Origin: Collinsella sp.
Lineage (GTDB): Bacteria > Actinomycetota > Coriobacteriia > Coriobacteriales > Coriobacteriaceae
Direction: 5' to 3'
DNA length: 64,000 bases
Assembly (NCBI GenBank): GCA_052281595.1
Contig: DAWBRY010000004.1
Span: 67,854-131,853 of the forward strand
In this document: positions 1 to 64,000 of the stretch, piece by piece
Layout: each line of letters starts with the position of its first letter
Position numbering within the stretch: position 1 is the stretch's first letter
The notes under the pieces: model-generated
The model's database searches: none
Told to the model about the DNA's origin: nothing
Seen by the model: the letters and a program-made list of their open reading frames with translations, nothing else
Position numbers and translations under genes: made by a program

Positions 1-11
1 AAGGACACGCC

Positions 12-968
12 ATGCAGCCGCTCGAAATCGACTCCGCCGTATTCTGCGACGGCGCGCACTACACGATCATCTCCCGCGAGAACTCCAGCATCCTAACCTG
101 CCCCGTCACGAGCGGGGCGGGCGGATACACGCTCAACAGGGTCGGGGGAAGCGAAATCGACCGGGAAATCGGCGGCCTGACGGGGCACGCCGCGTGCATC
201 GCCGTCGACGTCCCGACCTGGTGCCGCATCGCCGGCGACCCGCTCGACGCGGTGGCCGACGCGCTCGCCGACCTGCTGGATGAGACGCCGACCCGCTTCG
301 AGCTCGAACAGCTCGCGGCGGCCTCCCCCTCCCTCACGGCCAACACGCCGGGCATCCCCGTGTTCCCAGGAGGCATCGCGCCCGCCGCGAACTCCTACAC
401 GCTCGCCGGGTGCTGCCGCGCCGCGCTCGTGCGCGGGCTGTCGAGCCCGGAGCTGTACGCCACAGCGCTCATGGCCGCCGAGACGGCGATCTCGACGGCC
501 CGGCGGTTCGGCGGAAAGGTCCCGGAAGCGATCGGCACCTCCGAGGGACTGTTCTCCGCCACGATCGGCATCGGCGGGATCGATACAGCCGAGATCGGCG
601 TCAACTGCGTCGACGCGCGCAGTGACGGGGGCGTCCTGATCGAGGGCGCCGCCTATCCCATCGCGGACGGCGGGAAGGAGCGCGCGTTCTTCGGGTTCGT
701 GGACACCGCAGAGGACTCGAGAGACTACATGCGCGAGGTCCCGGACGGCGCCGACGGCTTCAAGCGGCTCGCCGATGCGGCCCTGGCCGCATCATGCGCC
801 ACGCTGTCGCCCAACACGGCCGACCCGTGCCTCGTGGCGCGCCTCGCCGCCGAGTCGCGCGAGCGCTCCCGCTCGCTCACCGACCCGGGCACGCAGGCCC
901 GCGGCGCCAAGAGGGCCGCGGGCTCGAGCGCGCGGGACGGTGCCGCCGGGCGCGGGCCGGCGCTCTAG
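12..968 (+). CDS. hypothetical protein. Its C-terminus (GAKRAAGSSARDGAAGRGPAL) loosely resembles the array tail motif.
   Basis: Intact 318-aa ORF in a high-GC context, followed by a hairpin at 975-995 (cttcccgttcgggaa). No recognisable catalytic motifs. Confidence 0.45.
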   Translation: MQPLEIDSAVFCDGAHYTIISRENSSILTCPVTSGAGGYTLNRVGGSEIDREIGGLTGHAACIAVDVPTWCRIAGDPLDAVADALADLLDETPTRFELEQLAAASPSLTANTPGIPVFPGGIAPAANSYTLAGCCRAALVRGLSSPELYATALMAAETAISTARRFGGKVPEAIGTSEGLFSATIGIGGIDTAEIGVNCVDARSDGGVLIEGAAYPIADGGKERAFFGFVDTAEDSRDYMREVPDGADGFKRLADAALAASCATLSPNTADPCLVARLAAESRERSRSLTDPGTQARGAKRAAGSSARDGAAGRGPAL

Positions 969-974
969 AGCCGG

Positions 975-998
975 CGCTTCCCGTTCGGGAACAAGCGT
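975..998 (+). terminator. Hairpin terminator with the conserved TTCCCGTTCGGGAA loop. The same loop recurs at 6757, 8650, 10873, 13250, 14277 and 18130.
   Basis: Inverted repeat gcgcttcccgttcgggaacaagcg directly after the stop codon. Confidence 0.4.
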
Positions 999-1086
999 TC
1001 ACATGACAGCGGCCCGACCCTATCATCAGGGCAATATCCACTCCGCCGCCGCTTCTCCGCGGCGGCTCCCCTTAAGGAGCTGCGCC

Positions 1087-2031
1087 ATGGAGCACATCGT
1101 CCTCGAATATGACGAGAGCACGCGCACCGCGCTCGTCGTCGCCACGTCCAACAAACGCGAGCCCGTCCTGAGCGGGCACGCCTCGCCCTACATCGTCGCC
1201 GACGGATACGATTTCGAGTCCCGTTCCTGGGGAGCCGGGCACTACTTCACCGATATCGCCGCGGCCAAGATCGACTACGAGCGCTCGTGCCGCCATTCCT
1301 ATCCTCTAGCGGAGGGCAGGCTGCGCGATGACGAGTTCTGCACGATCCGCTGGTGCCGCGAGGATGTCGCCACCGCGCTCTCCGAATACCTCTCCTACCC
1401 CATCCCCGCCACCAAAAAGAATATCGATGACGTGGTCGGTCAGCTCATGGCGCACGGCAGCTTCCAGGACCGCTCCATCGAGGACGGCTGGGAGACCATC
1501 AGCGCCATCATCGACGAGGATGCGCTCGACCTTGGTCTCTCGACAAAACAGGGCGTGGACTTCTACAGGGATGCCTTCGGGCACTGGAACTCCACCGAGG
1601 CCATCGTCTGGCCGAGCAGCGAGGGTGACGCCGCGTTCGTCATGGCGGTACCCGCCGACAGCGAGGACGGCGACCTTGCTGTCTACAAGATCGATGCCTG
1701 CCTCATCGGGGACGACGAGATCACCATCGACGATATCGAGCGACTGGGCGGCAAACGCGAGCTGTGCGTGTACAAGCACGGCTTCGACGGCATCGAGGCC
1801 ATCCGCAACTTCGCCAACCGCGTCGCGGTCGATAGGTTCGATGAGCGTTTCGGGGTCAACAACCTGTACGGCGAGTTGCCCGATCTCGCCCCGACGCTGC
1901 GCAAGGTGACCGAGGGTGCCCGCACGGCCGTGCAGCAGCCCCGCGACCCGCAGGCCATCGCCGCGGCCGCGCTGTCGGCCGCCGAGGGCGGCGCGAAGAC
2001 CGCCGTCGAGCACGTCGGCAACAAGCACTGA
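1087..2031 (+). CDS. Array cargo protein, family A. Has an N-terminal 'HIVLEYDE…PYIVADGYD…W…DI..AKI.YE…EGRL.DDEF…RW.R.D…YPIPATKxNID' domain and the conserved C-terminal tail.
   Basis: RBS AAGGAG 7 nt upstream of ATG 1087. N-terminal domain shared with ORFs 2091, 2717 and 3732. Tail …AAAALSAAEGGAKTAVEHVGNKH. Confidence 0.7.
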   Translation: MEHIVLEYDESTRTALVVATSNKREPVLSGHASPYIVADGYDFESRSWGAGHYFTDIAAAKIDYERSCRHSYPLAEGRLRDDEFCTIRWCREDVATALSEYLSYPIPATKKNIDDVVGQLMAHGSFQDRSIEDGWETISAIIDEDALDLGLSTKQGVDFYRDAFGHWNSTEAIVWPSSEGDAAFVMAVPADSEDGDLAVYKIDACLIGDDEITIDDIERLGGKRELCVYKHGFDGIEAIRNFANRVAVDRFDERFGVNNLYGELPDLAPTLRKVTEGARTAVQQPRDPQAIAAAALSAAEGGAKTAVEHVGNKH

Positions 2032-2090
2032 GTTCACTTTGCCGCGGCGGGCGGTTCCTGCCGCGGCGCTTTTCGTTTGGGAGTTTCAAC

Positions 2091-2675
2091 ATGGATGGAA
2101 CCATCGATTTCATCGTCCTCGAGCACGACGACGTCGCCGGGTGCGCCCTCATCGCCGGTGCCGTCGACGGGGTCGTGCCTGCCATCGACGGGCACAACAC
2201 GCCCTACATCGTCGCCATGGGATACGACCATCCGACCCGCAACTGGGAGGACTGCACGCTGTTCGACGACATCGTGAAGGCGAAACTCGCCTACGAGGGA
2301 TTGCGCGGGCGGGAATACCCGCTTGACGTGGCCATGCGCAGGGACGATTCCGCCACGTTGAATGCCCGCGCGCTCACCGATGCGGAGCTCGCAATCGAAA
2401 TCGAGAAGGCGGGCGCCGCGATGGTCGAGCATGTCGATGCCCATATGGCGCATGTCCACGGCCTCGGCGGCAGCGAGGACGACAGCGCCGCATACTACGC
2501 CGCCCGGAAAAGGCACGCGGACCTGAGGCTCGAGAAGGACCGCAGGCTCCACGCATCGATAGATCTCGGACAGAGGGAAGGTCCACGCGAGCCGCAAGCC
2601 ATGGCCGCAGCAGCCGCCAAGGCCGCGCTGAAACGCGACGGGGTCGAGCTCGGACGAAGCGGCAAGAAACAATAG
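2091..2675 (+). CDS. Array cargo protein, family A. Short form: N-terminal domain plus tail only.
   Basis: MDGTIDFIVLEHDD…PYIVAMGYDHPTRNWEDCTLFDDIVKAKLAYE. The tail is …AAAAAKAALKRDGVELGRSGKKQ. Confidence 0.65.
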   Translation: MDGTIDFIVLEHDDVAGCALIAGAVDGVVPAIDGHNTPYIVAMGYDHPTRNWEDCTLFDDIVKAKLAYEGLRGREYPLDVAMRRDDSATLNARALTDAELAIEIEKAGAAMVEHVDAHMAHVHGLGGSEDDSAAYYAARKRHADLRLEKDRRLHASIDLGQREGPREPQAMAAAAAKAALKRDGVELGRSGKKQ

Positions 2676-2716
2676 GACCGCCACACCGCCCGCGGCAATA
2701 TGATTGGAGTATCGAA

Positions 2717-3682
2717 ATGGAGACCGTCCCGCATGTCGTCCTAGAGTATGGCAAATGGAGCGATTGCGCGCTGGTCGCGCTGACCGACGACGCCCACTCG
2801 GCAGTGCGCGACGGCACCGACATGCCCTATCTCGTTACGAGCGGCTACCACCGCGGATCGCGCACCTGGGCCAGGGCAACACCGTTCGGCGACATCACGC
2901 GCGCCAAGGTCGTCTTCGAGCACCGTGTCGGCCGCGACTACGCCCCCAACGAAGGCAGGCTCCACGACGACGAGGTCATCGCCTGCCGCTGGCGCCGTGG
3001 CGATATCGCCGGGGTCCTGGAGGAGTCGCTTGACTATCCCATCCCCGCGACGAAGGAGAACATCGATACCGCTATCGGGCAGATCGCGCATGTGCAGGAC
3101 CGCCTCATCGAGGATGGATGGAGGGAGATCGTCGATTCCATCCGCGAGGAACGTCTCGACCTCGGTCTCGGCAGCTCCCAGGCGGATAACTTCTACAGGG
3201 GCGTCTACGACGTGACCGCGCACCATAATTCGATGTTCTGGCCGTCGGGCGACGGCAGCGCGGTGCATGTGTCCCATTGCCGCCTGGGAGACGGCCCCTC
3301 GTTCGGGCTCACCGTCCGAACGATCCCGGCCGCGGCCATCGGCAACGAAACCGTCACCTTCGAGAAGATCGACCGATTGGGCGGGAAAATCGAGCTTTGC
3401 GTGGATAGCATCGATCAGGACATCGAGAAGGTCCGCGCCTTCGCCAGCTCATCGCCCGCCGTCCGCGCCTTCGTCGAACCCCTTTGCGCCTATATCCCGG
3501 CACCGAGCGATTCGGTCGGGGAGCAAAAGCGCGACATCTCGCCCTACCTGCGGCAGACCGCGCGGCGCTGCCAGCGCATCTCGCACCCGATCGACCCGCC
3601 AGAGACGGCATCGGCGGCGGCGAGCGCCGCATTCGGCGGCGCGGCGGCCCTGCCGGCACATCGCGGGTATAAGCACCAATAA
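2717..3682 (+). CDS. Array cargo protein, family A.
   Basis: METVPHVVLEYGKW…PYLVTSGYHRGSRTW…YPIPATKENIDTAIGQIAH. The tail is …ASAAASAAFGGAAALPAHRGYKHQ. Confidence 0.7.
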   Translation: METVPHVVLEYGKWSDCALVALTDDAHSAVRDGTDMPYLVTSGYHRGSRTWARATPFGDITRAKVVFEHRVGRDYAPNEGRLHDDEVIACRWRRGDIAGVLEESLDYPIPATKENIDTAIGQIAHVQDRLIEDGWREIVDSIREERLDLGLGSSQADNFYRGVYDVTAHHNSMFWPSGDGSAVHVSHCRLGDGPSFGLTVRTIPAAAIGNETVTFEKIDRLGGKIELCVDSIDQDIEKVRAFASSSPAVRAFVEPLCAYIPAPSDSVGEQKRDISPYLRQTARRCQRISHPIDPPETASAAASAAFGGAAALPAHRGYKHQ

Positions 3683-3731
3683 CCAGCGACGGACACCTGC
3701 TTCCGCCGCCCTATCCGTTAGGAGACCCAAC

Positions 3732-4700
3732 ATGAACGACAAGCTGGACCATTTCGTGCTCGAATACGACGATGCGAGCGGTAACGCGCTGCTCGCGATG
3801 ACCGAGGGCGACGGCAGCCTCATCGCGGACGGCGCGGGCCTTCCGTATGCCTTGGCCCGCGGCTACGACGCGAATGCACGCACCTGGGAGTCGATCGAGC
3901 CCTTCGACGACGTGACGCGCGCCAAACTCCACTACGAGAAGGCCTGCGGACGCGAGTACGTGCCCACCGGCGGCAAGCTCTACGATGACGAGTTCATCAC
4001 GCTCCGGTGGCGGCGTCAGGACATCGCCGACTCGCTCGAGTCCGATTTCGGTCACTTCGGCGTGCCCATCCCCGCGACCGATGAGAATATCGAGCGCGCG
4101 TTGGATCAGCTCGGTAACCACATCGACGATGCGATCTACGAGGCGGGTTGGGACGTTATCCACGACCGCCTCGATGTCCGCTCGTTTGACCTGGGGGTCG
4201 GACACAGCAAACAAGCCAAGGAGTTCTACGAGCAGGTCTTCGAGTGCGACGGCGACTTCTATCCCACCGTCAACGTCTGGCCCGCGGTCGACGGCAGCGG
4301 TGTGCACGTCTCCGTCTGCCCCGTCACTTTCGCAGAGCGCGACCTGGCCGTCTACAAGGTCGACGCCGGCAAGATCGGCGATGGACCCATCACGATCCCC
4401 GACCTCGATGACATCGGTACGCGCGAGGTCCATGTCGACGATTTCACCGAGAAGCCCGAGGAGGTGCGCCTCTTCCTGCGTACGGACGGCGACGTGTACC
4501 TGTTCGGGTCCAGCCTGGGCAAGTCGCTCGCCGTCGAGGATGCGGACGAGGAGGATATCGCCTACGCCCTGCGCGAGGTGCGCACCTACTGCAAGGACGC
4601 TACCGAGAAGCGCGACCCGCAGCTCATCTGCGCCAAGGCCCAAGCCGCCGCGGCCAAATCGGCCACGGCCGAGGGCGATGCCGGCGGCAAGAAGCTCTAG
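3732..4700 (+). CDS. Array cargo protein, family A.
   Basis: MNDKLDHFVLEYDD…PYALARGYDANARTW…VPIPATDENIERALDQLGNH. The tail is …AKAQAAAAKSATAEGDAGGKKL. Confidence 0.7.
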   Translation: MNDKLDHFVLEYDDASGNALLAMTEGDGSLIADGAGLPYALARGYDANARTWESIEPFDDVTRAKLHYEKACGREYVPTGGKLYDDEFITLRWRRQDIADSLESDFGHFGVPIPATDENIERALDQLGNHIDDAIYEAGWDVIHDRLDVRSFDLGVGHSKQAKEFYEQVFECDGDFYPTVNVWPAVDGSGVHVSVCPVTFAERDLAVYKVDAGKIGDGPITIPDLDDIGTREVHVDDFTEKPEEVRLFLRTDGDVYLFGSSLGKSLAVEDADEEDIAYALREVRTYCKDATEKRDPQLICAKAQAAAAKSATAEGDAGGKKL

Positions 4701-4706
4701 CGCGCC

Positions 4707-6323
4707 ATGGCCACCCCGACCGTCCGAACGGTAAACGCGCAAAACCAAAACCATCTGGTCCATGCCGCCTCGAACGAGGCGGGATGGCGACGCTATCTCG
4801 AGACGCTTTCCAGGCACACGGGATGCGCCAACGCCTTCTACAACCTGTCCGCGATGAACTGTGCGGGGCTCGCCGCATCCGATTGGCACGAATCCCGCGA
4901 GATCCTGCCCATCGCCACATGGAAGTCCCTCTTCCCCGGCGCGGACATCAAGCCCGCCGACGGGTGCACGGGCGTCTACTGCGTCAAGTCCAGGCCGCGC
5001 GGCTCGGGCGGCGGGCTGTTCTATGTCGACGAGCTGTTCCCGCCCGCGCTTCTCGTGGGACTGCCTCCCACGATGCTCAGGGGCGCGGCCCGCGTTCTCG
5101 ACCTCTCGGTCGATATCGCGGCGGCGTCATGGAGCGATGCCGAGGCCGGGCTGTACCGTATAGTCAACGTCGCCGATATGGACAGCGACACCGACGCGGC
5201 CCCGGAGGCTGAGCGCGTGCCGGTCGCATGGGTCGACCTCGATCAGAACACCCGCTTCGTCATCGAGGCGCACTTCCGCGCCCAGGGTCCCGGGTGCGCC
5301 AGCCCCGTGCTTCCGCCCGACGACGTGAAGGGCAAGGCCTCCTCGCTCAAGATGTACGTCAACGAGATCGTGAAGACCGCGGCGCCCCTCATCAAGCAGA
5401 TGCGCAACGGCTACCGCGCGGCCTTCGAGAGGCACCGCCGCGACGTCATCCCCGAAAGCGGCCCAGATAGGGATAACGGCCCCGATGCCGCCGTCGGCGG
5501 CGCCGGGGCGAAGGCGGGGGACGTGCAGGAACCCCACCCCGACGAAGGCGGCGGCCGGCCCGCACCGGTGGAAGCCAAGGAAGACCGCGGCGGCCCGGGC
5601 GTCTATGTGGGCAACCTCGCGCGGGAGCCCATCGAGAGGGCCATGAGGGCGATCGGCAGACACTCCAGGGCGGATGGCGATCGGGTGGATATGGAGACCG
5701 CGGCCTCCCCCTCTTCGGAAACCGCCGGGGATGCCGGCGCTATCGGCCGACACTTCGCGCGGAAGGGCGAAACCGTTGACTCCCCCGTGGCCGGCGACCA
5801 GGTCGGGAGCCGTAAGGGGACGGATGTCGAGACGGTTTCCCGCCCGGAGGCCCCTCCCGTGCCGTTGCGGGCCGCAGGGACCGACGATGGAGGCCCCGAC
5901 GTGAAATCAGGTCGGGAAACAGTCGGAGATACAGGCGGGGCCGTACCGGCCAGAGAGGTCGGGCGGCCCGCAGAGTCGCGCACAGAGGCCCGTGAGCGCC
6001 GACGGGAGCGCCTGGGGCGACACGGACGGCCGTCCGAGCGCGGTGCGGACGATGGCGGAGAGGTCGATACCATGCGCCCGCATGGGCGGCGCTACCGCCG
6101 CATGGATGGCGAGGACGCGGACGGCAACGGTCCCGAGCTCCATGCGATGCGCCGGCGGCGCGCCGGCGAGGCCAAGCCCGCGCCCGAGGCGCCGCCCGAG
6201 AAGTACTATCCGCACGGCCGCCCGCCGCGGGAGACCGCGGGGCACGCGAAGAGCGCCGCGGCCCGGACCGCGAAGGACCGCGGAAAGAAGAAGAAACCGC
6301 CGACGGGCAAGGGCTCGTCGTAA
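4707..6323 (+). CDS. Hypothetical protein with a long disordered Arg/Gly/Asp-rich C-terminal half ending in KKKKPPTGKGSS.
   Basis: 538-aa ORF. The N-terminal ~250 aa look globular. The C-terminal half is low-complexity and basic. Confidence 0.45.
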   Translation: MATPTVRTVNAQNQNHLVHAASNEAGWRRYLETLSRHTGCANAFYNLSAMNCAGLAASDWHESREILPIATWKSLFPGADIKPADGCTGVYCVKSRPRGSGGGLFYVDELFPPALLVGLPPTMLRGAARVLDLSVDIAAASWSDAEAGLYRIVNVADMDSDTDAAPEAERVPVAWVDLDQNTRFVIEAHFRAQGPGCASPVLPPDDVKGKASSLKMYVNEIVKTAAPLIKQMRNGYRAAFERHRRDVIPESGPDRDNGPDAAVGGAGAKAGDVQEPHPDEGGGRPAPVEAKEDRGGPGVYVGNLAREPIERAMRAIGRHSRADGDRVDMETAASPSSETAGDAGAIGRHFARKGETVDSPVAGDQVGSRKGTDVETVSRPEAPPVPLRAAGTDDGGPDVKSGRETVGDTGGAVPAREVGRPAESRTEARERRRERLGRHGRPSERGADDGGEVDTMRPHGRRYRRMDGEDADGNGPELHAMRRRRAGEAKPAPEAPPEKYYPHGRPPRETAGHAKSAAARTAKDRGKKKKPPTGKGSS

Positions 6324-6337
6324 GGAGATTGGTCTAT

Positions 6338-6751
6338 ATGGTTGAAAGACTCGAGGCGGCGGCCGAGGCCGGCGCCGAATACTACATGGTGACGGTCTCC
6401 GAGTCCGTCACCTTCAGCTATCCCGCGCTCGCCACGGACGCCGAGGCCGCCCGCGAGAAGGTCGCCGCGCTCATCGAGGCGGGACGCGTCCGCGCTCCGC
6501 TCGACCTGGTCGGGGCGCCGTGCCGCCGCGAGGGAATCGAGGTCGTGGATGCCGTGGAGTCCGAGGACCTGAGCTGTAGGCAGGTCTGCGCCCAGACGCT
6601 CATGCCGGGCGAGGCCGAACGGCTCGTCGACGACGTCGAGGCCGGAAAGCTCTACGAGAAGACGCCTCCGCAGATGGCGCATGCCGCCAAGTCGATCCTC
6701 AAGAAGACCGGCTCGGGCAAGCTGACGCCGACCAAGCGGCAGAGGAAGTAA
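6338..6751 (+). CDS. Small hypothetical protein with a tail variant (…AAKSILKKTGSGKLTPTKRQRK).
   Basis: RBS TAAGGAGA upstream of ATG 6338. Followed by hairpin ggggttcccgttcgggaacc at ~6755. Confidence 0.5.
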   Translation: MVERLEAAAEAGAEYYMVTVSESVTFSYPALATDAEAAREKVAALIEAGRVRAPLDLVGAPCRREGIEVVDAVESEDLSCRQVCAQTLMPGEAERLVDDVEAGKLYEKTPPQMAHAAKSILKKTGSGKLTPTKRQRK

Positions 6752-6859
6752 GGGGTTCCCGTTCGGGAACCTTACGGGCCGCCGGACCGCATCGCGGGAC
6801 GGCGGCCCTACCATTTCGGGTATAAGAGTGCCGGCTTTCACGAATTGGAGCGCATCGAT

Positions 6860-8562
6860 ATGGATGAGCACGAAGAGAATTTCAAGGATATTTTCAGATA
6901 TACCGATGTGGAGTACACGCCCGACGGCTATACGGACGTGTACCGCTGGGACGATTTCCTCGTGATCGCGGGCGACCACGTCTACAGCGCCATGGATACC
7001 ATCGATTCGGTTTCCCCCGGCGGCGAGTACGAGGGTTCGACCCGCAATATGCCTACACCTGCGAGATCGTCGGGTGCGGCGATCTGTTCGACGGCTGCGC
7101 GCTGTTCCGTCCGGTGTCCCACGACGGGGAGGACTATACCCAAATCGCCTTCCTGCGCAGCGACATCGACGATTCCACCGGGGAGTATACCGAACGTTTC
7201 GAGGCCGGGTCGTTCGATATGCCCGCTGCCGATGCCTTGCGTTTCGACCTCGCCGTCGATCTTATGGATTATTTCAGCGGCAGGACGTTCGAGGGCGAGC
7301 CCGGCGTGAGCCGCGGTCTCGAACCGCGCGAGGCCGTCGCCGCCGTGGAGGGAGCCACCGGCTGCGACCTCAATTTCTTCGAAGACTTTTGGCTCGGCTC
7401 TCCCGGCGAGATAGTGGAGAGCGTCCACGTCGGTCCCTATACGAAGCAAAGCCTTCTCGACTTCTCGTATTATGCCAAGGAGCTGTCGCGCAGATACGGG
7501 TTCGCCGATAGCGATATCCTCGAAATCGCCCGCCACCTGCCTGAGGAATGCCCCGACCGCTTCGCGGCGGTAAAGGCCTACCTCGATTGCGAGTACGTGC
7601 CGGACGGCGATGCGCCCGACGAGAAGACCTACCGCTGGGGCGACTTCCTCGAGATTGCCGGCGGGGACGCCCGCTACGCGGCCATGCTCGTCGACAGGAC
7701 CGCGGCGGGCGAGTCCGAAGAGGGCCTTCACCCCGAGACGCTTGTCGACCAGGACATCCGCGACGGCGAGGCCTTCATGCTCGCCGGGCGGCCCATCGCC
7801 CCGGAGGACGCCTACGACCTGCCCGGAACCGTCCACGGACTCTATAAGGAGCTCGCGGACAACGTCGACCGCTCCGGCATGCTCTTCCGCGACTGGCGCG
7901 GCTTTGCCGCCGGCACCGATGCGGACGATGTGCTGCGCGCGATCGAGGCCGCGTTCGGCGAGACCGAGTACAGCCGCGCGGGCACCGTGCTCGGCGCCTA
8001 TGCCGACGACACGTTCATGTCGCCTCTTCATGTTGCGCAGGATGCCCCGCGCGACGTCACGCCGCTCACGCCCTGGGAAGACGAGGACGGGGTGGCGTTC
8101 CTGTCGCGCACCCTTGATGCCGATGCGGGCGCGCCCGTCCCCTGCCTGTGGTACTGCATGCGCGACGGGGAGCAGGGCTTCGAGGTCGGCGGCGTCAAGC
8201 TCGACTGCTCGAAAATCGGCTTCGACGAGGTCTCCGCGGCGGCGGCCTCCAACGGCATCGACAGCGTCCTCGCCTATCTCGGGGAATCCCCCCGCGGCCT
8301 TGAACCGCTGTGCGATATCGCCGTGCGCCGTGTCGATGCCGGGATGCCCGATACGGTCAGACACTTCGGCAGCCAGGACGAGGCCATGGCGATGCTCGGC
8401 GCGATAACGGGATGCAGGGTCCAGGCCTACGGCATCGACACGCTCACCTACCGCGCCTCGCTCGGCAACGCCGCGGCGGCGAAGCTCGCCGCGGGGGCGC
8501 TCGCGATGAACGATCGCCTCAGCGGGCGCGGTGACGCGGTCGAGGCCGGGCGCCGTCTCTAG
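6860..8562 (+). pseudogene. Frameshifted cargo gene. An N-terminal segment (6860-~7035, frame 2) continues in frame 1 to 8562, and there is an internal domain duplication.
   Basis: Frame 2 reads …DIFRYTDVEYTPDGYTDVYRWDDFLVIAGDHVYSAMDTIDSVSPGGEYEG. Frame 1 then reads FDPQYAYTCEIVGCGDLFDG… continuously to 8562. The segment KAYLDCEYVPDGDAPDEKTYRWGDFLEIAGGDARYAAMLVDRT in the downstream part repeats the N-terminal motif. There is a single ±1 shift near 7031-7040. Confidence 0.45.
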
Positions 8563-8772
8563 CGAATTGGCTTGCGTCGGCGTGATATTTGGCCCGGGGC
8601 CCTTTTCGGGTCCGGGGCCTTTTGCGTTCAAGGCCTCGACAGGCCTGTCGATTTCCCGTTCGGGAAAGAGGGTGCGTGGCCATGACTGTTGGCGATTTGG
8701 TCGGGTACTATCGGTCTATAGCGGTGACCGGACCAGTCCCGTGCCTTCGTTTCCAACCGAAAGGACTTCGCC

Positions 8773-9708
8773 ATGGATCTCTTCATGCCCGCGGAACGCG
8801 TCCTCTACGACCGGGCCTACTACCTCTCCGATGAGGCGGAGAGAGACTACGCCTTCGAGGTCGCCGAGGAGCACGGGATCGACGTGGGCGAAGTGCTGTA
8901 CTCCGACGAGCTCATGAAGGAGGTCCGCGATGCGCTCGACAGGGACATCGACCTCTATCTCGACGACGAGATCGCCAACTTCGATTCCATGCTCCGCGAG
9001 CTGAAGCGCGGCGAGAACCCGGAGCACCCGGCTGAGATCTCCGTGGTCGCCATGGGGTCGGTCGGGCGCTGGGACGGTCCCTCCCGCGGCCTCGTCGCGG
9101 CCAACTCGCTGCGCGACCTCATCGACGGGAAGGGCAGCGCGGACGCCCTCGTGGATTGCCGGATCGACCGACTCGTCGACACGAACGGCACGTTCAGCAT
9201 CGAGGCGTCCCACCATGACGGCACCGCCTACCTGGACGTGCGGCTCATCTCCGGGGTATCGTTCGATGGCAAGGGGTTCAGACTCGGAGGCGAGCTCTAT
9301 GCTCCCGGCAAGATGGACCTAGATGATTTCCATATCCTCCTCGGCAACCTCTACGATGCGCCCGGTGTCGGGCCGTGCTCGCTGCCGCATTTCGCGGAGC
9401 GCGCCTACGGCGCGGCGCAGCAGTCGTACCGCTTCGGGGAGACTGTGTTCGATATCTACTGTGAAACCGGCGGCACAGACAGGCCCTATAAGGTCATGGT
9501 CTCGGCGGGAGAGACTGTCGGCAAGGATGCGGGAACCCGTTTCGCCTCCGTCGAAGAGGCGAAAGCGTGGTGCTATCGGTACTCCATGCGCGAGCTCGCC
9601 GACAAGGAGAAGAAGCCCGTCCCGGGCGAGGCCGCCTCGGCCGCGAAGAAGGCCGCCGGGTGTTCCGGCGGGGACGGCGCCGGGGATGCCGGCGCGATCA
9701 AGCTGTAA
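8773..9708 (+). CDS. Array cargo protein with the conserved C-terminal tail.
   Basis: 311-aa ORF. The tail is …ASAAKKAAGCSGGDGAGDAGAIKL. Confidence 0.65.
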   Translation: MDLFMPAERVLYDRAYYLSDEAERDYAFEVAEEHGIDVGEVLYSDELMKEVRDALDRDIDLYLDDEIANFDSMLRELKRGENPEHPAEISVVAMGSVGRWDGPSRGLVAANSLRDLIDGKGSADALVDCRIDRLVDTNGTFSIEASHHDGTAYLDVRLISGVSFDGKGFRLGGELYAPGKMDLDDFHILLGNLYDAPGVGPCSLPHFAERAYGAAQQSYRFGETVFDIYCETGGTDRPYKVMVSAGETVGKDAGTRFASVEEAKAWCYRYSMRELADKEKKPVPGEAASAAKKAAGCSGGDGAGDAGAIKL

Positions 9709-9731
9709 GGCGCGTTTGAAAGGATACGGAC

Positions 9732-10850
9732 ATGGCCGAGAAATACGAGCTCGACAGGTGGGCGGCGGTCGTCTGCAACGGCTTCACCGCCGTCAACGTG
9801 ATGTCTTCCGGCAACGTCGAGGAGTTGGGCTGGGACTATACCGAAATGGAGCTCGACCCCACCGGGACCTGCGGGCTCTTCGACGGCATGCTGCTCGACT
9901 GGGACGACGACACGCCCGCGGAGCGCCGCGACCATGAGGCGTACTTCCCCGACGCGTTCACGGTGGGAGCGCGCATCCTGGCCGACGACTGGGACCACGA
10001 GCTCGGCAACGACGAGGTGCGTTCGCGCTGTTTTGCCATCATCGAGGACGCTGATCAGTTCACCGACCACGACACCGCCCGCGACTGGCTCTGCGAGAGC
10101 ACGATGGCGGACTTTTCCGAGGTCGAGGCGAGGACGTTCTTCCAGAACCTTACGCTCATGGACTCCGAGGAGATCGCGAAGCTGGACGGGCGTCCGATCA
10201 TCCCGTCCGCAGGAGCCGATGAGTGCCGCGCGGCGGTGCTCGCCTTCAACGAGAGGATGGTCCCGCGCCGCCGCGAACTCGGGCTCGGCGACACGGCCGT
10301 GGTCGGCAAGACAAAGAAGTCGGAGGCAACGTCGAAGGTCGTCCCTATGAAAAAAGAGCAGACGGTCCACGGGCTCGGTAGGGTCGATTTCTCCGGCCTC
10401 GGCTACGGTTGGGGGACGAATTATCCCGACTCGCTTTCCGTCGATGCGATCGGCATCAACCCCCCGTCGGGCGAGCGGTACGTCATCCTGAACTTCTCCC
10501 CCATCACGCATGCCCCCGATGTGGACGGCAGGAAGCTCTTCTGCCATGAGACGACCATCGGGTATGACCTCAACGCCGATTCCTGGTCCGGCGCCACCAT
10601 CGGACCGGACTTCTGGGCCCTCGACGGCAAGGAGGCCCGTGAGTTCGCGGAGAAGATCGGGCTCGACCGCCTGGCGGCGCGCGCGTGCGTCAGGCTCGGC
10701 ATCGAAGCGCCGGGGCTCACGGGCCGCGAAGCGCTCCCGATCCCCAAGGGCGTGAATGTCGCACCCCAACCCAGCGCGCAGGCCGAGGCCGCGAAGGCCG
10801 CGGCGACCAAGATGGTGTCCGGCGAGACCGGCGGCGGGAAGCATATCTAG
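9732..10850 (+). CDS. Array cargo protein with the conserved C-terminal tail.
   Basis: 372 aa. RBS GGATACGGAC…ATG. The tail is …AEAAKAAATKMVSGETGGGKHI. Confidence 0.65.
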   Translation: MAEKYELDRWAAVVCNGFTAVNVMSSGNVEELGWDYTEMELDPTGTCGLFDGMLLDWDDDTPAERRDHEAYFPDAFTVGARILADDWDHELGNDEVRSRCFAIIEDADQFTDHDTARDWLCESTMADFSEVEARTFFQNLTLMDSEEIAKLDGRPIIPSAGADECRAAVLAFNERMVPRRRELGLGDTAVVGKTKKSEATSKVVPMKKEQTVHGLGRVDFSGLGYGWGTNYPDSLSVDAIGINPPSGERYVILNFSPITHAPDVDGRKLFCHETTIGYDLNADSWSGATIGPDFWALDGKEAREFAEKIGLDRLAARACVRLGIEAPGLTGREALPIPKGVNVAPQPSAQAEAAKAAATKMVSGETGGGKHI

Positions 10851-10966
10851 GGTTTACTTTACCGGTTGCAGCCCTTCCCATTCGGGAAGGGCTGTTTTCG
10901 TGCCGGGGTGTTGTGGGTAGCATCTTCTCTGATTCTGACCGGCTTTCGTTTTGGAGCTGATGATCT

Positions 10967-11788
10967 GTGGACGATGAGAAGTTCGACCTCAACTCGAGGA
11001 TCTGGGTTTGGTTCAATAGCGTGCTCTCCTATGACAACATCATCGCGCACGATTTCCTCAATGAGATCGACGGCTGCGCCACGTTCGCAGACGTCATCAT
11101 CGGCCTCGCCGATCGGTGCTCCCTTTCCGATTTCCTCGGCGACACGCTCATCGGTTCCAGCTCGCTCCTCTCCAAGATCGCCGACCTGTGCGATGTCGAC
11201 CTGGATACCGCGCTCGGCCTCTGGGAATATGCGAGCGGCGAGGATATCGACCAGTTTGACAAGGAAGGCATCCTGCATATGATTGACGCCGCGAAGAAGG
11301 CCGAAGGGATTGAACCGTATGTATCCCAGGCCGGGCCAAATGGCGGTGTGGACGATGGCGAGGACCTGCGTGCAGGCGGACCGGTTTCCGAGGGCGACCC
11401 GTGGCGCGACGGCATGGTCGCACAGGTCGCTGGGCTCATGGAGCAGGTCGTTGACCTGGACGCCAAGGCAGCCGCCGGCGCCGATACCGTGCTTGCCGAG
11501 TTGTTCGAGCCCCTGGCGAACAATTCCACCGATGCCGCAATCGAACTCTTCGGGGTCTATTCGAGGTCTGACGCAAGCGGACGCTCGGCTATCGCCGAGG
11601 TTTTCCACGCCCTGACCGGCGAGACCTTCGATTCGTTCCTCATGGAGGCCTCGCGGACGTGCGAGGAGACGCTTGAGGCTTATCGGGGCAACAGCTTGCC
11701 CGGCCCTGATGCAATGGCCGCGGCGGCTAAGAAGGCGGCCGGGGCTAAGGTTTCGGCTGGTGTGGATGGCGGCGGGAAGCATATCTAG
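10967..11788 (+). CDS. Array cargo protein (GTG start) with the conserved C-terminal tail.
   Basis: Preceded by the intergenic cassette (hairpin, gggtagcatc, ttggagctg). The tail is …AAAAKKAAGAKVSAGVDGGGKHI. Its 3' ~48 nt are identical to the 3' end of ORF 11819. Confidence 0.6.
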   Translation: MDDEKFDLNSRIWVWFNSVLSYDNIIAHDFLNEIDGCATFADVIIGLADRCSLSDFLGDTLIGSSSLLSKIADLCDVDLDTALGLWEYASGEDIDQFDKEGILHMIDAAKKAEGIEPYVSQAGPNGGVDDGEDLRAGGPVSEGDPWRDGMVAQVAGLMEQVVDLDAKAAAGADTVLAELFEPLANNSTDAAIELFGVYSRSDASGRSAIAEVFHALTGETFDSFLMEASRTCEETLEAYRGNSLPGPDAMAAAAKKAAGAKVSAGVDGGGKHI

Positions 11789-11818
11789 AGCGGTTTGCCT
11801 TATCTGCTTTTAATTTAA

Positions 11819-13222
11819 TTGATTGGATGGTTCATCATGGACAGCCTCGTTGACGACAACTTCTCCGAGATCAGAAAAACCTTCACCGATCCCCTGTATA
11901 ACGCCATGGGTCTCCATGTGGACATGGGGGCTTCTTTTCACGATTACGGCACCCGCGACGATTACGGTATCGGTTGCTGTGCGACGCTTGACGGCGTGAC
12001 GCATTACGCGAAGGCCTGGCCCATCGAGGACCATGATAGCCGGTGGGGTGCCTGCATGGGCTCCTTTACGTTCGATGAGAGCCTTGCGGGAAACGGCGTC
12101 GACTACGTCAGCCCCGACTCACTCGCCAAGATCATGGGCGATTACGGTTACCACGACTCGCGATCTTTCCTGGACTGCAATCTCGACGTTTGGAGCGACG
12201 AGCTTGTCGGTATTCTCGGGTACGAGGCGTTCGGAAGCAGCCAATCCGAAGCCCTCGTGCTGTCCCCACTTGCCGATAAGGAATCCGTGTTGCAACTCTT
12301 CTATACCTTCTCGGAGAAGGCCGACGGCCTGATCAGTGACGAACTGTTCAACACCCTATATTGGGAAATGGAAGCCGAGGAACGCTTTGCCCATGCAAGG
12401 CCCATCGAGGCAGTCGATATCGATTTCGATAGGGCCCGCGACATCGCATCGAGTTGCCTGCATCGTCAAATCGAGCTTAAAGACGATATATCCTTCCGCC
12501 TTGCCCTGGATATCCTTCCCAAACTCAACTGGGATGGACCTTCCATCGCCATCGATGCGCTTAACTATCTCGCAGATACGCAGGAATTCGGTATCGAAGC
12601 CCTGAGAAGCCATGCAACCGAGCTCTTCGGCTCCTGTCAGGCCTCTGTCGCCTTGGACCAGGCGGGCTACATCATCTATTCCTACAGCGAGCCCGATGCC
12701 GTCACCAAGATGGATGATATCTTCTATCCATCAATCTATTCGTTGCCAGACAGCGGTGATTTGATCGGCTCTTGCATCGACGCCCTGTACGACCCTTATA
12801 TTCCCGAGGTCGAGGAGGCTATGAAAGATGTGCGTGAACGCAGGAAGAACCCCATGGCGCGCTATGGCTCTACGCCACTCGACGCGGTCAATGTCACGGT
12901 AACCCCCGCTTTGATTTTCTTCAAGAACGATCCGTCTGTTTCCCAGCGCGTGTATTTCTGCGATAAGTGCTCATCAGACCTCAATATCGGCGAAAAGATC
13001 TTCTCCTGCGGATATACCGCCGATGAGTTGCGCGGGATGATCGGAAAGAAGACCGACGAGAACTTCGTCGTCGTAGCCGTCGATGATCCATTTAAGGTGA
13101 GGGCCACCTATCTGAACCTCACCCAGAAGATACCCAGTCCAGCAGAGATTGCCGCGTCGGCAAAGAAAGCTGCCGGGGCTAAGGTTTCGGCTGGTGTGGA
13201 TGGCGGCGGGAAGCGTATCTAG
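11819..13222 (+). CDS. Array cargo protein, mosaic. It shares the 'VDIDF…SIAIDA.N.L…LEA.RSHATELF..CQ' domain with ORF 13349, and carries the conserved tail.
   Basis: 467-aa ORF. The tail is …AASAKKAAGAKVSAGVDGGGKRI. Confidence 0.6.
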   Translation: MIGWFIMDSLVDDNFSEIRKTFTDPLYNAMGLHVDMGASFHDYGTRDDYGIGCCATLDGVTHYAKAWPIEDHDSRWGACMGSFTFDESLAGNGVDYVSPDSLAKIMGDYGYHDSRSFLDCNLDVWSDELVGILGYEAFGSSQSEALVLSPLADKESVLQLFYTFSEKADGLISDELFNTLYWEMEAEERFAHARPIEAVDIDFDRARDIASSCLHRQIELKDDISFRLALDILPKLNWDGPSIAIDALNYLADTQEFGIEALRSHATELFGSCQASVALDQAGYIIYSYSEPDAVTKMDDIFYPSIYSLPDSGDLIGSCIDALYDPYIPEVEEAMKDVRERRKNPMARYGSTPLDAVNVTVTPALIFFKNDPSVSQRVYFCDKCSSDLNIGEKIFSCGYTADELRGMIGKKTDENFVVVAVDDPFKVRATYLNLTQKIPSPAEIAASAKKAAGAKVSAGVDGGGKRI

Positions 13223-13348
13223 AGCTGTTTGTTCTCAATGTCGATTGATGGCAGCCCTTTCCTTTTGGGAAGGGCCGTTTTCGTTGCCGGGCAGGGCGGG
13301 TAGCATCTTCTGTGTATCTGGCTGACTTGTTTTTGGAGCTGATGGTTT

Positions 13349-14242
13349 ATGGCGGCGAAACAATACGAACTCGGTTCGAATGTCCTCGATTGGTATAGGG
13401 ATTTCTGCCCGGGGAACAGCTTCCAGGTGGTGATTCGTCCCGATATCACGTTCGCAGACGTCGTCGTGGGCATGGCGAACGGTGTCGATTTGAACAACCT
13501 TATCGGTTCCGATAGCGAGATCTTCGGCAACATCGTGGTCGCGAAATTGGCCGAGATCACCGGAGAGAGCTACGAGACCGTTTCAAATGTCTGGCATGAG
13601 GCGCCGATGAATAGCGATTACATCGGCGAGGACGAGCGGCGCCTCATTGAGGCCGCCAAGCTCGTGATCGAACCCAGATCTAGGCGAATTACCACTGTCG
13701 ATATCGATTTCGGCAAGGCCTTCAGCATCGCAAATCACGCTATGCTGAACGAGATCATGCCATCCTTTGACGACCCTGCTCTCTACGGTATCGCTGAGAG
13801 AGTCCTACCAAATCTCGAGTGGCGCACCGATTCTATTGCTATCGATGCCATCAATGAGCTCTGTTGCGATCGCTACGCCGAGCACTATGACCTCGAGGCC
13901 GTTCGGAGCCATGCCACCGAACTGTTCGCAGCCTGCCAGGTCCAGTTGGCGTTCATACAGGCGGACCTCGTTTTTCAAGCGCTCGACTGGACGATTCCGG
14001 CGACGGATAGGGTTCGTTTCGGATCCGTCTATACCTCGGATCCGTATTCACGTCGTTACATCTCGACTTGTTGCCTTGGTGCATTTAGCCACCCTCGTTT
14101 TACCGTCGCCAGAGAGGCCGTTGCCGATATCGAGAAGCGAAGCAATGCCAAGAACAGCCCAACTAACATAGTTGCGGCGGCCAAGAAGGCGGCCGGCGCC
14201 GACGTGTCGGCCGATGGGGCCGGCAGCGGCAAGCATATCTAG
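13349..14242 (+). CDS. Array cargo protein, mosaic. Its N-terminus resembles ORFs 10967 and 14370, and its middle resembles ORF 11819. It carries the conserved tail.
   Basis: RBS GGAGCTG 9 nt upstream. The tail is …AAAKKAAGADVSADGAGSGKHI, with diverged nucleotides but conserved amino acids. Confidence 0.65.
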   Translation: MAAKQYELGSNVLDWYRDFCPGNSFQVVIRPDITFADVVVGMANGVDLNNLIGSDSEIFGNIVVAKLAEITGESYETVSNVWHEAPMNSDYIGEDERRLIEAAKLVIEPRSRRITTVDIDFGKAFSIANHAMLNEIMPSFDDPALYGIAERVLPNLEWRTDSIAIDAINELCCDRYAEHYDLEAVRSHATELFAACQVQLAFIQADLVFQALDWTIPATDRVRFGSVYTSDPYSRRYISTCCLGAFSHPRFTVAREAVADIEKRSNAKNSPTNIVAAAKKAAGADVSADGAGSGKHI

Positions 14243-14369
14243 CGCCTTCTTAGTTTTGCCGCGGTCAGATGGCGGCCCTTCCCGTTCGGGAAGGGCCGTT
14301 CTCGTTAATGGGCGATGCGGGTAGCATCTTCGATGTATCTGGCCGACCCTCTTTATTGGAGCTGGCGAA

Positions 14370-15590
14370 ATGAGCAAGAAGCATTTCAATTTCAAGTCTA
14401 GTATCCGCGATTGGTATATCCGGGCCTTTCCATCCGATGAGCTCGGTTACAGGATCAACCCGCTCGCCACCTTTGCCGGCGCCGTGAAATGCATGGCGGA
14501 CGGAGGCGACATCTATAAGTATCTCGGCGTCGGGGACTCCCTGGTGCGCGAGAACGTATTCTCCAAGATCGCCGCCATCACGGGCGTGGATTACGATGCC
14601 GTATACGGCCTTTGGCTTCATCATGACGAAGACGAGTGCAGCAGACTGGTCTTCCTCGGCGACCATCCGGACTGCGCCGTAGATCGCGACTGGCGGGAGC
14701 AGTTCGATGAGGTGGTCTCCCCTTCCGAGCAAGTGCGCTATGACGAGATGCTTGCAGCCGAAGAGCAGCGCAAGGCCGAGACGTTCGATTCGTTCATGGA
14801 GGTCAACGAGACTCCCATGGACGAGGTGCGAAGCGCCGGGATCGCGATGGTTCTCATGCAGGGCATCGTTTTCGCGGAGATCGCCAAGAAGATCGATGGG
14901 CCAAGCGAGGAGCTGAACGAACGCATCGCGACCTTCAACCACGACCTCAAGCGCCTCTACAACGAACCGCTCCACAAGAAGGTGGAACAAATCGAGAACC
15001 AGGTCGGAAAGCTGGAGGAGAAGGCGGCCATATACGACGAGATGCGCTATACCGCCGAGCATACCGATCCGGCGGATATCCGAATCGCAGAGGGCAGCAC
15101 CAGCATGACCGGCGCATTGATGGCCGCCGCGATGGCGAGCTACGACCTGTCATGCGGTCTTATCGACGATGAGCACATCGGACGATACAGCGACGTCATC
15201 ACCGCCCTCGAGGAGCGCATGGGGGTCGGTGCCGGCGGACTCTCCGTCCAGACCGAGGCGGGCGAGCTCATCGCCAACGCCAAGGAGGACGGCATCAGCG
15301 TCGGCATCAACATCCCCGGCGGCAAATGCGCGGATATCGCCTTCGTCGATGCGGACCCGGGCGCCGACGACCTCTACCCGACACCCGTTCGCGCCTTCAC
15401 CTACAACGGCCGCGACGAGGAGCCCGATCACCGCACCGACGTGCATCTCGACGGGGACATGGTGCTCGATGGACAGATGACTGCCGAGACCCCCGCGCAT
15501 GTACCCGCCGATATCACCGCGGCTGCCAAGGAGGCCGCCGCCAAGAGCGTCAAGCCCGACACCGTCGGAACCGACGGCATCAAGCACTAG
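14370..15590 (+). CDS. Array cargo protein, mosaic. Its C-terminal domain 'AGEL.A…GISV.IN.P.GK…DDYPTPV..FTY.G.D.EP.HRTDVHLDGD' is shared with the N-terminus of ORF 17313. It carries the conserved tail.
   Basis: 406 aa. The tail is …TAAAKEAAAKSVKPDTVGTDGIKH. Confidence 0.65.
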   Translation: MSKKHFNFKSSIRDWYIRAFPSDELGYRINPLATFAGAVKCMADGGDIYKYLGVGDSLVRENVFSKIAAITGVDYDAVYGLWLHHDEDECSRLVFLGDHPDCAVDRDWREQFDEVVSPSEQVRYDEMLAAEEQRKAETFDSFMEVNETPMDEVRSAGIAMVLMQGIVFAEIAKKIDGPSEELNERIATFNHDLKRLYNEPLHKKVEQIENQVGKLEEKAAIYDEMRYTAEHTDPADIRIAEGSTSMTGALMAAAMASYDLSCGLIDDEHIGRYSDVITALEERMGVGAGGLSVQTEAGELIANAKEDGISVGINIPGGKCADIAFVDADPGADDLYPTPVRAFTYNGRDEEPDHRTDVHLDGDMVLDGQMTAETPAHVPADITAAAKEAAAKSVKPDTVGTDGIKH

Positions 15591-15605
15591 GCGGGAGGCA
15601 TAGCC

Positions 15606-16556
15606 ATGGAAGAGACCTATCAGCTCATCGAGGGGTCGCCGACGCTGCGCGACCTGGACGCGGAGAACGGCTTCCTCTGGTGCCCGTTCGGGCACTCGGG
15701 GCGCCAGAACGAGCCGGGTATCCTGATCAGCCGCCTCGATGACGGCAGCTACGACGTGAGGCTCGGGACCGGGTTCGACAGCCCCGAGCGCTTCGCGACC
15801 GGGGACCCCGATTGGTCCTGGATGGACTTGTCCGTGGCCTCCACCGTGGAGCTCACCTTCGCGGACGACATGGCGCTCAACGACTGGATCGCGAGCGAGA
15901 CGACCGCCACCGGCGCCGCATGGGCTCGATGCTTCAACCCCTATTGCGGTCCTGACGAGAAGACATTGAACACCTCTGAAATCATCGATACGCTTAGGCG
16001 CTTCGAGAGCCCTTCGTATATCGTGCGCGGGCCCATCGAGGATATCGAGAGCCTACCGGTCGGGTACTACTGGTGCCCGGATGCACTCGACCCCGACCCG
16101 TCCTATAACGGCTACCTGCTGAACGTGTTCGCCGGCTTTGACGGCCGTGGGCTCCCTGGCAAGTTCTTCGAGCTCTTCGGCGGGGTCACGCTGAACGACG
16201 TGCCCTCCTTCGGGTTCGACGACGGCTGGGACGGCTCGTGCCTCAACCGCCTCGACTGGTTCGAGGACGCTGCGGGCATGGACGCCGACGGGCTCTCCGC
16301 CGGGCTCGTGGCGAACGACGCCGAATCCATCAAGGCCCTCATCGGGAACTGCCCCGCCTGGATCGAGTGCTTCCCCTCGTACAGCGAGAAGGCCGCCAAG
16401 GGCGTCGACGATGCGGTCCAGGCCGTGAAGGCGTATCGATTGGAAGGCAAAAGGGTACACAGGGAGGTAATCCCCGGGTATCTCTATGAGACTGCGAAGG
16501 CCGCCGCGGCCAAGACCGCCGGCGGGGCCGATGGCGGCACCGGGCCCCATATCTAG
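15606..16556 (+). CDS. Array cargo protein with the conserved C-terminal tail.
   Basis: 316 aa. The tail is …AKAAAAKTAGGADGGTGPHI. Confidence 0.6.
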   Translation: MEETYQLIEGSPTLRDLDAENGFLWCPFGHSGRQNEPGILISRLDDGSYDVRLGTGFDSPERFATGDPDWSWMDLSVASTVELTFADDMALNDWIASETTATGAAWARCFNPYCGPDEKTLNTSEIIDTLRRFESPSYIVRGPIEDIESLPVGYYWCPDALDPDPSYNGYLLNVFAGFDGRGLPGKFFELFGGVTLNDVPSFGFDDGWDGSCLNRLDWFEDAAGMDADGLSAGLVANDAESIKALIGNCPAWIECFPSYSEKAAKGVDDAVQAVKAYRLEGKRVHREVIPGYLYETAKAAAAKTAGGADGGTGPHI

Positions 16557-16569
16557 GAAGGCGATCTGC

Positions 16570-17313
16570 ATGGACTACTTCTCCCGTAAACCTGACTTCC
16601 CCACCTTCGAGGATATCTATATCGCCCGCGCGCAGGGAGCCATCGAGCTCGAGCGGCGCGGCGACGAGGTCGCCTGCCGCTTCGGCCCGGACGGCCCCGC
16701 CTTCATGCTCCCCCAGGGCGCAACCCGGGGCGATATCATCCGGGGCTGCCTCGCCTGCGACGGCATCGTCGAGGTGTTGAAGGGCGATCCGGGGATCCGT
16801 GTCGCGTGTGCCGGGTGGCTGGACTCGTACTTCACCGAGGTCGCCGATCGGGCCCCCGTCGGGGAGACCTGCGGCGCCGACTGCCTTTTCGCATGCCATG
16901 TCGATATCGACGGCATCTACGCGGAGCGCACCGGGGACCCAGACGGGCTTCGCGCCTACTGCGACCCGATGGGGGTCGGCTGGAACTACGGCCCGATCTA
17001 CTACTTCCCGCGCGAGTCCATCGAGCAGGTGGTCGGGCAGCTGTGCGAGGACGGGGACGATTTCCCCGTCCTGTTTGACGGGGAGCGCGTGATCGAGGCT
17101 TTCGACGGCACGCCCGTTCACATGTCGGTGCCCGTCGAGGTCGACGGCGAGAAGGTGTGGACCTGCGGCTACGACTTCTGCTGGTGCGAGACCGTCGCGC
17201 CCGATTTCAGCCGCGCGCGGGGGCACTTCCCCGACGCGACCGTGGCCGCCTGGGCTGCCGCGCGGAACGTGAATCAATCTGATGGCGATTTGGGCCTCAA
17301 GGAGCGTATGTGA
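16570..17313 (+). CDS. Array member lacking the tail. It is Cys-rich (CxxC pairs).
   Basis: RBS GGAAGG before ATG 16570. Translationally coupled to the next gene (…ATGTGATG). It ends …DLGLKERM with no tail. Confidence 0.5.
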   Translation: MDYFSRKPDFPTFEDIYIARAQGAIELERRGDEVACRFGPDGPAFMLPQGATRGDIIRGCLACDGIVEVLKGDPGIRVACAGWLDSYFTEVADRAPVGETCGADCLFACHVDIDGIYAERTGDPDGLRAYCDPMGVGWNYGPIYYFPRESIEQVVGQLCEDGDDFPVLFDGERVIEAFDGTPVHMSVPVEVDGEKVWTCGYDFCWCETVAPDFSRARGHFPDATVAAWAAARNVNQSDGDLGLKERM

Positions 17314-18116
17314 TGAACGAGTCCATTTCCGTAATGACCGATGCCGGCGAGCTTGTCGCCACGCCGTTCGCAGGCGGCATCAGCGTCGATATCAACCTGC
17401 CCGACGGCAAGGGCAGCGGCCAGCTTGCGTTCATCGAAGCCGCACCGGAAGGGCTTCGCGATGACTACCCGACGCCTGTCCACGTGTTCACGTATGACGG
17501 GCTAGATTCGGAGCCGGTCCATCGCACGGACGTGCATCTCGACGGGGATGCCATGACGCTCGATCCCGTGAAGGGCGCGGCGGCACGCAATGGCGCCGAT
17601 ACGGGATATAGGCAGCTGGATTCCGATTTTGTCAACGCTTCCAACAGTTGGGATGAGGTATACGGGTTCATCAAACGTTCCGACCCCAATTCCACGGGTA
17701 TGCCCGCGAGTTTCGACTATGCCCTGCTCGCACTCGATTCCAACGGATGGCATTTCGGTGAATCGAATGCGAGCGCCTTTGATATCCCCGCCAAGGACCT
17801 CGATTTCTTCCTGGGTATCTTCTACTGCTCAAGCATTTCGGAATTTGCTGCGTATGCTTCTGAGTGCAACGAGCCCGATTTCCAGGAATGGCTCTGCTCG
17901 ATGTATCTCCGCGACCAGGTGGAAGACCGTCTCCGCCACGAAATATCTTGCAATTGCATACAATCGACCGTTGACGCCTTCAAACTGCTTTCCGATAAGA
18001 TCGGTTTCGAGTTCGAGCCTGAAAACAATCCCGCAAATGTCGCCAAGGCCGCCAGTGCGGCGGCAGTGCGTTCGGTCGGTTTCGGCTTGAGCGAGGCCGA
18101 GGGCATCAAACACTAG
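17313..18116 (+). CDS. Array cargo protein. Its N-terminal domain is shared with the C-terminus of ORF 14370. It carries the conserved tail.
   Basis: RBS AAGGAGCG 8 nt upstream. The tail is …AKAASAAAVRSVGFGLSEAEGIKH. Confidence 0.6.
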   Translation: MNESISVMTDAGELVATPFAGGISVDINLPDGKGSGQLAFIEAAPEGLRDDYPTPVHVFTYDGLDSEPVHRTDVHLDGDAMTLDPVKGAAARNGADTGYRQLDSDFVNASNSWDEVYGFIKRSDPNSTGMPASFDYALLALDSNGWHFGESNASAFDIPAKDLDFFLGIFYCSSISEFAAYASECNEPDFQEWLCSMYLRDQVEDRLRHEISCNCIQSTVDAFKLLSDKIGFEFEPENNPANVAKAASAAAVRSVGFGLSEAEGIKH

Positions 18117-18220
18117 GGTCTGGCATATGACGCCCCTTCCCGTTCGGGAAGGGGCGTTCTCGTGTGGGTCACCGGCGGGTAGCATCGATGGGGACAACCG
18201 TTTCCCTGGAGGTGCCGAAT

Positions 18221-19546
18221 ATGGCCGATATGAATGCAAGCGACAGCGCAATCTCTACCGATGACCTCGAGATCGACAGCTATGACGACGTCGTGAAGCT
18301 GCTCGGCGCCGACGATGCCGCCTCGATGCTCGCCGATGTCGCGGGCAACCGGTTCAACCGGGAGGATATCATGAGGGCCATCCTGAATGGCGAGGATATC
18401 CATCTCGATTACTGGCCCGATTACGAGGAGCTTGAGTGGGCGACTCGCGTCTGCGGCGAACTGCTCGCCGACACCTCGCTCGAATGGGCCGATGGTTTCA
18501 TCGACGCGGAGAAAATCGAGACGCACGAGGGGCTGACTGTCAGCGACCTTTCCCATGCCGTGGAATGCGTGCTGACGGATAAGTTCAACGACGGGCTCTA
18601 CGAGGCGAGCCTTGTGGACCGTACCGAAATCGCCGATACGCTCGCTCAGGAGATCAAATCGCGACTCGACGGCGGTAAGCTCGGCCATGGGCCCTATGTC
18701 GACAGCGAATCGCTGCGCGACGACCTGACCGAGCGGTTCGGGTTCTTCTACGATATCGATTTTAGCGGGCTCACCTTCAAGACCTCGCTCATACTGTCCG
18801 TCAAGAGCCTGTATTTCGAGGGTGACGTCGTCGATTCCGCGCTCGACTGGCAGGCGGATTACCTCCCGTGCGTCTGCCACAGGGGCGGCCAGGGTGAGAA
18901 CGATAGGTGGGAGTATGAGCCCACCGACGACTACAGGCCGTTCACGCGTCCCGCGGACATCCCCGAGAGCATCTTCGACAAGCTGTGCGCCTCGCAGGGC
19001 ACGACCATCGAGAAGGTCGTCAACGACCCCGTTACCAAGTTCGAGCGCAGCTTCCGCGAGGATATCTTCAACTCGCAGCAGAACTCGCTCGTCGGTCTCA
19101 CCGTCCTGGCAACCCTGCCTCTCGATGCGTTCCTGGACGCCAGCCTCTCGATGATCTGCCGCGGCGACCGCGAGAAGGCGGGAACGTTCACGGTCAAGCC
19201 CGGCACATACGAACCAATCATGGGCATCTACGACCCCATCAACGGGTGCGGCGGCACCGCGGGCATCGAACTCGACACGGACTTCGATATCGACCCGCGT
19301 GACATCAAGTACACGATGATGGAACCCAGGGGCGGGAAGTGGGAATCCGACCGCATCGATCTCTATACCCCGCAGGATTGCTTCGGGTTCTCCGAGCCCT
19401 TTGCCGGGCGTATCGAGTATTCCGAGAAGAAGCCCAAGATCGCCGCGAAGGCGAAGCCCGATCCCGCCGACCTCGGACGCCGCGCGAGTGTCGCGGCCGG
19501 TGCTACCATCCGCGACGGTGTCGATGGCGGCGGGATCAAACTGTAA
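18221..19546 (+). CDS. Array cargo protein with the conserved C-terminal tail.
   Basis: RBS GGAGGTG upstream of ATG 18221. Preceded by the intergenic cassette. The tail is …AAGATIRDGVDGGGIKL. Confidence 0.6.
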   Translation: MADMNASDSAISTDDLEIDSYDDVVKLLGADDAASMLADVAGNRFNREDIMRAILNGEDIHLDYWPDYEELEWATRVCGELLADTSLEWADGFIDAEKIETHEGLTVSDLSHAVECVLTDKFNDGLYEASLVDRTEIADTLAQEIKSRLDGGKLGHGPYVDSESLRDDLTERFGFFYDIDFSGLTFKTSLILSVKSLYFEGDVVDSALDWQADYLPCVCHRGGQGENDRWEYEPTDDYRPFTRPADIPESIFDKLCASQGTTIEKVVNDPVTKFERSFREDIFNSQQNSLVGLTVLATLPLDAFLDASLSMICRGDREKAGTFTVKPGTYEPIMGIYDPINGCGGTAGIELDTDFDIDPRDIKYTMMEPRGGKWESDRIDLYTPQDCFGFSEPFAGRIEYSEKKPKIAAKAKPDPADLGRRASVAAGATIRDGVDGGGIKL

Positions 19547-19556
19547 GGGGAACACC

Positions 19557-20258
19557 ATGGCCGACCGAGATGCCAAACGCAAGAGGCCCATCACTTGCCT
19601 GGAAACCGGGGTAACCTTTGAGTCCGCCTATCGGGCGGCCAAGGAGCTCGGCTTCGCCGACTCGCGCAACATCTTCCGCTCCATCCAGCGCGGCACCTGC
19701 ACCCAGGGGCTGCATTTCTACTACGCCGATGCGCCGAAACCGTCGCCGGGGTTCTTCCTGCCTCCCAACAGGCCACCGCGTCCGGTGGTATGCCTCGACA
19801 CCGGCGAGACGTTCGAGTCGGCATTCCAGGCGGGCCGCGCGTTCGGCATCGCCGCCGGGGCCGTGCGCACATCGGCCAGCACGGGCGTCGAACGCAACGG
19901 GCTCCACTTCTATTACGGCGACGAGCCGAAACCGGGCCCGGAGTTCTTCAGGGAACGACATTCGAAGACCAGGCCCATCGTCTGCCTGGAAACCGGCGAG
20001 ACCTTCGACGGCAACCCGGCCGCCGCGCGCCCCCTGCACGTATCGCCCGCGACCATCAGCCAGGCCGTTCGCTACGGAACGCCCGTCGCCGGGCTCCATT
20101 TCTACCATGGAGACGAACCGAAGCCGGCTCCGGAGTTCTTCAAGCCGATCAAGCCCGAACGCGGTAAGAGCCCTATGCAGATGGCTGCCGCGGCTAGGGC
20201 CGCCGCGGGGAACCCGGGTCGCCCGGACGGTGGCCAGCGGCCCCGACGCGCGGTATAA
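19557..20258 (+). CDS. Protein with three tandem ~55-aa repeats of a small DNA-binding-type module, resembling the C-terminal DNA-binding repeats of phage homing endonucleases.
   Basis: Three repeats: PITCLETGVTFESAYRAAKELG…GLHFYYADAPKP, PVVCLDTGETFESAFQAGRAFG…GLHFYYGDEPKP and PIVCLETGETFDGNPAAARPL…GLHFYHGDEPKP. RBS AAGGGGA. The tail is a variant: …AAAARAAAGNPGRPDGGQRPRRAV. Confidence 0.55.
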   Translation: MADRDAKRKRPITCLETGVTFESAYRAAKELGFADSRNIFRSIQRGTCTQGLHFYYADAPKPSPGFFLPPNRPPRPVVCLDTGETFESAFQAGRAFGIAAGAVRTSASTGVERNGLHFYYGDEPKPGPEFFRERHSKTRPIVCLETGETFDGNPAAARPLHVSPATISQAVRYGTPVAGLHFYHGDEPKPAPEFFKPIKPERGKSPMQMAAAARAAAGNPGRPDGGQRPRRAV

Positions 20259-20272
20259 TCGATGCGGTCGGT

Positions 20273-20367
20273 AAGGCGCCCTCGGTTTCCGAGGGCGCCT
20301 TCTTGCGTCTTTTGGGAACGGTTTCAGTTTTCATGCGTAGGGCCCGCCGGTTTCCGGCGGGGCCTGC
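20273..20367 (+). terminator. Two consecutive GC hairpins with TTTCC loops that end the array transcript.
   Basis: ggcgccctcggtttccgagggcgcc and gggcccgccggtttccggcggggcc. Confidence 0.5.
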
Positions 20368-20439
20368 TTTCCCATGGGTTTCTCTGATGGCGGACGCCTT
20401 TTTGGGTTCCAGGGAGACTTTGGGGGGATCTGGTTGATT

Positions 20440-20505
20440 AGCCAGTGTTCCCAGAGTAAGTGGTTTAAACATAGACCATATTGGTATAATTGATGGGAGG
20501 AAGAT
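20440..20505 (+). promoter_or_regulatory. AT-rich sigma70-like promoter with an extended -10 (TGGTATAAT) for the abiE operon.
   Basis: …ttgattagcc…gtggtttaaacatagaccatattggtataattgatgggaggaag. An isolated AT-rich patch in a 65% GC context. RBS GGGAGGAAG before GTG 20518. Confidence 0.5.
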
Positions 20506-20517
20506 TGGAGGATTTCC

Positions 20518-21057
20518 GTGAAAAGCGTCGAGGCGATCAAGATCCTACATAGCTGCGACCTGGAGGGGCGGATTCTTTTCCGCAGCCGCGAGCTGGGAAC
20601 CCTTTTCGGTGAGTCCGGCGATACGCTCCGCTCGACCATCAAGAGGCTCGCCGCAGACGGGATCCTCGAGCGTGTCGCCCATGACGCATACCTCTACCTT
20701 CTGTTCCATCCCAACGGCTGCGATGTGCTCGGCCATATCGCGACGTTCCTGCGCCCCGGCGAGGTCACCTACGAAAGCCTCGAGTCCGCGGCATCGCAGT
20801 GGGGCTTCATCTCGCAAATCCCGCTCGGGCGCATCTCCTGCGTGACCACGGGCGCAGAAGGCCTCGTCGATACCCGATTCGGTGCCATCGAGTTTATCCA
20901 CACGGACGATGACTCGAACGACGTCAAACGGGGAATACTCGACCGTATGCCGAGGAATCGGCTGCCGATCGCGACCGAGGAGCGCTGCCTGCACGACCTC
21001 GTCTCGAGGAAACGCAGCCTGGAGCTTATCGATTGGGATGAAGTGGATGTTGATTGA
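20518..21057 (+). CDS. abiEi: AbiEi-family antitoxin / transcriptional regulator (type IV TA, abortive infection).
   Basis: N-terminal wHTH-like segment LRSTIKRLAADGILERVAHDAYLY. Overlaps and precedes an AbiEii NTase gene. Confidence 0.65.
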   Translation: MKSVEAIKILHSCDLEGRILFRSRELGTLFGESGDTLRSTIKRLAADGILERVAHDAYLYLLFHPNGCDVLGHIATFLRPGEVTYESLESAASQWGFISQIPLGRISCVTTGAEGLVDTRFGAIEFIHTDDDSNDVKRGILDRMPRNRLPIATEERCLHDLVSRKRSLELIDWDEVDVD

Positions 21058-22033
21058 CCTTGAGGAGCTTGCGGGTAATATCGCCAGCAAAGTCAATGGC
21101 GCCCGGCTTACGCCCGTCATCGAAAAGGAAATCGTCCATTACGAAATTATCCGGTCTCTTGGGAGGAACGACCTGCTTCGAGACATCACCTTTCAAGGCG
21201 GAACTTCCCTCCGCCTCTGCTACGGATCGCTTCGATATAGCGAAGACCTCGATTTCGTCGCCGGCGACAAGTTCGATTCGCTTCCCCTGGATGATTTCTC
21301 CAAGACCCTGCGCTCCGATCTGCTCAAGTCCTACGATACCGAGGTGAGCGTCAGGGAGCCCAAGGTCGTCAATGATTTCGATGGCGTCGGGATGCGGAGA
21401 TGGACGGTGTCCGTTAATACCAACATCGCGCGCCCCGATTTGCCGAAACAGCGGATCAAGCTGGAGATCGCGTCCGTTCCGGCGCATACGTCCACGATTC
21501 GCCGGGTCGCGGTCAACTATCCCGAACTTGATGGAATGTATGACAACCTCACGATCCGGTGCCAGACGCTCGAGGAGATTCTGGCCGACAAGCTCATCTC
21601 ATTCTCCGCCACCGATACGCATATCAGGCATCGCGACCTCTGGGATATCCCCTGGATCGTCCGTGCGCAGGAGATCGACTTCTCTGCCGTAGCCGCGCTT
21701 GTAGCGGCGAAGCACGCCGACTACCGCTGCCCCGCCTCCCTTGCCAGCATGATCGCCGTCGGCATGCAACGCGCTCACGTCTGCTATGCCGACGGGTCAT
21801 TTACCGGACAGATGCAGCGTTTCCTATCCCCTGCCGTCTTGAACCGCACGCACGATTTCGATAATCACTGCGATGCCCTCAATACAATCGTTGAGAAGTG
21901 CTTCGGCCGCGTCGTAACCTCCCTCGGTATCTCAAATGATGTCGAGCGTGCCAGACGCAGGCTCGCGACCGAGATATCGTTGGGTTCTATTTCGGCTGCC
22001 GTGCTACCGAAAAGGACCTTGGGGCTTTCTTAA
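21038..22033 (+). CDS. abiEii: Nucleotidyltransferase AbiEii/AbiGii-family toxin.
   Basis: Family hallmark FQGGTSLRLCYGSLRYSEDLDF. Overlaps abiEi by ~20 nt (alternative start at 21047). Confidence 0.75.
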   Translation: MKWMLIDLEELAGNIASKVNGARLTPVIEKEIVHYEIIRSLGRNDLLRDITFQGGTSLRLCYGSLRYSEDLDFVAGDKFDSLPLDDFSKTLRSDLLKSYDTEVSVREPKVVNDFDGVGMRRWTVSVNTNIARPDLPKQRIKLEIASVPAHTSTIRRVAVNYPELDGMYDNLTIRCQTLEEILADKLISFSATDTHIRHRDLWDIPWIVRAQEIDFSAVAALVAAKHADYRCPASLASMIAVGMQRAHVCYADGSFTGQMQRFLSPAVLNRTHDFDNHCDALNTIVEKCFGRVVTSLGISNDVERARRRLATEISLGSISAAVLPKRTLGLS

Positions 22034-22129
22034 GGTAACAAATTAGGGGTATGTAAAATATGCGGTTGGAAGTTGGTAAATAACTGGTTGGTCAATCGTG
22101 ATTCAGGCCATCAATGTCCAATCACGTAT

Positions 22130-22290
22130 TTTACATACCCACTTCTTCTTGGCCATCCTGAAAGCCCCTCCCCGAGAGCGTTGCGCGCAGGAAGACATCC
22201 ACCCTTGTATCTTCGCCACATATGGAGTATCTTCGCCATATCATTTATATTTGGCGAAGATACAAGGAATGTGGCGAAGATACCCCATGG
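22130..22290 (+). promoter_or_regulatory. AT-rich operator/promoter with nested inverted repeats upstream of fic.
   Basis: tgtatcttcgccacatatggagtatcttcgccatatcatttatatttggcgaagatacaaggaatgtggcgaagatacc. This contains the arms TATCTTCGCCA/TGGCGAAGATA and ATCTTCGCCACAT/ATGTGGCGAAGAT. Confidence 0.5.
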
Positions 22291-23330
22291 CTCAATTCGA
22301 CTATTCAAGGAAGCTCAGCACCCTTATGTCGCCCGAAATCATGTCGTCTATCGGCGATATGAGGGAGCACCGCGGAAGACAAGCGCTTTACGAGGCGACG
22401 AGGCCGGACGTGCTGGAAAGCCTCGTCGAGGTCGCGAAAATACAGAGCACGAGCGCGTCAAACAAAATCGAGAATATCGCGACCTCGGACAAAAGGCTTC
22501 GCGACCTGATGGCCGAGAAGGCCGAGCCGAAGAACCGAGACGAGCGCGAGATAGCCGGATACAGGTTCGTGCTCGACACGATCCACGAAAGGCACGATGC
22601 CGTACCCGTGACACCCGGCGTGATCCTGCAGCTCCATCGCGACCTGTACAGGTTCACTGGCGACTCGTTCGCAGGAAGGTGGAAGGATTCCGACAACGTG
22701 ATCGCCGAGAGGTCGGCCAGCGGGGAGATGGTCGCAAGGTTCAGGCCCACGAGCGCCGCCGCGACTCCGGCGGCGGTAGACGCCATCTGCAGGGAATACC
22801 GAGCGCAAATCGAAGCCGGAACGTACGATCCCGTCCTCGTGTCGCTGGTGTTCGTGTTCGATTTCGTGAGCATCCACCCGTTCAACGACGGGAACGGGCG
22901 CATGAGCAGGCTGCTCACCCTGCTCCTCCTATACCGATGCGGATACACGGTCGGAAAATACGTATCGATCGAAAAGGAAATCGAAAGATCGAAGGAAACG
23001 TACTATGAGGCGCTCGGCGCAAGCTCCGCCGGGTGGCAGGACGGCGAGAACGACTACACCCCGTTCGTGACCTACATGCTCGGCGTGATGACGGCCTGCT
23101 ACAAGGAGCTTGACAGGAGATTCGCCATTGCAGCGGGCCCCAAAGGCGGCGAAGGCATGCTGCGCGCATATTTCGAGCAGCTCGTCGGCGCAGCGACGAA
23201 GCGGGACATCATGGATGCGAACCCGTCCATAAGCAAGCGAACGGTCGAGCGCGTCCTCAAGAAGCTCCAAGATGACGGGACCATCGAGAAGACGGGCTCG
23301 GCGAGGTCTACCGCATATCGCAAACGCTAG
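22287..23330 (+). CDS. fic: Fic/DOC-family protein (AMPylase-type).
   Basis: Canonical Fic motif HPFNDGNGRMSRLL. The ATG at 22287 follows the operator. The upstream 189 nt of the ORF are AT-rich repeats, not coding. Confidence 0.8.
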   Translation: MAQFDYSRKLSTLMSPEIMSSIGDMREHRGRQALYEATRPDVLESLVEVAKIQSTSASNKIENIATSDKRLRDLMAEKAEPKNRDEREIAGYRFVLDTIHERHDAVPVTPGVILQLHRDLYRFTGDSFAGRWKDSDNVIAERSASGEMVARFRPTSAAATPAAVDAICREYRAQIEAGTYDPVLVSLVFVFDFVSIHPFNDGNGRMSRLLTLLLLYRCGYTVGKYVSIEKEIERSKETYYEALGASSAGWQDGENDYTPFVTYMLGVMTACYKELDRRFAIAAGPKGGEGMLRAYFEQLVGAATKRDIMDANPSISKRTVERVLKKLQDDGTIEKTGSARSTAYRKR

Positions 23331-23444
23331 GAACGGCGCCGTCAGGCTCGCTGAACGCGTCCTCGAAGGCCATCTCGCGGCGGATCTCGCCGTCCCTCGT
23401 CCTTCGAAAGCCGTCGGCCGATCTTGCTCGACGCGCCCCGCGCA

Positions 23445-23900
23445 TTAAACGTCGAGGTCGCGGAGCTCGTCGACGTACCTGCGGTCCATGAAGTGCGTGC
23501 CGCAGCGGGCGCAGAAGTCCCAGTGCTCGTCGACGAGGCACCCGCAGTAGCCGCACTCGGCGACGAGCCCGCCCGCATGGAGGCAGATGAACGCGATGTC
23601 GGGGGACAGCAGCGCGCTTTCACGATCGGACAGCTTGCCCGACCGCGCGATGCGCTCGGCCTCCTCCAGGTGCACGTAGCTCGCGGCGAGCCTCTTGTCG
23701 CCGTCTTCCAGCGCCTTGCCCTTCAGGTAGCCCATCACGCTCGACACGCTGTACTTCGGCGGTATCGCCAGCAGCATGTGCACATGGTCGGGCATGAGGT
23801 GCCCCTCGATTATCTCGACGCCCTTGTGCTCGCAGAGCCTCCTCAGGATCTCCCCTATGTCGGACCTGATTTGGCCGTAGATGGCCTTTCGCCTATACTT
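23445..23900 (-). pseudogene. IS200/IS605-family TnpA (HUH Y1 transposase) remnant. It is N-terminally truncated and C-terminally divergent.
   Basis: VVFTPKYRRKAIYGQ…IIEGHLMPDHVHMLLAIPPKYSVSSVMGYLKGK matches the IS200 TnpA core. It lacks the N-terminal Y/H strand and the C-terminal catalytic Tyr helix, so the tail is unrelated. There is no ATG start. Confidence 0.45.
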
Positions 23901-23977
23901 CGGCGTAAACACGACTGTACAAGGCAAAGGGCGGCAAGCTGGTGCGTACCGACGCGCCTGAGTAGCGAGAGGACGGC

Positions 23978-26479
23978 ATGGCCATGGATGAGGAGCGCGG
24001 GCTGGCCGTGCGCGAGGCGGGGTCCGACCTCGTCGCGAAGACCGAGAGGCAAGAGCCCTTGCTGTACTACGGCGGGAGCGGCAGCAACGGGGACAAGACC
24101 GCCATCGAGTACATCTCGGATATGCATCTGCTCCATCACGTGAGGTATTACGGCGGCGACATCCGCAAGACCGTCGACGAAGCGGCGAGGAACATCCGAG
24201 CATCCCACGCCGACCCGTTTTACACGAACTGGAAGACGGGCTGGATTGCGCCGAAGTCGATTTTCCTCGGCGACGTCGCGTCCGACAGGGACGTGACCGT
24301 CGAGTTCTACAGACGTTATTGGCTGAAAGTGGCATACCGCCAGTACAAGGAGTACAAGGCGCGGCTGATGGAGTCGCGGCCCAGCCCGGAGTCGGCGCGC
24401 AGGCAAGCGAACATCAAGCGCAGCGTCAAAAGCATCGACAAGTGCATCAGCGCCCAGAAGGACGAGTTCAAGCGGCTGAAGGCCAAAGTTGATAAGCATC
24501 TGAGTTACAGTCGCATCATCGCGCCGAAGGGCGGCATCAATGGTATCAAGGCATATCTCGCGAGCAGCTATTACAAGAAGCGCAATCTTCCGCGCTCCGC
24601 GAGGAAGAAGATTCTGGACGCCGCTGCCGCGAACGAGGAGCTGTGCCGGCTGGAGGGCATCAAGGCCAACCTCAAAGACAAGCTCGCGCTCGAGGAGCCG
24701 ATCGATCTGCGCGACTTCAGGTTCGACCTGCATCGATACAGCCCCTCGTTCGACTATCTCGGCATCGTGATCCTCGGCAACCACGAGTACGTCGGCTTTC
24801 CCGACGTCGACGCCGCCGTCGCGTTCTACAAGGAGAGCCTCGAGCCCCTGGGATATGCCGTCTTGCAGAACGAGTGCATCGAGGATGACAGGTGCGTCAT
24901 CTACGGCGGCACGGGCTTCGCGGCGCACAACGAGCGCTACAACGCGACGAACCTCGTGTGCTGCGACGCGATGACGGTCGACCGCGGGCTCTTCGCGATG
25001 GCCGCGCAGGGCCTCCCCGGCGCTGAGGCCGAGCTCAAGGAGGCTAAGGCCCGCGCGAGGGCGTACGAGGTCGAGCAGACTAGGCTGTTCGTGGAGGGCT
25101 ACGAGGCCGCACGCGAACGCGCCCGAAAGGCGGGCAAATGCTTCATCTGCGCCTCCCACTACCCGGCGGAGGACTGCCTCGGGCGCATCGACAGGGACGC
25201 AGTCTACTTCTCGGGACACACGCACCAAAACAGGTATCTCAGGTCGGAGAACGCGGTCATCTACGCCGACAACCAGGTCGGCTACCATAAGAGGGGCGGC
25301 TTCGACCCGAGGTGGGACATGCGATTCAAGAGGGCTACGACCGGATGCGCGAGGAATCCCTACGCCGACCTCGCCGACGGCTGCTACCCAACGACGGCCG
25401 ACGAGTACCTCAGCTTCTACCGGTTCATCGGCGAGTACGCTGGCACGGGCAAGATGATTCGCCAACGCTGCGAGAAGAACGACATGCACGTCATCAAGTC
25501 CAACGGCTATTACGGGTTCTTCCTCGTGGGCGAGAACGGGACGTCCATCGTCAACGGCGGCAAGACGAAGAGGGTCAGCACGCACCGCGACATCAAGTGG
25601 GCGCACGACAACTTCGACACCGTCGTGTCCAAGTACCTCGCCGCGCTCGCGCCGCTGCGCGAGAGGCAGGAGCAGGTCTCTGGCGAGCTGAAGCGACTCG
25701 GTTTCTCGGGGAACATCCACGGCCTCATCGTGGACGTGAACTTCTCCCATCACATCATGGTGAACCCTGCCGACGGCTCGCTAGTGTTCTATTATTCGCC
25801 TGAGTACGGATGGGTTGGCACGTTCGATTCGTTCCCGAAGCTGCTCGAGCACGTGAAGGATTCCGAGCAGCTGCACATCGACATGAACCCACTGTACGCG
25901 TTGCAGGCGGGAGACACGCCAACAAGGTGCGATGTCGCACTCGAGAGGTACGACGCCGGCGTGCTCGCGCCATCCCCGTCGATGGCGCTGGCCCCGGCGA
26001 GCATCGAGGGCGTTGAGGTCCTCGAGAAATCCGAGGGGCGCGACCTCGACCGGCTGGTGAACGTCGACCTCGAGCACGGGGCCTATAAGCTGTCCCGCGA
26101 CGTAGCGCCCCTGCAGCGGCTGTTCTCGAAGCACGTGCTGCGCAACTTCGATGCGAGATTGGCCGAGCTCGACGACGGCAGCGCCGCGCGCAGGACGAAG
26201 TCGATGGCCGGGCGCGTGTTCAAGGACGAGTTCGGCATGATGTGGCTCATCGTGGGCGACGACCTCGGCGAGTTCGTCGACGCGCTCGACCAGGACGGCA
26301 AGGAGCGGCGCGTCACCGTGCTCGCGCTCAGGAAGCTGGTCGCCACACAGGGCGACGGGCGCTGGTTGACGAAGAGCCTCGATGAGACGGAGTCGGCCTT
26401 CAAGGGCAGGTACCAGCCGAAGGCGTGGCGCGGCGCCTTGCCGTCGCTGCGTCTAAGAGACCTCAGCGCAGGCGAATGA
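23978..26479 (+). CDS. Large (833-aa) calcineurin-like metallophosphoesterase-domain protein with long insertions.
   Basis: MPP motifs in order: ISDMHL (D-x-H), FLGDVASDRD (GD…D), LGNHEY (GNH[DE]) and SGHTHQN (GH-x-H). It sits next to abiE and fic. Confidence 0.6.
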   Translation: MAMDEERGLAVREAGSDLVAKTERQEPLLYYGGSGSNGDKTAIEYISDMHLLHHVRYYGGDIRKTVDEAARNIRASHADPFYTNWKTGWIAPKSIFLGDVASDRDVTVEFYRRYWLKVAYRQYKEYKARLMESRPSPESARRQANIKRSVKSIDKCISAQKDEFKRLKAKVDKHLSYSRIIAPKGGINGIKAYLASSYYKKRNLPRSARKKILDAAAANEELCRLEGIKANLKDKLALEEPIDLRDFRFDLHRYSPSFDYLGIVILGNHEYVGFPDVDAAVAFYKESLEPLGYAVLQNECIEDDRCVIYGGTGFAAHNERYNATNLVCCDAMTVDRGLFAMAAQGLPGAEAELKEAKARARAYEVEQTRLFVEGYEAARERARKAGKCFICASHYPAEDCLGRIDRDAVYFSGHTHQNRYLRSENAVIYADNQVGYHKRGGFDPRWDMRFKRATTGCARNPYADLADGCYPTTADEYLSFYRFIGEYAGTGKMIRQRCEKNDMHVIKSNGYYGFFLVGENGTSIVNGGKTKRVSTHRDIKWAHDNFDTVVSKYLAALAPLRERQEQVSGELKRLGFSGNIHGLIVDVNFSHHIMVNPADGSLVFYYSPEYGWVGTFDSFPKLLEHVKDSEQLHIDMNPLYALQAGDTPTRCDVALERYDAGVLAPSPSMALAPASIEGVEVLEKSEGRDLDRLVNVDLEHGAYKLSRDVAPLQRLFSKHVLRNFDARLAELDDGSAARRTKSMAGRVFKDEFGMMWLIVGDDLGEFVDALDQDGKERRVTVLALRKLVATQGDGRWLTKSLDETESAFKGRYQPKAWRGALPSLRLRDLSAGE

Positions 26480-26501
26480 CCCGAATCTACCGGCGCCCAT
26501 T

Positions 26502-26545
26502 GGGGCCCGCCTTCCCCACCGAGGGAGGACGGGCCCTTTTTTGTG
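26502..26545. terminator. Bidirectional hairpin between the convergent MPP and HNH genes.
   Basis: ggggcccgccttccccaccgagggaggacgggcccttttttg. Confidence 0.45.
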
Positions 26546-26569
26546 CCTGTATCAGCATGATTCAACCTG

Positions 26570-26953
26570 TTATTCCAGGTAGCGGTTTCCCTTGCCGCAG
26601 TTGCAGTCCTCGCATAGGGTCTGGAGGTTGGACATCACCGTCTTGCCGCCGCGCGATACGGGGACGATATGGTCGACGTGGAGCTTCACGCCGTCCTCGC
26701 GGCCGCGCCCGCAGCGGACGCAGTGAAAATCATCGCGACGGAGCACGTCGTAGCGCATCGCGCGAGTCACCTTGGCATGCTCCGCATCGTTGGCCATGCG
26801 GCGGTCCTGATATTCCAAGCGGCGCTTCTCACGTGCCTGCTTTCGTTTCGCCTTCTTGTGATCCCTGATAAGCATCGTGACGATAGCCTCAATGCCCCAA
26901 AGAACAGCAGCGAACATTACGAAAGGCATGAGGGCTTCTACCATTGCGTCCAT
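26570..26953 (-). CDS. HNH endonuclease with an N-terminal transmembrane helix.
   Basis: HVDHIVPVSRGGKTVMSNLQTLCEDCNCGKGN (H-N-H with Zn Cys). The N-terminus MDAMVEALMPFVMFAAVLWGIEAIVTMLI is hydrophobic. Confidence 0.65.
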   Translation of the reverse strand: MDAMVEALMPFVMFAAVLWGIEAIVTMLIRDHKKAKRKQAREKRRLEYQDRRMANDAEHAKVTRAMRYDVLRRDDFHCVRCGRGREDGVKLHVDHIVPVSRGGKTVMSNLQTLCEDCNCGKGNRYLE

Positions 26954-27141
26954 TTGGGTTTCCTCTTTCTGTTAAGTGGTTGATGTAGCAAACTGCCCGA
27001 CTTGTACCCGGATGGGAGGAAATCTATTTGCTGAGCTGGGGGGTCTATCGAATGAAAAGGCACCCGGTGTCCGGGCGCCAGCTTGGGTTCGTTGTTGGGC
27101 CCGCCGGTTTCCGGCGGGGGCTGGGATGTTGGCGAATCGCG

Positions 27142-28074
27142 TCAGCCGTTCTTTGTTTGGCGGTATACGCGGAGCTCCCACTGCTTGCGCTCGACTTTCG
27201 CCACGGCGTCCAGGATGAAACCCGTGGCGAGCGAGAGCGCAGCCATGAACATGAGCGCTACGGCGAGGATCGCGGTCGGGAACCGGGGCACGAGGCCGGT
27301 GGCGAGGTATTCGGTCACGACCGGGATGCCGGCACACAGGCCGCCGATGCAGAACAGCAGGGCGACCAGCGAGAAAAACTTCAACGGACGGTAGTCCTTG
27401 AACAGGGTGCCGATCATGGCGATTACCTTCAGCCCGTCTCTCACTGTGTTCAATTTCGAGACCGAGCCCTCGGGGCGGTTTCGGTATTCCACGGGGACAT
27501 CGGCGATCCGCCAGCGGCGATCGACGGCATGGATCGATAGCTCAGTCTCGATCTGGAAGCCCTCGGACAGGACCGGAAAGGTCTTAACGAACGGCCTGGA
27601 CATGGCACGGTAGCCGGTCATGACGTCCTCGAAGCCGTAGCCGTATATCCATCTGATCATGGCGCGCACGAGGTCGTTGCCGAAGCCGTGAAAGGCGCGG
27701 GCGTTCTGCTGCGCATAGGTACCGTTGGATAGACGGTCCCCGACGACCATATCGGCCTCGCCCGCGAGGATGGGAGCGCAGAGCGATCGCGCCGATTCCG
27801 CCGGGTAGGTGTCGTCGCCGTCGACCATGAGGTAGCAGTCGGCATCGATGTCGCGGAACATCTGCCGACAGACATTGCCCTTGCCCTGGCGAGGCTCATA
27901 CTTGACGATAGCGCCTCGCGTGCGGGCGATCTCGGCGGTGCCGTCGGTCGAGTTGTTGTCGTAGACGTAGACGGTCGCCTCGGGAAGCTCGCTGCGGAAG
28001 TCATCGATGACCTTGCCGATAGTCAAGGCCTCGTTATAGCAGGGAATGATGACCGCAATACCGTCTCGAACCAC
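27142..28074 (-). CDS. Family-2 glycosyltransferase (GtrB/DPM1-like polyprenyl-phosphate sugar transferase) with two C-terminal TM helices.
   Basis: VIIPCYNE…YDNNSTDGT…VDGDDTY (the DxD region) plus a C-terminal hydrophobic pair. This is the typical GtrB layout. Confidence 0.75.
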   Translation of the reverse strand: MVRDGIAVIIPCYNEALTIGKVIDDFRSELPEATVYVYDNNSTDGTAEIARTRGAIVKYEPRQGKGNVCRQMFRDIDADCYLMVDGDDTYPAESARSLCAPILAGEADMVVGDRLSNGTYAQQNARAFHGFGNDLVRAMIRWIYGYGFEDVMTGYRAMSRPFVKTFPVLSEGFQIETELSIHAVDRRWRIADVPVEYRNRPEGSVSKLNTVRDGLKVIAMIGTLFKDYRPLKFFSLVALLFCIGGLCAGIPVVTEYLATGLVPRFPTAILAVALMFMAALSLATGFILDAVAKVERKQWELRVYRQTKNG

Positions 28075-28086
28075 TGTCTGCGCTCC

Positions 28087-28317
28087 CTATTTGATATCCA
28101 GATAGACACACGGCGTGTTGCAGGACGTGTTCGCGGGCCCCGCAACGGCGATAAAACCGTGACCGGCATCCATAACCTCAGCATTTGCAATATCGGGAGG
28201 CAGGCGGAACAGGTCCTCATAGTCGATAAATGCTGCGCATGTCCTATACCCGCCGCTGCGGATAATCACAAGCTCGTTTACCTCGGTCTTCGTTCGGCAA
28301 TACTCAATAACGGTCAT
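28087..28317 (-). CDS. Small hypothetical protein co-transcribed upstream of the GT2 gene.
   Basis: 76-aa ORF, 12 nt upstream of the GT2 start. Preceded by a duplicated promoter module. Confidence 0.35.
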   Translation of the reverse strand: MTVIEYCRTKTEVNELVIIRSGGYRTCAAFIDYEDLFRLPPDIANAEVMDAGHGFIAVAGPANTSCNTPCVYLDIK

Positions 28318-28615
28318 AAGAGTGCTCCTTCTCGGCTCTGCTTTCCAGTATCGTGAGACTTTTACCCTTGGTGAAAAAATCTATTCGCTGAACGGGGCAT
28401 ATATTGAAAAAGGCACCCGTTGTCCGGGTGCCTTCACATGGGCGTTGCGAGCCCCGCCGGTGTCCGGCGGGGCTTTGGTTTTCACTGAGTGGGCTACAGG
28501 TCGTCTTCCAGGATGGGATAGTGGGCGGTGAGGCTGCGGAACTTGCGGTAGTAATCGCTCAGGCGGTCGGTCACGCGGTGGCGCTTGTCGTCGCGGGTAT
28601 CCTTTCGCTTACTTT

Positions 28616-29629
28616 CTAGAAGAGGTCGGCGAACATCGAATCGTCCTCCCCGTAGTCGTCATCGTCGTCAGGATCATCATCGCTGCCGATTTCATTGGGG
28701 TCCTCGTCGGGATCTTCGGCCGGGTCCGAACCGTCATCAGCCACAGTATCGCTACCGGCGGACTCGATTTCCAAGCCGCCGGGTTCGGGGCCGGCATCGG
28801 TCTCCGTGCTGTCTCCCGCAGTATCCGTGGAGGGCTCGGGTGAATCCTTATCGGGGCCGTCTTCCATCGAGACTTGATTTTCGTCGCCGTCTCCGGCGTC
28901 GATTGTCGGCGCGTCACCGTCTGCCGCGTCATGGGACGGCTGCGGTTCACTTTCGGTCGCCTCGACGTCGGTGGGCGAATCGTCGGAGACGGTGCCACCG
29001 CCGCTCACCATGCCCTCGGCGGTCTTCATGGCGACGAGCTGCCCGCCGAAGGTCATGAGCTCCATGTGCGCGTACTGCTCGGGATCGACCACGACCGTGG
29101 GCTCGGGACGGAGCTCCATGAGGTTCCGGTCGCCGCGCGTCCAGGCTCCGCGGGTCCATGTGATGCCCGAGTCGAGGTCGCTCCAATCAATCAGGTCGTC
29201 GGCCATGAGCATGCCGTCGCCGAACGAGAGAACGGTCGGCACGATCGTCTCGTAGCTGCCGGACTCATAGTAGATGCAGAGGCCCTGGCCGTGGTCTCCC
29301 ATGAAGTTGCCGCTGTCGTCGAACAGCACCTCGAACACCGACGCAGCCAAACGCGAGCCGTCCTCGGTCCTCACGAGAATCGGCTTGCCGTCCGCATAGA
29401 CACCTTCGACGGCTTCCAGCTCGTCCGGCTCGATGATCGTCACGGCGCGCTTGAGGAGCTGCATGTCGTCGCTCGTGGTGATGAACACGCTGCGCTCAAG
29501 TAGCACGCCCTGGTTAAGGTAATCGGAAATGTCGAGGAAGTCGTCCTCGAGCATGATGCCGCTGTGCAGGTCCATTCGCGTCGTCTCGATCACGCGGACC
29601 CTGTCGTGCATCTTCACGATGATGTTCAC
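28616..29629 (-). CDS. Hypothetical protein with an extremely acidic disordered C-terminal third, ending …DDDDDYGEDDSMFADLF.
   Basis: 337-aa ORF immediately downstream of the relaxase (3-nt gap). The last ~110 aa are about 45% Asp/Glu. Confidence 0.55.
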   Translation of the reverse strand: MNIIVKMHDRVRVIETTRMDLHSGIMLEDDFLDISDYLNQGVLLERSVFITTSDDMQLLKRAVTIIEPDELEAVEGVYADGKPILVRTEDGSRLAASVFEVLFDDSGNFMGDHGQGLCIYYESGSYETIVPTVLSFGDGMLMADDLIDWSDLDSGITWTRGAWTRGDRNLMELRPEPTVVVDPEQYAHMELMTFGGQLVAMKTAEGMVSGGGTVSDDSPTDVEATESEPQPSHDAADGDAPTIDAGDGDENQVSMEDGPDKDSPEPSTDTAGDSTETDAGPEPGGLEIESAGSDTVADDGSDPAEDPDEDPNEIGSDDDPDDDDDYGEDDSMFADLF

Positions 29630-29632
29630 CGT

Positions 29633-31693
29633 CTATCTCCTCCTCGTATGGTTTGTCGGTGTGTAGCCGTCGTCCCCGCTATCGTCGCGGGACGGTGCGT
29701 ATGCCCGCGCGTCCCTCGCGTTGCCCTTGTCCCTCTTCTCGAGCTCGAGCTCCTTGGCCTTCGGGTGCGAGTTCAGCAGCGCGTTGACGTCAGCGATTGT
29801 CGGTTCGCCGCCGAGGCTGTCGACGTCGGCCTGCGCGACGACGCCGGACTCCACGAGGTCTTCAAGGTATTTCATCTGCCTCTCGGTCGCCGGTCGCTGT
29901 AGATACGGCTCCCATCCGGGTTTCGCCTTCGTGACGTCCCCGTCTGGCACTGCAACAGTCACGGGGGCGTCCTGCGCCCATTCGCTTCCGGCCATGCCGT
30001 ACGCCGAGCGGGCGGCGCGCAAGTCCTCCTCGCGCTGCTCGCTTACGATCTTCGCCTTGGCGCGCTCGTGGTCGCGCTCGATCTGCTTGATCCTGTCCGG
30101 CGTCAGCGCGCCGGCAGCGATCGCCTGCGAATAGGCCTCCCTGTAGCGGACGTATTCGCGCGTCAGCTCGGCGCTCTGGTCGGCGGTGATGACCTTAGCG
30201 CCGCGCACGTTGCGCCCGGCGCCCTTCTGCCTCTCGCCGCGCCCGCGGACATCGGTGGGGCCGATCGGCATCTGCGAGGAAGCCAGGACATCGACCGCGG
30301 CGGAAAGGCGGCGCGAGCGGTTGCGGATGTCGCCCGCAGTGGAAGCGAGGTTAGCGGCGTCGGCCTTGACGCCCTCGCGGCGCGCGAGGAGGTCGGTATA
30401 GGTCGTATCGGTGAGCCCGATGCCGCGCTCGGCCATCCACTTGCGGATCGCCTCCATCTCGCGGAGCTCCACGGCGTTGTCCTCGCGCCATGCCGCCAGG
30501 ACGCCCGGGTCGGTCGGGCGGGCGGTCAGCTGCGCGGCGCAGGCCGTGTAGACCTCGACTTGGCGGATCGCCTCGGCGGTCTGCTCGGCCTCCAGCTTGA
30601 GCGCGTCAGCCCTCGCGTCGAGCGCGTCGACCTCGGCGGCAAGGCGCTTCGCGTCCGCCGCCATGTCCGCGTAGCATCGGTAGCCGCGCTCACGGATGAT
30701 GTTCACCGCGTCGGCGGCGGCAGCGAGGCGCGCGGCGGAGCGCTCGATCCTCTTCGACCGCTCGAGGTTGTTTGACGCCACCGCCTCGAACGTCATGGGC
30801 GGCAGGACGACGTCGGGGACTAGGTCCTCGGCGCACATCCTGACGTTCGGGCGCCGTCCTTCCAGTCGCACGGCAAGGCGCTCGCGCAACCCTTCGACCG
30901 TATAGGAGTCGTCCAGCTTGTATCCCTTTACGGGACGCCCTTTGCCCTCGGGCGGGTAGAACGTCAGCACGCCGCGGCGGTTGATGTTGATTCGGTATCC
31001 CTTTTCCGTCAGGCGCCTCTCGAGCGCGGGCCATGTCCGGCAGCCCTGAAGGGCAGCCTCGATATCGTCGTGCATCGCGTCGGTCCAGAGTCTCCTGCCG
31101 CTGTACCGGGCGCGGCGCTGGGCGTCCGTCTGATGCCTGCGCGGCGGTCGCGCCTCCTGCAATACGACCTCGCGCCGACGGTCGGGGCGCGGCGTTCTCG
31201 CGTACCAGGAACCGTCCTCGTCCCTCGAGAACTTGAAATTGTCGAAGGCGGCGTAGCCGTAGTCGCGGCAGATGCGCTGGAGCTCCATCGCGTCGGCCTG
31301 CACGTCATCGTCGTCGAGGTGGATCTTCCTGCCGTCGACGGGGTTGACGGAGTTGACGACGACGTGGGCATGCGGGATGCCGTTGTCGACGTGCGTCTCG
31401 ATCACCCACTGGTAGCCGCCGTAGCGCTCCCTCACCCAATCGTATGCCAATGTGTCGACCGCCTTGGCATCCAATCCGTCCTCGGGGTCGGGTGAGATCA
31501 CGAAATGGTAGTACTTGCGGCCCGTGTCCTTCTCGAACATCTGGCGCGTCGCGTCCATCTGCTCGTCCCAATCGGCGCTATCGAGATCGATCGAGCTCGA
31601 GCGGAACGTCATGGCACGGCCGTTGCGCGCAAGGTAGTCCTTGATCTGCCTACAGCCGCCGAACTTCCGGGCGAGCGTCTTGAGCATCGCCAT
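29633..31693 (-). CDS. MOB-family relaxase (MobA/VirD2-like nickase N-domain) with a long C-terminal extension.
   Basis: KYYHFVISPDPED… and GIPHAHVVVNSVNPVDGRKIH (relaxase histidine triad region). 686 aa. Start overlaps the mobC stop. Confidence 0.8.
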   Translation of the reverse strand: MAMLKTLARKFGGCRQIKDYLARNGRAMTFRSSSIDLDSADWDEQMDATRQMFEKDTGRKYYHFVISPDPEDGLDAKAVDTLAYDWVRERYGGYQWVIETHVDNGIPHAHVVVNSVNPVDGRKIHLDDDDVQADAMELQRICRDYGYAAFDNFKFSRDEDGSWYARTPRPDRRREVVLQEARPPRRHQTDAQRRARYSGRRLWTDAMHDDIEAALQGCRTWPALERRLTEKGYRININRRGVLTFYPPEGKGRPVKGYKLDDSYTVEGLRERLAVRLEGRRPNVRMCAEDLVPDVVLPPMTFEAVASNNLERSKRIERSAARLAAAADAVNIIRERGYRCYADMAADAKRLAAEVDALDARADALKLEAEQTAEAIRQVEVYTACAAQLTARPTDPGVLAAWREDNAVELREMEAIRKWMAERGIGLTDTTYTDLLARREGVKADAANLASTAGDIRNRSRRLSAAVDVLASSQMPIGPTDVRGRGERQKGAGRNVRGAKVITADQSAELTREYVRYREAYSQAIAAGALTPDRIKQIERDHERAKAKIVSEQREEDLRAARSAYGMAGSEWAQDAPVTVAVPDGDVTKAKPGWEPYLQRPATERQMKYLEDLVESGVVAQADVDSLGGEPTIADVNALLNSHPKAKELELEKRDKGNARDARAYAPSRDDSGDDGYTPTNHTRRR

Positions 31694-31694
31694 G

Positions 31695-32276
31695 CTAGCG
31701 CTCGACCTCCGATTGCTTCCTGAGCTGCACCATGAGGCCGCGCGTCTCCGCGAGCGCCTTGCAGTACGGGTCCTTCAGCGTCGCGACGAAGTTCTCGATC
31801 TGCTCAACGAGTTCGCGGCGGCGCTCGTGGCTCACGTCCGGCATGTCCTGTAAGAGCAGCAGCGTGTTCGCCGCGGCGGCGAGCTGGTTCAGGTTCACGC
31901 CCTGCTTGTTGAGTTCGTAGAAATACTTCTGGAAGAAATCGGGGTCGCCGATGTAGTACATGGGCGTGTGGAGTATTCGGTCGACCATGAAGCGCGACTG
32001 CGTCATGCCGGCTTTCCGCGCGCCCGTGCGTATAAAGGTGTCCTCGTAGGGCGTCACGTTGAAATGCTTCTGCACCGTGCGGTGCTCGGTATCGAGCAGC
32101 CCCTCCAGTGCCTCCTTCACGTCCACGCGCTCGCCGCCGGGCAGCTTCGCCAGCGTGAATTCATGCTTGCCGTAGACCGCCGTCTCGCGGATGAAGTTTG
32201 TCACGGTCGTGCCCGCAAGACGTGCCTTCGCCTTGAGCGCGCCGATCTCCTCCTCGGTCAACCTGATGCTGACCAT
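31695..32276 (-). CDS. mobC: MobC-like ribbon-helix-helix relaxosome accessory protein.
   Basis: MVSIRLTEEEIGALKAKARLAGTTVTNFIRETAV. The RHH fold sits immediately upstream of the relaxase. The longer ORF to 32453 is a GC-rich extension. Confidence 0.6.
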   Translation of the reverse strand: MVSIRLTEEEIGALKAKARLAGTTVTNFIRETAVYGKHEFTLAKLPGGERVDVKEALEGLLDTEHRTVQKHFNVTPYEDTFIRTGARKAGMTQSRFMVDRILHTPMYYIGDPDFFQKYFYELNKQGVNLNQLAAAANTLLLLQDMPDVSHERRRELVEQIENFVATLKDPYCKALAETRGLMVQLRKQSEVER

Positions 32277-32436
32277 CCTCGTCTGTGAGGTGGCTTCCTT
32301 TGCCACGCTTCCTCCAATTCCTCGCGCACCCGTGCGCGACCCCGGTCCAAGGGCGGAGCCCTGGCAAGCGCCGAAGGCGGGCGGGTTTCCGTCGGCGGGC
32401 CGTGCCCGGTGGCGGAAATCTGACCGACTCCGGCGG

Positions 32437-32475
32437 CATAGTTGTACATACATCTACGATGGAGGTACAACTATG
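32437..32475. other. Candidate oriT: 11-bp perfect inverted repeat in an AT-rich patch upstream of mobC.
   Basis: CATAGTTGTAC-atacatctacgatggag-GTACAACTATG, about 160 nt 5' of mobC in a locally low-GC region. Confidence 0.4.
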
Positions 32476-32688
32476 CGTCTCTTGCGAAGTTTTCAGTATC
32501 CTACCCCTATTTGCCTGGGTTTAAACCGCTTTACACCGGTCGTTATGTGCCGAAATGTTGCCGGCGTTTATGCCGTCGGTTGTCGCGTTTGAGTTGGAAG
32601 TGATGCCGTTCAGCAGTTGCATGCCCGATCGGACTTGGATACCGTCACGTCTGTATAGGTTGCTTTCTGCGATGAGAAGGAGGGTCAT

Positions 32689-32856
32689 ATGGATGCCGAC
32701 GATTGCGCCCGTATCGTCGAGGGGGTGGCCGCCGTGCTCGACCTGCTCGCGGCCGGAGGCGATGCCGTGGACGACCCGGCGCCGATCTACGAGCTGCTTG
32801 CGGAGCGATGCCGCCATGTCCGGGTGGCGCTCGAGGTCATGACGGGCTGCGAGTAG
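32689..32856 (+). CDS. Small (55-aa) hypothetical protein with a strong RBS. Not in the ORF track because it is shorter than 60 aa.
   Basis: gagaaggagggtcat-ATG…MDADDCARIVEGVAAVLDLLAAGGDAVDDPAPIYELLAERCRHVRVALEVMTGCE*. Confidence 0.4.
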   Translation: MDADDCARIVEGVAAVLDLLAAGGDAVDDPAPIYELLAERCRHVRVALEVMTGCE

Positions 32857-33085
32857 CGGGTGCGTGTGTTTTGGGTTCGCGGCGCGGCGACGAGTGCCGT
32901 GGGGCTGACCAATCCGGGCATCGGGTCGCGGCGGGCAACCGTTTGGCCGTGTCCGGCGCGAGCGTTTCCGCTCGCCTCACACCGTGCCGCCGCGGCGGTT
33001 CCGATATATGCGGGCGTGACATGAAAATGGCCGCCACCGTGTTCCGGTGGCGGCCATCCTGGCGCGTCTTCGCGTGTTGTCGGCT

Positions 33086-33451
33086 TTACGCCTTCTTGTC
33101 CGCAAGGCGTTCGTAGTCGTCGCTCGAGAGCACGACGGCATACACGGCGCCGTCCTTCATCAGGTACGCCATGCCGTTGCGCTCGATGCGGCTCTCGATC
33201 TCGGCCTGTGGGTCGCTGACGCTGCCGAGGTCGACGCTGGACTCCATCAGGCGTCGGATATCGTCCATCGTCAAGTTCTGCATCTGCTCGGTGAACGCTT
33301 GGCGCTTCTGGCGGGCGCGGCGCTTCTCGCGCTTCTCGGCCTCGGCCGTCTTCTTGGCGGCATCGGCTGCGCTGTCCGCAGACGATGCCTTCGGCGACTC
33401 GGTCTCGGTCGGCTCGGTGTCGCGCAGGGTGTCGCTGTCGGTGTCGAACAT
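33086..33451 (-). CDS. Hypothetical protein. Disordered acidic/basic N-terminus plus a small C-terminal domain (…DGAVYAVVLSSDDYERLADKKA).
   Basis: RBS GGGGAGGAG before ATG 33451. The long ORF 33086..34558 is a GC artefact upstream of this start. Confidence 0.5.
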   Translation of the reverse strand: MFDTDSDTLRDTEPTETESPKASSADSAADAAKKTAEAEKREKRRARQKRQAFTEQMQNLTMDDIRRLMESSVDLGSVSDPQAEIESRIERNGMAYLMKDGAVYAVVLSSDDYERLADKKA

Positions 33452-33633
33452 GTTCTCCTCCCCTCTTATCACGTTTCCGGCATTACCTTTCGATGCTACC
33501 CAAAAACGACCGGGCTCATACGCCGCCCGCCGTCTCCGGCGGTACGCAAACTTGCGAGGCGTTTGTGCCGCCGGTCTCGCCATGTGAGCGGAAAAGGATC
33601 CCCGCCATCGGTTTCCGATGGCGGGGATCTCGG

Positions 33634-35454
33634 CTACTTGAAGCCGCGGCGTTGCGAGCCGGCGGTCTTCATGTGGCATCCGGCATGCCCTATGACTATC
33701 AGCTCGTTTTCCCGATCGATGTAGAAGTGAAGGCGGAAGGTATTCTTCTGGCTCCTCCCCTTGATGTGGGCGGAGATGTCGACGGTTCGGCCGCCGTAGT
33801 TCCTCTCGCGCATCTTCATCAGATCGGCGCGCGCCCTGGTGGCGCTGCTCTCGCTGAAGGTGAGCTCGTAACCCGTACGGCGCTGGAACTCGTCTGCGAC
33901 CCGGCCCTCGCAATCGTCGTCCTCGAACAGGAGTCCGTAGAGCGCCGTCGCTGCCCCGCGGACGATATCCCACTCCTCGGCGAGGTTGCCGTCGTATGAT
34001 TTGGCCGAGTCCATCGCCTCGGGAAGGACGACGATGCGGTCGGGCCAGATGGAGCGCGCGAGCTTCAGGAGGTCCGCCAGGTCGCGCGGGATCGCCTGGA
34101 GGCATTCGGCCACCCTCGCGGCCCCGTCGTCGTGCGACGGCGCCGCGCACTGCGCCGCCTTGCGCTCGAGCGCGCGCTTCTCGCCTTCGAGGCGCTGGAC
34201 GGTCCTCGTGAGCTCGTCCACCTTTGCCGTGGCGTCGGAATAGCTCCGCTCCTGGTCCGTCGCGATCTCCTCCCATGCCTCGGCGTCGGATCGCAGGCGC
34301 GCGATCTCCGCGCGCAGGCCGTCGATGTCGGCTACCGGCTCGGCGAGCGCCTTCGTCCGCGCACGCAGGCGCTCGATTCGCTCGCCCTGTCGCTCGCTCT
34401 CCGCGCGGCTGCGCAGCCACAGCACGTCGCCAATCCCGGCGACGTCGCCCGGTCGGCTGTCGATGCCGCGACCGAGGCCCTGCATGAGGACGTTGATGAA
34501 ACCGTCGCGGCCGCCGGCGGCATAGCGCTCGACCCTGTGGCGCGTGAAGAGCGTGCACGCGGACAGCGAGTCCTCGGTCGACAGGTCAATTCCCGGGCGG
34601 TACACCATCACGGCGCTGCGCCCGATCCTGTAGCGCCCGGCCGGTGTCCGGTCGGGCAGCAGGTCGCGGAACGCCTGCACCAATGCGCCGTCGCGCATGT
34701 CGATGACGTATACCGTAGCCATGCCGACGAGCTTCGATGCGAGCTCGGTGGCGTCCCACACAGGTGTCTTACCGTCGTCGTCGGTCGTCATAAGGACGAT
34801 CGGCAGGCAGCGCGCGCGATCGGTCAGGCTCGGCATGAAATCGCGCTTTAGCGTGTCCGCGTCAAGGTATATCTCCTCGACGCTCACGCGCGACGCGCCG
34901 ATCCTCACGTCTAGCTTTCCGCTCGCGAGGATATCGCGCACGACGCGCGGCACGGACGGCAGCGGGTTGCGCTGGTATCCGAAAAAGCCGTTCACGGCGT
35001 AATGCGATACCTGCACGTTGAGGATGCACCCGCCGTCTCCGGCGGGTGCGAGGCCGATCCTCGTGTGCCAGCGGCGGCGCGAGAACTCGCCGTCGAGCTC
35101 ATCGGCCTCGACCGCCCATGCCGCGCCTTGCGCGCCGGATAGGCCGAGAAAGCGGACGGCCTTGGCGGCGTCGGGCTCGTCGGCGGCCGTCCAGCCCGCG
35201 GGCACCGCGATGTCCGCGGCGCCCTCCGGTACGTCCAGGCCCTTGGCGTGCAGCCAGCCCATGACGATCTCCTTCACGGCCTCGGCCGCGTCCGCGCCGT
35301 CGGCCGCTGCGACCTCGAAGCGCGCGCGGTAGTGCGGTGTCTCTCCCGATATGGTCCTCAGTACGGGAGCCAGGGCGGGAGACGCGGGGCGCTGGACTGG
35401 GACGGCGGCAGGTTCGGGCAGCTGTGCGGCCTGCACTCCCCGGCCCCTCAGCAC
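33634..35454 (-). CDS. Large hypothetical protein (~600 aa) with a central coiled coil. Its C-terminus has a RelE/ParE-like signature.
   Basis: The C-terminus …KNTFRLHFYIDRENELIVIGHAGCHMKT fits the RelE/ParE pattern (yRl.Y.id.e…i.Il.igHR). The exact start is uncertain. Confidence 0.45.
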   Translation of the reverse strand: MLRGRGVQAAQLPEPAAVPVQRPASPALAPVLRTISGETPHYRARFEVAAADGADAAEAVKEIVMGWLHAKGLDVPEGAADIAVPAGWTAADEPDAAKAVRFLGLSGAQGAAWAVEADELDGEFSRRRWHTRIGLAPAGDGGCILNVQVSHYAVNGFFGYQRNPLPSVPRVVRDILASGKLDVRIGASRVSVEEIYLDADTLKRDFMPSLTDRARCLPIVLMTTDDDGKTPVWDATELASKLVGMATVYVIDMRDGALVQAFRDLLPDRTPAGRYRIGRSAVMVYRPGIDLSTEDSLSACTLFTRHRVERYAAGGRDGFINVLMQGLGRGIDSRPGDVAGIGDVLWLRSRAESERQGERIERLRARTKALAEPVADIDGLRAEIARLRSDAEAWEEIATDQERSYSDATAKVDELTRTVQRLEGEKRALERKAAQCAAPSHDDGAARVAECLQAIPRDLADLLKLARSIWPDRIVVLPEAMDSAKSYDGNLAEEWDIVRGAATALYGLLFEDDDCEGRVADEFQRRTGYELTFSESSATRARADLMKMRERNYGGRTVDISAHIKGRSQKNTFRLHFYIDRENELIVIGHAGCHMKTAGSQRRGFK

Positions 35455-35457
35455 CCT

Positions 35458-36087
35458 TCAAATGGCCTCCTTGAACGGGGCCTCCATAACGTCGTAGACG
35501 GTATCGGGCGACGTCACCTTCGCGACCTGCTCCAGGGCGCGCATCATGTCGTTCGCGTCGCCCTCGTTGCGGAATACCATCACCGGGACCGTCCCCAGAT
35601 CGCCCGTGCACATGAGCGTGTAGCACTTGGCCGGCTCCGTCTCCGGAGCCTTTGTCCCCGCGGCCGCCGTCTTCTGCCCGTCCGTTTTCGATACCTTCTG
35701 CATTTCTGTCTCTTCCTTCCCCGTATCCTGTGACTGTCGCGCGGCATCGGCCTCCGATGCCGCCTTTCGCGCCTGGCGCCTCTTCGCCTTCCTGTCGCGG
35801 CGTTCCATCGCACGGCGCTCCTCGCGGTTTAACGGGCGCCTCGCAGTCCCCATACCGTCATCGATGCTGCCCTCGCAGGCTTCCCTGGCCCCATCCTCAG
35901 CGAGGTCGAGGCCTTCCGCCTCCACCCACGAATCGAACTTCGCGACCGCCTCGCCTTGCGTACAGCGGTACGTTCTGATCATGAACTTGGCGTTGGGCAT
36001 ACGGACATGCCCCTCATAGCAGCTGTCCTCCAGCTTCCACAGCCCGGCGCGGTAGCGGTCGCCCTTTATCAGCTTACGAGTCGACAT
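35458..36087 (-). CDS. Hypothetical protein.
   Basis: 209-aa ORF with a basic middle and a globular C-terminus. Confidence 0.45.
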   Translation of the reverse strand: MSTRKLIKGDRYRAGLWKLEDSCYEGHVRMPNAKFMIRTYRCTQGEAVAKFDSWVEAEGLDLAEDGAREACEGSIDDGMGTARRPLNREERRAMERRDRKAKRRQARKAASEADAARQSQDTGKEETEMQKVSKTDGQKTAAAGTKAPETEPAKCYTLMCTGDLGTVPVMVFRNEGDANDMMRALEQVAKVTSPDTVYDVMEAPFKEAI

Positions 36088-36640
36088 GGATCGCCCCTTT
36101 CATCACCGGAGCGCCATGTCCTGCGGCGACCATGGGGGCGCCGCAGGACGGGCAACGCGTGCACACCGATACGGTCACGCGTGCGCCGCATCGCCCGCAG
36201 GTGTAGGAATACAGGGCGCGGTCTCCGCGCTCCGTGCGCTCCGGGGACGCCATCAGCGAGACCGGGGCAATCAGGTCGGCCAGGCGCATCGCCGCGATTT
36301 GGTAGGAAGATCGATCCGACCACCCCTTGATATCCAGGGCAGCGAGGATGCGGGCGGTGAAGCTGTCGGCATCCAGCGTGTCGGTGGCGCGCGCCTGGCG
36401 GCGGAGGCCGGCGAGACAGCCTAGCTCGCCGCACGTCATCCCGTCGGCGTCCGGCATCGCCTCGCGGGCCGCCGCGAGCCTCACAACCGCGTGCAAGCAG
36501 CCCAGATAGCCCAGACGCCCGGCGACGTCCACGGCATCGCACACCTCCTCGGCGAAACCCGCACAGTCCATGTGGTGGACGCGGGCCGCGACGGCCTGGA
36601 GTCGCAGGGCGGTGCGGACGCGCCCGGCATCGGCATCCAT
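36074..36640 (-). CDS. Hypothetical protein with a C-terminal zinc ribbon.
   Basis: …YTCGRCGARVTVSVCTRCPSCGAPMV (CxxC…CxxC). Confidence 0.45.
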   Translation of the reverse strand: MDADAGRVRTALRLQAVAARVHHMDCAGFAEEVCDAVDVAGRLGYLGCLHAVVRLAAAREAMPDADGMTCGELGCLAGLRRQARATDTLDADSFTARILAALDIKGWSDRSSYQIAAMRLADLIAPVSLMASPERTERGDRALYSYTCGRCGARVTVSVCTRCPSCGAPMVAAGHGAPVMKGAIHVDS

Positions 36641-36756
36641 CTAGGCCTCCTTCTTGCCGAGATCCGCGATATAGGGCGCGACGCGGTAGCCCTGGGCGCT
36701 GTACTCGAATGCTGTCATTTCCGTTTTCCCTTCTATTCGATGGTGTTCCGACCGGC

Positions 36757-37056
36757 CTAGCGGTCCTTGCGCAGATGCTCCTCGAGCAGCGAGCGCATGA
36801 GGTCGCTCGCACTGCGGTAGCCCTCGCGGCGGTGCTCCACCAGGTACTCCTTGAGCTGCCAGTAGAGGTCGTCGGGGACGATCACGCTCAGGCGGTGCGT
36901 CGGACCCTCAGAGGCCGCCGCCTTTTTCTCAGCTGCCGGCTCGGGGTCGGGGTTCACGACCTTCTCGACGATCGTCTCCTGGCGCTCGACCATCTCCTTG
37001 GAGGTGTCCGTGAAAAAGCTGTTGATGGCGGAGTCCGCCTTCTTAGTCCTCGCCAT
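36757..37056 (-). CDS. ParG/CopG-like ribbon-helix-helix partition adaptor.
   Basis: 99 aa. The C-terminus THRLSVIVPDDLYWQLKEYLVEHRREGYRSASDLMRSLLEEHL is an RHH. Its start overlaps the parA stop (TAATG). Confidence 0.55.
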   Translation of the reverse strand: MARTKKADSAINSFFTDTSKEMVERQETIVEKVVNPDPEPAAEKKAAASEGPTHRLSVIVPDDLYWQLKEYLVEHRREGYRSASDLMRSLLEEHLRKDR

Positions 37057-37604
37057 TACAGCATCGCCTCCACCTTGTCCAGAATCCCCTCGATCGCGTC
37101 CGCCGCGCGGCCGCCCGGCTGCACCTCGGACACCGGTCGGTTGAACGACGCGCCGCGCTTGAACGCCTCGGCGGTCGGCACGCAGCCCAGGATGGGCAGG
37201 TCGTCGGCGGTGAGGAAGTCGGTAAAGCTGCGGTCGATGATTCGCTTGTCGGAATAGCGGTTCACGATCAGGCCGATCTCGAGCTCGGGGTTGACGCCTG
37301 TGATGAGCTGGATCGTGCGCTTCATCGCGCGAAGGCCGCGCTGGCTGGGCTCGACGGGGACGATCGCGATGTCGGCGACCTCCACGCAGCCGCCGAGCTT
37401 GTCGTTCAGATAGCCCGGGGTGTCGACGACGGTGACGGCCTTCTCGCCCTCGACGGTCTTCTGCTCGTGACTCGCGCCGCCCTGCGGGTCGAGGTTGATG
37501 AAGCCGACCTCGCGCCCGCGGCGCTCGAGGCCCCAGGCGATCTCGTCGGCGAACGTCGTCTTGCCGACGCCGCCCTTTTGGTTGACCAAAACGATTGTCT
37601 TCAT
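37056..37604 (-). CDS. parA: ParA-type partition ATPase (small Walker-type).
   Basis: Deviant Walker A LVNQKGGVGKTT. 182 aa. Confidence 0.8.
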   Translation of the reverse strand: MKTIVLVNQKGGVGKTTFADEIAWGLERRGREVGFINLDPQGGASHEQKTVEGEKAVTVVDTPGYLNDKLGGCVEVADIAIVPVEPSQRGLRAMKRTIQLITGVNPELEIGLIVNRYSDKRIIDRSFTDFLTADDLPILGCVPTAEAFKRGASFNRPVSEVQPGGRAADAIEGILDKVEAML

Positions 37605-37734
37605 GTGTTTCCCTTCTACGGGTGCCGCCCGATTTCCGGGCGGCCCTCTCGGATATCTGCCGCCTGCCGGCGGCGGGCACGGGGCCGGCGAGTCGCTACC
37701 GGTCCCGCATCCGCCGACGGCAGGGCGCTAGGGC

Positions 37735-37825
37735 CCTGCCGCTGCCATATATGTACCCAGTTATGCGGATGCGTAAACGCACATCTGCATACCTGTGCGG
37801 ATGCGCGTTTACTTATTCTTGCCCG
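37735..37825. repeat. ATGCG/TGTGCG-rich promoter-proximal repeat, copy 1, 5' of parA.
   Basis: tatgtacccagttatgcggatgcgtaaacgcacatctgcatacctgtgcggatgcgcgtttac. Core IR TGCGT-AA-ACGCA. Confidence 0.6.
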
Positions 37826-37834
37826 CCGGCGCCG

Positions 37835-38107
37835 CTATGCGCCGTATTCCGACGCCCTCGCGGCGCGATACGCGCGGCGCGTTTCGACCTTGCGGCAGCA
37901 CTCCTTCCGTGCCGCCACCGTCCTCTCCGCCACGTCGTAGGCGTACGCGATGAGCGCGCCCGCCACCGGGAACACGGCGCAGTTGATGTAGACATAGCTG
38001 TATGCGAGCATGAACCACATCCCGACGAGCCCCGCGACCAGCGCGGCGGCGGCGGCGACCTTCTCCCTTCCGCTCGGCTCCATTACTTCCCTCTTGCAAC
38101 CGGCCAT
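37835..38107 (-). CDS. Small membrane protein.
   Basis: RBS GGAAGGAGG before ATG 38107. Hydrophobic AAAALVAGLVGMWFMLAYSYVYINCAVFPVAGALIAYAY. The upstream part of ORF 37835..38341 is repeat sequence. Confidence 0.4.
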   Translation of the reverse strand: MAGCKREVMEPSGREKVAAAAALVAGLVGMWFMLAYSYVYINCAVFPVAGALIAYAYDVAERTVAARKECCRKVETRRAYRAARASEYGA

Positions 38108-38159
38108 GACGGCCTCCTTCCGATATTCGGCGATCCCGCGCCGACGCGGTCGCGGCCTC

Positions 38160-38370
38160 CCTTGCCGCTGGTATGTATGTACCCAGCTGCGCACATGCGT
38201 AAACGCACAAGCACGTAAATGCGCACGTATGCGTCTGCGTAATTCGATAATTTGCCCAGCGGGCCGCCCGGACACCGGTCGGCAGGCCCCTGGCCTGCGA
38301 TTTCCATGGCCGGATGACCGGCGGGACCCCATCCGTCCCATAGGCAGCCGGGTGTGGGAAACGTGTGGAG
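38160..38370. repeat. Composite repeat, copy 2: the ATGCG-rich repeat (38160-38262) plus a conserved ~70-nt block (38293-38365), then a terminator hairpin.
   Basis: The 70-nt block (ttccatggccggatgaccggcgggaccccatccgtcccataggcagccgggtgtgggaaacgtgtgg) is ~92% identical to 39010-39075. It is followed by ccccgccgtctccggtggggc. Confidence 0.6.
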
Positions 38371-38443
38371 ACGGGCTACGGCATGAAAAAGCCCCGCCGT
38401 CTCCGGTGGGGCGATCACTTGAGTATGGGGTTGTACGGGTCGG

Positions 38444-38869
38444 CTAGAACGGGATGTCCTCGTCCGCAACCTCGACGGCGGGAGCCTCGGGGACCGCATA
38501 CTGCTGTCCACCATCAACCGCGGCAGCAGGAGACGCGGCAGGGCGGGAGTTCATGAACTCGATCTCGTCGACGATGACCTCGAGCTTGCTGCGCTTCTGG
38601 CCGTCGCGCTCCCAGGAGCTATAGCGCAGCTTGCCCTCGATCGCGACCTTGCTCCCCTTGGAGATATAGCGGCCGACAGCCTCGGCGCGGGTGCCGAACA
38701 TGGTACAGTCGATGTAATTGGGATAGTCCTCCCACTCGCCGGTCTGCGGGTTCTTTCGGCGATCGTTGACGGCGATGCCGAACGAGAGCACCTGGGTGCC
38801 GGCCGCGGTGACGCGGAGCTCGGGATCGCGGGTGAGGTTTCCGGTGATGTTGACTCGGTTGATGCTCAT
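38444..38869 (-). CDS. ssb: Single-stranded DNA-binding protein.
   Basis: MSINRVNITGNLTRDPELR…OB fold, Gly/Pro/Ala linker and C-terminal acidic tip …DEDIPF. Confidence 0.9.
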   Translation of the reverse strand: MSINRVNITGNLTRDPELRVTAAGTQVLSFGIAVNDRRKNPQTGEWEDYPNYIDCTMFGTRAEAVGRYISKGSKVAIEGKLRYSSWERDGQKRSKLEVIVDEIEFMNSRPAASPAAAVDGGQQYAVPEAPAVEVADEDIPF

Positions 38870-38911
38870 TGGCTTCTATCCTTTCGGTTCCGACGGGGGC
38901 CGATCCCCCGC

Positions 38912-39080
38912 CTTCGTCGCCATGTATGTACCCAGATGCTCAGATGCGTAAGCGCATAGATGTGCGTTTGTGCGGCTATGTATTGGGCTGGCACCGGAGT
39001 CCGGCGTTTTCCATGGCCGGATGACCGGAGGGACCCCATACGTCCCGTAGGCAGCCGGTTGTGGGAAACGCGTAGCGATT
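38912..39080. repeat. Composite repeat, copy 3 (ATGCG-rich repeat plus the conserved ~70-nt block), 5' of ssb.
   Basis: catgtatgtacccagatgctcagatgcgtaagcgcatagatgtgcg… then ttccatggccggatgaccggagggaccccatacgtcccgtaggcagccggttgtgggaaacgcgtagcg. Confidence 0.6.
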
Positions 39081-39121
39081 CCTCCGGTTCGGTTCTCGCC
39101 CAGTTTGAATCACGGGGCGGT

Positions 39122-39553
39122 TCAGAAGGCGTGCGTTCGGCGCCGGTTAGGGTCCGGGGCCGGCTCTACACGTGGGACGCATATGGCGCCGCTGAAGGAT
39201 GCCACGTCGTAGGCGTCGCGCAGTGCGGCGACCAGGCATTCGCGTGTAACGTAGAAGTCCGGCTCCCATTTCTCGCCGTCGCCGCCCGTCACCCGATACC
39301 ATCCCTCTCCCTGCCAGACCTTCTCGACCGCCTGATCGATCACAGAGATTTCGGCGTAGGGCAGGTGGATCTCGCCGGCATCCCCGTAGGCACCGCGAAG
39401 GTCGTCGGCAAGGTCCGCTTCGGTTCCATACCATGTGGCCGGATACGATCCCATCCCATCGGTGAAGCAGATTCGGTACCAGCCCTCGCCCTGCCAGCAT
39501 TCCTCCAGATCGGCAGCGACGGCGCGCCCGATCTCGTCATCGTCCGTATACAT
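39122..39553 (-). CDS. Hypothetical protein with an internal duplication (…CWQGEGWYRICF… / …VWQGEGWYRVTG…).
   Basis: RBS AAGGAG 5 nt before ATG 39553. 143 aa. Confidence 0.5.
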   Translation of the reverse strand: MYTDDDEIGRAVAADLEECWQGEGWYRICFTDGMGSYPATWYGTEADLADDLRGAYGDAGEIHLPYAEISVIDQAVEKVWQGEGWYRVTGGDGEKWEPDFYVTRECLVAALRDAYDVASFSGAICVPRVEPAPDPNRRRTHAF

Positions 39554-39764
39554 GGCTGCTCCTTGCCCAAGTCGTTCATTCGGTATTACCAGTTGATACC
39601 CCGTTCGGGCGCATCGGAAACAGCCGATTCCGATGCGGACGGGAAGATACGGACAGGCGGCCTTCCGCCCCGATCTCAATTTAGCGGGCATGAGCGGGGG
39701 CGATTCGGGGTAAACGGCTCTCTAGGGAAGCCGTGGGAGCGGGATGGAACGGAAACGGAAGGAT

Positions 39765-40475
39765 ATGGACATGGCTACGGATCACGACACGGTGTCGCCC
39801 ATCGAGCACGATGAGACGGCGAACCTGAGGCTCGCGCTGATGGAACGATGGAGGGAGTCCTGCGGGCGCGTGGCCGAGAGGTTCGGACGCCGCAGCGACA
39901 TCCCCTTCTACTCGAGCGCGCTGTCGGCACTCGCCGGCGAGTGCGCCGACGACATGGGCAAGTCCGGCAGGGTTGCCGAGGCGGCCGTCGCCATGCTCGC
40001 CGACGCGCTCATGGAAAAGGACCCGCGGGGATATGCGGACAGCGCCGAAGCTGCCGCCAGGGAGCTCGAACGCCTCGTCTCGTCGATCGCATACGCGGAC
40101 GCACTCGGACGCCTGCGCGCGGCAAACTCGACGTTCGAGACGCGCATCCTTGGGGAGATCGACGGAACCGACCCGGATGCACTGCCGGCGGTGCCGGATG
40201 GCCTCGTCGGACCGTCGGATACGGCCACCTGCACGATCGATATCCTCGGCGGGTCGCAGGAGGACAACCGCGAGGTGCTGGACACATGCGGCGCCATGAT
40301 GATGAACGAGGATCCCGATATCGGAGACTTCTGCTTCATCACGTTCATGCTGCGCGACGGCTCGCCCAAGACGGGTATCTTCTGCAAGATATGCGACTCC
40401 CGCCGCGTGCAGGACGCTTGGGAGCGGGCCTATTCCGACTACACGAACGGCAACCGCATCGGGTCGGCCGAATAG
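39765..40475 (+). CDS. Hypothetical protein.
   Basis: RBS GGAAGGAT before ATG 39765 (ORF opens at 39744). 236 aa with an acidic, Cys-containing C-terminus. Confidence 0.45.
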   Translation: MDMATDHDTVSPIEHDETANLRLALMERWRESCGRVAERFGRRSDIPFYSSALSALAGECADDMGKSGRVAEAAVAMLADALMEKDPRGYADSAEAAARELERLVSSIAYADALGRLRAANSTFETRILGEIDGTDPDALPAVPDGLVGPSDTATCTIDILGGSQEDNREVLDTCGAMMMNEDPDIGDFCFITFMLRDGSPKTGIFCKICDSRRVQDAWERAYSDYTNGNRIGSAE

Positions 40476-40635
40476 GCATGGCCATAGGCCGCCTGCTGCG
40501 CGGTGAGACCGCAGCGCGGGCGGTACCGCCCCGGATGCCCTCCCCGTTGGGATCGCAGGGCGGTATCCAGGGTGGGAGACGGCGGGGGTATCGCGCACGT
40601 GGCGCGCGATACCGAGCGGGAGGGAGGTCCGGCAC

Positions 40636-40905
40636 GTGGGCGGATGCAGCAGGTTCGACGCCAAGGTCGTCCCCATAGCGGTCGAGACCGACCGAAAGTG
40701 CGGGCTCAACACCCCGAGGGCAATCGTGTGCGACGGGCGGCGCTTCGAGATCGCCAGGGTCGGCGCGACGCTGCCCTGCCCCAGCATGTTCGGCAAGGCG
40801 GACGCCACCGTGACCGGCGTCCTAGTGGACGTCGGCGGTCGATGTGTCGCGCGCGGGCTGATCTGCGACGACGGTCTGTGGTTCTCCGTGAAGCCGGACG
40901 GGTAG
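40636..40905 (+). CDS. Small hypothetical protein (GTG start).
   Basis: RBS GGGAGGGAGG 8 nt upstream of GTG 40636. 89 aa. Confidence 0.35.
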   Translation: MGGCSRFDAKVVPIAVETDRKCGLNTPRAIVCDGRRFEIARVGATLPCPSMFGKADATVTGVLVDVGGRCVARGLICDDGLWFSVKPDG

Positions 40906-40986
40906 AGGTCCGTCCAGGTTCGTCTCCGTAGACGGCCGCGCCACAGATAACATTGTCGGCAAGGATTGAGAAAGAGAGATGCCGCA

Positions 40987-41739
40987 ATGCGGAAAGACAC
41001 CTACAGGATTGGCGACGGGACGTTCGCGTTCTCCCCCGCCGTGTTCGATTCGTTGCTAGGACACGGCGCCAAAGGCGCCGCCAGGATGCGGGAGCTCGCG
41101 GGCGCGATGCACGTCTCGATCTCATCGATTAAGGACTGGCGGCGCGGGACGCACGCTCCGAGCGGCTTCGAGAAGGTCGAGGATATCGCCTGCTGGGCGC
41201 ACATCGACGTCGCCGACCTCCTCATAGAATCAGGAGATAGGACCATGGACGAAAAACTCACCGAAAACCAGCTGGATGTGCTCTGCGTGCTATGGAACCA
41301 GGCCTACGACTTCCTCGACCTGTGCGAGGAGACCGATCATTTCGTCTGGCCGACTACAGACCTGCGCTGCGTGCCGGACTCGATTCTGCACGACATCAAG
41401 GTGAACCCGGAAGACGATAAGTCCCGTCCTTCCTGGGAGATCGGCACCGAGGACCTGTTCCTCCAGACGCTCGACGTGTACCTCCGCGCGTGCCGACGCG
41501 CGGCCCCATATGTCGGGGAGAGCGATATCTTCGTCAGGCTCCTGGGCCTCTGCGACATCATGACCGAGACCGCCTTCGGCGAGAACGACGGCAAATGGCT
41601 GCCAGACCCGGATATGATTTTCGACCCGCATGAGGATGGATACGTCAGCCCGATGGAGGCCGCGGAGCTCAAGTGCAGGAAGCTGCTCGATGAGATCAGG
41701 AATGACCTGTTGGCGCTACGCCCGACGGCGGGTAAATAA
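40987..41739 (+). CDS. XRE-type HTH transcriptional regulator with a C-terminal domain of unknown function.
   Basis: The N-terminus …MRELAGAMHVSISSIKDWRRGTHAPSGFEKVEDIACWAHIDVADLL is an HTH_XRE-like pattern. Confidence 0.5.
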   Translation: MRKDTYRIGDGTFAFSPAVFDSLLGHGAKGAARMRELAGAMHVSISSIKDWRRGTHAPSGFEKVEDIACWAHIDVADLLIESGDRTMDEKLTENQLDVLCVLWNQAYDFLDLCEETDHFVWPTTDLRCVPDSILHDIKVNPEDDKSRPSWEIGTEDLFLQTLDVYLRACRRAAPYVGESDIFVRLLGLCDIMTETAFGENDGKWLPDPDMIFDPHEDGYVSPMEAAELKCRKLLDEIRNDLLALRPTAGK

Positions 41740-42010
41740 GGCTAGTTCCGCCAGATAGCACGACGGCCCCGCCCTCGGAGGGACTGCGCAGCGATGATCG
41801 ATTCCGAGTTCGCATATAAGCGTTCGACATGGCGATGATTGATTGATTCCATATCCAGATTTCAAGACAGGGGCCGTTTTCGGCCCCGTCCTTTTCCCGA
41901 ACCCGGTCCGGCGATTTTTCCGCGGCGTGCGTTTACGTTTCCCCTCAGGGGGTACAAGAGAGGTAGAGCAGGCGGTATGGGGCCGCCCGGTGCGCATATG
42001 GGAGGACTAT

Positions 42011-42637
42011 ATGGAAACGATCTTCGTGACGGAATCGCGCGAGATGCTGTTCACGGGAACCGAGGATATCGACGTGCGGCCGCTCCATTCGTCGGAGCTG
42101 CATTACGAGGGAGACAGCCGGGAGGAGGCACTGCGTGCGGCGCATAAGGTCTCGGCGGCCTCCAGGGTCGGGGTCTGCCAGCGCGGTTTCGCCCGGTTCG
42201 TCGCCACAGTGAGCGAAATCACGCGCGACGGCGAGGGGTTCACGGAACACATGGATACGGTCCACACCGTCGACCCGCTCGACCGCATGCCCGAGCTGCG
42301 CACGCTCGCGCGCGAGGCGGCCGCGAACCGTGCGGACGGGAAGATCATCCGCCATATCGCCGGCCACACGGAGGCGATCGACGCTGCGAAGCGTGCCGGG
42401 GACTACTACAGCCTGTACCGCGTGGAGGGATCGGCCTTCGGGGACTTCTCTTGCTACCGGGTCGGACATGCGCCCTACAACGGGACGCTCTACCTTCCCG
42501 CGGGGTTCCACGATTACGGCATTGCCACCGTCGACGAGCTTTTCGTCGCACTCGTGGTCGGACGCTGCGAATTCCTGTGCGAATACCAGGACGAGATCGA
42601 TGAGGTCTATCACGGGCTCTTCGAGAAGAGAATCTAG
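42011..42637 (+). CDS. Hypothetical protein.
   Basis: RBS GGGAGGA before ATG 42011. The 5' extension of the ORF is untranslated and terminator-containing. Confidence 0.5.
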   Translation: METIFVTESREMLFTGTEDIDVRPLHSSELHYEGDSREEALRAAHKVSAASRVGVCQRGFARFVATVSEITRDGEGFTEHMDTVHTVDPLDRMPELRTLAREAAANRADGKIIRHIAGHTEAIDAAKRAGDYYSLYRVEGSAFGDFSCYRVGHAPYNGTLYLPAGFHDYGIATVDELFVALVVGRCEFLCEYQDEIDEVYHGLFEKRI

Positions 42638-43081
42638 ATGAAAGGAACGGATATGCAGACCATCCACACCAAGGCGGGCTTCAAGGTGCTGCGCGAGAGC
42701 CTGGGGCTCTACCAGTCCGACGTCGCGGAGGCAGCGGGCGTCGACGTGAAGACCGTCAAGAACTGGGAAAGCCCGCGCCTGCCGCGAGCCCGCGCCACTG
42801 CCGTGGCATGGAAGTACCTCGAGAATCTGGCGGAAATCCAAGAGCGCGAGGTCGGGTGCCTGGTGGAGAAGATTGTCGATGAGACGGACGGCAACCCCTA
42901 CCCGCTCCCCTACTTCCGCGAGCAGGACTTAGCCGCGGAGGATGCGCGCGCGGCGCGGATCTCGAACGCCATGACCAGAAAGGTGGCCTTTGAGCTCACC
43001 AGGTTGGCCATCCCCTACGAGTTCCGCTTCGAGGAGGAGGCCGCGGACGATGAGCGGCTGAGCGAGATCTGGGATATGTAG
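42638..43081 (+). CDS. XRE-type HTH regulator.
   Basis: LRESLGLYQSDVAEAAGVDVKTVKNWES. Start abuts the previous stop. Confidence 0.55.
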   Translation: MKGTDMQTIHTKAGFKVLRESLGLYQSDVAEAAGVDVKTVKNWESPRLPRARATAVAWKYLENLAEIQEREVGCLVEKIVDETDGNPYPLPYFREQDLAAEDARAARISNAMTRKVAFELTRLAIPYEFRFEEEAADDERLSEIWDM

Positions 43082-43158
43082 GCAGTCGTTATTGGGCCGG
43101 TACCGTGGAGGTGCCGGCTCATATTAGAAAAGAGCTCCGGTTGCCCGAAGCCCCTGTC

Positions 43159-43641
43159 TCAATGATGTCGATGAGTACGTCTGGCAGGCACAGGCAACTC
43201 TCTGTCGCCACTTTGCCGCTCGGCCCGGTGAAAAGCATGGAAGACGGGGTTTCCACCGTTTGCGTCGAACGCGCGGCCATCGGCGAGCGCGACGGAAAGC
43301 TCCTCGAGCCCGTCGATGAGATGATCGGCGTTCGCAACGCCGCATATGTCGTAGGATGCGAGGTCGTTCCATATCTCGAAGCGCCTATACCACGACATCG
43401 ACGCGATTTGACCATCGACGAGACTTGCAGCCTCCGATGCGACCTGCTCGCCGAAATCTTCGGTGACGCAGGCAAGAAACGCGCTTCGCGTATCCGATAC
43501 GAAATCCTCGGCCGTGTAGGCCGACGTCACGGTAAAGCTGGACTCCACGGTGGCGGTCTCGCTATCCTTCGTCTCGGTAAGGATGCCAAAATCAAGCGCC
43601 GGGGCGGTTACGCAACGAAGGCCATGACGGCGACCGCCCAT
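43159..43641 (-). CDS. Hypothetical protein. Strand is uncertain; the overlapping +strand ORF 43105..43716 is the alternative.
   Basis: The minus-frame translation is acidic and globular-looking (…SWYRRFEIWNDLASYDICGVANADHLIDGLEEL…). Confidence 0.3.
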   Translation of the reverse strand: MGGRRHGLRCVTAPALDFGILTETKDSETATVESSFTVTSAYTAEDFVSDTRSAFLACVTEDFGEQVASEAASLVDGQIASMSWYRRFEIWNDLASYDICGVANADHLIDGLEELSVALADGRAFDANGGNPVFHAFHRAERQSGDRELPVPARRTHRHH

Positions 43642-43851
43642 GACTTCCTGCCGTCAGATACTCTCAGCCAGGCGCAGGTATCCGCGAAGCTCTCGCCTCG
43701 CGAAGTTCAGGCTTGAACGAAAATCACCGTTTACAAAAGGCCCGCCAATCTCACGCTCGCCGACAAATACCGTCGCCATATAGCTTTGCATACCCATATC
43801 GAGTCCCTTCTGAATATCTGCTTGTCCCTATTGATTGGATGCCAGGGCAAA

Positions 43852-44283
43852 TCACGCGGTCGGGGTGCCTAGGTCGGTTTCGGCCAGGACGTCGCGGATA
43901 TCCGCCACATCCCTCACTGCCATGACGATGCACCTGATCGATACCGCCGCCGCGACCACGGATGTCAGGAGGACTGCCGCGCCGACGTCGTGGGCCCAGA
44001 TGACAATCCCCACAGCCATAGTGATGGCGAGGCCAACGATCCAGCAGATGAGCGCGTTGCGCGACTCGTCGAGATACGATCGCGCATAGACCTCCAAAAT
44101 CTCGCGGTCGATGCCCATCTTGCCGAACCTGTCGATGTATCTGGACATCCTCGACGACATGCCGTGCTCGGTCCATGCAACCATTTTCAGAAAACCCATG
44201 GTCGCAATCGCCGCGTTGAATGCCATGGCCATGCAAGGAACCAGGTCGATATTTTCACTGATGAACGGCGCCATGCGGACCAT
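43852..44283 (-). CDS. Small membrane protein with two TM helices.
   Basis: RBS GGGAGGGG before ATG 44283. Hydrophobic ICWIVGLAITMAVGIVIW and AAVLLTSVVAAAVSIRCIVMAV. Confidence 0.5.
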   Translation of the reverse strand: MVRMAPFISENIDLVPCMAMAFNAAIATMGFLKMVAWTEHGMSSRMSRYIDRFGKMGIDREILEVYARSYLDESRNALICWIVGLAITMAVGIVIWAHDVGAAVLLTSVVAAAVSIRCIVMAVRDVADIRDVLAETDLGTPTA

Positions 44284-44294
44284 CCCCTCCCGTT

Positions 44295-44385
44295 TCGTCT
44301 CTACTCGATGTGAGTCTACCCATATGCGCATGTACGTAAACGCATAGACGCGCATGTACATATATGTGTGGACGTGCGAGCGGGG
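44295..44385. repeat. ATGCG-rich promoter-proximal repeat, copy 4.
   Basis: catatgcgcatgtacgtaaacgcatagacgcgcatgtacatatatgtgtggacgtgcg. Confidence 0.55.
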
Positions 44386-44389
44386 CGGC

Positions 44390-44923
44390 CTATTGCAGGC
44401 CCGGGTTCACGATGCAGTAGCATCGCTCCGACCTCGGCTCCTTCTCGCCGGGCGCCATCACCTTGACCGTGACCGGAACCGTCTCAGAATCGGGGGCGAA
44501 CGCCGTGAACGACTTCAATTTCCCGCCCGGCTCGATCTGCTTCTGCGCCCGCTGGTCCTGCACCTTGTAGGACCTGTCGAGCTTGATCCCGTCCTGGTAT
44601 GCGTTGATGTCGGTATAGGGTGCGACAGCGTCCGAGTCCGTGACGTTCTCGAAGGTATAGGCAACCCGGATGTAGCGGAACGGCTTGCCGTCCGGCCCCG
44701 TGCCTTCCTCGATCGTCACGCGGTCGATCGAGATGCCGTCCACGGACGCCTGGGCGGACTGCTGCGGCGCGAACGGCGACGAGGTGCCGGCATCGCCCGA
44801 CTTCCCGGCGCCGCCGTCGGAGGAGCCGGCGTCCGGCGCCCCGTTCCTCACGCAGCCCGCGAGTCCGGCCTGCGCCGCCATGACCGCGAGGCCCACGAAC
44901 GCTCGCCTCGTCATCGCCGTCAT
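44390..44923 (-). CDS. Lipoprotein with a Tat/Sec signal and lipobox.
   Basis: MTAMTRRAFVGLAVMAAQAGLAGC (RR motif, LAGC lipobox), then a Gly/Ser linker and a β-rich domain. Confidence 0.55.
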   Translation of the reverse strand: MTAMTRRAFVGLAVMAAQAGLAGCVRNGAPDAGSSDGGAGKSGDAGTSSPFAPQQSAQASVDGISIDRVTIEEGTGPDGKPFRYIRVAYTFENVTDSDAVAPYTDINAYQDGIKLDRSYKVQDQRAQKQIEPGGKLKSFTAFAPDSETVPVTVKVMAPGEKEPRSERCYCIVNPGLQ

Positions 44924-44943
44924 CGTATAGACATTCTTCCCCG

Positions 44944-45768
44944 TCACCTGTGAATCTCCTTTATGCTCTTCAAAATGGGGGCGGTGCAGACGCGGTGCCG
45001 AGTCTCACGTATCGCAGCGCGCCTGGCCTCGTCCTGCATGAGCTTCGGTCTCCCCTCGCGAAAGGCCGCGGCCCTTCTCGCCGCCGCTGCGAATTTCCGC
45101 TCGGCCTCGTCGAAGTCGATATCGCGCCACGCGCGATCCCCGCCCGTGCCGGATATGAAAACCGACGGCACCACATGGCTGCTGTCCGCATAGTCCGCCG
45201 GGACGGACATCTCCGCATAGCCCGACGGCTCGCTGCCGTCCGGCAGCCGGTACACGACGAGCTCCTGCTTCCTGCGTTTGCTCACGCGGCGCTCGCACAG
45301 CTCGAGATGGAACGCCTCGTACGCCATGGCGCTATATGGGGAGCAGGAGAAGCGGTACTCGAATAGGCATTCCGCTTCCCTCCGATGCCGTTCCGCCTCC
45401 TGCACCCGGGCCGCAGCCTGCGCCCGGATCCGGTCGCGCTCGGCCGCCTCCTCGGGCCCGAGCTCGCGGAACGCCCCGACCACGGCGGCCTCGTCCAGGG
45501 CGAAGAACTCCGTCTCGCGGGCGTAGGCGCCGGTGTGGTGCCAGGACGAGTAGGCGATGAACCGGTCGAAGAGCGCGGCCCTGGTCTCGGACTCGACCGC
45601 GGGGTCGTAGAGCAGGTCCATCTCATCGCAGTAGCCCCTCAAGGCGCCGAGGATCGCCGCCTTGGTCCATTTCGAGCGGGGCATCTCCCCCGCCTCGTAG
45701 GCCGCCCGCGCGTTCGCGCTCATGGAGGCGCCGATGTATCCCTTTTGCCCGTAAGCCACCCTAGACAT
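44944..45768 (-). CDS. Hypothetical protein.
   Basis: 274-aa ORF, partly helical and Arg/Glu-rich. Confidence 0.45.
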   Translation of the reverse strand: MSRVAYGQKGYIGASMSANARAAYEAGEMPRSKWTKAAILGALRGYCDEMDLLYDPAVESETRAALFDRFIAYSSWHHTGAYARETEFFALDEAAVVGAFRELGPEEAAERDRIRAQAAARVQEAERHRREAECLFEYRFSCSPYSAMAYEAFHLELCERRVSKRRKQELVVYRLPDGSEPSGYAEMSVPADYADSSHVVPSVFISGTGGDRAWRDIDFDEAERKFAAAARRAAAFREGRPKLMQDEARRAAIRETRHRVCTAPILKSIKEIHR

Positions 45769-45954
45769 GTCAAACCCTTCGCGCGGATGCGTTCCGTCCC
45801 AGCTTTTTCTACCCCGTGCGCGGGAAGTCTTTCACTCGATTCGAGCCGGTGCAGGGGCATTTTTATCCGTCGAGTTTCGGTAGGGGCGTGTAAAGCGCGG
45901 CGGGGGCGGGTATCAAAGCTGCTGTGTATGCCAATTCCAATAAAGAGGTGGTCC

Positions 45955-47157
45955 ATGTCCGACCCGATCGCCGCGGCCGAAGCCGCCGGCAAAGCCCGCG
46001 ATATCGCCAACCGCTTCGAGACCGCCGTATTCCTCATCGCATACGGCATCGCCGAGAAGGACGGCCTCTACGAGGCCGACCCGCATAGGTATCCCTACAG
46101 CCAGGCATTCAGACACGGCATGAATATCCTCGCCGCGCTGTGCGCTGAGTGTTCCGACGATGCGGAAGAGCTGCTGCCGACGTTCAATGAGTCCGATTTC
46201 ATCAGGAACAGCGCAGCGTCAGACGTGCGCGAGTGGACGGCCCGGTGGCGCGACGAGTGCAGGGAAGCCGTCGAAGGGTGCCGGTCCATCGAGATCGGGC
46301 CCCTGGCGTCAGTAGACGGCGACTACTTCGCCGCGACGTCGGAATGCTACGAGGTGCTGCGCTTTGCGGAAAACGACCTCTTGGGCGGCCATCAGGAACG
46401 CAGGGTGTATGAATTCCTCCGAGCCGGCACCCAGGAGCAATACGTGTACGGACGCAGGATGCTCATCCGCCACCCGCTGCTCACCTGGAACGAATACGTC
46501 AGGATCAAGACGGGGCTCGCCCTGGGCGACCCCGACCCCCTCGACCAGGGCGAAGCCGACACCATCGACCCGGTGTGGTTGCAGGAATTCGTCTCCATGG
46601 CCTACGAACCCGTCCCGGGCGCCGCAAAAGTATGCCCGAATTGCGGCTGGACGATGACCATGCGAGGCAAGCAGCCCCACTGCTCATCGGCGACGTGCGC
46701 CAAGGCCGTCACAGGCGATTTCGACAAGCTGGACAGCGTCGCGCACGACGCCTTCCGCCTATCCCGCGGCGTCATGCACTACATCTCTTCCCCCGGAAAG
46801 CTCGAGCTGGCGATCGCCGAGGCCGCAGCGGGCCTCGGTCTGAAATACGAAATGTGGCCCCTCAAGGACACCTGCGACATCCTGATCCATCTGCCGGACG
46901 GCCGGCAGCTTGCCGTCGACGCCAAGGCATACGGCCGCGCCGAGCGGCTTGCCCGCGAGATAGAGGACGACACCGGCATCGCCCAGATGTGCGCGGACGA
47001 GGTGGCCTATGTCGTGCCGGACCAAGTCGAACGGGACCATCCCGGATATCGCGCGCTATGCAATGCCGTCCTGCGCGGCAAGACCGGCTATTCATGCGAA
47101 ACGCTGCGCAACTTCTCGAAACGACTCGATGCCGCCGCGAAGGGAGGCACGCGATGA
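45955..47157 (+). CDS. PD-(D/E)xK restriction-endonuclease-fold protein with an internal Zn ribbon. First gene of the candidate defence operon.
   Basis: RBS AAAGAGGTGG before ATG 45955. CPNCGWTMTMRGKQPHCSSATC (Zn ribbon). C-terminal …DILIHLPDGRQLAVDAKAY fits PD…D-x-K. Confidence 0.55.
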   Translation: MSDPIAAAEAAGKARDIANRFETAVFLIAYGIAEKDGLYEADPHRYPYSQAFRHGMNILAALCAECSDDAEELLPTFNESDFIRNSAASDVREWTARWRDECREAVEGCRSIEIGPLASVDGDYFAATSECYEVLRFAENDLLGGHQERRVYEFLRAGTQEQYVYGRRMLIRHPLLTWNEYVRIKTGLALGDPDPLDQGEADTIDPVWLQEFVSMAYEPVPGAAKVCPNCGWTMTMRGKQPHCSSATCAKAVTGDFDKLDSVAHDAFRLSRGVMHYISSPGKLELAIAEAAAGLGLKYEMWPLKDTCDILIHLPDGRQLAVDAKAYGRAERLAREIEDDTGIAQMCADEVAYVVPDQVERDHPGYRALCNAVLRGKTGYSCETLRNFSKRLDAAAKGGTR

Positions 47158-50100
47158 GCGAGCCGAATGATACAGCCCAGGAAGGCTTCGACCAGCTGAA
47201 GCGCAATCTCGAGGTGCGCTATCCCGAGGACAGCGACCTATCCCTCGACGAGTTCCTGAACGTGGAGTCGCTGCTCGCGCTCGCGGTACGCGTATGCGGT
47301 CCCGGCGCCGATCCCCGAAAGGCCGACAGGCTCCTATCGAACTACCAGCTCATCAGGCCCGAGACCATCGGCGCGGACGGCCACCTCATGCAGATGGCGC
47401 GCCGACACCTGTTCTCGCTGGCTTCATCTACGGCCTGGCGGCGACTGCTGGGCCTCTACGAGCGCGCGGAATATGAGCGGTACCGGTTCTTCGATATCGC
47501 CAACGGCGGAATGGCCCTGCGCGAGCACCCCTTTACCGGGATCGACCGCATGCCGATCTATATAGACCGCCTCCTCGGCGATGTCAAACCCTCCCATAAA
47601 AACGTGGTCGCGAGACCCAAAGGACGGTATTCCTACACATGCAAGCCCGAGGCGACCGGCGATACCACGGTAACCGGATCGATCCGTTGGGTGACCATAC
47701 CCGATGCCGTGCCGCCCCAAACGGGCAAGATTGACGATATCCCCCGCAAGAGCAGGCGCCCGCCCATCGATATCACCCTCGACGAGCTCATCTCGACCGC
47801 GGACGAAGTCGGGGAGAAGACCGGGAAGACCCACTACGCCGCCGTGCTCAGAAGGGTCAAGGACCAGGGGCTCCTCAAGCGGGCCCGCGGCGGCAGCACA
47901 TCCGTCGCTGACGGCCTGCGCCTCGATGAGGTCGTGAGCCTCGTCGGCCTCGTCGGCGCCGGCAAGTCCGTCCTCGCCAACATGCTCATCGTCTGCCTCG
48001 CGAAGCGCGGCCTGCGCGCGGCATCCCTGCTCAACTCGGTATCGGACGTGATGGAAAGCGTCGTCCTGCTTCGCGAGGCGGGAATCAGCGCCTCGCCCCT
48101 GGTGTCGCGCGGCAGGCGCATCGAACGGCTCGACGAGTTCTTCGACCACGATGACTCCATGCTCCTCGACCATTCCGCATCCAAATACCTGGAGACCGCC
48201 TGCATCATGGACGGGCTCTCCTCTTCCGATCCCGAGGCCTGCGGATACGGCAGCACGCCATGCCGCGGCCTCCGGTCCAAGAAGGGCGGCGCGAACTCAT
48301 GCCCGTACTGGAACGTGTGCCCATCGCAGGCCATGGCCCGCGAGTCCCTGACATCCGACGTCGTGGTCACGACTCCCACCGGCTTCGCCACCATGATCGT
48401 CGGAAGGGAGCGCAAGGCATTCTTCGAGGAGGCTCTTCAGCAGTTCGACGTCGTCCTGTTCGATGAGGCGGACCGCGTGCAGGCGCAGCTCGACGGCTGC
48501 TTCGCCCCGAGCATGAGCTTCCAGGAGCTCATCCGCAACGCCGCCGACCCGACAGCCGTAGCCATGAAGCGGCGCCCGGACGACAAGATGAGGGACTTCA
48601 ACGAGGAGCTTTTCTATGACCTGCGCCAGAAATCCGAGCCCGTCGCGAAGGCGCTGCTCAAATCCGTCAGGGACGACCGCGTGGCGAAATGGCGCATCGT
48701 CAAGGACGAGGCGTTCACGTCGCTCTCGCTTCTGAACGACCTCCTGGAGCAGGGCCTTCCCAAACAGGTTTACGAGGATGCCGACAAACTCATCAACCCC
48801 TATAGATTCGAGATTGCCAAGAAGAGCCTCGATGGCGGCGACGCGGCCCTCAACAAGCCCTCGCAGGCGGTCGCGACCTCCTGCGAGGGCATCGACGACG
48901 ACACCCACAGCTACTCGTTGAACGAATACCTCGCTGCATGCGGATGCTCGGAGCTTCCCGACGAGCTGCGGACCAGGTTCTCCTTCGCCCTCAAGGTCAT
49001 CCGGTTCGACTCGTACCTGCGCGAACTCGCCTCCGCGCAGGACCTCCTCAGCTTCAAGGACGATTCCGTCGACGAGCTGTACAACTTCCTCAAGTTCAGC
49101 TACACGCGCCAGCAGCACTATCTCCCCAACTCGCTGATCGGCAACATCTTCGGGATGAAGCTCGACGGCAACGACCTCAGGCTTTTCCGGCAGTTCGCCT
49201 TCGGGCGGGCCTTCATGTGCTCGCTGCCCTGGCTCGATACCGACCCCGCCGGGGCGGCGCTGGGGCCGCACGTGCTCCTGCTCTCCGGTTCGAGCTGGGA
49301 GCCCGGCTGCCTGCAATACCACGTGAACAGGCCGGTCGACTACCTCCTCGAGGCGGAGCCGTGGAAGGCGGCCAAGCTCTCCACCTCGACCGTGAGGGAC
49401 CTCGGCATCGAGCAGAACGTGTCCGGCAGCGCCGCCGAGATGCGTTCCGGCAACCTCGGCATCGTCCTATCGCAGACCATGGCCACGCTGAGGGACGAAC
49501 TCGACGCGGATGGCGCGGGAAAGGCCCTGGTCATCGTGAACAGCTACCGGGAGGCCGAGGACGCACGCGACCGCATCGAGCAAGAGCTCCGACGCAAGGG
49601 CCAGGCAATCAAGGTCGCGGCCCTGGTGCGCAACAACCACGACCACAGGGAGCACTTCGTGCCCCGGAGCGAAGTCTACAAGTTCTGCGACCATCCGGCC
49701 AAAGTGCTCGTGGCGCCGGCCATGGCCATCGAGCGCGGCTTCAATATCGTCGACCGCGGCGGCCATGCCGTGTTCACGAGCCTCATCTTCTCGGTGCGGC
49801 CGATGGGCACACCGCACGACCTCGGCGGGCGATACCGCAAGCTCAACGGCCTCATCGAAAGGGAGGTCGGCGACTACCCGGCCAATCCCGGGGAGTTCGC
49901 GACCGAGGTCAGGGCCTCCGCCTGGCGCACATGGAAGACCATGGAGCGGGACGAGAACCTTCCCATGGGCGCATGGAGGACCATGGGCAGGCAATTCCTC
50001 GTAGACGACGCGATCTCCACGCTCATGGTCACGATCATCCAGATATTCGGACGCCTGGCGAGGCTTGCCGATAAGGAGAGGCCCGCGCCGCATGTCTATT

Positions 50101-50276
50101 TCGCCGATGCGGCCTTCCGCGGCGGCGACGGGAAGCTCTCGTTCAGGACCCTGGAAGAGCTCGGCGCCTACATGGAACGCCTCATGCACGATAGCGACCA
50201 GCCGGAGGTCGCCAAAGCCCTCTACGGGCCGTTCTACGAGTCGTTCAGGAAAGGAATCGGAAATGTCGGACTCTAA
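47154..50276 (+). CDS. DinG/XPD-family Fe-S SF2 DNA helicase.
   Basis: Walker A GLVGAGKSV. Four-Cys Fe-S insert EACGYGSTPCRG…NSCPYWNVCPSQ. DEAD/H box VLFDEADRV. ATGA overlap with the upstream gene. Confidence 0.7.
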   Translation: MSEPNDTAQEGFDQLKRNLEVRYPEDSDLSLDEFLNVESLLALAVRVCGPGADPRKADRLLSNYQLIRPETIGADGHLMQMARRHLFSLASSTAWRRLLGLYERAEYERYRFFDIANGGMALREHPFTGIDRMPIYIDRLLGDVKPSHKNVVARPKGRYSYTCKPEATGDTTVTGSIRWVTIPDAVPPQTGKIDDIPRKSRRPPIDITLDELISTADEVGEKTGKTHYAAVLRRVKDQGLLKRARGGSTSVADGLRLDEVVSLVGLVGAGKSVLANMLIVCLAKRGLRAASLLNSVSDVMESVVLLREAGISASPLVSRGRRIERLDEFFDHDDSMLLDHSASKYLETACIMDGLSSSDPEACGYGSTPCRGLRSKKGGANSCPYWNVCPSQAMARESLTSDVVVTTPTGFATMIVGRERKAFFEEALQQFDVVLFDEADRVQAQLDGCFAPSMSFQELIRNAADPTAVAMKRRPDDKMRDFNEELFYDLRQKSEPVAKALLKSVRDDRVAKWRIVKDEAFTSLSLLNDLLEQGLPKQVYEDADKLINPYRFEIAKKSLDGGDAALNKPSQAVATSCEGIDDDTHSYSLNEYLAACGCSELPDELRTRFSFALKVIRFDSYLRELASAQDLLSFKDDSVDELYNFLKFSYTRQQHYLPNSLIGNIFGMKLDGNDLRLFRQFAFGRAFMCSLPWLDTDPAGAALGPHVLLLSGSSWEPGCLQYHVNRPVDYLLEAEPWKAAKLSTSTVRDLGIEQNVSGSAAEMRSGNLGIVLSQTMATLRDELDADGAGKALVIVNSYREAEDARDRIEQELRRKGQAIKVAALVRNNHDHREHFVPRSEVYKFCDHPAKVLVAPAMAIERGFNIVDRGGHAVFTSLIFSVRPMGTPHDLGGRYRKLNGLIEREVGDYPANPGEFATEVRASAWRTWKTMERDENLPMGAWRTMGRQFLVDDAISTLMVTIIQIFGRLARLADKERPAPHVYFADAAFRGGDGKLSFRTLEELGAYMERLMHDSDQPEVAKALYGPFYESFRKGIGNVGL

Positions 50277-52788
50277 GCTGCACCTCATGTCATTCGCACC
50301 CGTCCCCGACACCAAGACGACCGTGCACGTCGTCGGCTTGCCCGACAGCCTGCGCGACGCCCTCTTCACGCTCATGCCCCCGAGGAAAGAGGGCGGCTAC
50401 CTCAACACCAAAGTCCTCAAGGACGACCTGCGCTGCTGGCTCGACCGGGCCGTCGAGCTGAATCCCGTACGCCCCAACGTGCATACCGACAGCTGGCTTA
50501 TCGCCCTCGCCCCCATTGATCTCGCGAAGCTATGCAACGTCATCGCGGTCTGGATCTCCTCCCGCAAGGACATCGATACCCAATCCCCCGCCTACCGCAA
50601 GGTGATGGGGATGCTGCACCCCGAGACGTTCGAAGAGGCCGTGCGTGGCGAAGAGATCCGCCTGTTCAGCGGCGACGGCCGTCCCACGGGCAGGCTCACC
50701 TTCCCCGCATTCTCCGCGCAAGTCGCCGACGCCATCGCCGACATCCCCCTCGAACTCGCCAACGGCATGGTCGAGAACTTCAGCAGAGTCTCACGCGGAA
50801 ACGGAAACGTCTACGAGCTGATTTCCGATATCCACTGGCACAAGGAGGACCCGTGGGCGTTCGCCCTCAGATTCCACGTCGAGTCGCTGCCGGTCGGCCG
50901 CAAGGCAAGGCTCAACATGGATGTCGCCGTCCGCCGCTTCATCGGCAAGCCATGGCAGGACGACCCGTTCCTCAAACACGATGTCAACGCCTACGTCCGC
51001 ACGGAAGGCGGCACGCTCCGCGTCGTCCCCTACGGCTACGACAAACAGAAGCGCGACTTGGCCTGGGACCCCGCGGCCCTGGCGAACTACGAGTTCGCCA
51101 GCGGGACCGGATTGCCCGCAGTCCGCGAGTATCTTGAGGACATGGGCAGGTACGCCCGCGACGGCTCGCAGCCGCAGATCCTATCCCCCTACGCGATGAC
51201 CGCCTCCTGGGCATCGAAGCCTTCGGTCGCAAGCGGGGCATCCGTCATCGACAAGGCCATGTTCTTCGAGGCCGTCGCGGCTCGGCTCAAAGATATCGCG
51301 GAGCCCGTCGGTGCGCTCGACTCGCTTCAACTGACCCATCTCAAGGCGTCCATAGAGGAACCCAGGCAGGCGGATTGGGACAAGGACCCCGTCAGCGCAC
51401 GGGCGAGACAGGAGACCTGGGGCCGGGCCAACCGCGCCAGACTCGCCCGCTGCACCGGCAGGGACAGGGCCGTATTCCAGCTGATCGGCAACCAGGACGA
51501 TGCCCGACTCCTCGATATGGCAAGGGCCGAGATCTCCCGCTTTCTCGGTGGGGAGGGGGCCGTCGACGGCTTCGAGGTCGAGATCGATAACATCCCGGCG
51601 AACGACCTCCTGAACCGCATGGAGAATACCGGCGACAGCCAGGCGAAGATCCGCTGGCGCAAAGTCGCCGCCGCGCTTCCCGAGGCGACCGACCCGACCG
51701 CGTGCATAGTGGTCCTGCCGGGCGCCGAGAGCTACAAGCCCAAGGGCAAAGACGACGGCGGAGACCCCAAGCGCGCCCTGCGCATCGCGTTCGCGAAAAC
51801 CGGGCGCCTGACCCAATTCATCGAACCCGAGGACTCGAAGGACAGTCCCGAGATCCGCGCGCGCGTCGCCGTCCGCGACCTCATGCGCCAGCTCGGTTTC
51901 GTACCCGAACCGGCACGCAATTCGCGCGGCATCGATACCTCGATCCCGGCGATAGGGTTGAAGGTCTACAACTCCGGCAACGGCAAAGCGCGGGCGAGCT
52001 TCCCCTATTGCGTCCGACAGGACATGAGAAGCGGTGCCGTCACCGTGCACTGCCCCCTCCTACCTGACGGAAGCCTACCGTACTGGCGCGCCCTCATCGA
52101 GTTCGCCCGGCTGAGCGGTTCCGAGGGCTTTCCGGACTCCTGCAAGCGGGCGAACGGAATGGCCCTGAAGAGGATGCTCCACGGCATAGTCCGCGCCACC
52201 GGCGACAGGCCGGAACTCCTCCTCGTCAACTCCTACGGCCGCATCCGCCAGAGAGACTGGTGGCCCGGCATCAGCGACTCCGGCCTCGAGTCGGGACCTT
52301 TGAGCTACGGACCGAACGGTTATGAGGAGCCGCTTGGCCTCGCGGGCAGCAAGCTGCGCATCCTGCGTATACGCTCCGGTCTCAACGGCGAGGTCCCCGA
52401 CTGGTTCACGGACGAGGTGGCCGCGGGCGGCGCAGACGACGGCACCGTGCCGAACAGGCGCGACAAGCAGGGACTCTTCAAGATGGACGGCTACTTCCTC
52501 GCGTTGGCCCCGCGACCGGGCGACGCCCAGTACAAATGGTCCGCACGCGGATCGAAGTACGATTCGCCCACCGCGGCGTTCTGCGAGAAGACGATCAACG
52601 AGTACTGCCTTCTGTCGCCCGGTGGTGAGGCCGAGGCGCTTGCCAGCGTCAAATACGCCGAGGCCCTGCGCGGCTGCATGGTGCAGCTCTACAAGAACGA
52701 TATGAGAGTGAACCTTCCCGCCCCGCTCCATCTCGCCGAGCAGGTCGAGGAGTATATCTGGGACTGGGAGCTCACCGGCAGACGGTAG
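50263..52788 (+). CDS. Large (842-aa) uncharacterised protein, third gene of the operon. Candidate pPIWI-RE-like effector (hypothesis).
   Basis: Overlaps the helicase stop. No motif I can assign confidently from sequence alone. Confidence 0.5.
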   Translation: MSDSKLHLMSFAPVPDTKTTVHVVGLPDSLRDALFTLMPPRKEGGYLNTKVLKDDLRCWLDRAVELNPVRPNVHTDSWLIALAPIDLAKLCNVIAVWISSRKDIDTQSPAYRKVMGMLHPETFEEAVRGEEIRLFSGDGRPTGRLTFPAFSAQVADAIADIPLELANGMVENFSRVSRGNGNVYELISDIHWHKEDPWAFALRFHVESLPVGRKARLNMDVAVRRFIGKPWQDDPFLKHDVNAYVRTEGGTLRVVPYGYDKQKRDLAWDPAALANYEFASGTGLPAVREYLEDMGRYARDGSQPQILSPYAMTASWASKPSVASGASVIDKAMFFEAVAARLKDIAEPVGALDSLQLTHLKASIEEPRQADWDKDPVSARARQETWGRANRARLARCTGRDRAVFQLIGNQDDARLLDMARAEISRFLGGEGAVDGFEVEIDNIPANDLLNRMENTGDSQAKIRWRKVAAALPEATDPTACIVVLPGAESYKPKGKDDGGDPKRALRIAFAKTGRLTQFIEPEDSKDSPEIRARVAVRDLMRQLGFVPEPARNSRGIDTSIPAIGLKVYNSGNGKARASFPYCVRQDMRSGAVTVHCPLLPDGSLPYWRALIEFARLSGSEGFPDSCKRANGMALKRMLHGIVRATGDRPELLLVNSYGRIRQRDWWPGISDSGLESGPLSYGPNGYEEPLGLAGSKLRILRIRSGLNGEVPDWFTDEVAAGGADDGTVPNRRDKQGLFKMDGYFLALAPRPGDAQYKWSARGSKYDSPTAAFCEKTINEYCLLSPGGEAEALASVKYAEALRGCMVQLYKNDMRVNLPAPLHLAEQVEEYIWDWELTGRR

Positions 52789-52851
52789 CGATCCGCCCGC
52801 GAAAATGAAATGGGGAGGCCGGGAGATTCGGCCTTCCTATTTCCGTTGTCG

Positions 52852-54696
52852 CTACCGCTTATTCGCCTTGCGTGTATTTCGGGTGCGACCGGCGGACTCT
52901 TTCGCCGAGCCCTTCCGCTTCCCAGGACGAGAGTCGGACGGGCTCGGCTGACGACGAGCGGAGCCCAAGTCGAAGCCGGAGTTTTTCGCAATCCTCGCCT
53001 CAATCTCGGAGCGCCGGATGCCGAGCTCCGATGTGCGGACACGATAACCGCCCTCCTTGCGGACGACATAGAGCTCATGTGGGCCGCAGTCCCAATCGAG
53101 TACGTACCCGGCAAGGAGCATCTTGGCATCCAGATGGTCCTTGGACATCGCGCCGGAGAGCGCAGCCTTGAGGGCGAAGGTGGCCCGAGTCACGATATCC
53201 GCCCGGATCTTCTCCTCGAGGGTTCGAGCCGGCCTTTCGGTCCCCGGTTCAGGGGTACCTCCCTTGCTGTTCTCCAGGGCGCCTTCCAGGGCGGGAGGCG
53301 TGGGGGCGTCGGGGTCCCTGCCGTCCATGAGGTCTCGGATGTAGGCGCGAACCTGCGACTCGAAGCGGCGCGGGCACTCGATCTGGACCGGCTCCTCCAT
53401 CCTGCGCTCGAGGGAATCGTAGAACTCCACGACCTCGCGGCTGGCGATCAGGCGGTTCGGCTCGATCTTGGGGAACACGGTGAGGCCGGCGGCGGAGCGC
53501 ACGCGGGACAGGCCGACGTACAGCTGGCCCTCGGCGAAGACCTTCGTGTGGACGCAGCAGGCGTCGAACGTCAGGCCCTGCGACTTGTGGATGGTGATGG
53601 CGTAGGCGAGCTTGAGCGGGATCTGGGTATAGGTTCCCACGACGGCGGTCATGACCCTGTTGACGGGCCTGCCCTCATCGTCCATCTCGACGACGGCCTC
53701 GGACTTGTTGATCTCCCATCTGTGCCGCTCGATGCGGACCTTCTCGTCCGCCCCGTCGAACTTGACCGTCACGGCGTCCGCGGACGCGTCGGTGACGGTG
53801 CCCTGCGTGCCGTTGACGTAACCCTCCTGAGGGCTGTTCACGAGCGACATCACGCGGGCGCCGCGGCACAGGACGATCCTCTCCGGCGCCATCTTGTCGC
53901 CGTTTGACGCCGTGCCGGTCGCGGCGGCCGCGAACTCGACCTTCGGTGCGTCGAGCGCGTCGACGTTCTCGCGGTTGATCGAATCGGCGATGCGGTTGTT
54001 GGCGCACAGCACCAGCGTGTCCTTCGGCAAGTAGGCGCGGGAGCTCTTCGAGTGCGCGTTGAAGTAATCGAGGCACGACGCGTCGCCGACGCGGGCGCGG
54101 TTCAGGTTGTCGATGAAATCGGGGTCGGATTGGCGCACGACCGTCTTGAGGACGTGAGGCTCGAAATCGAAGCCGGTCCAGTACCTCGACTTGAAGCACC
54201 AGCCCTGGAGGTTTCCGGGATAGAACTTCATCAGCAGCGCGGAGTCGCGTTCGGTCACGACCGGCGGCAGCTGGAAGAAATCGCCGACGAGGACCACCTG
54301 CTTCGCGCCGTTGCGCGTCATGGACTGGGAGATCATCCCCATCACGTGGTCGAACAGGTCGATGCGGCACATCGAGATCTCGTCGATGATGATTACCTTC
54401 GCGGCGTCGAGCACCTTGCGGGACCCCTTGGGGCCATCGGGGGCGCAGACCCCCGGCGCGATTTTCAGCGTGCGGTGGATCGTCGAGCCGTCCGTGAGGT
54501 TCAGCGCGGCGATGCCGGTGGGCGCCAGGGCGAGGAAATCGACGTTGCGCGCCTTCAGATCCGATATGAAGGCGTTGAGCACGTAGCTCTTGCCCGTGCC
54601 GGCGTTGCCCGAGAGGGACACGTTCCTCCCGTCCCTCAGCGCGCTCAGCGCCTCGGCCTGTTCCGGTGTAAAGCGGTCACCGTCTGCCATTTCCAT
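52852..54696 (-). CDS. PIF1/RecD-family SF1 DNA helicase with a basic disordered C-terminal tail.
   Basis: SGNAGTGKSYVLNA (Walker A), IIIDEISMC (Walker B) and VLVGDFFQLPPV (motif III). 614 aa. Confidence 0.8.
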   Translation of the reverse strand: MEMADGDRFTPEQAEALSALRDGRNVSLSGNAGTGKSYVLNAFISDLKARNVDFLALAPTGIAALNLTDGSTIHRTLKIAPGVCAPDGPKGSRKVLDAAKVIIIDEISMCRIDLFDHVMGMISQSMTRNGAKQVVLVGDFFQLPPVVTERDSALLMKFYPGNLQGWCFKSRYWTGFDFEPHVLKTVVRQSDPDFIDNLNRARVGDASCLDYFNAHSKSSRAYLPKDTLVLCANNRIADSINRENVDALDAPKVEFAAAATGTASNGDKMAPERIVLCRGARVMSLVNSPQEGYVNGTQGTVTDASADAVTVKFDGADEKVRIERHRWEINKSEAVVEMDDEGRPVNRVMTAVVGTYTQIPLKLAYAITIHKSQGLTFDACCVHTKVFAEGQLYVGLSRVRSAAGLTVFPKIEPNRLIASREVVEFYDSLERRMEEPVQIECPRRFESQVRAYIRDLMDGRDPDAPTPPALEGALENSKGGTPEPGTERPARTLEEKIRADIVTRATFALKAALSGAMSKDHLDAKMLLAGYVLDWDCGPHELYVVRKEGGYRVRTSELGIRRSEIEARIAKNSGFDLGSARRQPSPSDSRPGKRKGSAKESAGRTRNTRKANKR

Positions 54697-54994
54697 ATCC
54701 CGTCATCCGTTCGACCAGTAACAGGGAATTGATACCCGCGCAAGCGAAAAAATATACGCTGAACGGGGGTTTTGCAGAAACTATAGGAAGTTTTTGAAGG
54801 CGGGGCGGATATGCTTCCGCGCATTTCCCCGCGCGCCCGTATACCCCGATGCGCAGACGGGTACGATAGCCTCAGAATGATGTGGGTCCCGCGCAGCCGA
54901 ACGGCTTGTCTTTCCCATGCGGGCATCGCGGATTTCTTTCATGGGTGGGACTTCGGTCCGAGAACAGGCCGCGATCTCGTAAGGGGTCGCGGCC

Positions 54995-55135
54995 TGTTCA
55001 TCTGTGCGTCTATGTCTTTATGCGTGCGCGCATATGTGCAATGGTGCTGGTGTGTATATATGCGTGTGCGCGTATGTGCCTCGGCGTATGTATGCCGATG
55101 TGCGGATACGCATCCGGACAGATGTGCCGGTGATC
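54995..55135. repeat. ATGCG/TGTGCG-rich repeat, copy 5, 5' of the helicase.
   Basis: tgtgcgtctatgtctttatgcgtgcgcgcatatgtgcaatggtgctggtgtgtatatatgcgtgtgcgcgtatgtgcc…. Confidence 0.55.
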
Positions 55136-55635
55136 TATACGGGAAAACCGGCGCCGGTCTCGCATGAGCTCTTCCGCCTCAGCATCGCCCATATCAGCTC
55201 GATTGCCGGGGCGACGCGCACCTGCCGGAATTCGGAAGTGTCGTAGCGCTTCCGCAGGGCGCCGCGGGCGTCGGGCGAGTACACGGCCGCCCCCTTGGGC
55301 AGCATACCTTTGGAAGCCAGCGAGTCGGCGAGCTCGAGCGGGCACACCAGCCAGTTCTCATCGCCCTCGAACGTCCTGCCGTGGCCGCTCGTGAAATCGT
55401 CCATACACGACTTGACCTCGACGAACGTGAAGGTGCCGGACTCGAGCTCGGCGGCGGTCGCGTGGTTCGACGATCGGTCACGCGGACGATGCGGCCTGTA
55501 GGCCACGAAATCGACCCGGCGGGCGTCATCGACCCAGACCTCGCTCGCGACCAGGGCGTTCTCGCGGCACAGCCTCGCCCATACCTTCTCGGAAAGCTCG
55601 GCGGTCACCTCGCCGCGGTTTCGTTTCCCCTCCAT
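55135..55635 (-). CDS. PD-(D/E)xK nuclease-fold protein (VRR-NUC/MmcB-like).
   Basis: RBS AAGGGGAG before ATG 55635. …RRVDFVAYRP…TFTFVEVKSCMDDF (D…EVK). Confidence 0.5.
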   Translation of the reverse strand: MEGKRNRGEVTAELSEKVWARLCRENALVASEVWVDDARRVDFVAYRPHRPRDRSSNHATAAELESGTFTFVEVKSCMDDFTSGHGRTFEGDENWLVCPLELADSLASKGMLPKGAAVYSPDARGALRKRYDTSEFRQVRVAPAIELIWAMLRRKSSCETGAGFPV

Positions 55636-55784
55636 GGGGCACACTCCCCTTCGATGTAAAAAGCCGCCCGACGGTCTGCGCGACGTGCGGGCGGCCCGCC
55701 CCGGTACTACTCCTCGGAACCCTCCGGCTTGCGGGGCCGGAGGGGCACCGGCTTGATGGTCGACAGGTCCATATGCCTGCGAGC

Positions 55785-56162
55785 CTAGAAGAATATAAGC
55801 CAGATCGTACCCAAGAGCAGGGAGACATATCCCACAGCGGTCACGAGGAAGTCTATGAAGGCGAGGGCCGCGGCAGTATCGACCCGGATGCCACAGGGGG
55901 CCAAGTTCGATGCGAACCCATGCAGGGGATACATGGCACAGATGAGGCATATCGATTCGAGACCTGCCGCCAACAGGGGATTCACCCCCGCCAGCTCCCT
56001 CGGATAGAACAAGCCCATCAGGACGGAATCCGCCACCAGCGCCGCCCAAATCAGGAACACGCCGACCTTAAATGCCTTGGTGTCCTCGACCAATGCCAGG
56101 GGCATCATGCAGCCGAAGAAATCGAGCAGCAAGGCCGAGGCGATCAGCGGGACGACCATCAC
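55785..56162 (-). CDS. Polytopic small membrane protein downstream of flotillin.
   Basis: 125 aa, ≥3 hydrophobic helices. Start overlaps the flotillin stop. Confidence 0.5.
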   Translation of the reverse strand: MMVVPLIASALLLDFFGCMMPLALVEDTKAFKVGVFLIWAALVADSVLMGLFYPRELAGVNPLLAAGLESICLICAMYPLHGFASNLAPCGIRVDTAAALAFIDFLVTAVGYVSLLLGTIWLIFF

Positions 56163-57565
56163 TCCACCGAGTTCTCGGCGGAGTCGGCATCGATATCGGG
56201 GTTCGAGATCAGACCGTTCAGCAGGGACGGCAGGTCGATTCCCGTGCTGTCCTTCAGGCCGGATGCGACCTGATCGACAATCGATGTGGTCTCCTTTACG
56301 AGTTTTTGCGCGTTGCCCGATCCGTACATCTTGATGGAATCGACGGCAGTGAGGGGCTTCGCAACCTGCTCGGCTACCTTGGGCATGATGTCGATGTAGC
56401 GGTTGGCGAGCAGGTAGGGGTTATCCATGCCGTTGTACGCCTCGGCCTGGGCCTTGATTCCCGCCGCGACGCCCTCGCCGTGGGCCTTCTCGGCCACACC
56501 CTCGGACTCGCCCTTCAGGCGCGTGGCCTCGGCCTCGGCCTTCGCGCGGGCCTGGATGCCCTCGGCGTCCTTCTGGGCGGAATACAGCTCGGCGTCGGAT
56601 TGGTTCTGACGCTCGATGCGGGCGGCCTCGGCCTGCTTCGTGCGCTTGTAGAGGTCGGCTTCGGCCGCCTGCTCTGCGGCGTAGCGGTCGGCCTCGGCCT
56701 GCTTCTTCACGGTCGCGTTCAGCTCGCGCTCCCTCACGTCCGCCTGGCGCTCGGCGAGCTCGACCTTCTTGGTCTCCGCGGCGATCTCGGCCTCCTGCTG
56801 GGCGATGTAGAGCTCGCGCTGCTTCTCGGCCGTCACGGTGGCCTTCACCATATCGGCCTCGGCCTTCGCCTTGTCGGCCTGCTTCTTGAGGTCGGCCTGC
56901 TTCAAGTCGAGCTGGTTCTGGCGGATGGCGACCTCCTCGGCCGCCTTGATCTGCGCCAGCTCGGCTTCCTTTTTAATCTCGGCCGCTTGATCGGCGCCCA
57001 TGGAGCGGATGATGCCCTGGGAGTCGGAGAAGTCCTGCACATTGAAGGTGCGCAGCTCGAGGCCGAGATTGGCGAGGTCATCCTTGGAGCCGCCGAAGAC
57101 CTTCGCGTTGAAGCTCTCACGGTCGCGCATGAGCTCCTTGAGGTCCATCTGGCCGATGACCTCGCGCATCTTGCCCAGCATGACCTCGGTGACCTGGCGG
57201 GTCATCTCCTCTTTGTCCAAATTCAGGTAGTTCTTGGACGCGGTCTCGATCAGCTCGGGGGTCTGGCCGATCTGGAAGTTCGCCACGGCGCAGGCGTGGA
57301 TGAGGATTGCGTCCTGCGTCGGGATATCGTTCTCGGTGGTCAGCTGCACCTGCACGGCACCGAGCGAGAGGGTGTCCACGCGCTGGAGGAGCGGGATCAC
57401 GAAGGTTCCCTTGCCGGAGACGGAGCGCATCTTGCCGGCGCCGGAGACGATCATGAGCTTATCCGGCGGGCATTTGCGCCAGCAGCTCTCGAACACCAGC
57501 ACGACGGCCATGATGCCGACGGCTGCGGGGAGCAGGTTGAAGATCAAAGATTCGAAAAGCATCAT
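56159..57565 (-). CDS. Flotillin / SPFH (band-7) domain protein.
   Basis: N-terminal TM, SPFH core (…VQVQLTTENDIPTQDAILIHACAVANFQI…) and a long EA-rich coiled coil (AEAEATRLKGESEG…). Confidence 0.8.
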   Translation of the reverse strand: MMLFESLIFNLLPAAVGIMAVVLVFESCWRKCPPDKLMIVSGAGKMRSVSGKGTFVIPLLQRVDTLSLGAVQVQLTTENDIPTQDAILIHACAVANFQIGQTPELIETASKNYLNLDKEEMTRQVTEVMLGKMREVIGQMDLKELMRDRESFNAKVFGGSKDDLANLGLELRTFNVQDFSDSQGIIRSMGADQAAEIKKEAELAQIKAAEEVAIRQNQLDLKQADLKKQADKAKAEADMVKATVTAEKQRELYIAQQEAEIAAETKKVELAERQADVRERELNATVKKQAEADRYAAEQAAEADLYKRTKQAEAARIERQNQSDAELYSAQKDAEGIQARAKAEAEATRLKGESEGVAEKAHGEGVAAGIKAQAEAYNGMDNPYLLANRYIDIMPKVAEQVAKPLTAVDSIKMYGSGNAQKLVKETTSIVDQVASGLKDSTGIDLPSLLNGLISNPDIDADSAENSVE

Positions 57566-57682
57566 AGGGTTTCCTTCCCTTCAAGGGCGGCTCGGGCAGA
57601 GCCGCCCGGTTATAGATAACTCCGTCGGGGGCGGACCGGGCTCACGATCGGCACGACACCGGTTCAGTCCAACCGTCGGGAC

Positions 57683-58075
57683 TCAAAGGCGGCGGCGATC
57701 ATGTAGCTCCAGCAATTCGTATAAGAGGAGAGGCAAGGCCATCGCGAAGAGAGACGGCAGTAAGATGTAGTAAAACGCTGATCTTATAATGATGTCGTCG
57801 GCCGTCATCAGGGCCTCGAATGCTTTCAAGGCCTCGTCTGGTTCCGCATCGGAAACCAATTCGCCCTGACTGCTTTTCATATCGGCTTGTTCGGTCGCGT
57901 CGCCGACAGGCGCACTTCCGTTCAGGTCGACGTCGACGACGACATGATCACCGTCGTCGGAGATCACGGCGGCGGTCGCGTTCTCGGCGTAAGCCGCGGG
58001 CGCGATGCAGCCGAACGATGCTGCGGCTATGGCCATGGCGACGAGCGGCCCTGCCGCCCTTGCGGGTATCCTCAT
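57683..58075 (-). CDS. Secreted/anchored small protein (signal peptide plus C-terminal TM).
   Basis: MRIPARAAGPLVAMAIAAASFGCIAPAAYA…C-terminal YYILLPSLFAMALPLLLY. Confidence 0.45.
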   Translation of the reverse strand: MRIPARAAGPLVAMAIAAASFGCIAPAAYAENATAAVISDDGDHVVVDVDLNGSAPVGDATEQADMKSSQGELVSDAEPDEALKAFEALMTADDIIIRSAFYYILLPSLFAMALPLLLYELLELHDRRRL

Positions 58076-58199
58076 TTCCGTTCTCCATTCCTTTTCGGGG
58101 CGCGCCCTCCCTCGGCGCTGTCCGTTTCCCCTCAGGTGGTTATTCCCCGTATCCGGCGGCTTAAACGCCGGATACGGAAAACGGCCGGAAACAAGGCGC

Positions 58200-58335
58200 C
58201 CACCGAGGCTGGAGCCCGATGGGCGCGTGTGCGGCTATGTGCATGTGCGTAGATATGCCGACGTGCATGTGTTCCATTGTGCGAGTGTGCGTATGCGCAA
58301 CTGCGTATGTGTGCGTGTATGCGTATGTGCGATTG
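58200..58335. repeat. ATGCG/TGTGCG-rich repeat, copy 6.
   Basis: gtgcggctatgtgcatgtgcgtagatatgccgacgtgcatgtg…gtgtgcgtatgcgcaactgcgtatgtgtgcgtgtatgcgtatgtgcgattgcgg. Confidence 0.55.
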
Positions 58336-58341
58336 CGGAAC

Positions 58342-58560
58342 CTACAGGAGCGTATCGAAACCGGGCCTGCCCAGATCCTGGCGAATGCTGCCGGTCGTGA
58401 GCTCGACGTGCGGGCGGCCGTCGGCGCCGAAGACGAGGTTCGTGGCGCCTGCCCCGGGGACCACCGTATCCACCTGCCCCGTCGTGAGATCGTACCGCAT
58501 GTTGCCGACCTGCTGCTCGATATGCGCCGTGCCGTCGGGTTTCAGAACGTTCCTGATCAT
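58342..58560 (-). CDS. Small hypothetical protein flanked by repeat copies 6 and 7.
   Basis: RBS AAAGGTGG before ATG 58560. 72 aa. Confidence 0.35.
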   Translation of the reverse strand: MIRNVLKPDGTAHIEQQVGNMRYDLTTGQVDTVVPGAGATNLVFGADGRPHVELTTGSIRQDLGRPGFDTLL

Positions 58561-58564
58561 GGCG

Positions 58565-58645
58565 TGCCACCTTTACGCATATATGCGGATGCGGATGCAT
58601 GGGTATGTGCGGATGCGCGGTTGAGCGTTTGCGTGTGTATGCCAA
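58565..58645. repeat. ATGCG-rich repeat, copy 7.
   Basis: tacgcatatatgcggatgcggatgcatgggtatgtgcggatgcgcggttgagcgtttgcgtgtgtatgcc. Confidence 0.5.
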
Positions 58646-58679
58646 AGCGCCTGCGGGCGCATCCGCACCCCCCATGGTA

Positions 58680-59732
58680 TCAGTGTCGGGGCGCGGAGTC
58701 CTTCGAGACCTCGCGGGCAGCGTCGGCGACCTTGCCGGGCGACGGCTTCTCGGCCGCCGAGGACGCGGCGGCCTTCCGGGCGACGGCGGCGATGGAGGCC
58801 GGGGTCCTCTCCGGCCTCACCCAGCCGTAGGCCTCGGCCATCTCCTCCATGTCGACGATATCCCGATTGAGATATACCGGCGAGATCTCGCCGGTATAGG
58901 CCTGCTCCAAGTCCTCGACGATCGCGTTCTCCGCGAGGAAGTTGTCGCTCGCCAGGCGCCAGTCGCCGTCGGTCTGCTGGAAGAGGACCGGGTCGGCCCC
59001 CTCGTCGGTGTAGTAGACGAGCGTCGACGCTCCTTGCGCCTCGCCGGCCTCGACGGCATACGAGAACGTCTTCGCCTTCAGGTCGGCGATGCGGAAGGCG
59101 GCGTCGCCGACGCCCCAGCCCTCGGCGAGATCGGCGTCGACGGCATATGCATCAGCCTGCGACACGCTATCCAAGCCGCCCATGATGCAGTAGCCGTCCA
59201 CCATGCGGAATACGCCAAGGGTGCGCGTATCGGGACCGTTGCCCCGAGCCCGAACGGAATCCAGGGAGTCCTTCAGGCCGACCGCAGCCGGATAGGTCGA
59301 GCACAGGTAGACCAGGCCGTCCGCCGGGACGTCGCCGTGGACGCCGCGGTCGAAGACGCAATAGCCCTTTCGCCTCGCGCTGTCCAGTGCGGATTCCAGG
59401 GCGCCCAGGGCGGGGGCGGCCTCCTCGACCATGAGCACATCGGCAAGCGCCGAGACGAGTTCCCCGCGATAGGTGTTCTGCGGAACCTTGCCTCCGAGCG
59501 CCTTGCAATCGCTCAGGAACCGCTCCCTTCCGCGACCGTCGTCAAAGCTATCGAAAAGGTCCACGGGGATCGTCTCGATAGCCTCCTTCCACCCGTTCAA
59601 CGTGAAGCCAACGGTTCGGCCCAGTTCGTTCAAAAAGCCGACCTCGACGGTCTCGTGAACCAAATGGCCGACCGAAACGATACCGCGGTCGAAGGCCTCG
59701 TTCAGCATGATCTCGAGCTCTCGCCTGTCCAT
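58680..59732 (-). CDS. Hypothetical protein carrying an array-like tail (…AAVARKAAASSAAEKPSPGKVADAAREVSKDSAPRH) outside the array.
   Basis: 350-aa ORF with an Ala/Lys-rich C-terminal tail resembling the array tails. Confidence 0.5.
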   Translation of the reverse strand: MDRRELEIMLNEAFDRGIVSVGHLVHETVEVGFLNELGRTVGFTLNGWKEAIETIPVDLFDSFDDGRGRERFLSDCKALGGKVPQNTYRGELVSALADVLMVEEAAPALGALESALDSARRKGYCVFDRGVHGDVPADGLVYLCSTYPAAVGLKDSLDSVRARGNGPDTRTLGVFRMVDGYCIMGGLDSVSQADAYAVDADLAEGWGVGDAAFRIADLKAKTFSYAVEAGEAQGASTLVYYTDEGADPVLFQQTDGDWRLASDNFLAENAIVEDLEQAYTGEISPVYLNRDIVDMEEMAEAYGWVRPERTPASIAAVARKAAASSAAEKPSPGKVADAAREVSKDSAPRH

Positions 59733-59802
59733 CTTGAAACTCCATTCCGTTGCCGGGGCGCTTCAGGCCCGTGTGCGTACTCCCACAAGATGCTAACGCG
59801 GC

Positions 59803-60147
59803 CTAATGACGGGGCTGTTTGCGCGAGCCCGCGCTTTCCGAACGGGAAGCGCCGTCGGGCCGCACCGTCCGCAGGCGCCGCGCAAGCGCCCGGATCTCGA
59901 AGCACGCGTCGAAGCGGTGTGGCATCCCCTCGCCCGCCCAGAGCATCCCGGCGCGCCCGGTCGCGATCCGGTCGACGCGGGTGAAGTCCAGCCCCAGCAT
60001 ATCGCAGATGCCCCTCACCTCGTCATGGACCGGCGAGCAGGCGCACCGCATGGCGCCATCGCCCGAGACCTCGCCGTCGAGCCCGAGGCCGTACAGCTCG
60101 TCGCCGTAGAGCGCGGCGATGTGCTCCTCGGCCTCACCGGCGGACAT
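59803..60147 (-). CDS. Hypothetical protein.
   Basis: RBS GGAGAAG before ATG 60147. The upstream ORF extension is repeat sequence. Confidence 0.35.
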   Translation of the reverse strand: MSAGEAEEHIAALYGDELYGLGLDGEVSGDGAMRCACSPVHDEVRGICDMLGLDFTRVDRIATGRAGMLWAGEGMPHRFDACFEIRALARRLRTVRPDGASRSESAGSRKQPRH

Positions 60148-60184
60148 GTCCTCGATCTTCTCCACGGGAAACCCCAATCCCTCA

Positions 60185-60300
60185 GGGAGGGCGCGCGGCC
60201 GTGCGCCCTCGTATGTGCGTATCTGTGCGGGTATGCGCATGCGCAAACGCGCAGATGTGCGGACGCGTATGTGCATACCCATGCGGACATCAGCGAGGAA
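60185..60300. repeat. ATGCG-rich repeat, copy 8.
   Basis: gtatgtgcgtatctgtgcgggtatgcgcatgcgcaaacgcgcagatgtgcggacgcgtatgtgcatacccatgcgg. Confidence 0.55.
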
Positions 60301-60490
60301 GCCCGCGGACGAGCGATGCGAAGTCCGCATCGACGCGCGACCGGTCCAGCTCCCAGAGGTCGGCGATGAAGTCGAGCAGGACCCTCACCGTCCCGGTGCG
60401 CTCGGGTCGCGGGAGGCGCGGCACCAGCAGGACGACGGAGTAGAGGGCCTGCTCATAGCTGCGCCCCTCCTGGGGGGCACGGCGGCTCAT
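60290..60490 (-). CDS. Small (66-aa) ORF translationally coupled to the DnaC-like gene (ATGA overlap).
   Basis: MSRRAPQEGRSYEQALYSVVLLVPRLPRPERTGTVRVLLDFIADLWELDRSRVDADFASLVRGLPR. Confidence 0.3.
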   Translation of the reverse strand: MSRRAPQEGRSYEQALYSVVLLVPRLPRPERTGTVRVLLDFIADLWELDRSRVDADFASLVRGLPR

Positions 60491-61518
60491 CGCCCGGCTC
60501 CCTCGGCATCGCAGGGCGCCATGCGGCGGTCCGGTCCGTCCATCTTGACGCGCTCGGTCATCTCGGCCAGGCGCGAGACGATAGCCAGGGCGTCCTCCTT
60601 GCGGCCGTACTCCGACAGCACCGCGGCGAGGCCCGCCTGGGTGTACTGGCTTGTCACGATCGTGGCGCGCTCGGCCTCGTAGCGGCCGTTGACGATCTGG
60701 AACAGCTTCGCGAGCACCCACTGGGTCGAGGAGTCCTTGCCCAGGTCGTCGATGATCAGGACCGGGACGTTCACGTACCTGCGGATGACGTCGGCCTCGC
60801 TGTCGCCGCCCTTGTCGAAGGTCGAGCGGAGCTCGGTCATGAGGTCCGCCGAGACGACGAACCTGACGCCGTGCTTGGGCCTGCCCTTCGGGACCGGGCG
60901 GTACGCCCAGTTGCCGAAACGGGGGTCGAGGCGCGAGCCGGCGTAGTCGTAGGCGATGCAGCATGCCCGCTCGGTCTTGCCCACCCCGCGCGGCCCGTAG
61001 ATGTACAGCCCGCCGCCGCGCGCGAGGCGCGCGTCGTAGGCATGCTCCGGGGCGGCCTCGCCCTCGGCGATGCGGCGGGCGAAGCGCGGCGGGATGCCGG
61101 TCTTGCGCACGACCGCCTCATGGAACGCGCGGTCGGTCGCGGCGAGGGTGGCCACGTCCGCGACCTCGAGCGGCGGCAGGGCGCCGAGGGCGGGAAGTGT
61201 GGCGGGCGCGGCGGCCGGGGCCTCGGGCACGGGTGCCGGAACCGGAATGGGTGCCGTGGGCGCGGGCGCGGCGGCGCGGGGCTCCGGTTCGAGGTAGTGC
61301 GGCCCCTTCTCGTGCCATGCGTCGGCCTCCGCCTTCCAGTCGAGCACCGGCGTGCCGTCCGCCCGACGCCAGACACGGGCGTCGTGGTAGGCGTAGAAGA
61401 AGTTTCCGTAGAAGGCGTTGGCGGCGCCGCGGTCGTCGTAGCCCTTCCCGTGGACGTAGGCCTCGACTTCCTCGAGCGTGGGCTTGGGCGGCCTCGCCTG
61501 CGCTTGCGTCTCGTTCAT
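60487..61518 (-). CDS. DnaC/IstB-like AAA+ helicase-loader ATPase with an N-terminal 'phage conserved' domain.
   Basis: Walker A IYGPRGVGKTERA. Walker B VLIIDDLGKD. The N-terminal segment VEAYVHGKGYD…FYAYHDARVWRRADGTPVLDWKAEADAWHEK is homologous to the C-terminus of the upstream initiator. Confidence 0.7.
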   Translation of the reverse strand: MNETQAQARPPKPTLEEVEAYVHGKGYDDRGAANAFYGNFFYAYHDARVWRRADGTPVLDWKAEADAWHEKGPHYLEPEPRAAAPAPTAPIPVPAPVPEAPAAAPATLPALGALPPLEVADVATLAATDRAFHEAVVRKTGIPPRFARRIAEGEAAPEHAYDARLARGGGLYIYGPRGVGKTERACCIAYDYAGSRLDPRFGNWAYRPVPKGRPKHGVRFVVSADLMTELRSTFDKGGDSEADVIRRYVNVPVLIIDDLGKDSSTQWVLAKLFQIVNGRYEAERATIVTSQYTQAGLAAVLSEYGRKEDALAIVSRLAEMTERVKMDGPDRRMAPCDAEGAGR

Positions 61519-61540
61519 CTCGGTTCTCCCTCCGTCTGAG

Positions 61541-62953
61541 CTAATCGTCGTTGAACTCGCTGAAATCGCTGTCGGCGGCCACGCGCTCGGCGACGCTCAT
61601 GGCCCTCTTCGCGCCAGACGGGCCGGACTTACGGGCGGAGCGCGGCGCTGGCTTGCGGCGCCAGGTGTTCACGACGTTCTTCCATCGGACGATCGGCACG
61701 CCGCCCGCGCGGACCCAGCCGGTGGCCTCGTAATAGTCGAAGAACTCGTCGGGGTCGAGGACGCGGTAGGCGGGATTGTCCGGGTCGGGGGCGTCATAGC
61801 CCTTCTCGTGCACGTACTTGCGGACCTGCTCGCGGGTCGGCGCCTTCGACGGCGCGGCCTTCTCCTCCGCCGCGGCCACGGCGCCGGAATCGACGAGATC
61901 GGCCCTCAAGTCGTAGAACCTCAGGCCGTTTCCGGCGGCGAGGAACTTGGGCAGCGACATGATGTAGCGGCCGTCGGTGTGCGATGCCGCGTACTCGCGG
62001 CGGTAGGTGTCGTAGGCGCGGCCGATGCGCGGGAGCGTCCAGCCGTCCGCCAGCGCGCGGGCATAAGCCTCGGCGACGTCGGCGAAGACTTCGGCCTTGC
62101 CGATGGACATGCGCATGAGGGCAAGCACCTCGGCGTTGGAGACCGGGACCTCCGTCTCGAGCCCAAGGCCCTCCTCCGATGCGACCTTCACGACCGTGAC
62201 CGAGTCGCCCGCGCAGCCCGACATCACCGAGTTTTCGACAGATGGCAGCGCGTCCGCGCGCCCTCTCCCACTAACATCAATAACAACATCCTTGTTAGTG
62301 TCGCAAAAATTGGTACACGGTGAAAACGTTTCCCCAGTTGGGCCCGTGTACCAATTTTTGGTACACGGTGAATCTAGTTGCAAACTAACGTTAGTTTGGT
62401 CGCCCGTGTACCAATTTTTGGTACACGGAGAATCCTGCGGGTTGTTGATAACCTCGTTTTCGACCCCCTCCCCCGGCAAGTTTTCAACAGCGCCCGCCCC
62501 AGTCGATTTCGAGTTATCGACAGGCACGAAACGGCGCTCCTCGGGGATCTCGGCATTGACCACGTAGCGGTTCGAGAGATAGCGCCCTTGGCCCTGCGCG
62601 CGACCCTGGTGCACGCTGATGTAGCCGCACTCGACCAGGGTTCGGCGGTGGCGGTAGTAGGTGTTGCGCGACATCGCGAGGTGGGTGCAGATCGTGTCCA
62701 CGGACGGGAACAGCGAATGGGTGCCCGCGCCGGCATGGGCGCAGAAGTAGGCGTAGACGCCCTTGGCCGACGACGACAGGCGGGTGTCCTCGGTCGCCTT
62801 GGCCGAGACGATGCCGAAGCCGCGCTCCATGAGGTCGCCGCCGAAGACGACGACCGCGCCGTCGCGGTCCAGGATCTCGAACGTCTCGTCGAGCTCGTCG
62901 CGGGTGCGGCCGGCGGGCTGCGCCGCCATGCCGCGCTCCTTTGCGCTACTCAC
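61541..62953 (-). CDS. Phage-type replication initiator / replisome organizer (N-terminal HTH) with the origin iterons embedded in its linker.
   Basis: N-terminal …GVYAYFCAHAGAGTHSLFPSVDTICTHLAMSRNTYYRHRRTLVECGYISVHQ (wHTH). The linker encodes SPCTKNWYTG ×3 from the palindromic DNA repeats. The C-terminal domain is shared with the loader's N-terminus. Confidence 0.6.
   Translation of the reverse strand: MSSAKERGMAAQPAGRTRDELDETFEILDRDGAVVVFGGDLMERGFGIVSAKATEDTRLSSSAKGVYAYFCAHAGAGTHSLFPSVDTICTHLAMSRNTYYRHRRTLVECGYISVHQGRAQGQGRYLSNRYVVNAEIPEERRFVPVDNSKSTGAGAVENLPGEGVENEVINNPQDSPCTKNWYTGDQTNVSLQLDSPCTKNWYTGPTGETFSPCTNFCDTNKDVVIDVSGRGRADALPSVENSVMSGCAGDSVTVVKVASEEGLGLETEVPVSNAEVLALMRMSIGKAEVFADVAEAYARALADGWTLPRIGRAYDTYRREYAASHTDGRYIMSLPKFLAAGNGLRFYDLRADLVDSGAVAAAEEKAAPSKAPTREQVRKYVHEKGYDAPDPDNPAYRVLDPDEFFDYYEATGWVRAGGVPIVRWKNVVNTWRRKPAPRSARKSGPSGAKRAMSVAERVAADSDFSEFNDD
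62295..62430. repeat. Iteron cluster / candidate oriV. Three copies of the palindrome CCGTGTACCAATTTTTGGTACACGG (one is a half-site) plus the palindrome CAAACTAACGTTAGTTTG, in a ~45% GC island.
   Basis: Copies at 62299-62321, 62342-62367 and 62402-62427. Second palindrome at 62379-62396. All lie inside the initiator gene. Confidence 0.6.
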
Positions 62954-63335
62954 GGCGCTGCACCCCCTCCCGCACGACCTCGGCGGGGATCGGGACCATG
63001 CAGAGCTCCCCGTCCCGGTCCTCGCCGTAGGGCGTCACGATGTCGACGATGTAGCCGCCGCGCTCGAGCGCGGCCAGCGCCTCGTCGTAGTCGCGGCGCG
63101 GCAGGCCGGCCTCGGCCGCCGCGATGTCGCGCGCCGGGCACTCGATCGCCACCGACATGGGATCGCGCGCCACGATGCAGCAGAAGACCGACTTCTGCTC
63201 GAGCGTGAGGTCGCCGTCGTCGAAGATCGGGCGGATACGCCGCGCCCAGAACCTATCGCCGACCGTCATCCTCGCCGTGCCGGCCTGCCTCCCGGCTGAC
63301 TCTTTCCTTCCCATATGCCATCCCTCCATGGTCAT
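62946..63335 (-). CDS. Hypothetical protein, first gene of the replication operon.
   Basis: 129-aa ORF immediately 3' of repeat copy 9. Confidence 0.4.
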   Translation of the reverse strand: MTMEGWHMGRKESAGRQAGTARMTVGDRFWARRIRPIFDDGDLTLEQKSVFCCIVARDPMSVAIECPARDIAAAEAGLPRRDYDEALAALERGGYIVDIVTPYGEDRDGELCMVPIPAEVVREGVQRRE

Positions 63336-63349
63336 CCATCGCGGGCCCG

Positions 63350-63485
63350 CGCCCGCATCCTGTGTCTGTATCTACCCAAATGTGCAGATGCGTAATCGCA
63401 CAAATGCGCAAAAACGAAAATGTGCGGTTGCGTATATGCGCATATGCGTACATGCGTATGTATGCTGATGTGTGGGATGAAAAAG
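63350..63485. repeat. ATGCG-rich repeat, copy 9, 5' of the replication operon.
   Basis: tgtatctacccaaatgtgcagatgcgtaatcgcacaaatgcgcaaaaacgaaaatgtgcggttgcgtatatgcgcatatgcgtacatgcgtatgtatgc. Confidence 0.55.
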
Positions 63486-63513
63486 GCACAGGCCGTTTGG
63501 ACCCGTGCCTGAA

Positions 63514-63876
63514 TCAACGCGCGTCGACCTTGAGGAAAGTCGATACCTTGATCTCGCTCTGCCCGCCGGCCTCGGCCCTCCTCGGACGGCCGTCGAGAAA
63601 CGATGCCGCCCTCGCCTCGGCCAGCTCCCCCTCGAGCACCACGGCGACGCCGGGGGCGAGGGAGGCCGCCACGGCCATCGCCACCGGGCCGAACGCGACG
63701 CAGTGGAACCTATGCTCCACGCGGCGCGAGCCCGCCGCCTTCTCCTGGGACAGGCAGAAGCGCGCGTGCGCGGGCCCCCTGTCCGGCTCCGTGAACTCCA
63801 CGGGCCCGAACACGAGCCCCGACACCACGATCCTGTTGACCGTTTCCAAACCCCGGCTCCTTCCTTCCCAAGCCAT
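63514..63876 (-). CDS. OB-fold SSB-like protein, tentative.
   Basis: …VNRIVVSGLVFGPVEFTEPDRGPAHARFCLSQ…RRVEHRFHCVAFGPVAMAVAASLAPGVAVVLEGEL…IKVSTF resembles SSB/PriB β-strand spacing. There is no acidic tail. Confidence 0.35.
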   Translation of the reverse strand: MAWEGRSRGLETVNRIVVSGLVFGPVEFTEPDRGPAHARFCLSQEKAAGSRRVEHRFHCVAFGPVAMAVAASLAPGVAVVLEGELAEARAASFLDGRPRRAEAGGQSEIKVSTFLKVDAR

Positions 63877-64000
63877 CCGTCTCGGAGGTTAAGCCGCCGA
63901 CTGCGGCGGCCTGGGGCTCTTTATGCCCACTGAGGGGGAGTTTCAAGGTAGCGCGCAGAGATGTGGTGTAAGAGGCGGGGCATGCCCCGCCTCTTCCCTT

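Follow-up and report, generated by a model that had tools for sequence, protein, structure and literature searches.

The window, by which we mean the whole 64-kb stretch of DNA that was analyzed, contains an array of 19 co-oriented plus-strand genes (12–20258). Gene boundaries follow the existing gene calls of this contig. A shared C-terminal module is clear in 14 of the 19 encoded proteins (194–461 aa) and present as weaker variants in the other five. The array consists of the following:

12..968, plus strand: first array gene, 318 aa; weak tail at 882–965 (PGTQARGAKRAAGSSARDGAAGRGPAL), Pro at −27
1087..2031, plus strand: family-A gene, 314 aa; tail at 1945–2028 (PQAIAAAALSAAEGGAKTAVEHVGNKH), weak in the leave-family-out test
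2091..2675, plus strand: family-A short gene, 194 aa; tail at 2589–2672 (PQAMAAAAAKAALKRDGVELGRSGKKQ), beating 300 of 300 shuffles
2717..3682, plus strand: family-A gene, 321 aa; weak tail at 3596–3679 (PPETASAAASAAFGGAAALPAHRGYKHQ)
3732..4700, plus strand: family-A gene, 322 aa; tail at 4614–4697 (PQLICAKAQAAAAKSATAEGDAGGKKL)
4707..6323, plus strand: 538-aa protein with a long disordered basic C-terminal half; end loosely tail-like
6338..6751, plus strand: 137-aa gene; weak tail (PPQMAHAAKSILKKTGSGKLTPTKRQRK), Pro at −27/−28
7114..8562, plus strand: 482-aa very acidic protein; weak tail without Pro (NAAAAKLAAGALAMNDRLSGRGDAVEAGRRL)
8773..9708, plus strand: orphan gene, 311 aa; tail at 9622–9705 (PGEAASAAKKAAGCSGGDGAGDAGAIKL)
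9732..10850, plus strand: orphan gene, 372 aa; tail at 10764–10847 (PSAQAEAAKAAATKMVSGETGGGKHI)
10864..10943, plus strand: intergenic cassette boundary, 80 nt; GC hairpin, U-run, then GGGTAGCATC
10967..11788, plus strand: family-B gene, 273 aa; tail at 11702–11785 (PDAMAAAAKKAAGAKVSAGVDGGGKHI)
11837..13222, plus strand: mosaic gene, 461 aa, alternative start at 11819; tail at 13136–13219 (PAEIAASAKKAAGAKVSAGVDGGGKRI)
13349..14242, plus strand: family-B/C gene, 297 aa; tail at 14156–14239 (PTNIVAAAKKAAGADVSADGAGSGKHI)
14370..15590, plus strand: mosaic gene, 406 aa; tail at 15504–15587 (PADITAAAKEAAAKSVKPDTVGTDGIKH)
15606..16556, plus strand: orphan gene, 316 aa; tail at 16470–16553 (PGYLYETAKAAAAKTAGGADGGTGPHI)
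16570..17313, plus strand: 247-aa gene; degenerate tail (PDATVAAWAAARNVNQSDGDLGLKERM), Pro kept at −27
17313..18116, plus strand: mosaic gene, 267 aa; tail at 18030–18113 (PANVAKAASAAAVRSVGFGLSEAEGIKH)
18221..19546, plus strand: orphan gene, 441 aa; tail at 19460–19543 (PADLGRRASVAAGATIRDGVDGGGIKL)
19557..20258, plus strand: basic protein, 233 aa, with three internal repeats; tail at 20172–20255 (PMQMAAAARAAAGNPGRPDGGQRPRRAV)

The shared tail had been described in an initial annotation, whose quoted tails and listed gene starts are all correct, although the module spans about 27–28 residues rather than about 20. Since its upper size of 477 aa came from an over-long ORF (3267–4700; the called gene, 3732–4700, encodes 322 aa), the proteins range from 137 to 538 aa. 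Its gene at 11819 is the same as that at 11837, the two being alternative in-frame starts. The weak variants that it named at 12 and 6338 are indeed weak; our weak set comprises the genes at 12, 4707, 6338, 7114, and 16570 and does not include the gene at 19557, also named there. Further copies of the cassette boundary lie at 13247, 14268, and 18126.

The module starts with a Pro 27–28 residues from the C terminus, which caps an Ala-faced helix (P-x-x-φ-x-A-x-A-K-x-A-A) with small residues along one face (φ, A, A, A at i, i+4, i+7/8). A flexible Gly/Ser/Asp linker of ∼10 residues follows, and the protein then ends in G-[GI]-K-[HKR]-[ILH], a basic-hydrophobic free C terminus (KHI, KRI, KKL, and IKL are among the endings). 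The Pro is at exactly −27 or −28 in 17 of the 19 array proteins, and P, A13, and A17 are invariant across 30 diverse tails. In AF2 models, the tail is predicted to form a helix and then run into a disordered end, as at 3732 (helix 296–308, then a disordered stretch) and at 13349 (pLDDT 79, all-alpha body, helix 271–283, disorder 283–297).

The bodies that carry this module are heterogeneous, forming at least four mosaic families plus singletons; that of 1087 is a paralogue of 2091, 2717, and 3732. They are acidic and soluble, while the tails are neutral to basic (median pI 4.58 for the array versus 5.87 for the 42 other window genes, p = 8e-4). None of the array proteins has a match in Pfam, PHROGs, NCBIfam, PADLOC, or PDB, and the suggestion that they might be anti-defense cargo is not borne out, as none matches a known anti-defense, anti-restriction, or defense family. 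The exact 12–968 protein was found in 545 blocks of the sequence collection, and the 4707 protein is highly conserved between elements.

To score each tail, we used an HMM trained only on tails from proteins lacking body homology to the one scored, with 300 composition-preserving shuffles per tail as controls. Fourteen of the 19 tails outscore all 300 shuffles; the score of 4707 was matched by 1 of 300 and that of 7114 by 5 of 300, and the tails of 1087, 2717, and 16570 were inseparable from shuffles in this test. In a six-frame translation of the window (103,858 aa), all full matches to a motif model, trained on the same 14 tails, are at the extreme C terminus of array ORFs. The tail is absent from the 42 other window genes. 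One of these had been called a diverged copy, which does not hold up:

58680..59732, minus strand: 350-aa protein whose C terminus has the helix-like part only (PASIAAVARKAAASS...), then a longer extension; E 0.16–0.23, not significant

Could the tail be a functionless leftover of serial duplication that gene conversion keeps alike, or a by-product of high GC content, as Ala and Gly are common because the genome is 64% GC? Recombination does occur inside the tails. In the 10967/11837 pair, 19 of 23 codons are identical where 10.8 would be expected, which looks like recent gene conversion; this had been proposed for the pair on the basis of an identical 48-nt 3′ end, although the ends match at 47 of 48 nt (CAT versus CGT). 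In all other pairs, however, synonymous sites are randomized. Across the 14 tails, positions with identical residues (n = 879) use the same codon 396 times, versus 391.7 expected from codon usage alone. Since synonymous codons are fully randomized between tails, conservation is at the protein level and not due to recent duplication, as had been argued. In orthologue comparisons, which are mutually non-independent, dN/dS is 0.43 for the tail and 0.34 for the bodies, revealing similar purifying selection; within the tail, it is 0.34 for the helix, 0.62 for the more relaxed linker, and 0.39 for the last five residues. The fixed Pro position and the 42 tail-less window genes also count against a functionless tail, an explanation that we consider very improbable and that codon randomization, tail dN/dS, and the shuffle test largely refute.

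Deletions and hybrid genes arise at 11–12-nt microhomologies inside the tail codons, and these recombinants preserve both reading frame and tag, as in a natural hybrid in L008 in which the 9732 gene bears the 15606 tail. Such microhomologies may let the protein repertoire differ from strain to strain.

An exhaustive HMM search of 1.84 billion representative proteins gave 49 matches at E ≤ 1e-3, 48 of them in these array families and nearly all finishing at the last residue. No other Coriobacteriia protein matched at that threshold; the tail, judged from these sequence matches, is restricted to one element lineage, and it was not found on chromosomal housekeeping proteins. This distribution bears on a second possibility, that the tail is a C-terminal degron read by a host AAA+ protease such as ClpXP, so that the proteins act only briefly, for example after induction or after entry of the element into a new cell. 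An exposed, disordered, basic-then-hydrophobic C terminus common to many unrelated proteins of one operon would suit a degron. The endings also recall RRKKAI, the MuA-type ClpX recognition motif that Flynn and colleagues are said to have described in 2003. However, the final residue is H or Q in 7 of the 19 tails, several more lack a basic-hydrophobic pair, the Pro-capped, Ala-faced helix 15–27 residues upstream and the fixed length are unlike known degrons, and restriction to a single element lineage is unexpected for a host-protease signal. We therefore regard a degron as improbable.

The element is integrated in the chromosomes of Gordonibacter and Collinsella, human-gut Coriobacteriia, and carries a Tad pilus locus, a MobA-type relaxase, NikA, SSB, and ParA. 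The earlier view of a mobile host element is upheld by these features:

29633..32306, minus strand: MobA/VirD2-type relaxase (29633–31693) and NikA (31695–32306), neither tailed
32436..32476, strand not assigned: 19-nt inverted repeat ∼130 nt upstream of nikA, a candidate oriT by analogy with NikA/relaxase systems

Relative to the candidate oriT, the array occupies the relaxase (late-entering) side, with SSB and ParA on the opposite side; by position it is therefore not a leading region, contrary to what had been suggested. Immediately upstream of the array, a DarB-like methylase-SNF2 giant ends in a variant tail (...PDDVAEAARCSAAASVREERDGGEKHKAGM). We looked for the tail on the relaxase, NikA, ParA, and SSB, and it is absent from all four. 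Genes for VirB4, VirD4/TcpA, and other T4SS components were not found in the 64-kb window plus ∼30 kb upstream (∼95 kb of the 131.8-kb contig).

The tail-less relaxase and the lack of a translocon in the ∼95 kb inspected would both fit a docking peptide for a non-secretory partner, which would tether the proteins to one hub in the producing cell without export. The hub could be the methylase-SNF2 machine, a conserved host protein, or a chaperone or scaffold that the element encodes. Such a peptide would equally explain the protein-level selection, the small-residue helix face, and the helix-plus-disorder architecture. Nonetheless, no candidate receptor was identified, the free C terminus is strictly kept although an internal docking helix needs none, and the block is on a transmissible element, adjoining a protein class thought to be delivered (PMC5512222). 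On balance, we consider docking without export somewhat unlikely.

The tail might instead mark proteins for export or packaging by some machine that is not a T4SS: the adjacent Tad-type system working as a secretion piston, a type VII-like ATPase of the FtsK family, or a protein nanocompartment. Directly ahead of the tagged block, in the same orientation, is a complete Tad locus (TadE, TadG-like, CpaB, TadA, TadB, TadC, and DUF192), and in the relative L047, tail-like ORFs are also found upstream of the Tad locus. In addition, the hosts are Actinomycetota, in which type VII signals are C-terminal helices (PMC3935865). However, the tails lack both WXG and YxxxD/E motifs (only 2 of 19 contain Tyr, never in that pattern), bodies of 137–538 aa differ from helical hairpins of ∼100 aa, and in the ∼95 kb inspected we saw neither an EccC/EssC ATPase nor a gene for an encapsulin shell or a capsid. 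To our knowledge, the Tad pilus is not a protein translocator, and we know of no Tad system that exports tagged cytoplasmic proteins. This route appears more improbable still than a degron.

We tentatively favor the reading that the tail, a fixed-length recognition module kept at the protein level, serves this one lineage as a tag for recruitment or translocation. It would be a new address label that most plausibly passes the array proteins on to a shared machine, for which the conjugation apparatus is one candidate. The tail is carried, in one co-oriented block, by ∼20 soluble, strongly acidic, family-less proteins and the methylase-SNF2 giant. Every tagged protein would dock to a single element-encoded receptor, for which we favor the coupling ATPase or an adaptor that receives substrates for the element's conjugative apparatus, and the donor would co-deliver these proteins with DNA into the recipient, a route that has been proposed for polyvalent proteins and demonstrated for those of the F plasmid. 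The interpretation in the initial annotation is thus partly supported.

On one side of the ledger for a tag, we placed codon randomization, purifying selection, the fixed Pro geometry, heterogeneous cargo, and strict C-terminal location; the tailed methylase-SNF2 giant, acidic bodies with neutral-to-basic tails, and the helix-plus-disorder AF2 models; and the presence of relaxase, NikA, SSB, and ParA on the element, frame-preserving tail recombinants, and lineage restriction. On the other side are the lack of a T4SS gene in ∼95 kb, the mismatch between the tail and every T4SS signal described so far, the location of the array on the late-entering side of the candidate oriT, a relaxase, the one certain conjugative substrate, that has no tail, and a block that adjoins a Tad pilus locus.

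How does the tail compare with known signals? ClpX reportedly reads C-terminal motifs of an SsrA LAA type and a MuA RRKKAI type, again from the 2003 work of Flynn and colleagues. The exposed basic-then-aliphatic C terminus of about half of the tails resembles these motifs, but the conserved upstream helix, fixed length, H/Q endings, and restriction to one element lineage do not. We know of no common C-terminal tail in leading-region anti-defense islands. Like those islands (Samuel et al., 2024; PMC11541004), the array groups co-oriented genes for small acidic proteins of poor annotation on a conjugative element; unlike them, it belongs by position to the relaxase side of the candidate oriT rather than the leading side and has no known anti-defense gene.

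Among T4SS substrates, the XVIPCD of Xanthomonas antibacterial effectors is likewise a conserved C-terminal element common to otherwise different proteins and is read by the VirD4 coupling protein (PMC8740702). However, the XVIPCD is a folded domain of ∼120 residues, whereas the tail is a 27-residue linear motif with no sequence similarity to it, and the array has no effector-immunity pairs, because every gene bears the tail. The tail can also be set beside the C-terminal signals of Agrobacterium VirB/D4 effectors, the F-plasmid "conjutome," and pED208, which moves several plasmid-encoded proteins (PMC8406263, PMC11288057). Like the tail, these are short, unstructured, uncleaved, and at the extreme C terminus, are more basic than the carrier protein, and occur on many unrelated proteins of one conjugative element; for the F-plasmid T4SS, positively charged C termini are generic signals (PMC11288057). 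Those signals are loose charge and hydrophobicity patterns, whereas the tail is a module of 27 sharply defined residues, in which the Pro is fixed, the helix has an Ala face, and the final tetrapeptide is conserved, and it contains no Arg-rich R-x7-R-x-R-x-R pattern, E-block, or XVIPCD. The setting also differs, with a monoderm actinobacterial host and no T4SS seen in the ∼95 kb of the element inspected.

Finally, polyvalent proteins, including those with the DarB-like methylase-SNF2 dyad, a class for which delivery with invading DNA has been proposed (Iyer, Burroughs, Anand, de Souza & Aravind, 2017; PMC5512222), also combine diverse, fast-evolving mosaic modules on mobile elements, and the array adjoins a methylase-SNF2 giant, here with the same tail. 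No array body matches a described LPD or effector domain, and the arrangement also differs: modules that in polyvalent proteins are domains fused in one polypeptide are here separate genes, each with its own tag. If the tail is indeed a delivery tag, these separately tagged proteins would be the unfused counterpart of one giant polyvalent protein.

The 19 co-oriented genes called on the plus strand between positions 12 and 20258 (each named here by its start) encode proteins whose ends are identical to those quoted in the initial annotation. When aligned from the C terminus, the tails have in common a module of fixed length: a proline 27–28 residues before the end (in 17 of the 19), a helix-forming segment (P-x-x-φ-x-A-x-A-K-x-A-A), a Gly/Ser/Asp-rich linker of ~10 residues and the terminal residues G-[GI]-K-[HKR]-[ILH]. 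Across 30 diverse tails from the window and related loci, the proline never varies, nor do two alanines spaced by four residues, and a third alanine is nearly invariant, an arrangement that places φ and the three alanines on one face of the helix.

The remainders of these proteins, which we call bodies, are heterogeneous. Four mosaic families were recognized by BLASTP:

Family A: proteins 1087, 2091, 2717 and 3732 (plus strand)
Family B: N-terminal ~85 aa of 10967, 13349 and 14370 (plus strand)
Family C: middle parts of 11837 and 13349 (plus strand)
Family D: C-terminal part of 14370 and N-terminal part of 17313 (plus strand)

All other array bodies are singletons in the same comparison. None of the 19 proteins matched Pfam, those tested against PHROGs, NCBIfam and PADLOC gave nothing, and three searched against PDB sequences had no match. 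In the AF2 model of 13349, an all-alpha body (pLDDT 79) precedes a low-confidence tail helix (residues 271–283) and a disordered end; the family-A model, though poor (pLDDT 62), has the same tail architecture. Fold searches with array models, including family A, yielded no meaningful match. The array proteins have a median pI of 4.58, compared to 5.87 for 42 other window genes (Mann-Whitney p = 8e-4), with neutral to basic tails on markedly acidic bodies. No signal peptide or membrane segment was found in them: the Kyte-Doolittle mean over 19 residues is at most 1.65, and there is no N-terminal hydrophobic segment.

Several genes stand apart within the array. The last (19557–20258) is basic (pI 9.2), unlike the others, and carries a 64-aa unit in three copies (192-nt period), with weak matches of the I-TevI DNA-binding and NUMOD1-like types. 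The 538-aa protein encoded at 4707–6323 is conserved between elements far above its neighbors; across the loci seen, its last 40 residues show one difference at most, and its C-terminal half is a long disordered region rich in Arg, Glu, Gly and Pro. GC content is 0.547 across 12001–14000 (genes 11837 and 13349) versus 0.62–0.69 on either side, which suggests that these low-GC cassettes may have been acquired from a different background.

To score each tail independently of its body, an HMM was trained for each protein only on tails lacking body homology to that protein, with 300 shuffles of the protein's own last 40 residues as the null. Fourteen of the 19 tails scored above every shuffle, confirming, by the HMM of tails that the initial annotation had proposed, its claim of a shared module. 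The tails of 4707 (1/300 shuffles) and 7114 (5/300) were borderline, and those of 1087, 2717 and 16570 did not separate from their 300 shuffles in this test. When the window was translated in six frames (103,858 aa), the full motif, modeled on the same tails that were found, matched only at the extreme C termini of array ORFs. Other called genes of the window, including those for the relaxase, NikA, ParA, SSB, AbiE, Fic and the pPIWI proteins, lack the tail. A supposed diverged copy at 58680–59732 did not hold up, as this minus-strand gene has just the helix-like part in common with the tail, and the match falls short of significance.

Is the resemblance a product of duplication or of selection? 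In pairwise comparisons of the 14 clear tails, the same codon was used at 396 of 879 aligned same-residue positions, close to the 391.7 expected from codon usage; synonymous sites are therefore fully randomized, and the likeness is kept at the protein level. The exception is the pair 10967/11837, with 19 of 23 codons identical (10.8 expected), which appears to reflect recent conversion. Gene conversion had been proposed initially for this pair and stands, but the identical 48-nt 3′ end claimed with it does not, since 47 of the 48 final nucleotides match. Pooled Nei-Gojobori comparisons of the window with five related Gordonibacter and Collinsella loci (L010–L014), which share ancestry and hence are not independent, gave dN/dS values of 0.43 for the whole tail and 0.34 for bodies; within the tail, values were 0.34 for the helix, 0.62 for the linker and 0.39 for the last five residues. 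By this measure, the helix and terminus are constrained as much as the folded parts. The randomized codons and the tail dN/dS bear out the earlier claim of protein-level selection, and the tail-versus-body comparison suggested with that claim shows that the tail is not neutral. One could suppose that the tail has no function, given the converted pair and the high GC (64% for this metagenomic contig), but the codon randomization, the tail dN/dS, the shuffle test and the fixed proline make this hard to credit. We also considered that the GGN-GGN-GGN-AAR codons might be kept as the ribosome-binding (Shine-Dalgarno) site of the next gene. This was rejected, as most downstream starts lie 40–360 nt away and codon use is randomized.

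When 1.84 billion representative proteins were searched exhaustively with the tail profile, 49 matched at E ≤ 1e-3, of which 48 are array families or their chimeras and truncations and one is a false positive, a repeat protein. In nearly all of the 48, the match extends to the final residue. At this stringency (~35 bits needed), the tag is therefore limited to one element lineage; tails on chromosomal housekeeping proteins, which the initial annotation had regarded as evidence against its reading, were absent from these matches. A word-indexed search with the tail profile recovered only fragments of 32–70 aa and deletion minigenes and carries little information on distribution. Scanning species-representative genomes revealed syntenic arrays in Gordonibacter sp. 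28C, G. pamelaeae CCUG 55131 and three Collinsella MAGs, at 75–82% identity; the nearest family-A match in locus L014 is 37% identical. Homologs of 13349 come from metagenome-derived sources only, and human-gut assemblies matching the window include ena:ERZ28581901 scaffold_34 (131,745 bp) and ena:ERZ548770 NODE_25 (131,855 bp). The element turns up very often in human gut metagenomes; single proteins are listed in 545 (the first array protein) and 7354 (a 111-aa SSB-like protein at the right edge of the window) blocks of the collection. No match was obtained in a megablast of positions 1–20000 against PLSDB plasmids and INPHARED phages, in tblastn of a family-A protein against plasmids, in a scan of IMG/VR for relatives or in an Rfam search of the window. 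The tail is a short linear motif at the C terminus, specific to one lineage and selected at the protein level, and its carriers are heterogeneous soluble proteins encoded by a mobile element. It is very probably a genuine shared recognition tag; the identity of whatever reads it we infer.

Array gene content varies between contigs. In the related locus L008, one hybrid joins the 1087 body to the 3732 tail and another joins the 9732 body to the 15606 tail, each with loss of the intervening genes; the crossovers lie in 11–12-nt identities inside tail codons, CGCGACCCGCAG and GCGAAGGCCGC. Metagenomes contain gene fusions, some with remnants of a tail inside them, and numerous in-frame deletion minigenes, in which the beginning of an array gene is joined to another gene's tail (fusions and minigenes include P0052, P0073, P0077, P0080, P0039, P0003 and P0112); some of these may be assembly chimeras. 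Two further proteins, P0084 and P0110, resemble assembly chimeras with unrelated genes. Tail-coding DNA thus serves also as a frame-preserving breakpoint, a role that is a consequence rather than a cause of tail conservation because the codons are not conserved. Between array genes, an 80-nt unit recurs at 10864–10943, 13247–13326, 14268–14347 and 18126–18205, with shorter copies after 968, 6751 and 8562. It consists of a terminator-like 12–13-bp GC hairpin with a TTCG-type loop and U-rich run, then a conserved GGGTAGCATC that could be an extended −10 promoter, and it seems to delimit the cassettes of the array.

Upstream of the window is a protein of 1041–2021 aa with ResIII, SNF2 and Helicase_C domains and a weak N-terminal Methyltransf_25 match, the DarB-like methylase-helicase dyad of "polyvalent proteins" (PMC5512222). 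Its C terminus is a tail variant, ...PDDVAEAARCSAAASVREERDGGEKHKAGM, and faint versions occur on two smaller upstream proteins; in a diverged relative, tail-like ORFs lie upstream of the Tad genes. The upstream flanks, two of which come from long-read assemblies full of frameshifts, reached further orphans, adhesin-like genes and, farther out, a complete Tad pilus locus (TadE, TadG-like, CpaB, TadA, TadB, TadC and DUF192). In L006, L008 and L018, this locus is on the same element, is oriented as the array and is preceded by large adhesin-like proteins without a family match. The gene order 3′ of the array is as follows:

20518–23330: AbiE (AbiEi/AbiEii pair) and Fic protein
833-aa protein without a clear family match
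HNH protein and glycosyltransferase
MobA/VirD2 relaxase and NikA
ParA and SSB (SSB at 38444–38869)
45385–52788 and 52852–54696: pPIWI_RE island beside a PIF1-type helicase
HTH_36 protein and IstB-like ATPase

The pPIWI_RE island is complete, with three genes (REase, domain-Z protein, and pPIWI with X, MID and RNaseH domains), and together with AbiEi/AbiEii and Fic is defense cargo of the element. A search with the relaxase found only distant Clostridium MobA matches. Just downstream of it, a minus-strand gene (28616–29629) encodes a 337-aa protein whose acidic end, ...DDDDDYGEDDSMFADLF, resembles an SSB C-terminal tail (the element's own SSB ends ...ADEDIPF) and which may be an SSB-tail mimic. 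A 19-nt inverted repeat at 32436–32476 (89% complementary, 3-nt spacer), ~130 nt upstream of nikA, is a likely candidate for oriT; if NikA/relaxase systems are a guide, entry into the recipient would begin with the SSB/ParA side, and the array would follow late. At the right end of the window (~63514–64000; loci L049–L053), chromosomal genes (SpoU methylase, glycine transporter) adjoin in three independent contigs, and a separate ICE with integrase, VirD4-type coupling protein and TrbL adjoins in a fourth (L050). The element is therefore integrated, and the three chromosomal junctions rule out a circular plasmid, an idea prompted by contigs of almost equal length in different samples. No VirB4 or VirD4 was found in the window or in ~30 kb upstream, together ~95 kb of the 131.8-kb contig; the only VirD4-type coupling protein found is that of the ICE in L050.

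What might the tail do? The reading we favor, tentatively, is that it recruits proteins to the conjugative apparatus for co-transfer with DNA. We favor it because the tag is strictly C-terminal and disordered, is basic relative to the acidic bodies and is also present on the methylase-SNF2 protein, a class thought to be delivered with DNA (PMC5512222), and because the element is conjugative or mobilizable. Moreover, conjugation systems transfer many element-encoded proteins via C-terminal signals (PMC8406263, PMC11288057), and effector repertoires can have one C-terminal recognition element in common (PMC8740702). Against co-transfer, no T4SS was seen in the window or ~30 kb upstream, the relaxase is untagged and the tail is unlike known signals. 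The same sequence features, and the lack of a translocon there, would suit a docking peptide for an intracellular hub, but no receptor was identified and the position is strictly C-terminal, leaving this a somewhat unlikely alternative.

If co-transfer is correct, a still more tentative proposal is that the tail represents the first portable address tag at the C terminus to be defined by sequence for DNA-co-transferred proteins of a monoderm (Actinomycetota) conjugative element. Its ~20 orphan acidic effectors and the methylase-SNF2 enzyme might then form an unfused counterpart of polyvalent proteins that diversifies by frame-preserving recombination in the tag-coding sequence. Known transfer signals are vague charge patterns, and the choice of proteins that travel with DNA in conjugation is poorly understood, with almost nothing known for Gram-positives. 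A sharp 27-residue tag on ~20 proteins would predict the transferred (or otherwise co-recruited) proteome of the element, give a handle for finding the receptor and might be put to use as a delivery tag in engineering Eggerthellaceae and Collinsella, in which genetic manipulation is difficult. In addition, the tag singles out ~20 families without known relatives as candidates for functions in conflict between element and new host.

How does the tail compare with described signals? T4SS signals are positively charged overall or fit an Arg-rich consensus (R-x7-R-x-R-x-R). Like the C-terminal signals of VirB/D4 and F-type systems, the array tail lies at the extreme C terminus, with AF2 pLDDT below 50 over the last ~15 residues; unlike them, the 14 clear tails have net charges of −1 to +3, with Lys and His as basic residues and no Arg pattern, and are basic only relative to the acidic bodies. 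XVIPCD effectors have a folded C-terminal domain of ~120 aa, whereas the array module has 27–28 residues and no Pfam match. Basic-hydrophobic endings characterize the MuA-type ClpX motif. Compared to ClpX-type degrons (LAA-like, RRKKAI-like), 7 of the 19 tails end in KHI, KRI, KKL or IKL and the others in KH, KHQ, KKQ, PHI, PAL, RAV and similar; although several endings thus recall MuA, the upstream helix, the H/Q endings and the restriction to one lineage make a protease degron unlikely.

Type VII substrates combine a WXG helical hairpin with YxxxD/E or H-x3-D/E-x2-h-x3-H at the C terminus; just two of the 19 array tails contain Tyr, never as YxxxD/E, and the bodies span 137–538 aa. Encapsulin cargo carries a C-terminal GSL-type peptide and its HK97-fold shell gene adjoins, whereas no array tail has a GSL motif and neither a shell nor a capsid family is among the Pfam results for window and flanks. 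Export or packaging by some other route (Tad-derived, type VII-like or a compartment) might be considered, since a Tad locus adjoins and the host is actinobacterial, but with no matching motifs or machinery genes it is very unlikely. Sortase, exosortase and rhombosortase signals also differ: sortase-type signals combine a motif, hydrophobic helix and basic end with an N-terminal signal peptide, and the array proteins have neither a hydrophobic helix nor an N-terminal hydrophobic segment.

The initial annotation gave leading-region anti-defense effectors as an example of cargo with a shared tag. A leading-region anti-defense island is not supported here: the array shares the relaxase side of the candidate oriT, which under the orientation rule (taken by analogy) would not be the leading region, and its proteins lack curated Pfam, PHROGs or NCBIfam matches and PADLOC defense-model matches. 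Polyvalent proteins, which carry several effector/LPD domains per polypeptide and commonly a methylase-SNF2 dyad (Iyer et al., 2017), are fitted by the upstream 2021-aa protein, whereas array proteins are single genes without LPD matches. C-terminal tags on effector repertoires are already known as a kind, and, to our knowledge, such signals are undescribed in the host phylum. The initial annotation did not recognize the motif as a described signal, and neither do we; what is new here is a tag distinct in sequence and architecture from every described signal, carried by cargo without known relatives.

Follow-up and report, generated by a model that had tools for sequence, protein, structure and literature searches.

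A modular array of tail-tagged orphan genes carried by a conjugative element in gut Eggerthellaceae

The analysed window, a 64,000 nt stretch of DNA, contains 19 tandem genes on one strand (positions 12-20258) whose products each consist of one to three modules followed by a common C-terminal tail, with recurring modules whose place varies from gene to gene. Upstream of position 1 the array continues with four to five further tail-tagged genes, giving at least 24, about 25, tail-ended orphan genes in tandem; the span of 1087-18116 given in an earlier note on this DNA is real but too short. Our preferred explanation, held with somewhat less than even confidence, is that the array is an 'unbundled' set of polyvalent anti-defence or establishment cargo, and that the tail would be a signal for the type IV secretion system (T4SS) of its element.

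The array and its host element

The array sits on a conjugative element that belongs to Eggerthellaceae of the gut (Gordonibacter, Eggerthella and their relatives) and is very common in human gut metagenomes. Its relaxase and NikA genes lie within the window, genes for a T4CP, a VirB4-like ATPase, PrgI and an integrase lie just past it, and the element also encodes VirB6-like and DUF3801 proteins. Capsid genes are absent from the element, and IMG/VR contains no relatives. The array is located directly downstream of a Tad/Flp pilus locus, on the same strand, and lies 3' of the relaxase gene at a distance of about 9-30 kb, not by the likely oriT side. The window's array genes come directly after the gene, just upstream of the window, for a polyvalent protein of about 2,000 aa with DarB-like methylase and SNF2-helicase parts; this protein is itself an array member, ends in the array tail, and matches the PHROG 'DarB-like antirestriction' (E 1e-261) together with methylase and SNF2-helicase families. 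The element also carries defence systems of its own (AbiE, Fic and pPIWI-RE).

Table 1. Positions in the window of array genes, modules and intergenic elements.
Feature	Position	Strand	Description
G01	12..968	+	318 aa; acidic orphan, tail; no Pfam or PHROG match
G02	1087..2031	+	314 aa; module Z, helical domain, alpha/beta domain, tail
Module Z in G02	1087-1332	+	residues 1-82
G03	2091..2675	+	194 aa; module Z (residues 1-93), ~75 unrelated residues, tail
G04	2717..3682	+	321 aa; full-length paralog of G02/G05, tail
G05	3732..4700	+	322 aa; full-length paralog of G02/G04, tail
G06	4707..6323	+	538 aa; N-terminal half structured; no Pfam or PDB match
G07	6338..6751	+	137 aa; basic tail variant
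G08	6860..8562	+	~567 aa after frameshift repair; tail
G08 duplicated segments	6863-7036 and 7543-7737	+
G09	8773..9708	+	311 aa; orphan, tail
G10	9732..10850	+	372 aa; tail
G11	10967..11788	+	273 aa; module N1, unique C-terminal part, tail
Module N1 in G11	10967-11224	+	residues 1-86
G12	11837..13222	+	461 aa; module Y (residues 186-338, nt 12392-12850), tail; GC 55%
G13	13349..14242	+	297 aa; N1 (residues 1-82), module Y, tail; GC 56%
Module Y in G13	13676-14146	+	residues 110-266
G14	14370..15590	+	406 aa; N1 (residues 1-82), helical middle, module X, tail
Module X in G14	15240-15470	+	residues 291-367
G15	15606..16556	+	316 aa; orphan, tail
G16	16570..17313	+	247 aa; cysteine-rich orphan (12 Cys), divergent tail
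G17	17313..18116	+	267 aa; N-terminal module X, unique domain, tail; GC 57%
Module X in G17	17325-17564	+	residues 5-84
G18	18188..19546	+	~441-452 aa; orphan, tail
G19	19557..20258	+	233 aa; basic (pI 9.7); 3 DNA-binding repeats, tail
Satellite member	58680..59732	-	350 aa; acidic (pI 4.5), tail-like C-terminus (tail HMM E 1.3e-3)
Repeated intergenic module	10863..10966	+	hairpin CCCTTCCCNTTCGGGAAGGG, then GGGTAGCATC (fits TANNNT), then GGAG
Other hairpin cores	978-991, 6756-6769, 8653-8666, 13258-13271 (G12 variant), 14279-14292, 18137-18150
Hairpin before satellite gene	59835-59848		array-type, with TAGCATCTT motif

The array proteins are predicted to be soluble, with neither signal peptides nor membrane segments; the bodies are acidic in 17 of 19 cases (pI 4.1-5.6) and the tails neutral to basic. 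The dN/dS values of the array genes (0.18-0.48) reflect moderate purifying selection and therefore indicate real genes that evolve fairly fast; for example, the G05 ortholog in the related locus L023 is 75% identical, with a dN/dS of 0.40. Besides its structured half, G06 contains a long stretch that is charged and looks disordered, and its tail is a lysine-rich variant. Except for G19, no array protein had a match in Pfam, PHROGs, PADLOC, NCBIfam or solved folds. The repeats of G19, tandem helix-turn-helix units of the I-TevI/I-HmuI homing-endonuclease type, match PDB 8B6E (E 5.7e-5), a domain type whose fold and DNA binding have been reported (PMC10319021), and weakly match I-TevI_DNA-bd and NUMOD1 in Pfam; a variant in locus L001 has one fewer repeat.

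A common C-terminal tail

The tail is about 30 residues long (roughly P-x3-AAAAKKAAG-x10-GGGKHI) and is composed, in this order, of a proline, a helix rich in alanine (AAAAKKAA), a variable linker of about 10 residues, a Gly-rich turn and a basic-hydrophobic end such as GGGKHI. It occurs on all 19 array genes of the window, on five genes upstream, one of which encodes the giant helicase, and on the satellite gene, and it was found in none of the remaining ORFs of the window or of the related loci fetched. A search of 1.84 billion representative proteins with a tail profile gave 41 matches, none beyond this element family; all but one of them stop at the protein's C-terminus or at most 2 residues from it. 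As far as these sequence searches reach, the tail signal is lineage-restricted.

Module similarities between array genes

Similarities between array proteins were evaluated by all-vs-all BLASTP and, after trimming of the tails, by Smith-Waterman alignment with shuffles. The domain shuffling proposed in the earlier note was borne out: each of its five similarities was significant (BLASTP E 1e-5 to 1e-56; z 7-71), and the modules differ in position between genes. No other array pair exceeded z 4.4 and the similarities are therefore specific, which excludes the low-complexity artefact named in that note as a possible refutation.

In particular, G02, G04 and G05 are paralogous from end to end (34-42% identity, E 1e-46 to 7e-56, z 56-71), while the likeness of G03 to them is limited to its first 85-93 residues or so (E 1e-12 to 1e-16, z 21-23). 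Homology of the N-terminal domain assigned to the genes at 1087, 2091, 2717 and 3732 thus holds by both methods, but the full motif does not extend to 2091 (G03), which lacks the portion from GRL.DDE through YPIPAT.ENID. Nor does G03 consist of this domain and the tail only: its extra ~75 residues match the C-terminal end of a 315-aa L023 gene at 66% identity, and its two halves match two different L023 genes (73% and 66% identity).

Further, the domain placed in the genes at 11819 and 13349 corresponds to a significant match between G12 and G13 (module Y; 35% identity, E 5.6e-19, z 27), and the domain described as C-terminal in 14370 and N-terminal in 17313 to one between G14 and G17 (module X; 60% identity, E 1.8e-22, z 44) that is detectable in the DNA as well (72%, 15243-15470 versus 17328-17564). 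The claimed resemblance of the N-terminal segments of 13349 and 14370 to that of 10967 was likewise significant over the first ~82-117 residues of G11, G13 and G14 (module N1; E 1e-10, 1e-6 and 2.6e-5; z 18, 13 and 7). For the chimera P0056, AF2 predicts helical folds of both N1 and Y (pLDDT ~75-95). Residues 7-176 of G10 are related to the tail-bearing gene U2 upstream of the window (30% identity, E 4.5e-7).

The internal duplication suspected in 6860..8562 (G08) joins residues ~2-59 and ~228-292, whose Smith-Waterman score of 109 is far above that of shuffles (38 +/- 6). The frameshift in this gene is a 1-nt deletion within a GGGG run at about 7034-7036 and is common to at least eight independent assemblies; other assemblies have an unbroken gene, as do L001, L009 and L023 (565-603 aa).

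Cassette turnover

Related copies of the element show gain or loss of cassettes at a repeated intergenic hairpin and in-frame deletion fusions. G11-G13 are missing in L007, where the crossover falls inside the hairpin, and in L022 and L023, and G08-G18 are missing in L008; G12, G13 and G17 also stand apart in composition (55-57% GC). Module X occurs alone with a tail, at the N-terminus or at the C-terminus, and the G17 slot of L023 encodes only module X and the tail (131 aa). The hairpin, with a stem of about 8 bp and a 4 nt loop, precedes a T-rich run and a promoter-like motif, and appears from these features to be a terminator-promoter unit. A search for it returned 7 matches against 0.07 expected, 6 of them inside the array.

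Sequence comparisons trace the mosaic to duplication (G02/G04/G05 and the G08 repeat), to recombination at the intergenic hairpin-promoter module, and to in-frame deletion fusions that retain a tail; tail-coding DNA is probably a recombination site as well. As a point against the explanation preferred here, the numerous chimeras from metagenomes all keep the order of the genes: they are deletion fusions, and some may be assembly artefacts, rather than true shuffles. Module combinations differ in a diverged lineage. Within this element lineage the array is strongly conserved across many samples, so the shuffling is older and between lineages, not an ongoing hypervariation.

Possible roles of the tail and the array

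In the explanation that we prefer, array proteins would be synthesised in the donor, their tails would be recognised by the coupling protein of the element's own T4SS, and they would enter the recipient together with the DNA, acting there as separately tagged early effectors of anti-defence or establishment. The tag being separable from the body, any module that gained a tail would become deliverable, and cut-and-paste evolution would therefore be favoured. Because the array is 3' of the relaxase gene, early expression from incoming DNA seems less likely than delivery of pre-made protein. The anti-defence role is suggested by genomic context.

Several observations weigh against transfer. The tail is missing from the element's relaxase and SSB; its net charge is modest (0 to +9, with the last 10 residues often neutral) and its charge pattern is unlike that of Arg-rich VirB/D4 signals; and the adjoining Tad/Flp locus makes another machinery possible. 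The literature searched contained no published Gram-positive T4SS signal that resembles the tail, and the tail profile matched nothing beyond this element family, which leaves no other system for cross-validation. Against the anti-defence role, the modules resemble no known anti-defence protein or fold: the comparison with anti-restriction, anti-CRISPR and LPD families that the earlier note had proposed, extended to solved folds, matched nothing. Overall, that note's 'arms-race cargo' stands as modular mobile-element cargo, with conjugation genes adjoining, a tail-tagged DarB-like gene and cassette turnover in related copies, and no array gene matches a housekeeping family, as it had expected. 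Matches to anti-defence families did not follow, and polymorphic effectors or toxins fit poorly, as the conserved part is C-terminal rather than N-terminal and the gaps of 6-210 nt between genes leave no space for interleaved tail-less immunity genes.

Alternatively, the tail could be a handle in the donor cell, either a peptide by which all the proteins dock to one common partner (chaperone, protease, scaffold or the DarB-like giant) or a degron keeping protein levels low, and the proteins would act in the element-carrying cell, for example as regulators or defence modulators. The tail's predicted short amphipathic Ala-rich helix is a typical peptide-docking element, the tail-less relaxase and the common promoter module of the cassettes (suggesting co-regulation) are compatible with such a handle, and the element's defence systems might need modulation. 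We consider it unlikely, since the same tail is on the DarB-like protein, whose P1 relative works after delivery with DNA (PMC5512222), a tag shared by some 25 otherwise unrelated bodies is what a sorting signal classically looks like, and no partner gene is obvious.

Export of effectors or toxins against competitors or the host, through a Tad-like or unknown exporter that would recognise the tail as its signal, is quite improbable. C-terminal signals do serve several export systems, modular shuffling is typical of effectors, and the Tad/Flp genes lie just upstream on the same strand; but we know of no Tad system that exports soluble proteins by C-terminal tags, toxin domains were not detected in the array proteins, the short gaps hold no immunity-like genes, and a DarB-like helicase/methylase and the DNA-binding G19 are sensible only in a DNA-containing cell.

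Very improbable is an ordinary lineage-specific expansion of orphan paralogs with no common mechanism, the tail being an ancestral remnant. It would agree with the lack of functional annotation for any module and with an orphan family that sequence searches confine to one element lineage. However, the tail is kept on bodies without detectable similarity, on the helicase of 2,000 aa and also on the far-off satellite gene, and in 6 of 10 orthologs it has a dN/dS that does not exceed the body's; selection on the tail itself is therefore required.

Least probable of all are integron-like cassettes in which the 3' ends and hairpins are DNA recombination sites and the peptide a by-product: the L007 crossover that deleted G11-G13 falls exactly within the hairpin, the tail-coding DNA of G11 is almost the same as that of G12, and G12, G13 and G17 are compositionally distinct, but the tail is kept at the protein level while its codons differ synonymously, its profile matches end at protein C-termini or no more than two residues away, most genes are not followed by a hairpin (7 versus 19), the hairpin resembles a terminator-promoter unit, and no integron-type integrase is near the array.

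Comparison with known systems

Polyvalent proteins, including the P1 DarB-type methylase-helicase, are likewise found on conjugative elements near transfer genes and assemble their modules in varied arrangements (Iyer, Burroughs, Anand, de Souza and Aravind 2017, PMC5512222). According to that paper, many of their domains are also found as stand-alone proteins close to T4SS genes; a term search of the same text found no conserved C-terminal tail, whereas the array proteins each carry one. A true polyvalent member, the DarB-like protein, shares the array and its tail. The array differs in distributing its modules over about 24 separate small genes instead of one fused polypeptide, and in small proteins that match no known polyvalent domain or LPD family.

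The Bep proteins of Bartonella (BID domain plus basic tail) and the X-Tfe proteins of Xanthomonas (XVIPCD) are tandem T4SS effectors with a common C-terminal signal. They too form arrays of paralogous, domain-shuffled proteins with variable N-terminal and common C-terminal parts, encoded alongside a T4SS and coupling protein. In contrast, the array tail of ~30 residues contains no BID or XVIPCD (no Pfam match), the host is a Gram-positive actinobacterium, the T4SS is conjugative rather than dedicated to effectors, and translocation of the array proteins is a prediction.

Conjugative plasmids reportedly carry anti-defence islands in their leading regions, as described by Samuel and Burstein in 2024. 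The array resembles these in being a long run of small genes, for the most part unannotated, that share one strand of a conjugative element, and in its associated anti-restriction-type gene. It is located 3' of the relaxase gene and shows no clear sign of entering first, the hairpins noticed in it are short and terminator-like rather than long and ssDNA-promoter-like, and a common C-terminal tail is, to our knowledge, not a feature of such islands.

The phage P1 Dar system and the T4 internal proteins are protein sets co-delivered with DNA through a common targeting feature. As in the proposed role of the array, several unrelated proteins, DarB among them, are delivered to protect DNA; the vehicle here would be a T4SS rather than a capsid, and the capsid-targeting sequence of T4 is N-terminal and cleaved off, whereas the array tail is C-terminal.

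Organization of the array and its shared modules

ORF analysis of the window (G+C about 65%) identifies an array of 19 closely packed plus-strand genes, G01 to G19, at positions 12-20258. The gaps between them are 0 to 210 nt and contain no interleaved ORF without the C-terminal tail that the array proteins share. The encoded proteins are 137 to 567 aa long, with one to three modules apiece; 17 of the 19 have a pI of 4.1 to 5.6 and, outside G19, Asp and Glu make up 15 to 22% of their residues and no membrane segment or signal peptide is predicted.

Positions of the array genes, hairpins and associated features, in the window unless a related locus is named
Feature	Position	Strand	Description
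G01	12-968	+	array gene
G02	1087-2031	+	array gene
G03	2091-2675	+	array gene
G04	2717-3682	+	array gene
G05	3732-4700	+	array gene
G06	4707-6323	+	array gene
G07	6338-6751	+	array gene
G08	6860-8562	+	array gene
G09	8773-9708	+	array gene
G10	9732-10850	+	array gene
G11	10967-11788	+	array gene
G12	11837-13222	+	array gene
G13	13349-14242	+	array gene
G14	14370-15590	+	array gene
G15	15606-16556	+	array gene
G16	16570-17313	+	array gene
G17	17313-18116	+	array gene
G18	18188-19546	+	array gene
G19	19557-20258	+	array gene
Hairpin cores in array	978-991, 6756-6769, 8653-8666, 10875-10888, 13258-13271, 14279-14292, 18137-18150		
Hairpin, locus L010	832		
Hairpins, locus L016	8750 and 13165		
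Satellite gene	58680-59732	-	350 aa, acidic, tail-like C-terminus (...PASIAAVARKAAASS...PRH)
Acidic protein beside relaxase	28616-29629	-	337 aa, pI 4.05, just downstream of relaxase

The earlier note had claimed modular domain shuffling among the genes at 1087-18116, and its observation of module sharing is confirmed with minor corrections: all-against-all BLASTP and shuffle-tested Smith-Waterman alignment, run after trimming the last 32 residues, recovered every claimed relationship and no additional ones, the next-best array pair having a z of 4.4. In particular, G02, G04 and G05 are paralogous over their whole length (34-42% identity, z 56-71), while G03 shares their N-terminal domain over its first ~85-93 residues only (z 21-23); G03 had been described as this domain plus the tail, and about 75 extra residues in fact lie between the two. 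Another domain is common to G12 (residues 186-338) and G13 (110-266; 35% identity, E = 5.6e-19), and module X is C-terminal in G14 (291-367) and N-terminal in G17 (5-84), with 60% protein identity (E = 1.8e-22) and 72% identity at the DNA level. Further, the N-termini of G11, G13 and G14 are related over their first ~82-117 residues (E from 1e-10 to 2.6e-5), and the internal duplication in G08 is real (score 109 versus 38 +/- 6 in shuffles). The frameshift in G08 comes from the loss of 1 nt from a G run at 7034-7036, where the window has GGG and a diverged relative GGGG. Many independent assemblies have this loss fixed, while others lack it and have intact copies (565-603 aa); it is thus a true lineage marker or a pseudogenisation and not a sequencing error.

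Pfam, PHROGs, PADLOC and NCBIfam gave no above-chance match for the 20 tail-bearing window proteins, G19 excepted, and family libraries run over all tail-bearing proteins matched only the giant helicase encoded upstream and, weakly, G19. PDB sequence and profile searches with the G02 family, the three modules shared among G11-G14 and G17, and G06, G09 and G18 returned no match; the AF2 model of module X was poor. G19 is basic and consists of three ~59-residue helix-turn-helix repeats of the I-TevI/I-HmuI type, with weak Pfam-A matches to I-TevI_DNA-bd and FYDLN_acid, the sole hits among the 20 tail-bearing window proteins. It matches PDB 8B6E (E = 5.7e-5), whose type of domain binds DNA (PMC10319021), and its repeat number varies: in a related locus (L001, 15188-15712) it is shorter by one repeat, at 174 aa.

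Origin of the mosaic

Related loci differ in which cassettes they carry. For example, one (L007) lacks G11-G13, the junction being a clean crossover within the repeated intergenic hairpin, and the same block is missing from L022 and from the diverged array copy L023, three related loci in total; another (L008) lacks everything between G08 and mid-G18. G12, G13 and G17 have a G+C content of 55-57%, versus 61-73% in the other 16 genes, and a GC3 of 0.68-0.69, lower than their neighbours (at 65-70%); the cassettes at 10967-14242 and 17313-18116 look acquired from a different source. In the diverged copy, the G03 slot holds two genes of ~315-320 aa, parts of which correspond to the two halves of G03, and the G17 slot holds module X and the tail alone (131 aa). 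G10 and an upstream tail gene have related N-domains, and the almost identical tail DNA of G11 and G12 suggests gene conversion between them.

Metagenomic homologs include dozens of chimeras, such as the G13 body or G10 joined to module X. Because every one follows the gene order, they were rejected as proof of shuffling; we read them as deletion fusions, some possibly assembly errors, rather than free shuffling. They do show how easily fusions that keep a tail arise.

The repeated intergenic hairpin

In the intergenic unit, a hairpin, CCCTTCCCNTTCGGGAAGGG, precedes GTTYTCGT, GGGTAGCATC and GGAG, after which comes the start codon of the following gene; the hairpin is GC-rich with the core TTCCCNTTCGGGAA, and GGGTAGCATC fits TANNNT. 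The core has seven matches in the window, six of them in the array, versus 0.07 expected by chance; a variant core follows G12. The hairpin also precedes the first array gene, the giant gene and the satellite gene, and it is where the crossover that removes or adds G11-G13 takes place. From its layout, the unit is probably a terminator followed by a promoter. An exact GGGTAGCATC motif at 33492-33501 (minus strand) sits upstream of the nikA-relaxase operon, which hints that the array cassettes and this operon share a promoter type; inverted repeats lie nearby at 33027-33057 and 33597-33629.

The shared C-terminal tail

All 19 array proteins end in a tail of ~30 residues, in which a proline is followed by an Ala-rich stretch (consensus AAAAKKAAG) and ~10 variable residues, and a Gly-rich turn leads to a basic-hydrophobic end, for example GGGKHI, GIKH or GKKL; most tails finish with K/R-H/K-hydrophobic. 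The Ala-rich part contains a short helix in both AF2 models. Over the final 30 residues the charge ranges from -1 to +9 (mostly 0 to +3), and the last 10 are often neutral. The tail residues are kept while their codons vary synonymously, which indicates that selection works on the peptide.

Alignment and HMM searches find the tail in the 19 window array genes, five upstream genes and one satellite gene; when every six-frame ORF in the window and in the retrieved loci was scanned, the HMM found array genes alone, plus the satellite gene. The latter is likely a stray member of the array family, because the same hairpin (59835-59848) and a TAGCATCTT motif precede it. Among 41 database matches to the tail profile, 40 end at most two residues from the C-terminus. 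The profile search returned only the element's own proteins, and none of 1,350 plasmid records matching the helicase core reaches the C-terminal end. Neither the tail nor the array turned up in literature searches.

Upstream of window position 1, the array extends through three or four more small genes with tails and one for a giant protein of ~1,770-2,200 aa, which matches the PHROG 'DarB-like antirestriction' (E = 1e-261) as well as DNA-methylase and SNF2-helicase families. Its C-terminus is the array tail, and no array module was found within it. In some copies (L009/L008 769-2753; L014 12169-13401) the 5' part of its gene is interrupted by a 410-aa minus-strand gene with a zf-FCS/TRASH-like C-terminus and a TnpV-like gene, leaving a 183-aa N-terminal piece that now has its own tail.

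The host element

The element is very common, as exact copies of G14 and G02 occur in 1,291 and 1,793 blocks, respectively, of a public assembly collection; named carriers are Gordonibacter sp. 28C, G. pamelaeae CCUG 55131, Eggerthella sp. AM16-19 and several Collinsella MAGs. Immediately ahead of the first tail gene and on its strand are an S13-like H2TH protein and a Tad/Flp-type pilus locus (L014/L016/L018 1-8600) with TadE/G-like, RcpC/CpaB, T2SSE ATPase and T2SSF genes. Directly after the array (20518-23950) are an AbiEi/AbiEii toxin-antitoxin, whose AbiEii gene is split in two in L023, a Fic protein and an IS200/IS605-type Y1 transposase; an HNH protein also lies downstream. Further along the window are a glycosyltransferase, a MobA/VirD2 relaxase with NikA, a PIF1 helicase, flotillin, replication-type genes, an SSB and a pPIWI-RE defence island (46575-52852) with a 1,233-aa domain Z protein and a helicase on the plus strand and a ~841-aa pPIWI_RE protein on the minus strand, the gene of which composition-based gene finding missed. 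The acidic protein beside the relaxase has no Pfam match and ends ...DDDDYGEDDSMFADLF, resembling the acidic C-terminal tip of SSB proteins.

Just outside the window are a tyrosine integrase, an excisionase-like gene, a VirD4-type coupling protein (T4CP), VirB6-like, PrgI and VirB4-like proteins and DUF3801. The T4CP is 677 aa long (L026 10001-12034) and has a 246-aa protein, besides DUF3801, among its neighbours. The host of the array is a conjugative element. Two contigs from independent assemblies, of 131,709 and 131,855 bp (L011, DAWAIP010000001.1; L013, ERZ548770 NODE_25), one of which begins inside the replication region, hint at a circular form of ~132 kb; elsewhere the element is part of contigs of 370-530 kb. 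A DNA search of PLSDB with 20 kb of the array gave no match. A phage origin is unlikely, because IMG/VR viral contigs queried with the G02 family contained no relatives.

A possible delivery function

The array is a modular family of orphan proteins with one common C-terminal tag, found also on a DarB-like anti-restriction protein, and the family is located on an element with its own T4SS and coupling protein. We infer that the coupling protein would recognise the tail as a signal, that the array proteins would pass to the recipient with the DNA and act there as early effectors, and that the array would amount to a polyvalent protein divided into separately tagged pieces. Delivery would explain why the constant part is C-terminal, as in known T4SS substrates, why modules can recombine freely provided a tail stays, and why one tag is common to a DNA-binding protein and a methylase-helicase; further, the array would not need to sit in the first-entering DNA. 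The tail has the form of a short shared C-terminal signal on otherwise unrelated proteins.

In its full form the proposal is tentative. It is possible, if somewhat doubtful, that the ~30-residue tail is a new translocation signal of a Gram-positive (actinobacterial) conjugative T4SS; that ~25 proteins, including the DarB-like anti-restriction enzyme and the DNA-binding protein, are injected ahead of or with the DNA; that the array is a dismantled polyvalent protein; and that most modules have new anti-defence or establishment functions and new folds. The interpretation in the earlier note is partly supported: modular mobile-element cargo is upheld, an anti-defence role is putative, and a polymorphic toxin is unlikely.

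Several observations count against delivery. The relaxase and SSB of the element are untagged, the tag is confined to this element family, the tail is only weakly basic, and a Tad locus adjoins the array. In VirB/D4 substrates the last ~20-30 residues have a net positive charge (an Arg/Lys motif). Less likely readings are that the tail is a docking or degradation handle used in the donor cell or, with lower probability, that the array proteins are exported by another system. It is improbable that the shared ends are an integron-like DNA site. An integron array has an attC site after each cassette, an IntI integrase and attI; here a hairpin follows only seven of the 19 genes and is terminator-promoter-like, the sole tyrosine recombinase found is beyond the window's far end, with none close to the array, and an integron gene-cassette array was rejected. 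A functionless family remnant is likewise improbable. The dN/dS ratios between the array and its diverged copy (65-85% protein identity) are 0.18-0.48, which indicates that the array members are real, fairly fast-evolving genes.

To our knowledge, the proteins that Gram-positive conjugative systems send into recipients, and their recognition, are largely unknown. Here one short, transplantable tail stands on ~25 otherwise unrelated proteins of an element present in very many human-gut assemblies, and the recognition question is therefore directly testable with tail-reporter fusions. Were the tail a delivery tag, it could become a tool for protein delivery into Eggerthellaceae, which are genetically hard to manipulate. 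Moreover, the array is a compact source of ~15 protein families without known fold or function, in a genomic position where anti-defence genes are expected.

Comparison with known systems

Polymorphic toxins have a conserved N-terminal trafficking region, a variable C-terminal toxin and an immunity gene immediately downstream. In contrast, the constant part of the array proteins is C-terminal, every gene is tailed with no tail-less ORF between, and a Pfam-A scan of the tail-bearing window proteins found no toxin domain; an effector-immunity array was rejected on these grounds. One of the closest concepts is that of tandem T4SS effector families whose members share a C-terminal signal, the Bartonella Bep proteins being an example; the array proteins likewise have a signal-like C-terminal part in common. 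Leading-region anti-defence islands, which adjoin oriT on the side first to enter the recipient, are among the closest concepts, together with the P1 Dar proteins. Measured from the 3' end of the relaxase gene, the array is 9-30 kb away, with the region upstream of nikA (~32.5-33.6 kb) on the opposite side.

Polyvalent proteins (Iyer et al. 2017, PMC5512222) fuse 2-15 conflict-related domains in one large polypeptide, from a repertoire of methylase, SNF2 helicase, MPTase, ArdC-N, ParB-like, PBECR, LPD1-39 and other domains, and their solo domains occur near T4SS genes. The small array proteins fail membership because they are unfused and without known domains; their domains fall outside the known repertoire, whereas the upstream giant alone has the large multi-domain form, with methylase, SNF2 and DarB-like families. 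Like polyvalent proteins, however, the array resides on a conjugative element near DNA-delivery genes (relaxase, NikA, T4CP, VirB4-like, PrgI and VirB6-like).

What the first reader, a model, noticed from the sequence alone, without database searches (positions are those of the whole stretch)
10860..18223. Reiterated intergenic cassette (terminator hairpin, GGGTAGCATC, TTGGAGCTG RBS) between array genes
Four intergenic regions (10862-10975, 13245-13351, 14270-14372 and 18128-18223) share the same ~100-bp unit. Each has a GC hairpin with the loop TTCCC[GA]TTCGGGAA, then GTT[TC]TCGT, a conserved GGGTAGCATC box that could act as a TANNNT-type -10 element, …[GT]ATCTGGC…, and TTGGAGCTG placing GGAG 8-10 nt before the start codon. 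The same hairpin loop also follows the genes ending at 968, 6751 and near 8650.

This is a cassette-like organisation in which each gene carries its own terminator, promoter and RBS module. It implies the array grew by duplication or recombination of whole gene-plus-cassette units. Other array genes are instead tightly coupled (9708/9732, 15590/15606, 16556/16570, 17313 ATGTGATG, 19546/19557), which defines sub-operons.
Basis: seen in the sequence. Interest (0 to 1): 0.5.

Follow-up and report, generated by a model that had tools for sequence, protein, structure and literature searches.

The report
Reiterated terminator–operator–promoter units in ICE array
A mobile element of human-gut Coriobacteriia splits a long same-strand array of orphan genes into sub-operons using a repeated ~100-bp spacer, whose key part is a 14-bp palindrome set 29 or 39 bases upstream of a promoter-like box; this is a fresh example of a familiar way mobile elements co-regulate gene batteries.

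Summary
Four spacers (10851-10966, 13223-13348, 14243-14369, 18117-18220) share the same parts: a GC hairpin, a GTTYTCG box, a variable spacer of exactly 17 nt, an invariant GGGTAGCATC, and a GGAG 8-10 nt before the start codon.

The hairpin apex TTCCCGTTCGGGAA is a conserved element in its own right. It occurs at about 14 different promoter contexts in this element family, including 59848(-) in the window. In every context a TANNNT hexamer lies 29 or 39 nt downstream (38 in one variant), although the sequence in between is unrelated. Some copies have no extended stem, so they cannot be terminators.

My best reading is a compound module. The palindrome is probably an operator for an unidentified regulator, placed upstream of a housekeeping-type promoter. 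In tight spacers its flanks pair to form the upstream operon's terminator.

Units head sub-operons, not single genes. Four of the six natural gene gains and losses I mapped have junctions in a conserved 3' coding tail; none lies in the units.

The units occur in Collinsella, Gordonibacter and Eggerthella. A distant array has the same layout with different sequences. The closest analogues are IncN CUP/ArdK and p576 Reg576 operators. No transcript data were available.

The parts
10868..10895 (+). Unit D hairpin (core TTCCCATTCGGGAA at 10875-10888, plus 7 flanking pairs), followed by a U-rich GUUUUCGU tail. It lies 18 nt after the stop of gene 9732-10850.
10895..10924 (+). Unit D promoter-like segment: TTTTCG (10895-10900), a 17-nt spacer, then GGGTAGCATC (10915-10924; TAGCAT at 10918-10923, d=29 from the core). 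GGAG at 10953-10956, GTG start at 10967.
13254..13275 (+). Unit E hairpin (core variant TTTCCTTTTGGGAA at 13258-13271, with one U.G wobble in the arm). This is the only one of the four units that passed the consensus terminator scan.
13278..13307 (+). Unit E promoter-like segment: TTTTCG, 17 nt, then GGGTAGCATC (13298-13307; d=29). GGAG at 13335-13338, ATG at 13349.
14271..14300 (+). Unit F hairpin (core at 14279-14292, plus 8 flanking pairs).
14299..14328 (+). Unit F promoter-like segment: TTCTCG, 17 nt, then GGGTAGCATC (14319-14328; d=29). GGAG at 14358-14361, ATG at 14370.
18129..18158 (+). Unit G hairpin (core at 18137-18150, plus 8 flanking pairs). Homology to the Gordonibacter, Eggerthella and other Collinsella versions starts at 18131, the 5' edge of the hairpin.
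18157..18186 (+). Unit G promoter-like segment: TTCTCG, 17 nt, then GGGTAGCATC (18177-18186; d=29). GGAG at 18208-18211, ATG at 18221.
978..1026 (+). Unit A: core at 978-991 with a bulged extended stem, then TTCACA (998-1003), 17 nt, TATCAT (1021-1026); d=29. It heads the sub-operon 1087-6751.
6756..6814 (+). Unit B: core at 6756-6769 (the stem includes the stop codon), a second conserved hairpin at about 6776-6807, and TACCAT at 6809-6814; d=39. No indels between core and -10 in 6 orthologues.
8653..8711 (+). Unit C: core only (8653-8666, no extended stem). A separate terminator-like hairpin lies upstream at about 8590-8625. GGGTACTAT is at 8703-8711 (d=39). The 36-nt interval is about 50% diverged between orthologues but never changes length.
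59790..59848 (-). Eighth copy, on the opposite strand: core TTCCCGTTCGGAAA (59848-59835) and TAGCAT (59795-59790), d=39. It lies upstream of gene 59732-58680, whose product also ends in a tail-like sequence.
11699..11797 (+). Conserved 3' tail-coding repeat (copies also at 13133-13231 and 14153-14251; 70-86% identical). This, not the intergenic unit, is the site of homologous recombination in natural variants.
20275..20299 (+). Ordinary terminator-like hairpin GGCGCCCTCGGTTTCCGAGGGCGCC closing the array. It has no core motif, which shows that generic terminators here look different.

Best explanation
Each unit is a compact boundary between two sub-operons of a same-strand array. The array is about 27 kb and holds at least 25 orphan genes. 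It sits on an integrative, mobilizable or conjugative element of gut Coriobacteriia; the window is closest to Collinsella aerofaciens.

Reading 5' to 3', a unit contains:
1. A GC-rich hairpin placed 15-40 nt after the upstream stop codon and followed by GUUYUCGU. I infer this is an intrinsic terminator.
2. A housekeeping-sigma-type promoter, TTYYYG-17 nt-TAGCAT, whose -35 overlaps the terminator tail. Inferred.
3. A leader of about 35-45 nt.
4. A GGAG ribosome-binding site. This is shown by position.

The apex of the hairpin is the 14-bp palindrome TTCCC-GTTC-GGGAA. It is a separate functional element. It sits 29 or 39 nt upstream of the -10 hexamer, centred near -48.5 or -58.5, one helical turn apart. 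This holds at every promoter of the element family that carries it, whether or not the flanks extend the stem. I infer it is the operator of a dimeric DNA-binding regulator that co-regulates the whole array as a regulon. I could not identify the regulator or tell whether it activates or represses. In tight spacers the same sequence has been recruited as the tip of the terminator.

What is shown: the anatomy, the conservation pattern, the spacing rule, the compensatory stem changes and the distribution. What is inferred: termination, initiation and protein binding.
For: Spacing rule:
- Among 18 non-redundant forward-orientation cores, 16 have TANNNT at d=29 or 39 and one at 38. In the reverse orientation or among degenerate matches the figure is 2 of 27 (Fisher p=3e-8).
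- The background chance of TANNNT at two given offsets is 0.0066.
- The sequence between core and hexamer is unrelated between unit types.
- Within orthologous sets it diverges by about 50% without a single indel, while indels do occur downstream.

Core independent of the terminator:
- Copies at 8653, L008:7496, L008:198 and L030:3516 have 0-1 extra pairs.
- Unit C has its own separate upstream terminator.

Hairpin where present:
- 98.8% paired, 3 pairs with double compensatory changes, 0 of 500 shuffles reach the observed value.
- MFE of the ~54-nt segment around each hairpin is -21 to -32 kcal/mol as RNA.

Promoter:
- The invariant columns are the core, GTT..GT, GGGTAGCATC and GGAG.TG, around a variable 17-nt spacer.
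- GGGTANNAT is enriched (10 against 3.1 expected). It is also found 35-60 nt upstream of the nikA-like gene and of an ORF at 33450(-), neither of which has a core.
- TTCACA-17-TATCAT in unit A passes a consensus scan.

Regulon:
- The core is confined to the array plus one other tail-bearing gene in 64 kb.
- The same units occur in Gordonibacter, Eggerthella and several Collinsella.
- A 50%-identical distant array (L034) has six copies of a different box, GCTACTTNYGTCCC, together with its own reiterated hairpin.

Precedent:
- Reg576 operators lie immediately upstream of the -35 of four establishment promoters (PMC6294495).
- CUP/ArdK sites in IncN plasmids (PMC6289460).
Against: - There are no transcript 5' or 3' end data, so initiation and termination are untested.
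- The -35 is weak. The generic scan found none of the four promoters and only one of the four terminators.
- The U-tract has only 4-5 U in 8.
- No regulator was identified, and the candidates are guesses.
- All copies share ancestry, so the statistics overstate independence.
- Every core lies downstream of a co-directional gene, so it is probably transcribed. Unit E keeps pairing through a U.G wobble. Both facts fit an RNA-level role.
- The loop orientation (GTTC on the coding strand) is always the same, which a symmetric DNA site does not require.
Confidence: 0.55

Rival explanations
1. RNA-level element. The conserved hairpin apex is recognised in the transcript, for example by an antiterminator or stability factor in the manner of a boxB/nut site, or it acts as a processing or 3'-protection signal. 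In that case the units are mainly regulated terminators or insulators.
For: - Every core is downstream of a co-directional gene.
- The orientation is strand-specific, with the loop always xTTx on the coding strand.
- Flanks with different sequences have evolved to extend the stem, with compensatory changes.
- A U.G wobble is tolerated in unit E.
Against: - The distance to the -10 hexamer is fixed at 29 or 39 nt, differing by one DNA helical turn and maintained through about 50% sequence divergence. An RNA hairpin does not predict this.
- Several copies form only a 5-bp stem.
- No Rfam family matches.
Confidence: 0.17
2. Plain duplication relic. The units look alike only because gene plus flank were duplicated in tandem. 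They are ordinary terminators and promoters with no shared regulator.
For: - Genes after units D, E and F are paralogous at their N-termini.
- D, E and F also share leader sequence.
Against: - The units are 75-83% identical in DNA, while the adjoining paralogous coding sequence is only 26-33% identical in protein.
- The core and its spacing recur in about 10 contexts with unrelated flanks and unrelated genes, including one on the opposite strand 40 kb away.
- The conserved-box, variable-spacer pattern indicates selection on the boxes.
Confidence: 0.12
3. Recombination sites. On this view the units are attC-like or oriT-like sites for cassette capture, or mobile REP/MITE-like palindromes spread by the nearby IS200-type Y1 transposase.
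For: - The organisation looks like cassettes.
- One homology breakpoint coincides with the 5' edge of hairpin G (18131).
- A Y1_Tnp gene lies at about 23445-23927(-).
Against: - Four of six mapped natural junctions lie in the 3' tail-coding repeats and none in a unit.
- The hairpin is 22-30 nt, not 57-141 nt, and has no GTTRRRY or RYYYAAC core sites.
- The units carry their own promoter-like boxes.
- No integrase was found among the ORFs scanned.
- Copies occur only inside the element, all in one orientation relative to genes, and no GTAG adjoins the stem.
- The ATCTGG box is not conserved in orthologues.
Confidence: 0.04
4. Single-stranded-DNA promoters or priming signals of the Frpo/ssi type, active on the incoming T-strand.
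For: - Same-strand arrays next to conjugation genes resemble anti-defence leading regions, which use Frpo (PMC11541004).
- ArdC and DUF3846 occur in the related L034 array.
Against: - Folded as ssDNA, only the short hairpin forms.
- The -35 and -10 boxes are not inside a long duplex-mimicking stem.
- Whether the array is in the leading region is undetermined.
Confidence: 0.03

Closest known systems
CUP (conserved upstream) elements and ArdK of IncN plasmids (pKM101/R46)
   Same: A reiterated upstream element carries a promoter and a regulator-binding site. It precedes several genes of a conjugative element's accessory or establishment region and forms a regulon (PMC6289460, citing Delver & Belogurov 1997).
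   Different: - Unrelated sequence and a different phylum (Proteobacteria rather than Coriobacteriia).
- The regulator is known there and unknown here.
- The operator here doubles as a terminator apex and obeys a 29/39-nt phasing rule.
- The genes here are orphans with a shared C-terminal tail.
Reg576 operators of Bacillus plasmid p576 establishment promoters
   Same: A short motif is repeated at four promoters clustered on a Gram-positive conjugative plasmid. It lies immediately upstream of the -35 and gives transient co-regulation of ardC and orphan genes (PMC6294495).
   Different: The p576 motif is a direct-repeat heptamer (TTATCCC x2) bound by a ribbon-helix-helix tetramer. The motif here is a 14-bp inverted repeat with no identified protein and with terminator overlap.
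Intrinsic terminator followed by an internal promoter in polycistronic arrays
   Same: A GC hairpin plus a U-rich tail after the stop codon, then a -35/-10 and a ribosome-binding site.
   Different: It does not explain why the hairpin apex is sequence-conserved across unrelated contexts, present without a stem, or phased to the -10.
Integron attC gene cassettes
   Same: An array of same-strand genes, each followed by an imperfect palindrome.
   Different: See the membership test. The size, the core sites, promoterless cassettes and an integrase are all lacking, and the rearrangements are homologous rather than site-specific.
Frpo/ssi single-strand promoters of plasmid leading regions
   Same: Reiterated structured intergenic elements heading same-strand batteries of anti-defence or orphan genes (PMC11541004).
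   Different: The promoter boxes here are not within the stem.

Membership tests
Intrinsic (factor-independent) terminator | Stable GC-rich stem-loop just downstream of a stop codon, on the coding strand | tested here: met
   Stems of 9-13 bp. MFE of the ~54-nt segment around each hairpin is -21 to -32 kcal/mol. Covariation supports the stem. Hairpins lie 15-40 nt after the stop codons. This holds for units D, E, F and G only.
Intrinsic (factor-independent) terminator | U-tract immediately 3' of the stem | tested here: inconclusive
   GUUYUCGU has 4-5 U in 8. Only unit E passed the consensus scan. From my own knowledge, Actinobacterial terminators often have poor U-tracts.
Intrinsic (factor-independent) terminator | Transcript 3' ends at the site | not testable with these tools
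   No Term-seq or RNA-seq data available.
Housekeeping-sigma promoter | -10 hexamer TANNNT with A2 and T6, conserved across orthologues | tested here: met
   TAGCAT, TATCAT, TACCAT and TACTAT are invariant within orthologous sets. GGGTANNAT is enriched, 10 against 3.1 expected.
Housekeeping-sigma promoter | -35 hexamer at 16-18 nt | tested here: inconclusive
   TTYYYG lies exactly 17 nt upstream in the d=29 units. There is a good TTCACA in unit A and no convincing -35 in the d=39 units.
Housekeeping-sigma promoter | Mapped transcription start | not testable with these tools
   No 5'-end data.
Operator-controlled regulon of a conjugative element (CUP/ArdK, Reg576 type) | The same short motif at a fixed position relative to several promoters of one element | tested here: met
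   About 14 unit types, d=29 or 39.
Operator-controlled regulon of a conjugative element (CUP/ArdK, Reg576 type) | Cognate regulator encoded on the element and binding the motif | not tested
   Only candidates were seen: the 3x NUMOD1-like protein at 19557-20258, an HTH_3 protein and an H2TH/mIHF-like protein upstream of the array, and the HTH at 42638-43081. None has the core upstream of its own gene.
Operator-controlled regulon of a conjugative element (CUP/ArdK, Reg576 type) | [quoted passage not shown] | tested here: inconclusive
   No family hits for any array protein in the window. ArdC and DUF3846 are present in the related L034 array. The direction of transfer relative to the relaxase (29633-31693, - strand) was not determined.
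Integron attC cassette array | attC of 57-141 bp with R''/L''/L'/R' and a GTTRRRY core, promoterless cassettes, and an adjacent intI | tested here: not met
   The hairpin is 22-30 nt. GTTYTCG does not fit GTTRRRY. The units carry promoter-like boxes. No integrase was found among the scanned ORFs. Rearrangement junctions lie in coding tails.
REP/BIME with a RAYT transposase | Many copies dispersed across the genome in both orientations, with GTAG adjoining the palindrome | tested here: not met
   Copies occur only in the element, in one orientation, with no adjoining GTAG.
Frpo/ssi ssDNA promoter | Long imperfect hairpin in which the -35 and -10 are base-paired | tested here: not met
   ssDNA folds show only the short hairpin, and the -10 is unpaired in the centroid structures.

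The most novel reading that the evidence does not exclude
The 14-bp palindrome marks a private regulon of a very common gut Coriobacteriia mobile element. At least nine promoters would drive about 25-30 fast-evolving, fold-orphan proteins. All of these end in the same ~25-residue tail, (D/S)P..AAAKKAAG...G.GKH(I/L). On this reading the tail is a shared export or translocation (or packaging) signal, and the array is a co-regulated battery of secreted or transferred effectors or anti-defence proteins. New members would be swapped in by homologous recombination between the conserved tail-coding 3' ends and the conserved units. The distant L034 array supports this, because it has a different tail and a different promoter box in the same layout.
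Probability: 0.2. Interest if true: 0.7.

Novelty: new member of a known kind. Interest (0 to 1): 0.4.

Why it matters
If the palindrome is an operator, it gives a handle on how a mobile element carried by many human-gut Collinsella, Eggerthella and Gordonibacter strains switches on a large battery of unknown proteins together. The exact 297-aa array protein is listed in 1363 blocks of the assembly index. The motif also gives a simple search key, core-N29/39-TANNNT, for finding the rest of the regulon and for fishing out its regulator. The finding corrects the recombination idea as well: the array is remodelled through its conserved 3' coding tails, not through the spacers.

Tried and rejected
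- Rfam, whole window: no family.
- Megablast of 9700-19600 against the plasmid and phage collections: no match.
- Pfam, PHROGs and NCBIfam on all array proteins: nothing usable.
- AlphaFold2 of the 441-aa protein (pLDDT 72.6, tail disordered) followed by Foldseek against the PDB: no match with E<1. The function of the array remains unknown.
- Literature search for the 14-mer: no relevant paper.
- HMM of the C-terminal tail against 1.84 billion representatives: only 32 hits, nearly all at the protein C-terminus. The tail is real but rare.
- attC, REP/RAYT and Frpo readings: rejected (see the membership test).
- The idea that the ATCTGG box is an IncP-like nick site: rejected because it is not conserved in orthologues.
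- An ECF-type reading in which GGGAAC is the -35: rejected because nothing is conserved 16-17 nt downstream of it.
- Leading versus lagging position of the array relative to the putative oriT near 32455-32490: could not be decided from sequence.
Full report
**1.

They share these parts in order:
- a GC hairpin with apex TTCCC[G/A/T]TT[C/T]GGGAA;
- a GTTYTCG box;
- a spacer of exactly 17 nt with variable sequence;
- an invariant GGGTAGCATC;
- a leader;
- GGAG 8-10 nt before the start codon.

The apex motif has seven exact copies on the + strand between 978 and 18150. With up to 2 mismatches there are 14 matches, against 1.06 expected from shuffles. GGGTAGCATC has five exact copies against about 0.14 expected.

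Minor corrections: the fourth start codon is at 18221. The ATCTGGC box is a feature of two units only and is not conserved in orthologues. Unit G (18128) shares only the segment from the hairpin to the -10 with the others.

**2. Context.**

The window is part of a mobile element. It carries:
- a MobA/VirD2-type relaxase (29633-31693, - strand) and a NikA-like protein (31695-32453, - strand);
- SSB and ParA genes;
- a replication-initiator-like HTH_36 protein with an IstB/DnaC-like ATPase;
- defence cargo: AbiEii, Fic and a pPIWI_RE module.

The array continues about 6.4 kb upstream of the window, through an SNF2/ResIII helicase to a first unit at L030:3516.

None of the array proteins matches Pfam, PHROGs or NCBIfam. 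A confident-enough model of the 441-aa protein has no PDB neighbour.

The element is common. The exact 297-aa protein is listed in 1363 blocks of the assembly index. The best DNA matches are Collinsella aerofaciens MAG contigs, at 95.9-99.4% identity.

**3. The units recur in related elements.**

A scan of one genome per species for core-N20-40-GGGTAGCAT returned 23 stretches. Eighteen are in Gordonibacter, Eggerthella and Collinsella, all with a 26-nt gap. The other five, in unrelated phyla, have other gap lengths and are chance hits. The Coriobacteriia loci are 80-90% identical versions of the same array, plus array segments that the window lacks (L008, L013, L028).

**4. The hairpin is selected.**

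On 14 units from four unit types and several genera, the 12-bp stem is 98.8% paired. Three pairs show double compensatory changes (GC/AU, GC/CG, CG/UA). No shuffle out of 500 reaches the observed covariation, and all slid registers collapse to 42-66% paired. The MFE of the ~54-nt RNA segment around each hairpin is -21 to -32 kcal/mol. With the stop codon 15-40 nt upstream and a partly U-rich tail, an intrinsic terminator is the natural reading for units D-G. The generic scan accepted only unit E.

**5. The apex is an element of its own, tied to the promoter.**

I collected every core-like site in the window and in 30 related loci and removed near-duplicates. Of the 18 forward-orientation sites, 16 have a TANNNT hexamer starting exactly 29 or 39 nt after the core. 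One has it at 38, and its orthologue has 39. The remaining site is the upstream member of a tandem pair. In the reverse orientation or among degenerate matches, only 2 of 27 do (Fisher p=3e-8; background 0.0066 for two offsets).

The unit types are:
- d=29: A (978), D, E, F, G, L008:198, L008:6137, L008:7496 and L031:3249;
- d=39: B (6756), C (8653), L008:2520, L030:3516/L035:94 and window 59848(-).

Between types the intervening sequence is unrelated. Within orthologous sets of units B and C it is up to about 50% diverged, yet it contains no indel. Indels do occur further downstream.

Several cores have no stem extension at all (8653, L008:7496, L008:198, L030:3516). Unit C has a separate terminator-like hairpin upstream. 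So the 14-mer is not conserved because it is a terminator. That is the behaviour of an operator or activator site, centred near -48.5 or -58.5.

**6. The -10 assignment.**

Across genera the invariant columns are the core, GTT..GT, the ten bases GGGTAGCATC and GGAG.TG. The 17-nt spacer and the leader vary. GGGTANNAT is enriched in the window (10 against 3.1 expected). Seven of the ten sites lie 35-60 nt upstream of a start codon in the right orientation. Two of these have no core: GGGTAGGAT before the nikA-like gene, and GGGTAGCAT before an ORF at 33450(-).

That pattern fits a general -10 region of the GnTAnnnT type. From my own knowledge, this matches what is described for high-GC Gram-positives. 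Here it is used with or without the palindrome.

Folding the units as single-stranded DNA gives only the short hairpin, with the -10 unpaired. They are therefore not Frpo-type promoters.

**7. How the array changes.**

Units head sub-operons of one to seven genes, not single genes. The genes after units D, E and F share an 82-residue N-terminal domain at only 26-33% identity. The units themselves are 75-83% identical in DNA. They are old duplicates held by selection on discrete boxes.

Natural variants show gene loss and gain:
- L001 lacks the 467-aa gene.
- L004 lacks the 273-aa and 467-aa genes.
- L032 lacks two blocks.

In all four of these cases the junction lies in the conserved tail-coding sequence at the 3' end of the genes, within 12-43 nt of shared identity, and never in a unit. 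Two further deletions are internal or illegitimate. A 3.3-kb AbiE-like insert in Gordonibacter sp. 28C ends exactly at the 5' edge of hairpin G.

**8. A distant relative keeps the layout but not the sequences.**

L034 is 50% identical in the 441-aa protein and has 55% GC. Its array includes ArdC and DUF3846 proteins. It has its own shared C-terminal tail (ESLDEMMEQKVEVAGDGEIGDEL.VSNGER). It also has its own reiterated ~245-bp spacer:
- a different hairpin;
- a run of 8-bp GTAGSNNN repeats;
- a box, GCTACTTNYGTCCC, present six times on one strand against 0.03 expected.

This argues that private promoter-proximal motifs, each presumably matched to its own regulator, are a general property of this kind of array.

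**9. Comparison with known systems.**

Functionally the nearest are two cases. One is the CUP elements bound by ArdK in IncN plasmids (PMC6289460). The other is the Reg576 operators placed just upstream of the -35 of four establishment promoters of p576 (PMC6294495). The present case differs in four ways: its sequence, its host phylum, the phased 29/39 rule, and the recruitment of the operator as the tip of a terminator.

Integron attC, REP/RAYT and Frpo memberships each fail on defining features (see the table). An RNA-level role for the apex, as a target for antitermination or stability control, remains a live rival. Every core is probably transcribed from upstream, its orientation is fixed, and a U.G wobble is tolerated.

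**10. Verdict.**

The feature is real and non-random. It misses the conserved, phased palindrome, and it is wrong about each gene having its own module and about the recombination hot spots. This is a new example of a known regulatory design, with no transcript or binding data yet. Interest is moderate.

Noticed in passing
window 858-20255 (3' ends of all array genes) and 58683-58790(-): 17 otherwise unrelated proteins end in the same ~25-residue tail: (D/S)P-x3-(I/A)A-x-AAK-x-AA ... G-x-G-(I)-K/R-H/K/L-(I/L). A profile of the tail finds only 32 representatives among 1.84 billion proteins, nearly all with the match at the extreme C-terminus. In the AlphaFold model the tail is low-confidence. 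It could be a shared export, translocation or packaging signal.
   Followed up: partly
L034:1-9814: A distant homologous array has a different shared C-terminal tail and a different reiterated ~245-bp spacer. The spacer holds a hairpin GGGACGTC..GACGTCCC, 5-7 tandem 8-bp GTAGSNNN repeats, and a GCTACTTNYGTCCC box present six times. The array carries ArdC (ArdcN+MPTase-PolyVal) and DUF3846 genes.
   Followed up: partly
window 11699-11797, 13133-13231, 14153-14251; 1942-1953/4611-4622; 10785-10812/16488-16515: Junctions of natural gene-content variants (L001, L004, L032) fall in the tail-coding 3' ends. The tail-coding repeats therefore act as the recombination substrates that remodel the array.
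   Followed up: yes
window 19557-20258: The last array gene encodes three tandem 64-residue repeats. Homologues at about 41% identity carry NUMOD1 / I-TevI DNA-binding / I-HmuI NUMOD-like domains, and in another element (L039) they sit next to an HTH protein and the relaxase. This makes it a possible DNA-binding backbone protein and a candidate regulator. It also carries the tail.
   Followed up: partly
window 33450-33560 (-) and 32455-32510 (-): GGGTAGCAT and GGGTAGGAT -10-like boxes occur without the 14-mer core, upstream of an ORF starting at 33450(-) and of the nikA-like gene. An inverted repeat AGTTGTAC..GTACAACT lies just before the nikA-like start and could be an operator or part of oriT.
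   Followed up: no
window 6860-7309 and 7114-8562: There are two overlapping ORFs where L002, L035 and L036 have one 603-aa gene. This is probably a frameshift or an allelic variant in the window copy.
   Followed up: no
window 46575-54696: A pPIWI_RE module (domain Z protein at 46575-50276; X/MID/RNaseH protein at 50065-52788) lies next to a PIF1/UvrD-like helicase (52852-54696, - strand). This is defence cargo on the same element, alongside AbiEii (20882-22033), Fic (22098-23330), an HNH protein (26570-26953, - strand) and a degenerate IS200-type Y1 transposase (about 23445-23927, - strand).
   Followed up: no
L021:471-3900 (Gordonibacter sp. 28C): A 3.3-kb insert with an AbiEi/AbiEii-like pair lies between a truncated 131-aa version of the 268-aa gene and hairpin G. 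The insert ends exactly at the 5' edge of the hairpin.
   Followed up: partly
window 6776-6807: A second hairpin, conserved and with compensatory changes (GGGCCGCC..GGCGGCCC), fills the interval between the core and the -10 in unit B. Its function is unknown; it could be a terminator or an attenuator.
   Followed up: no
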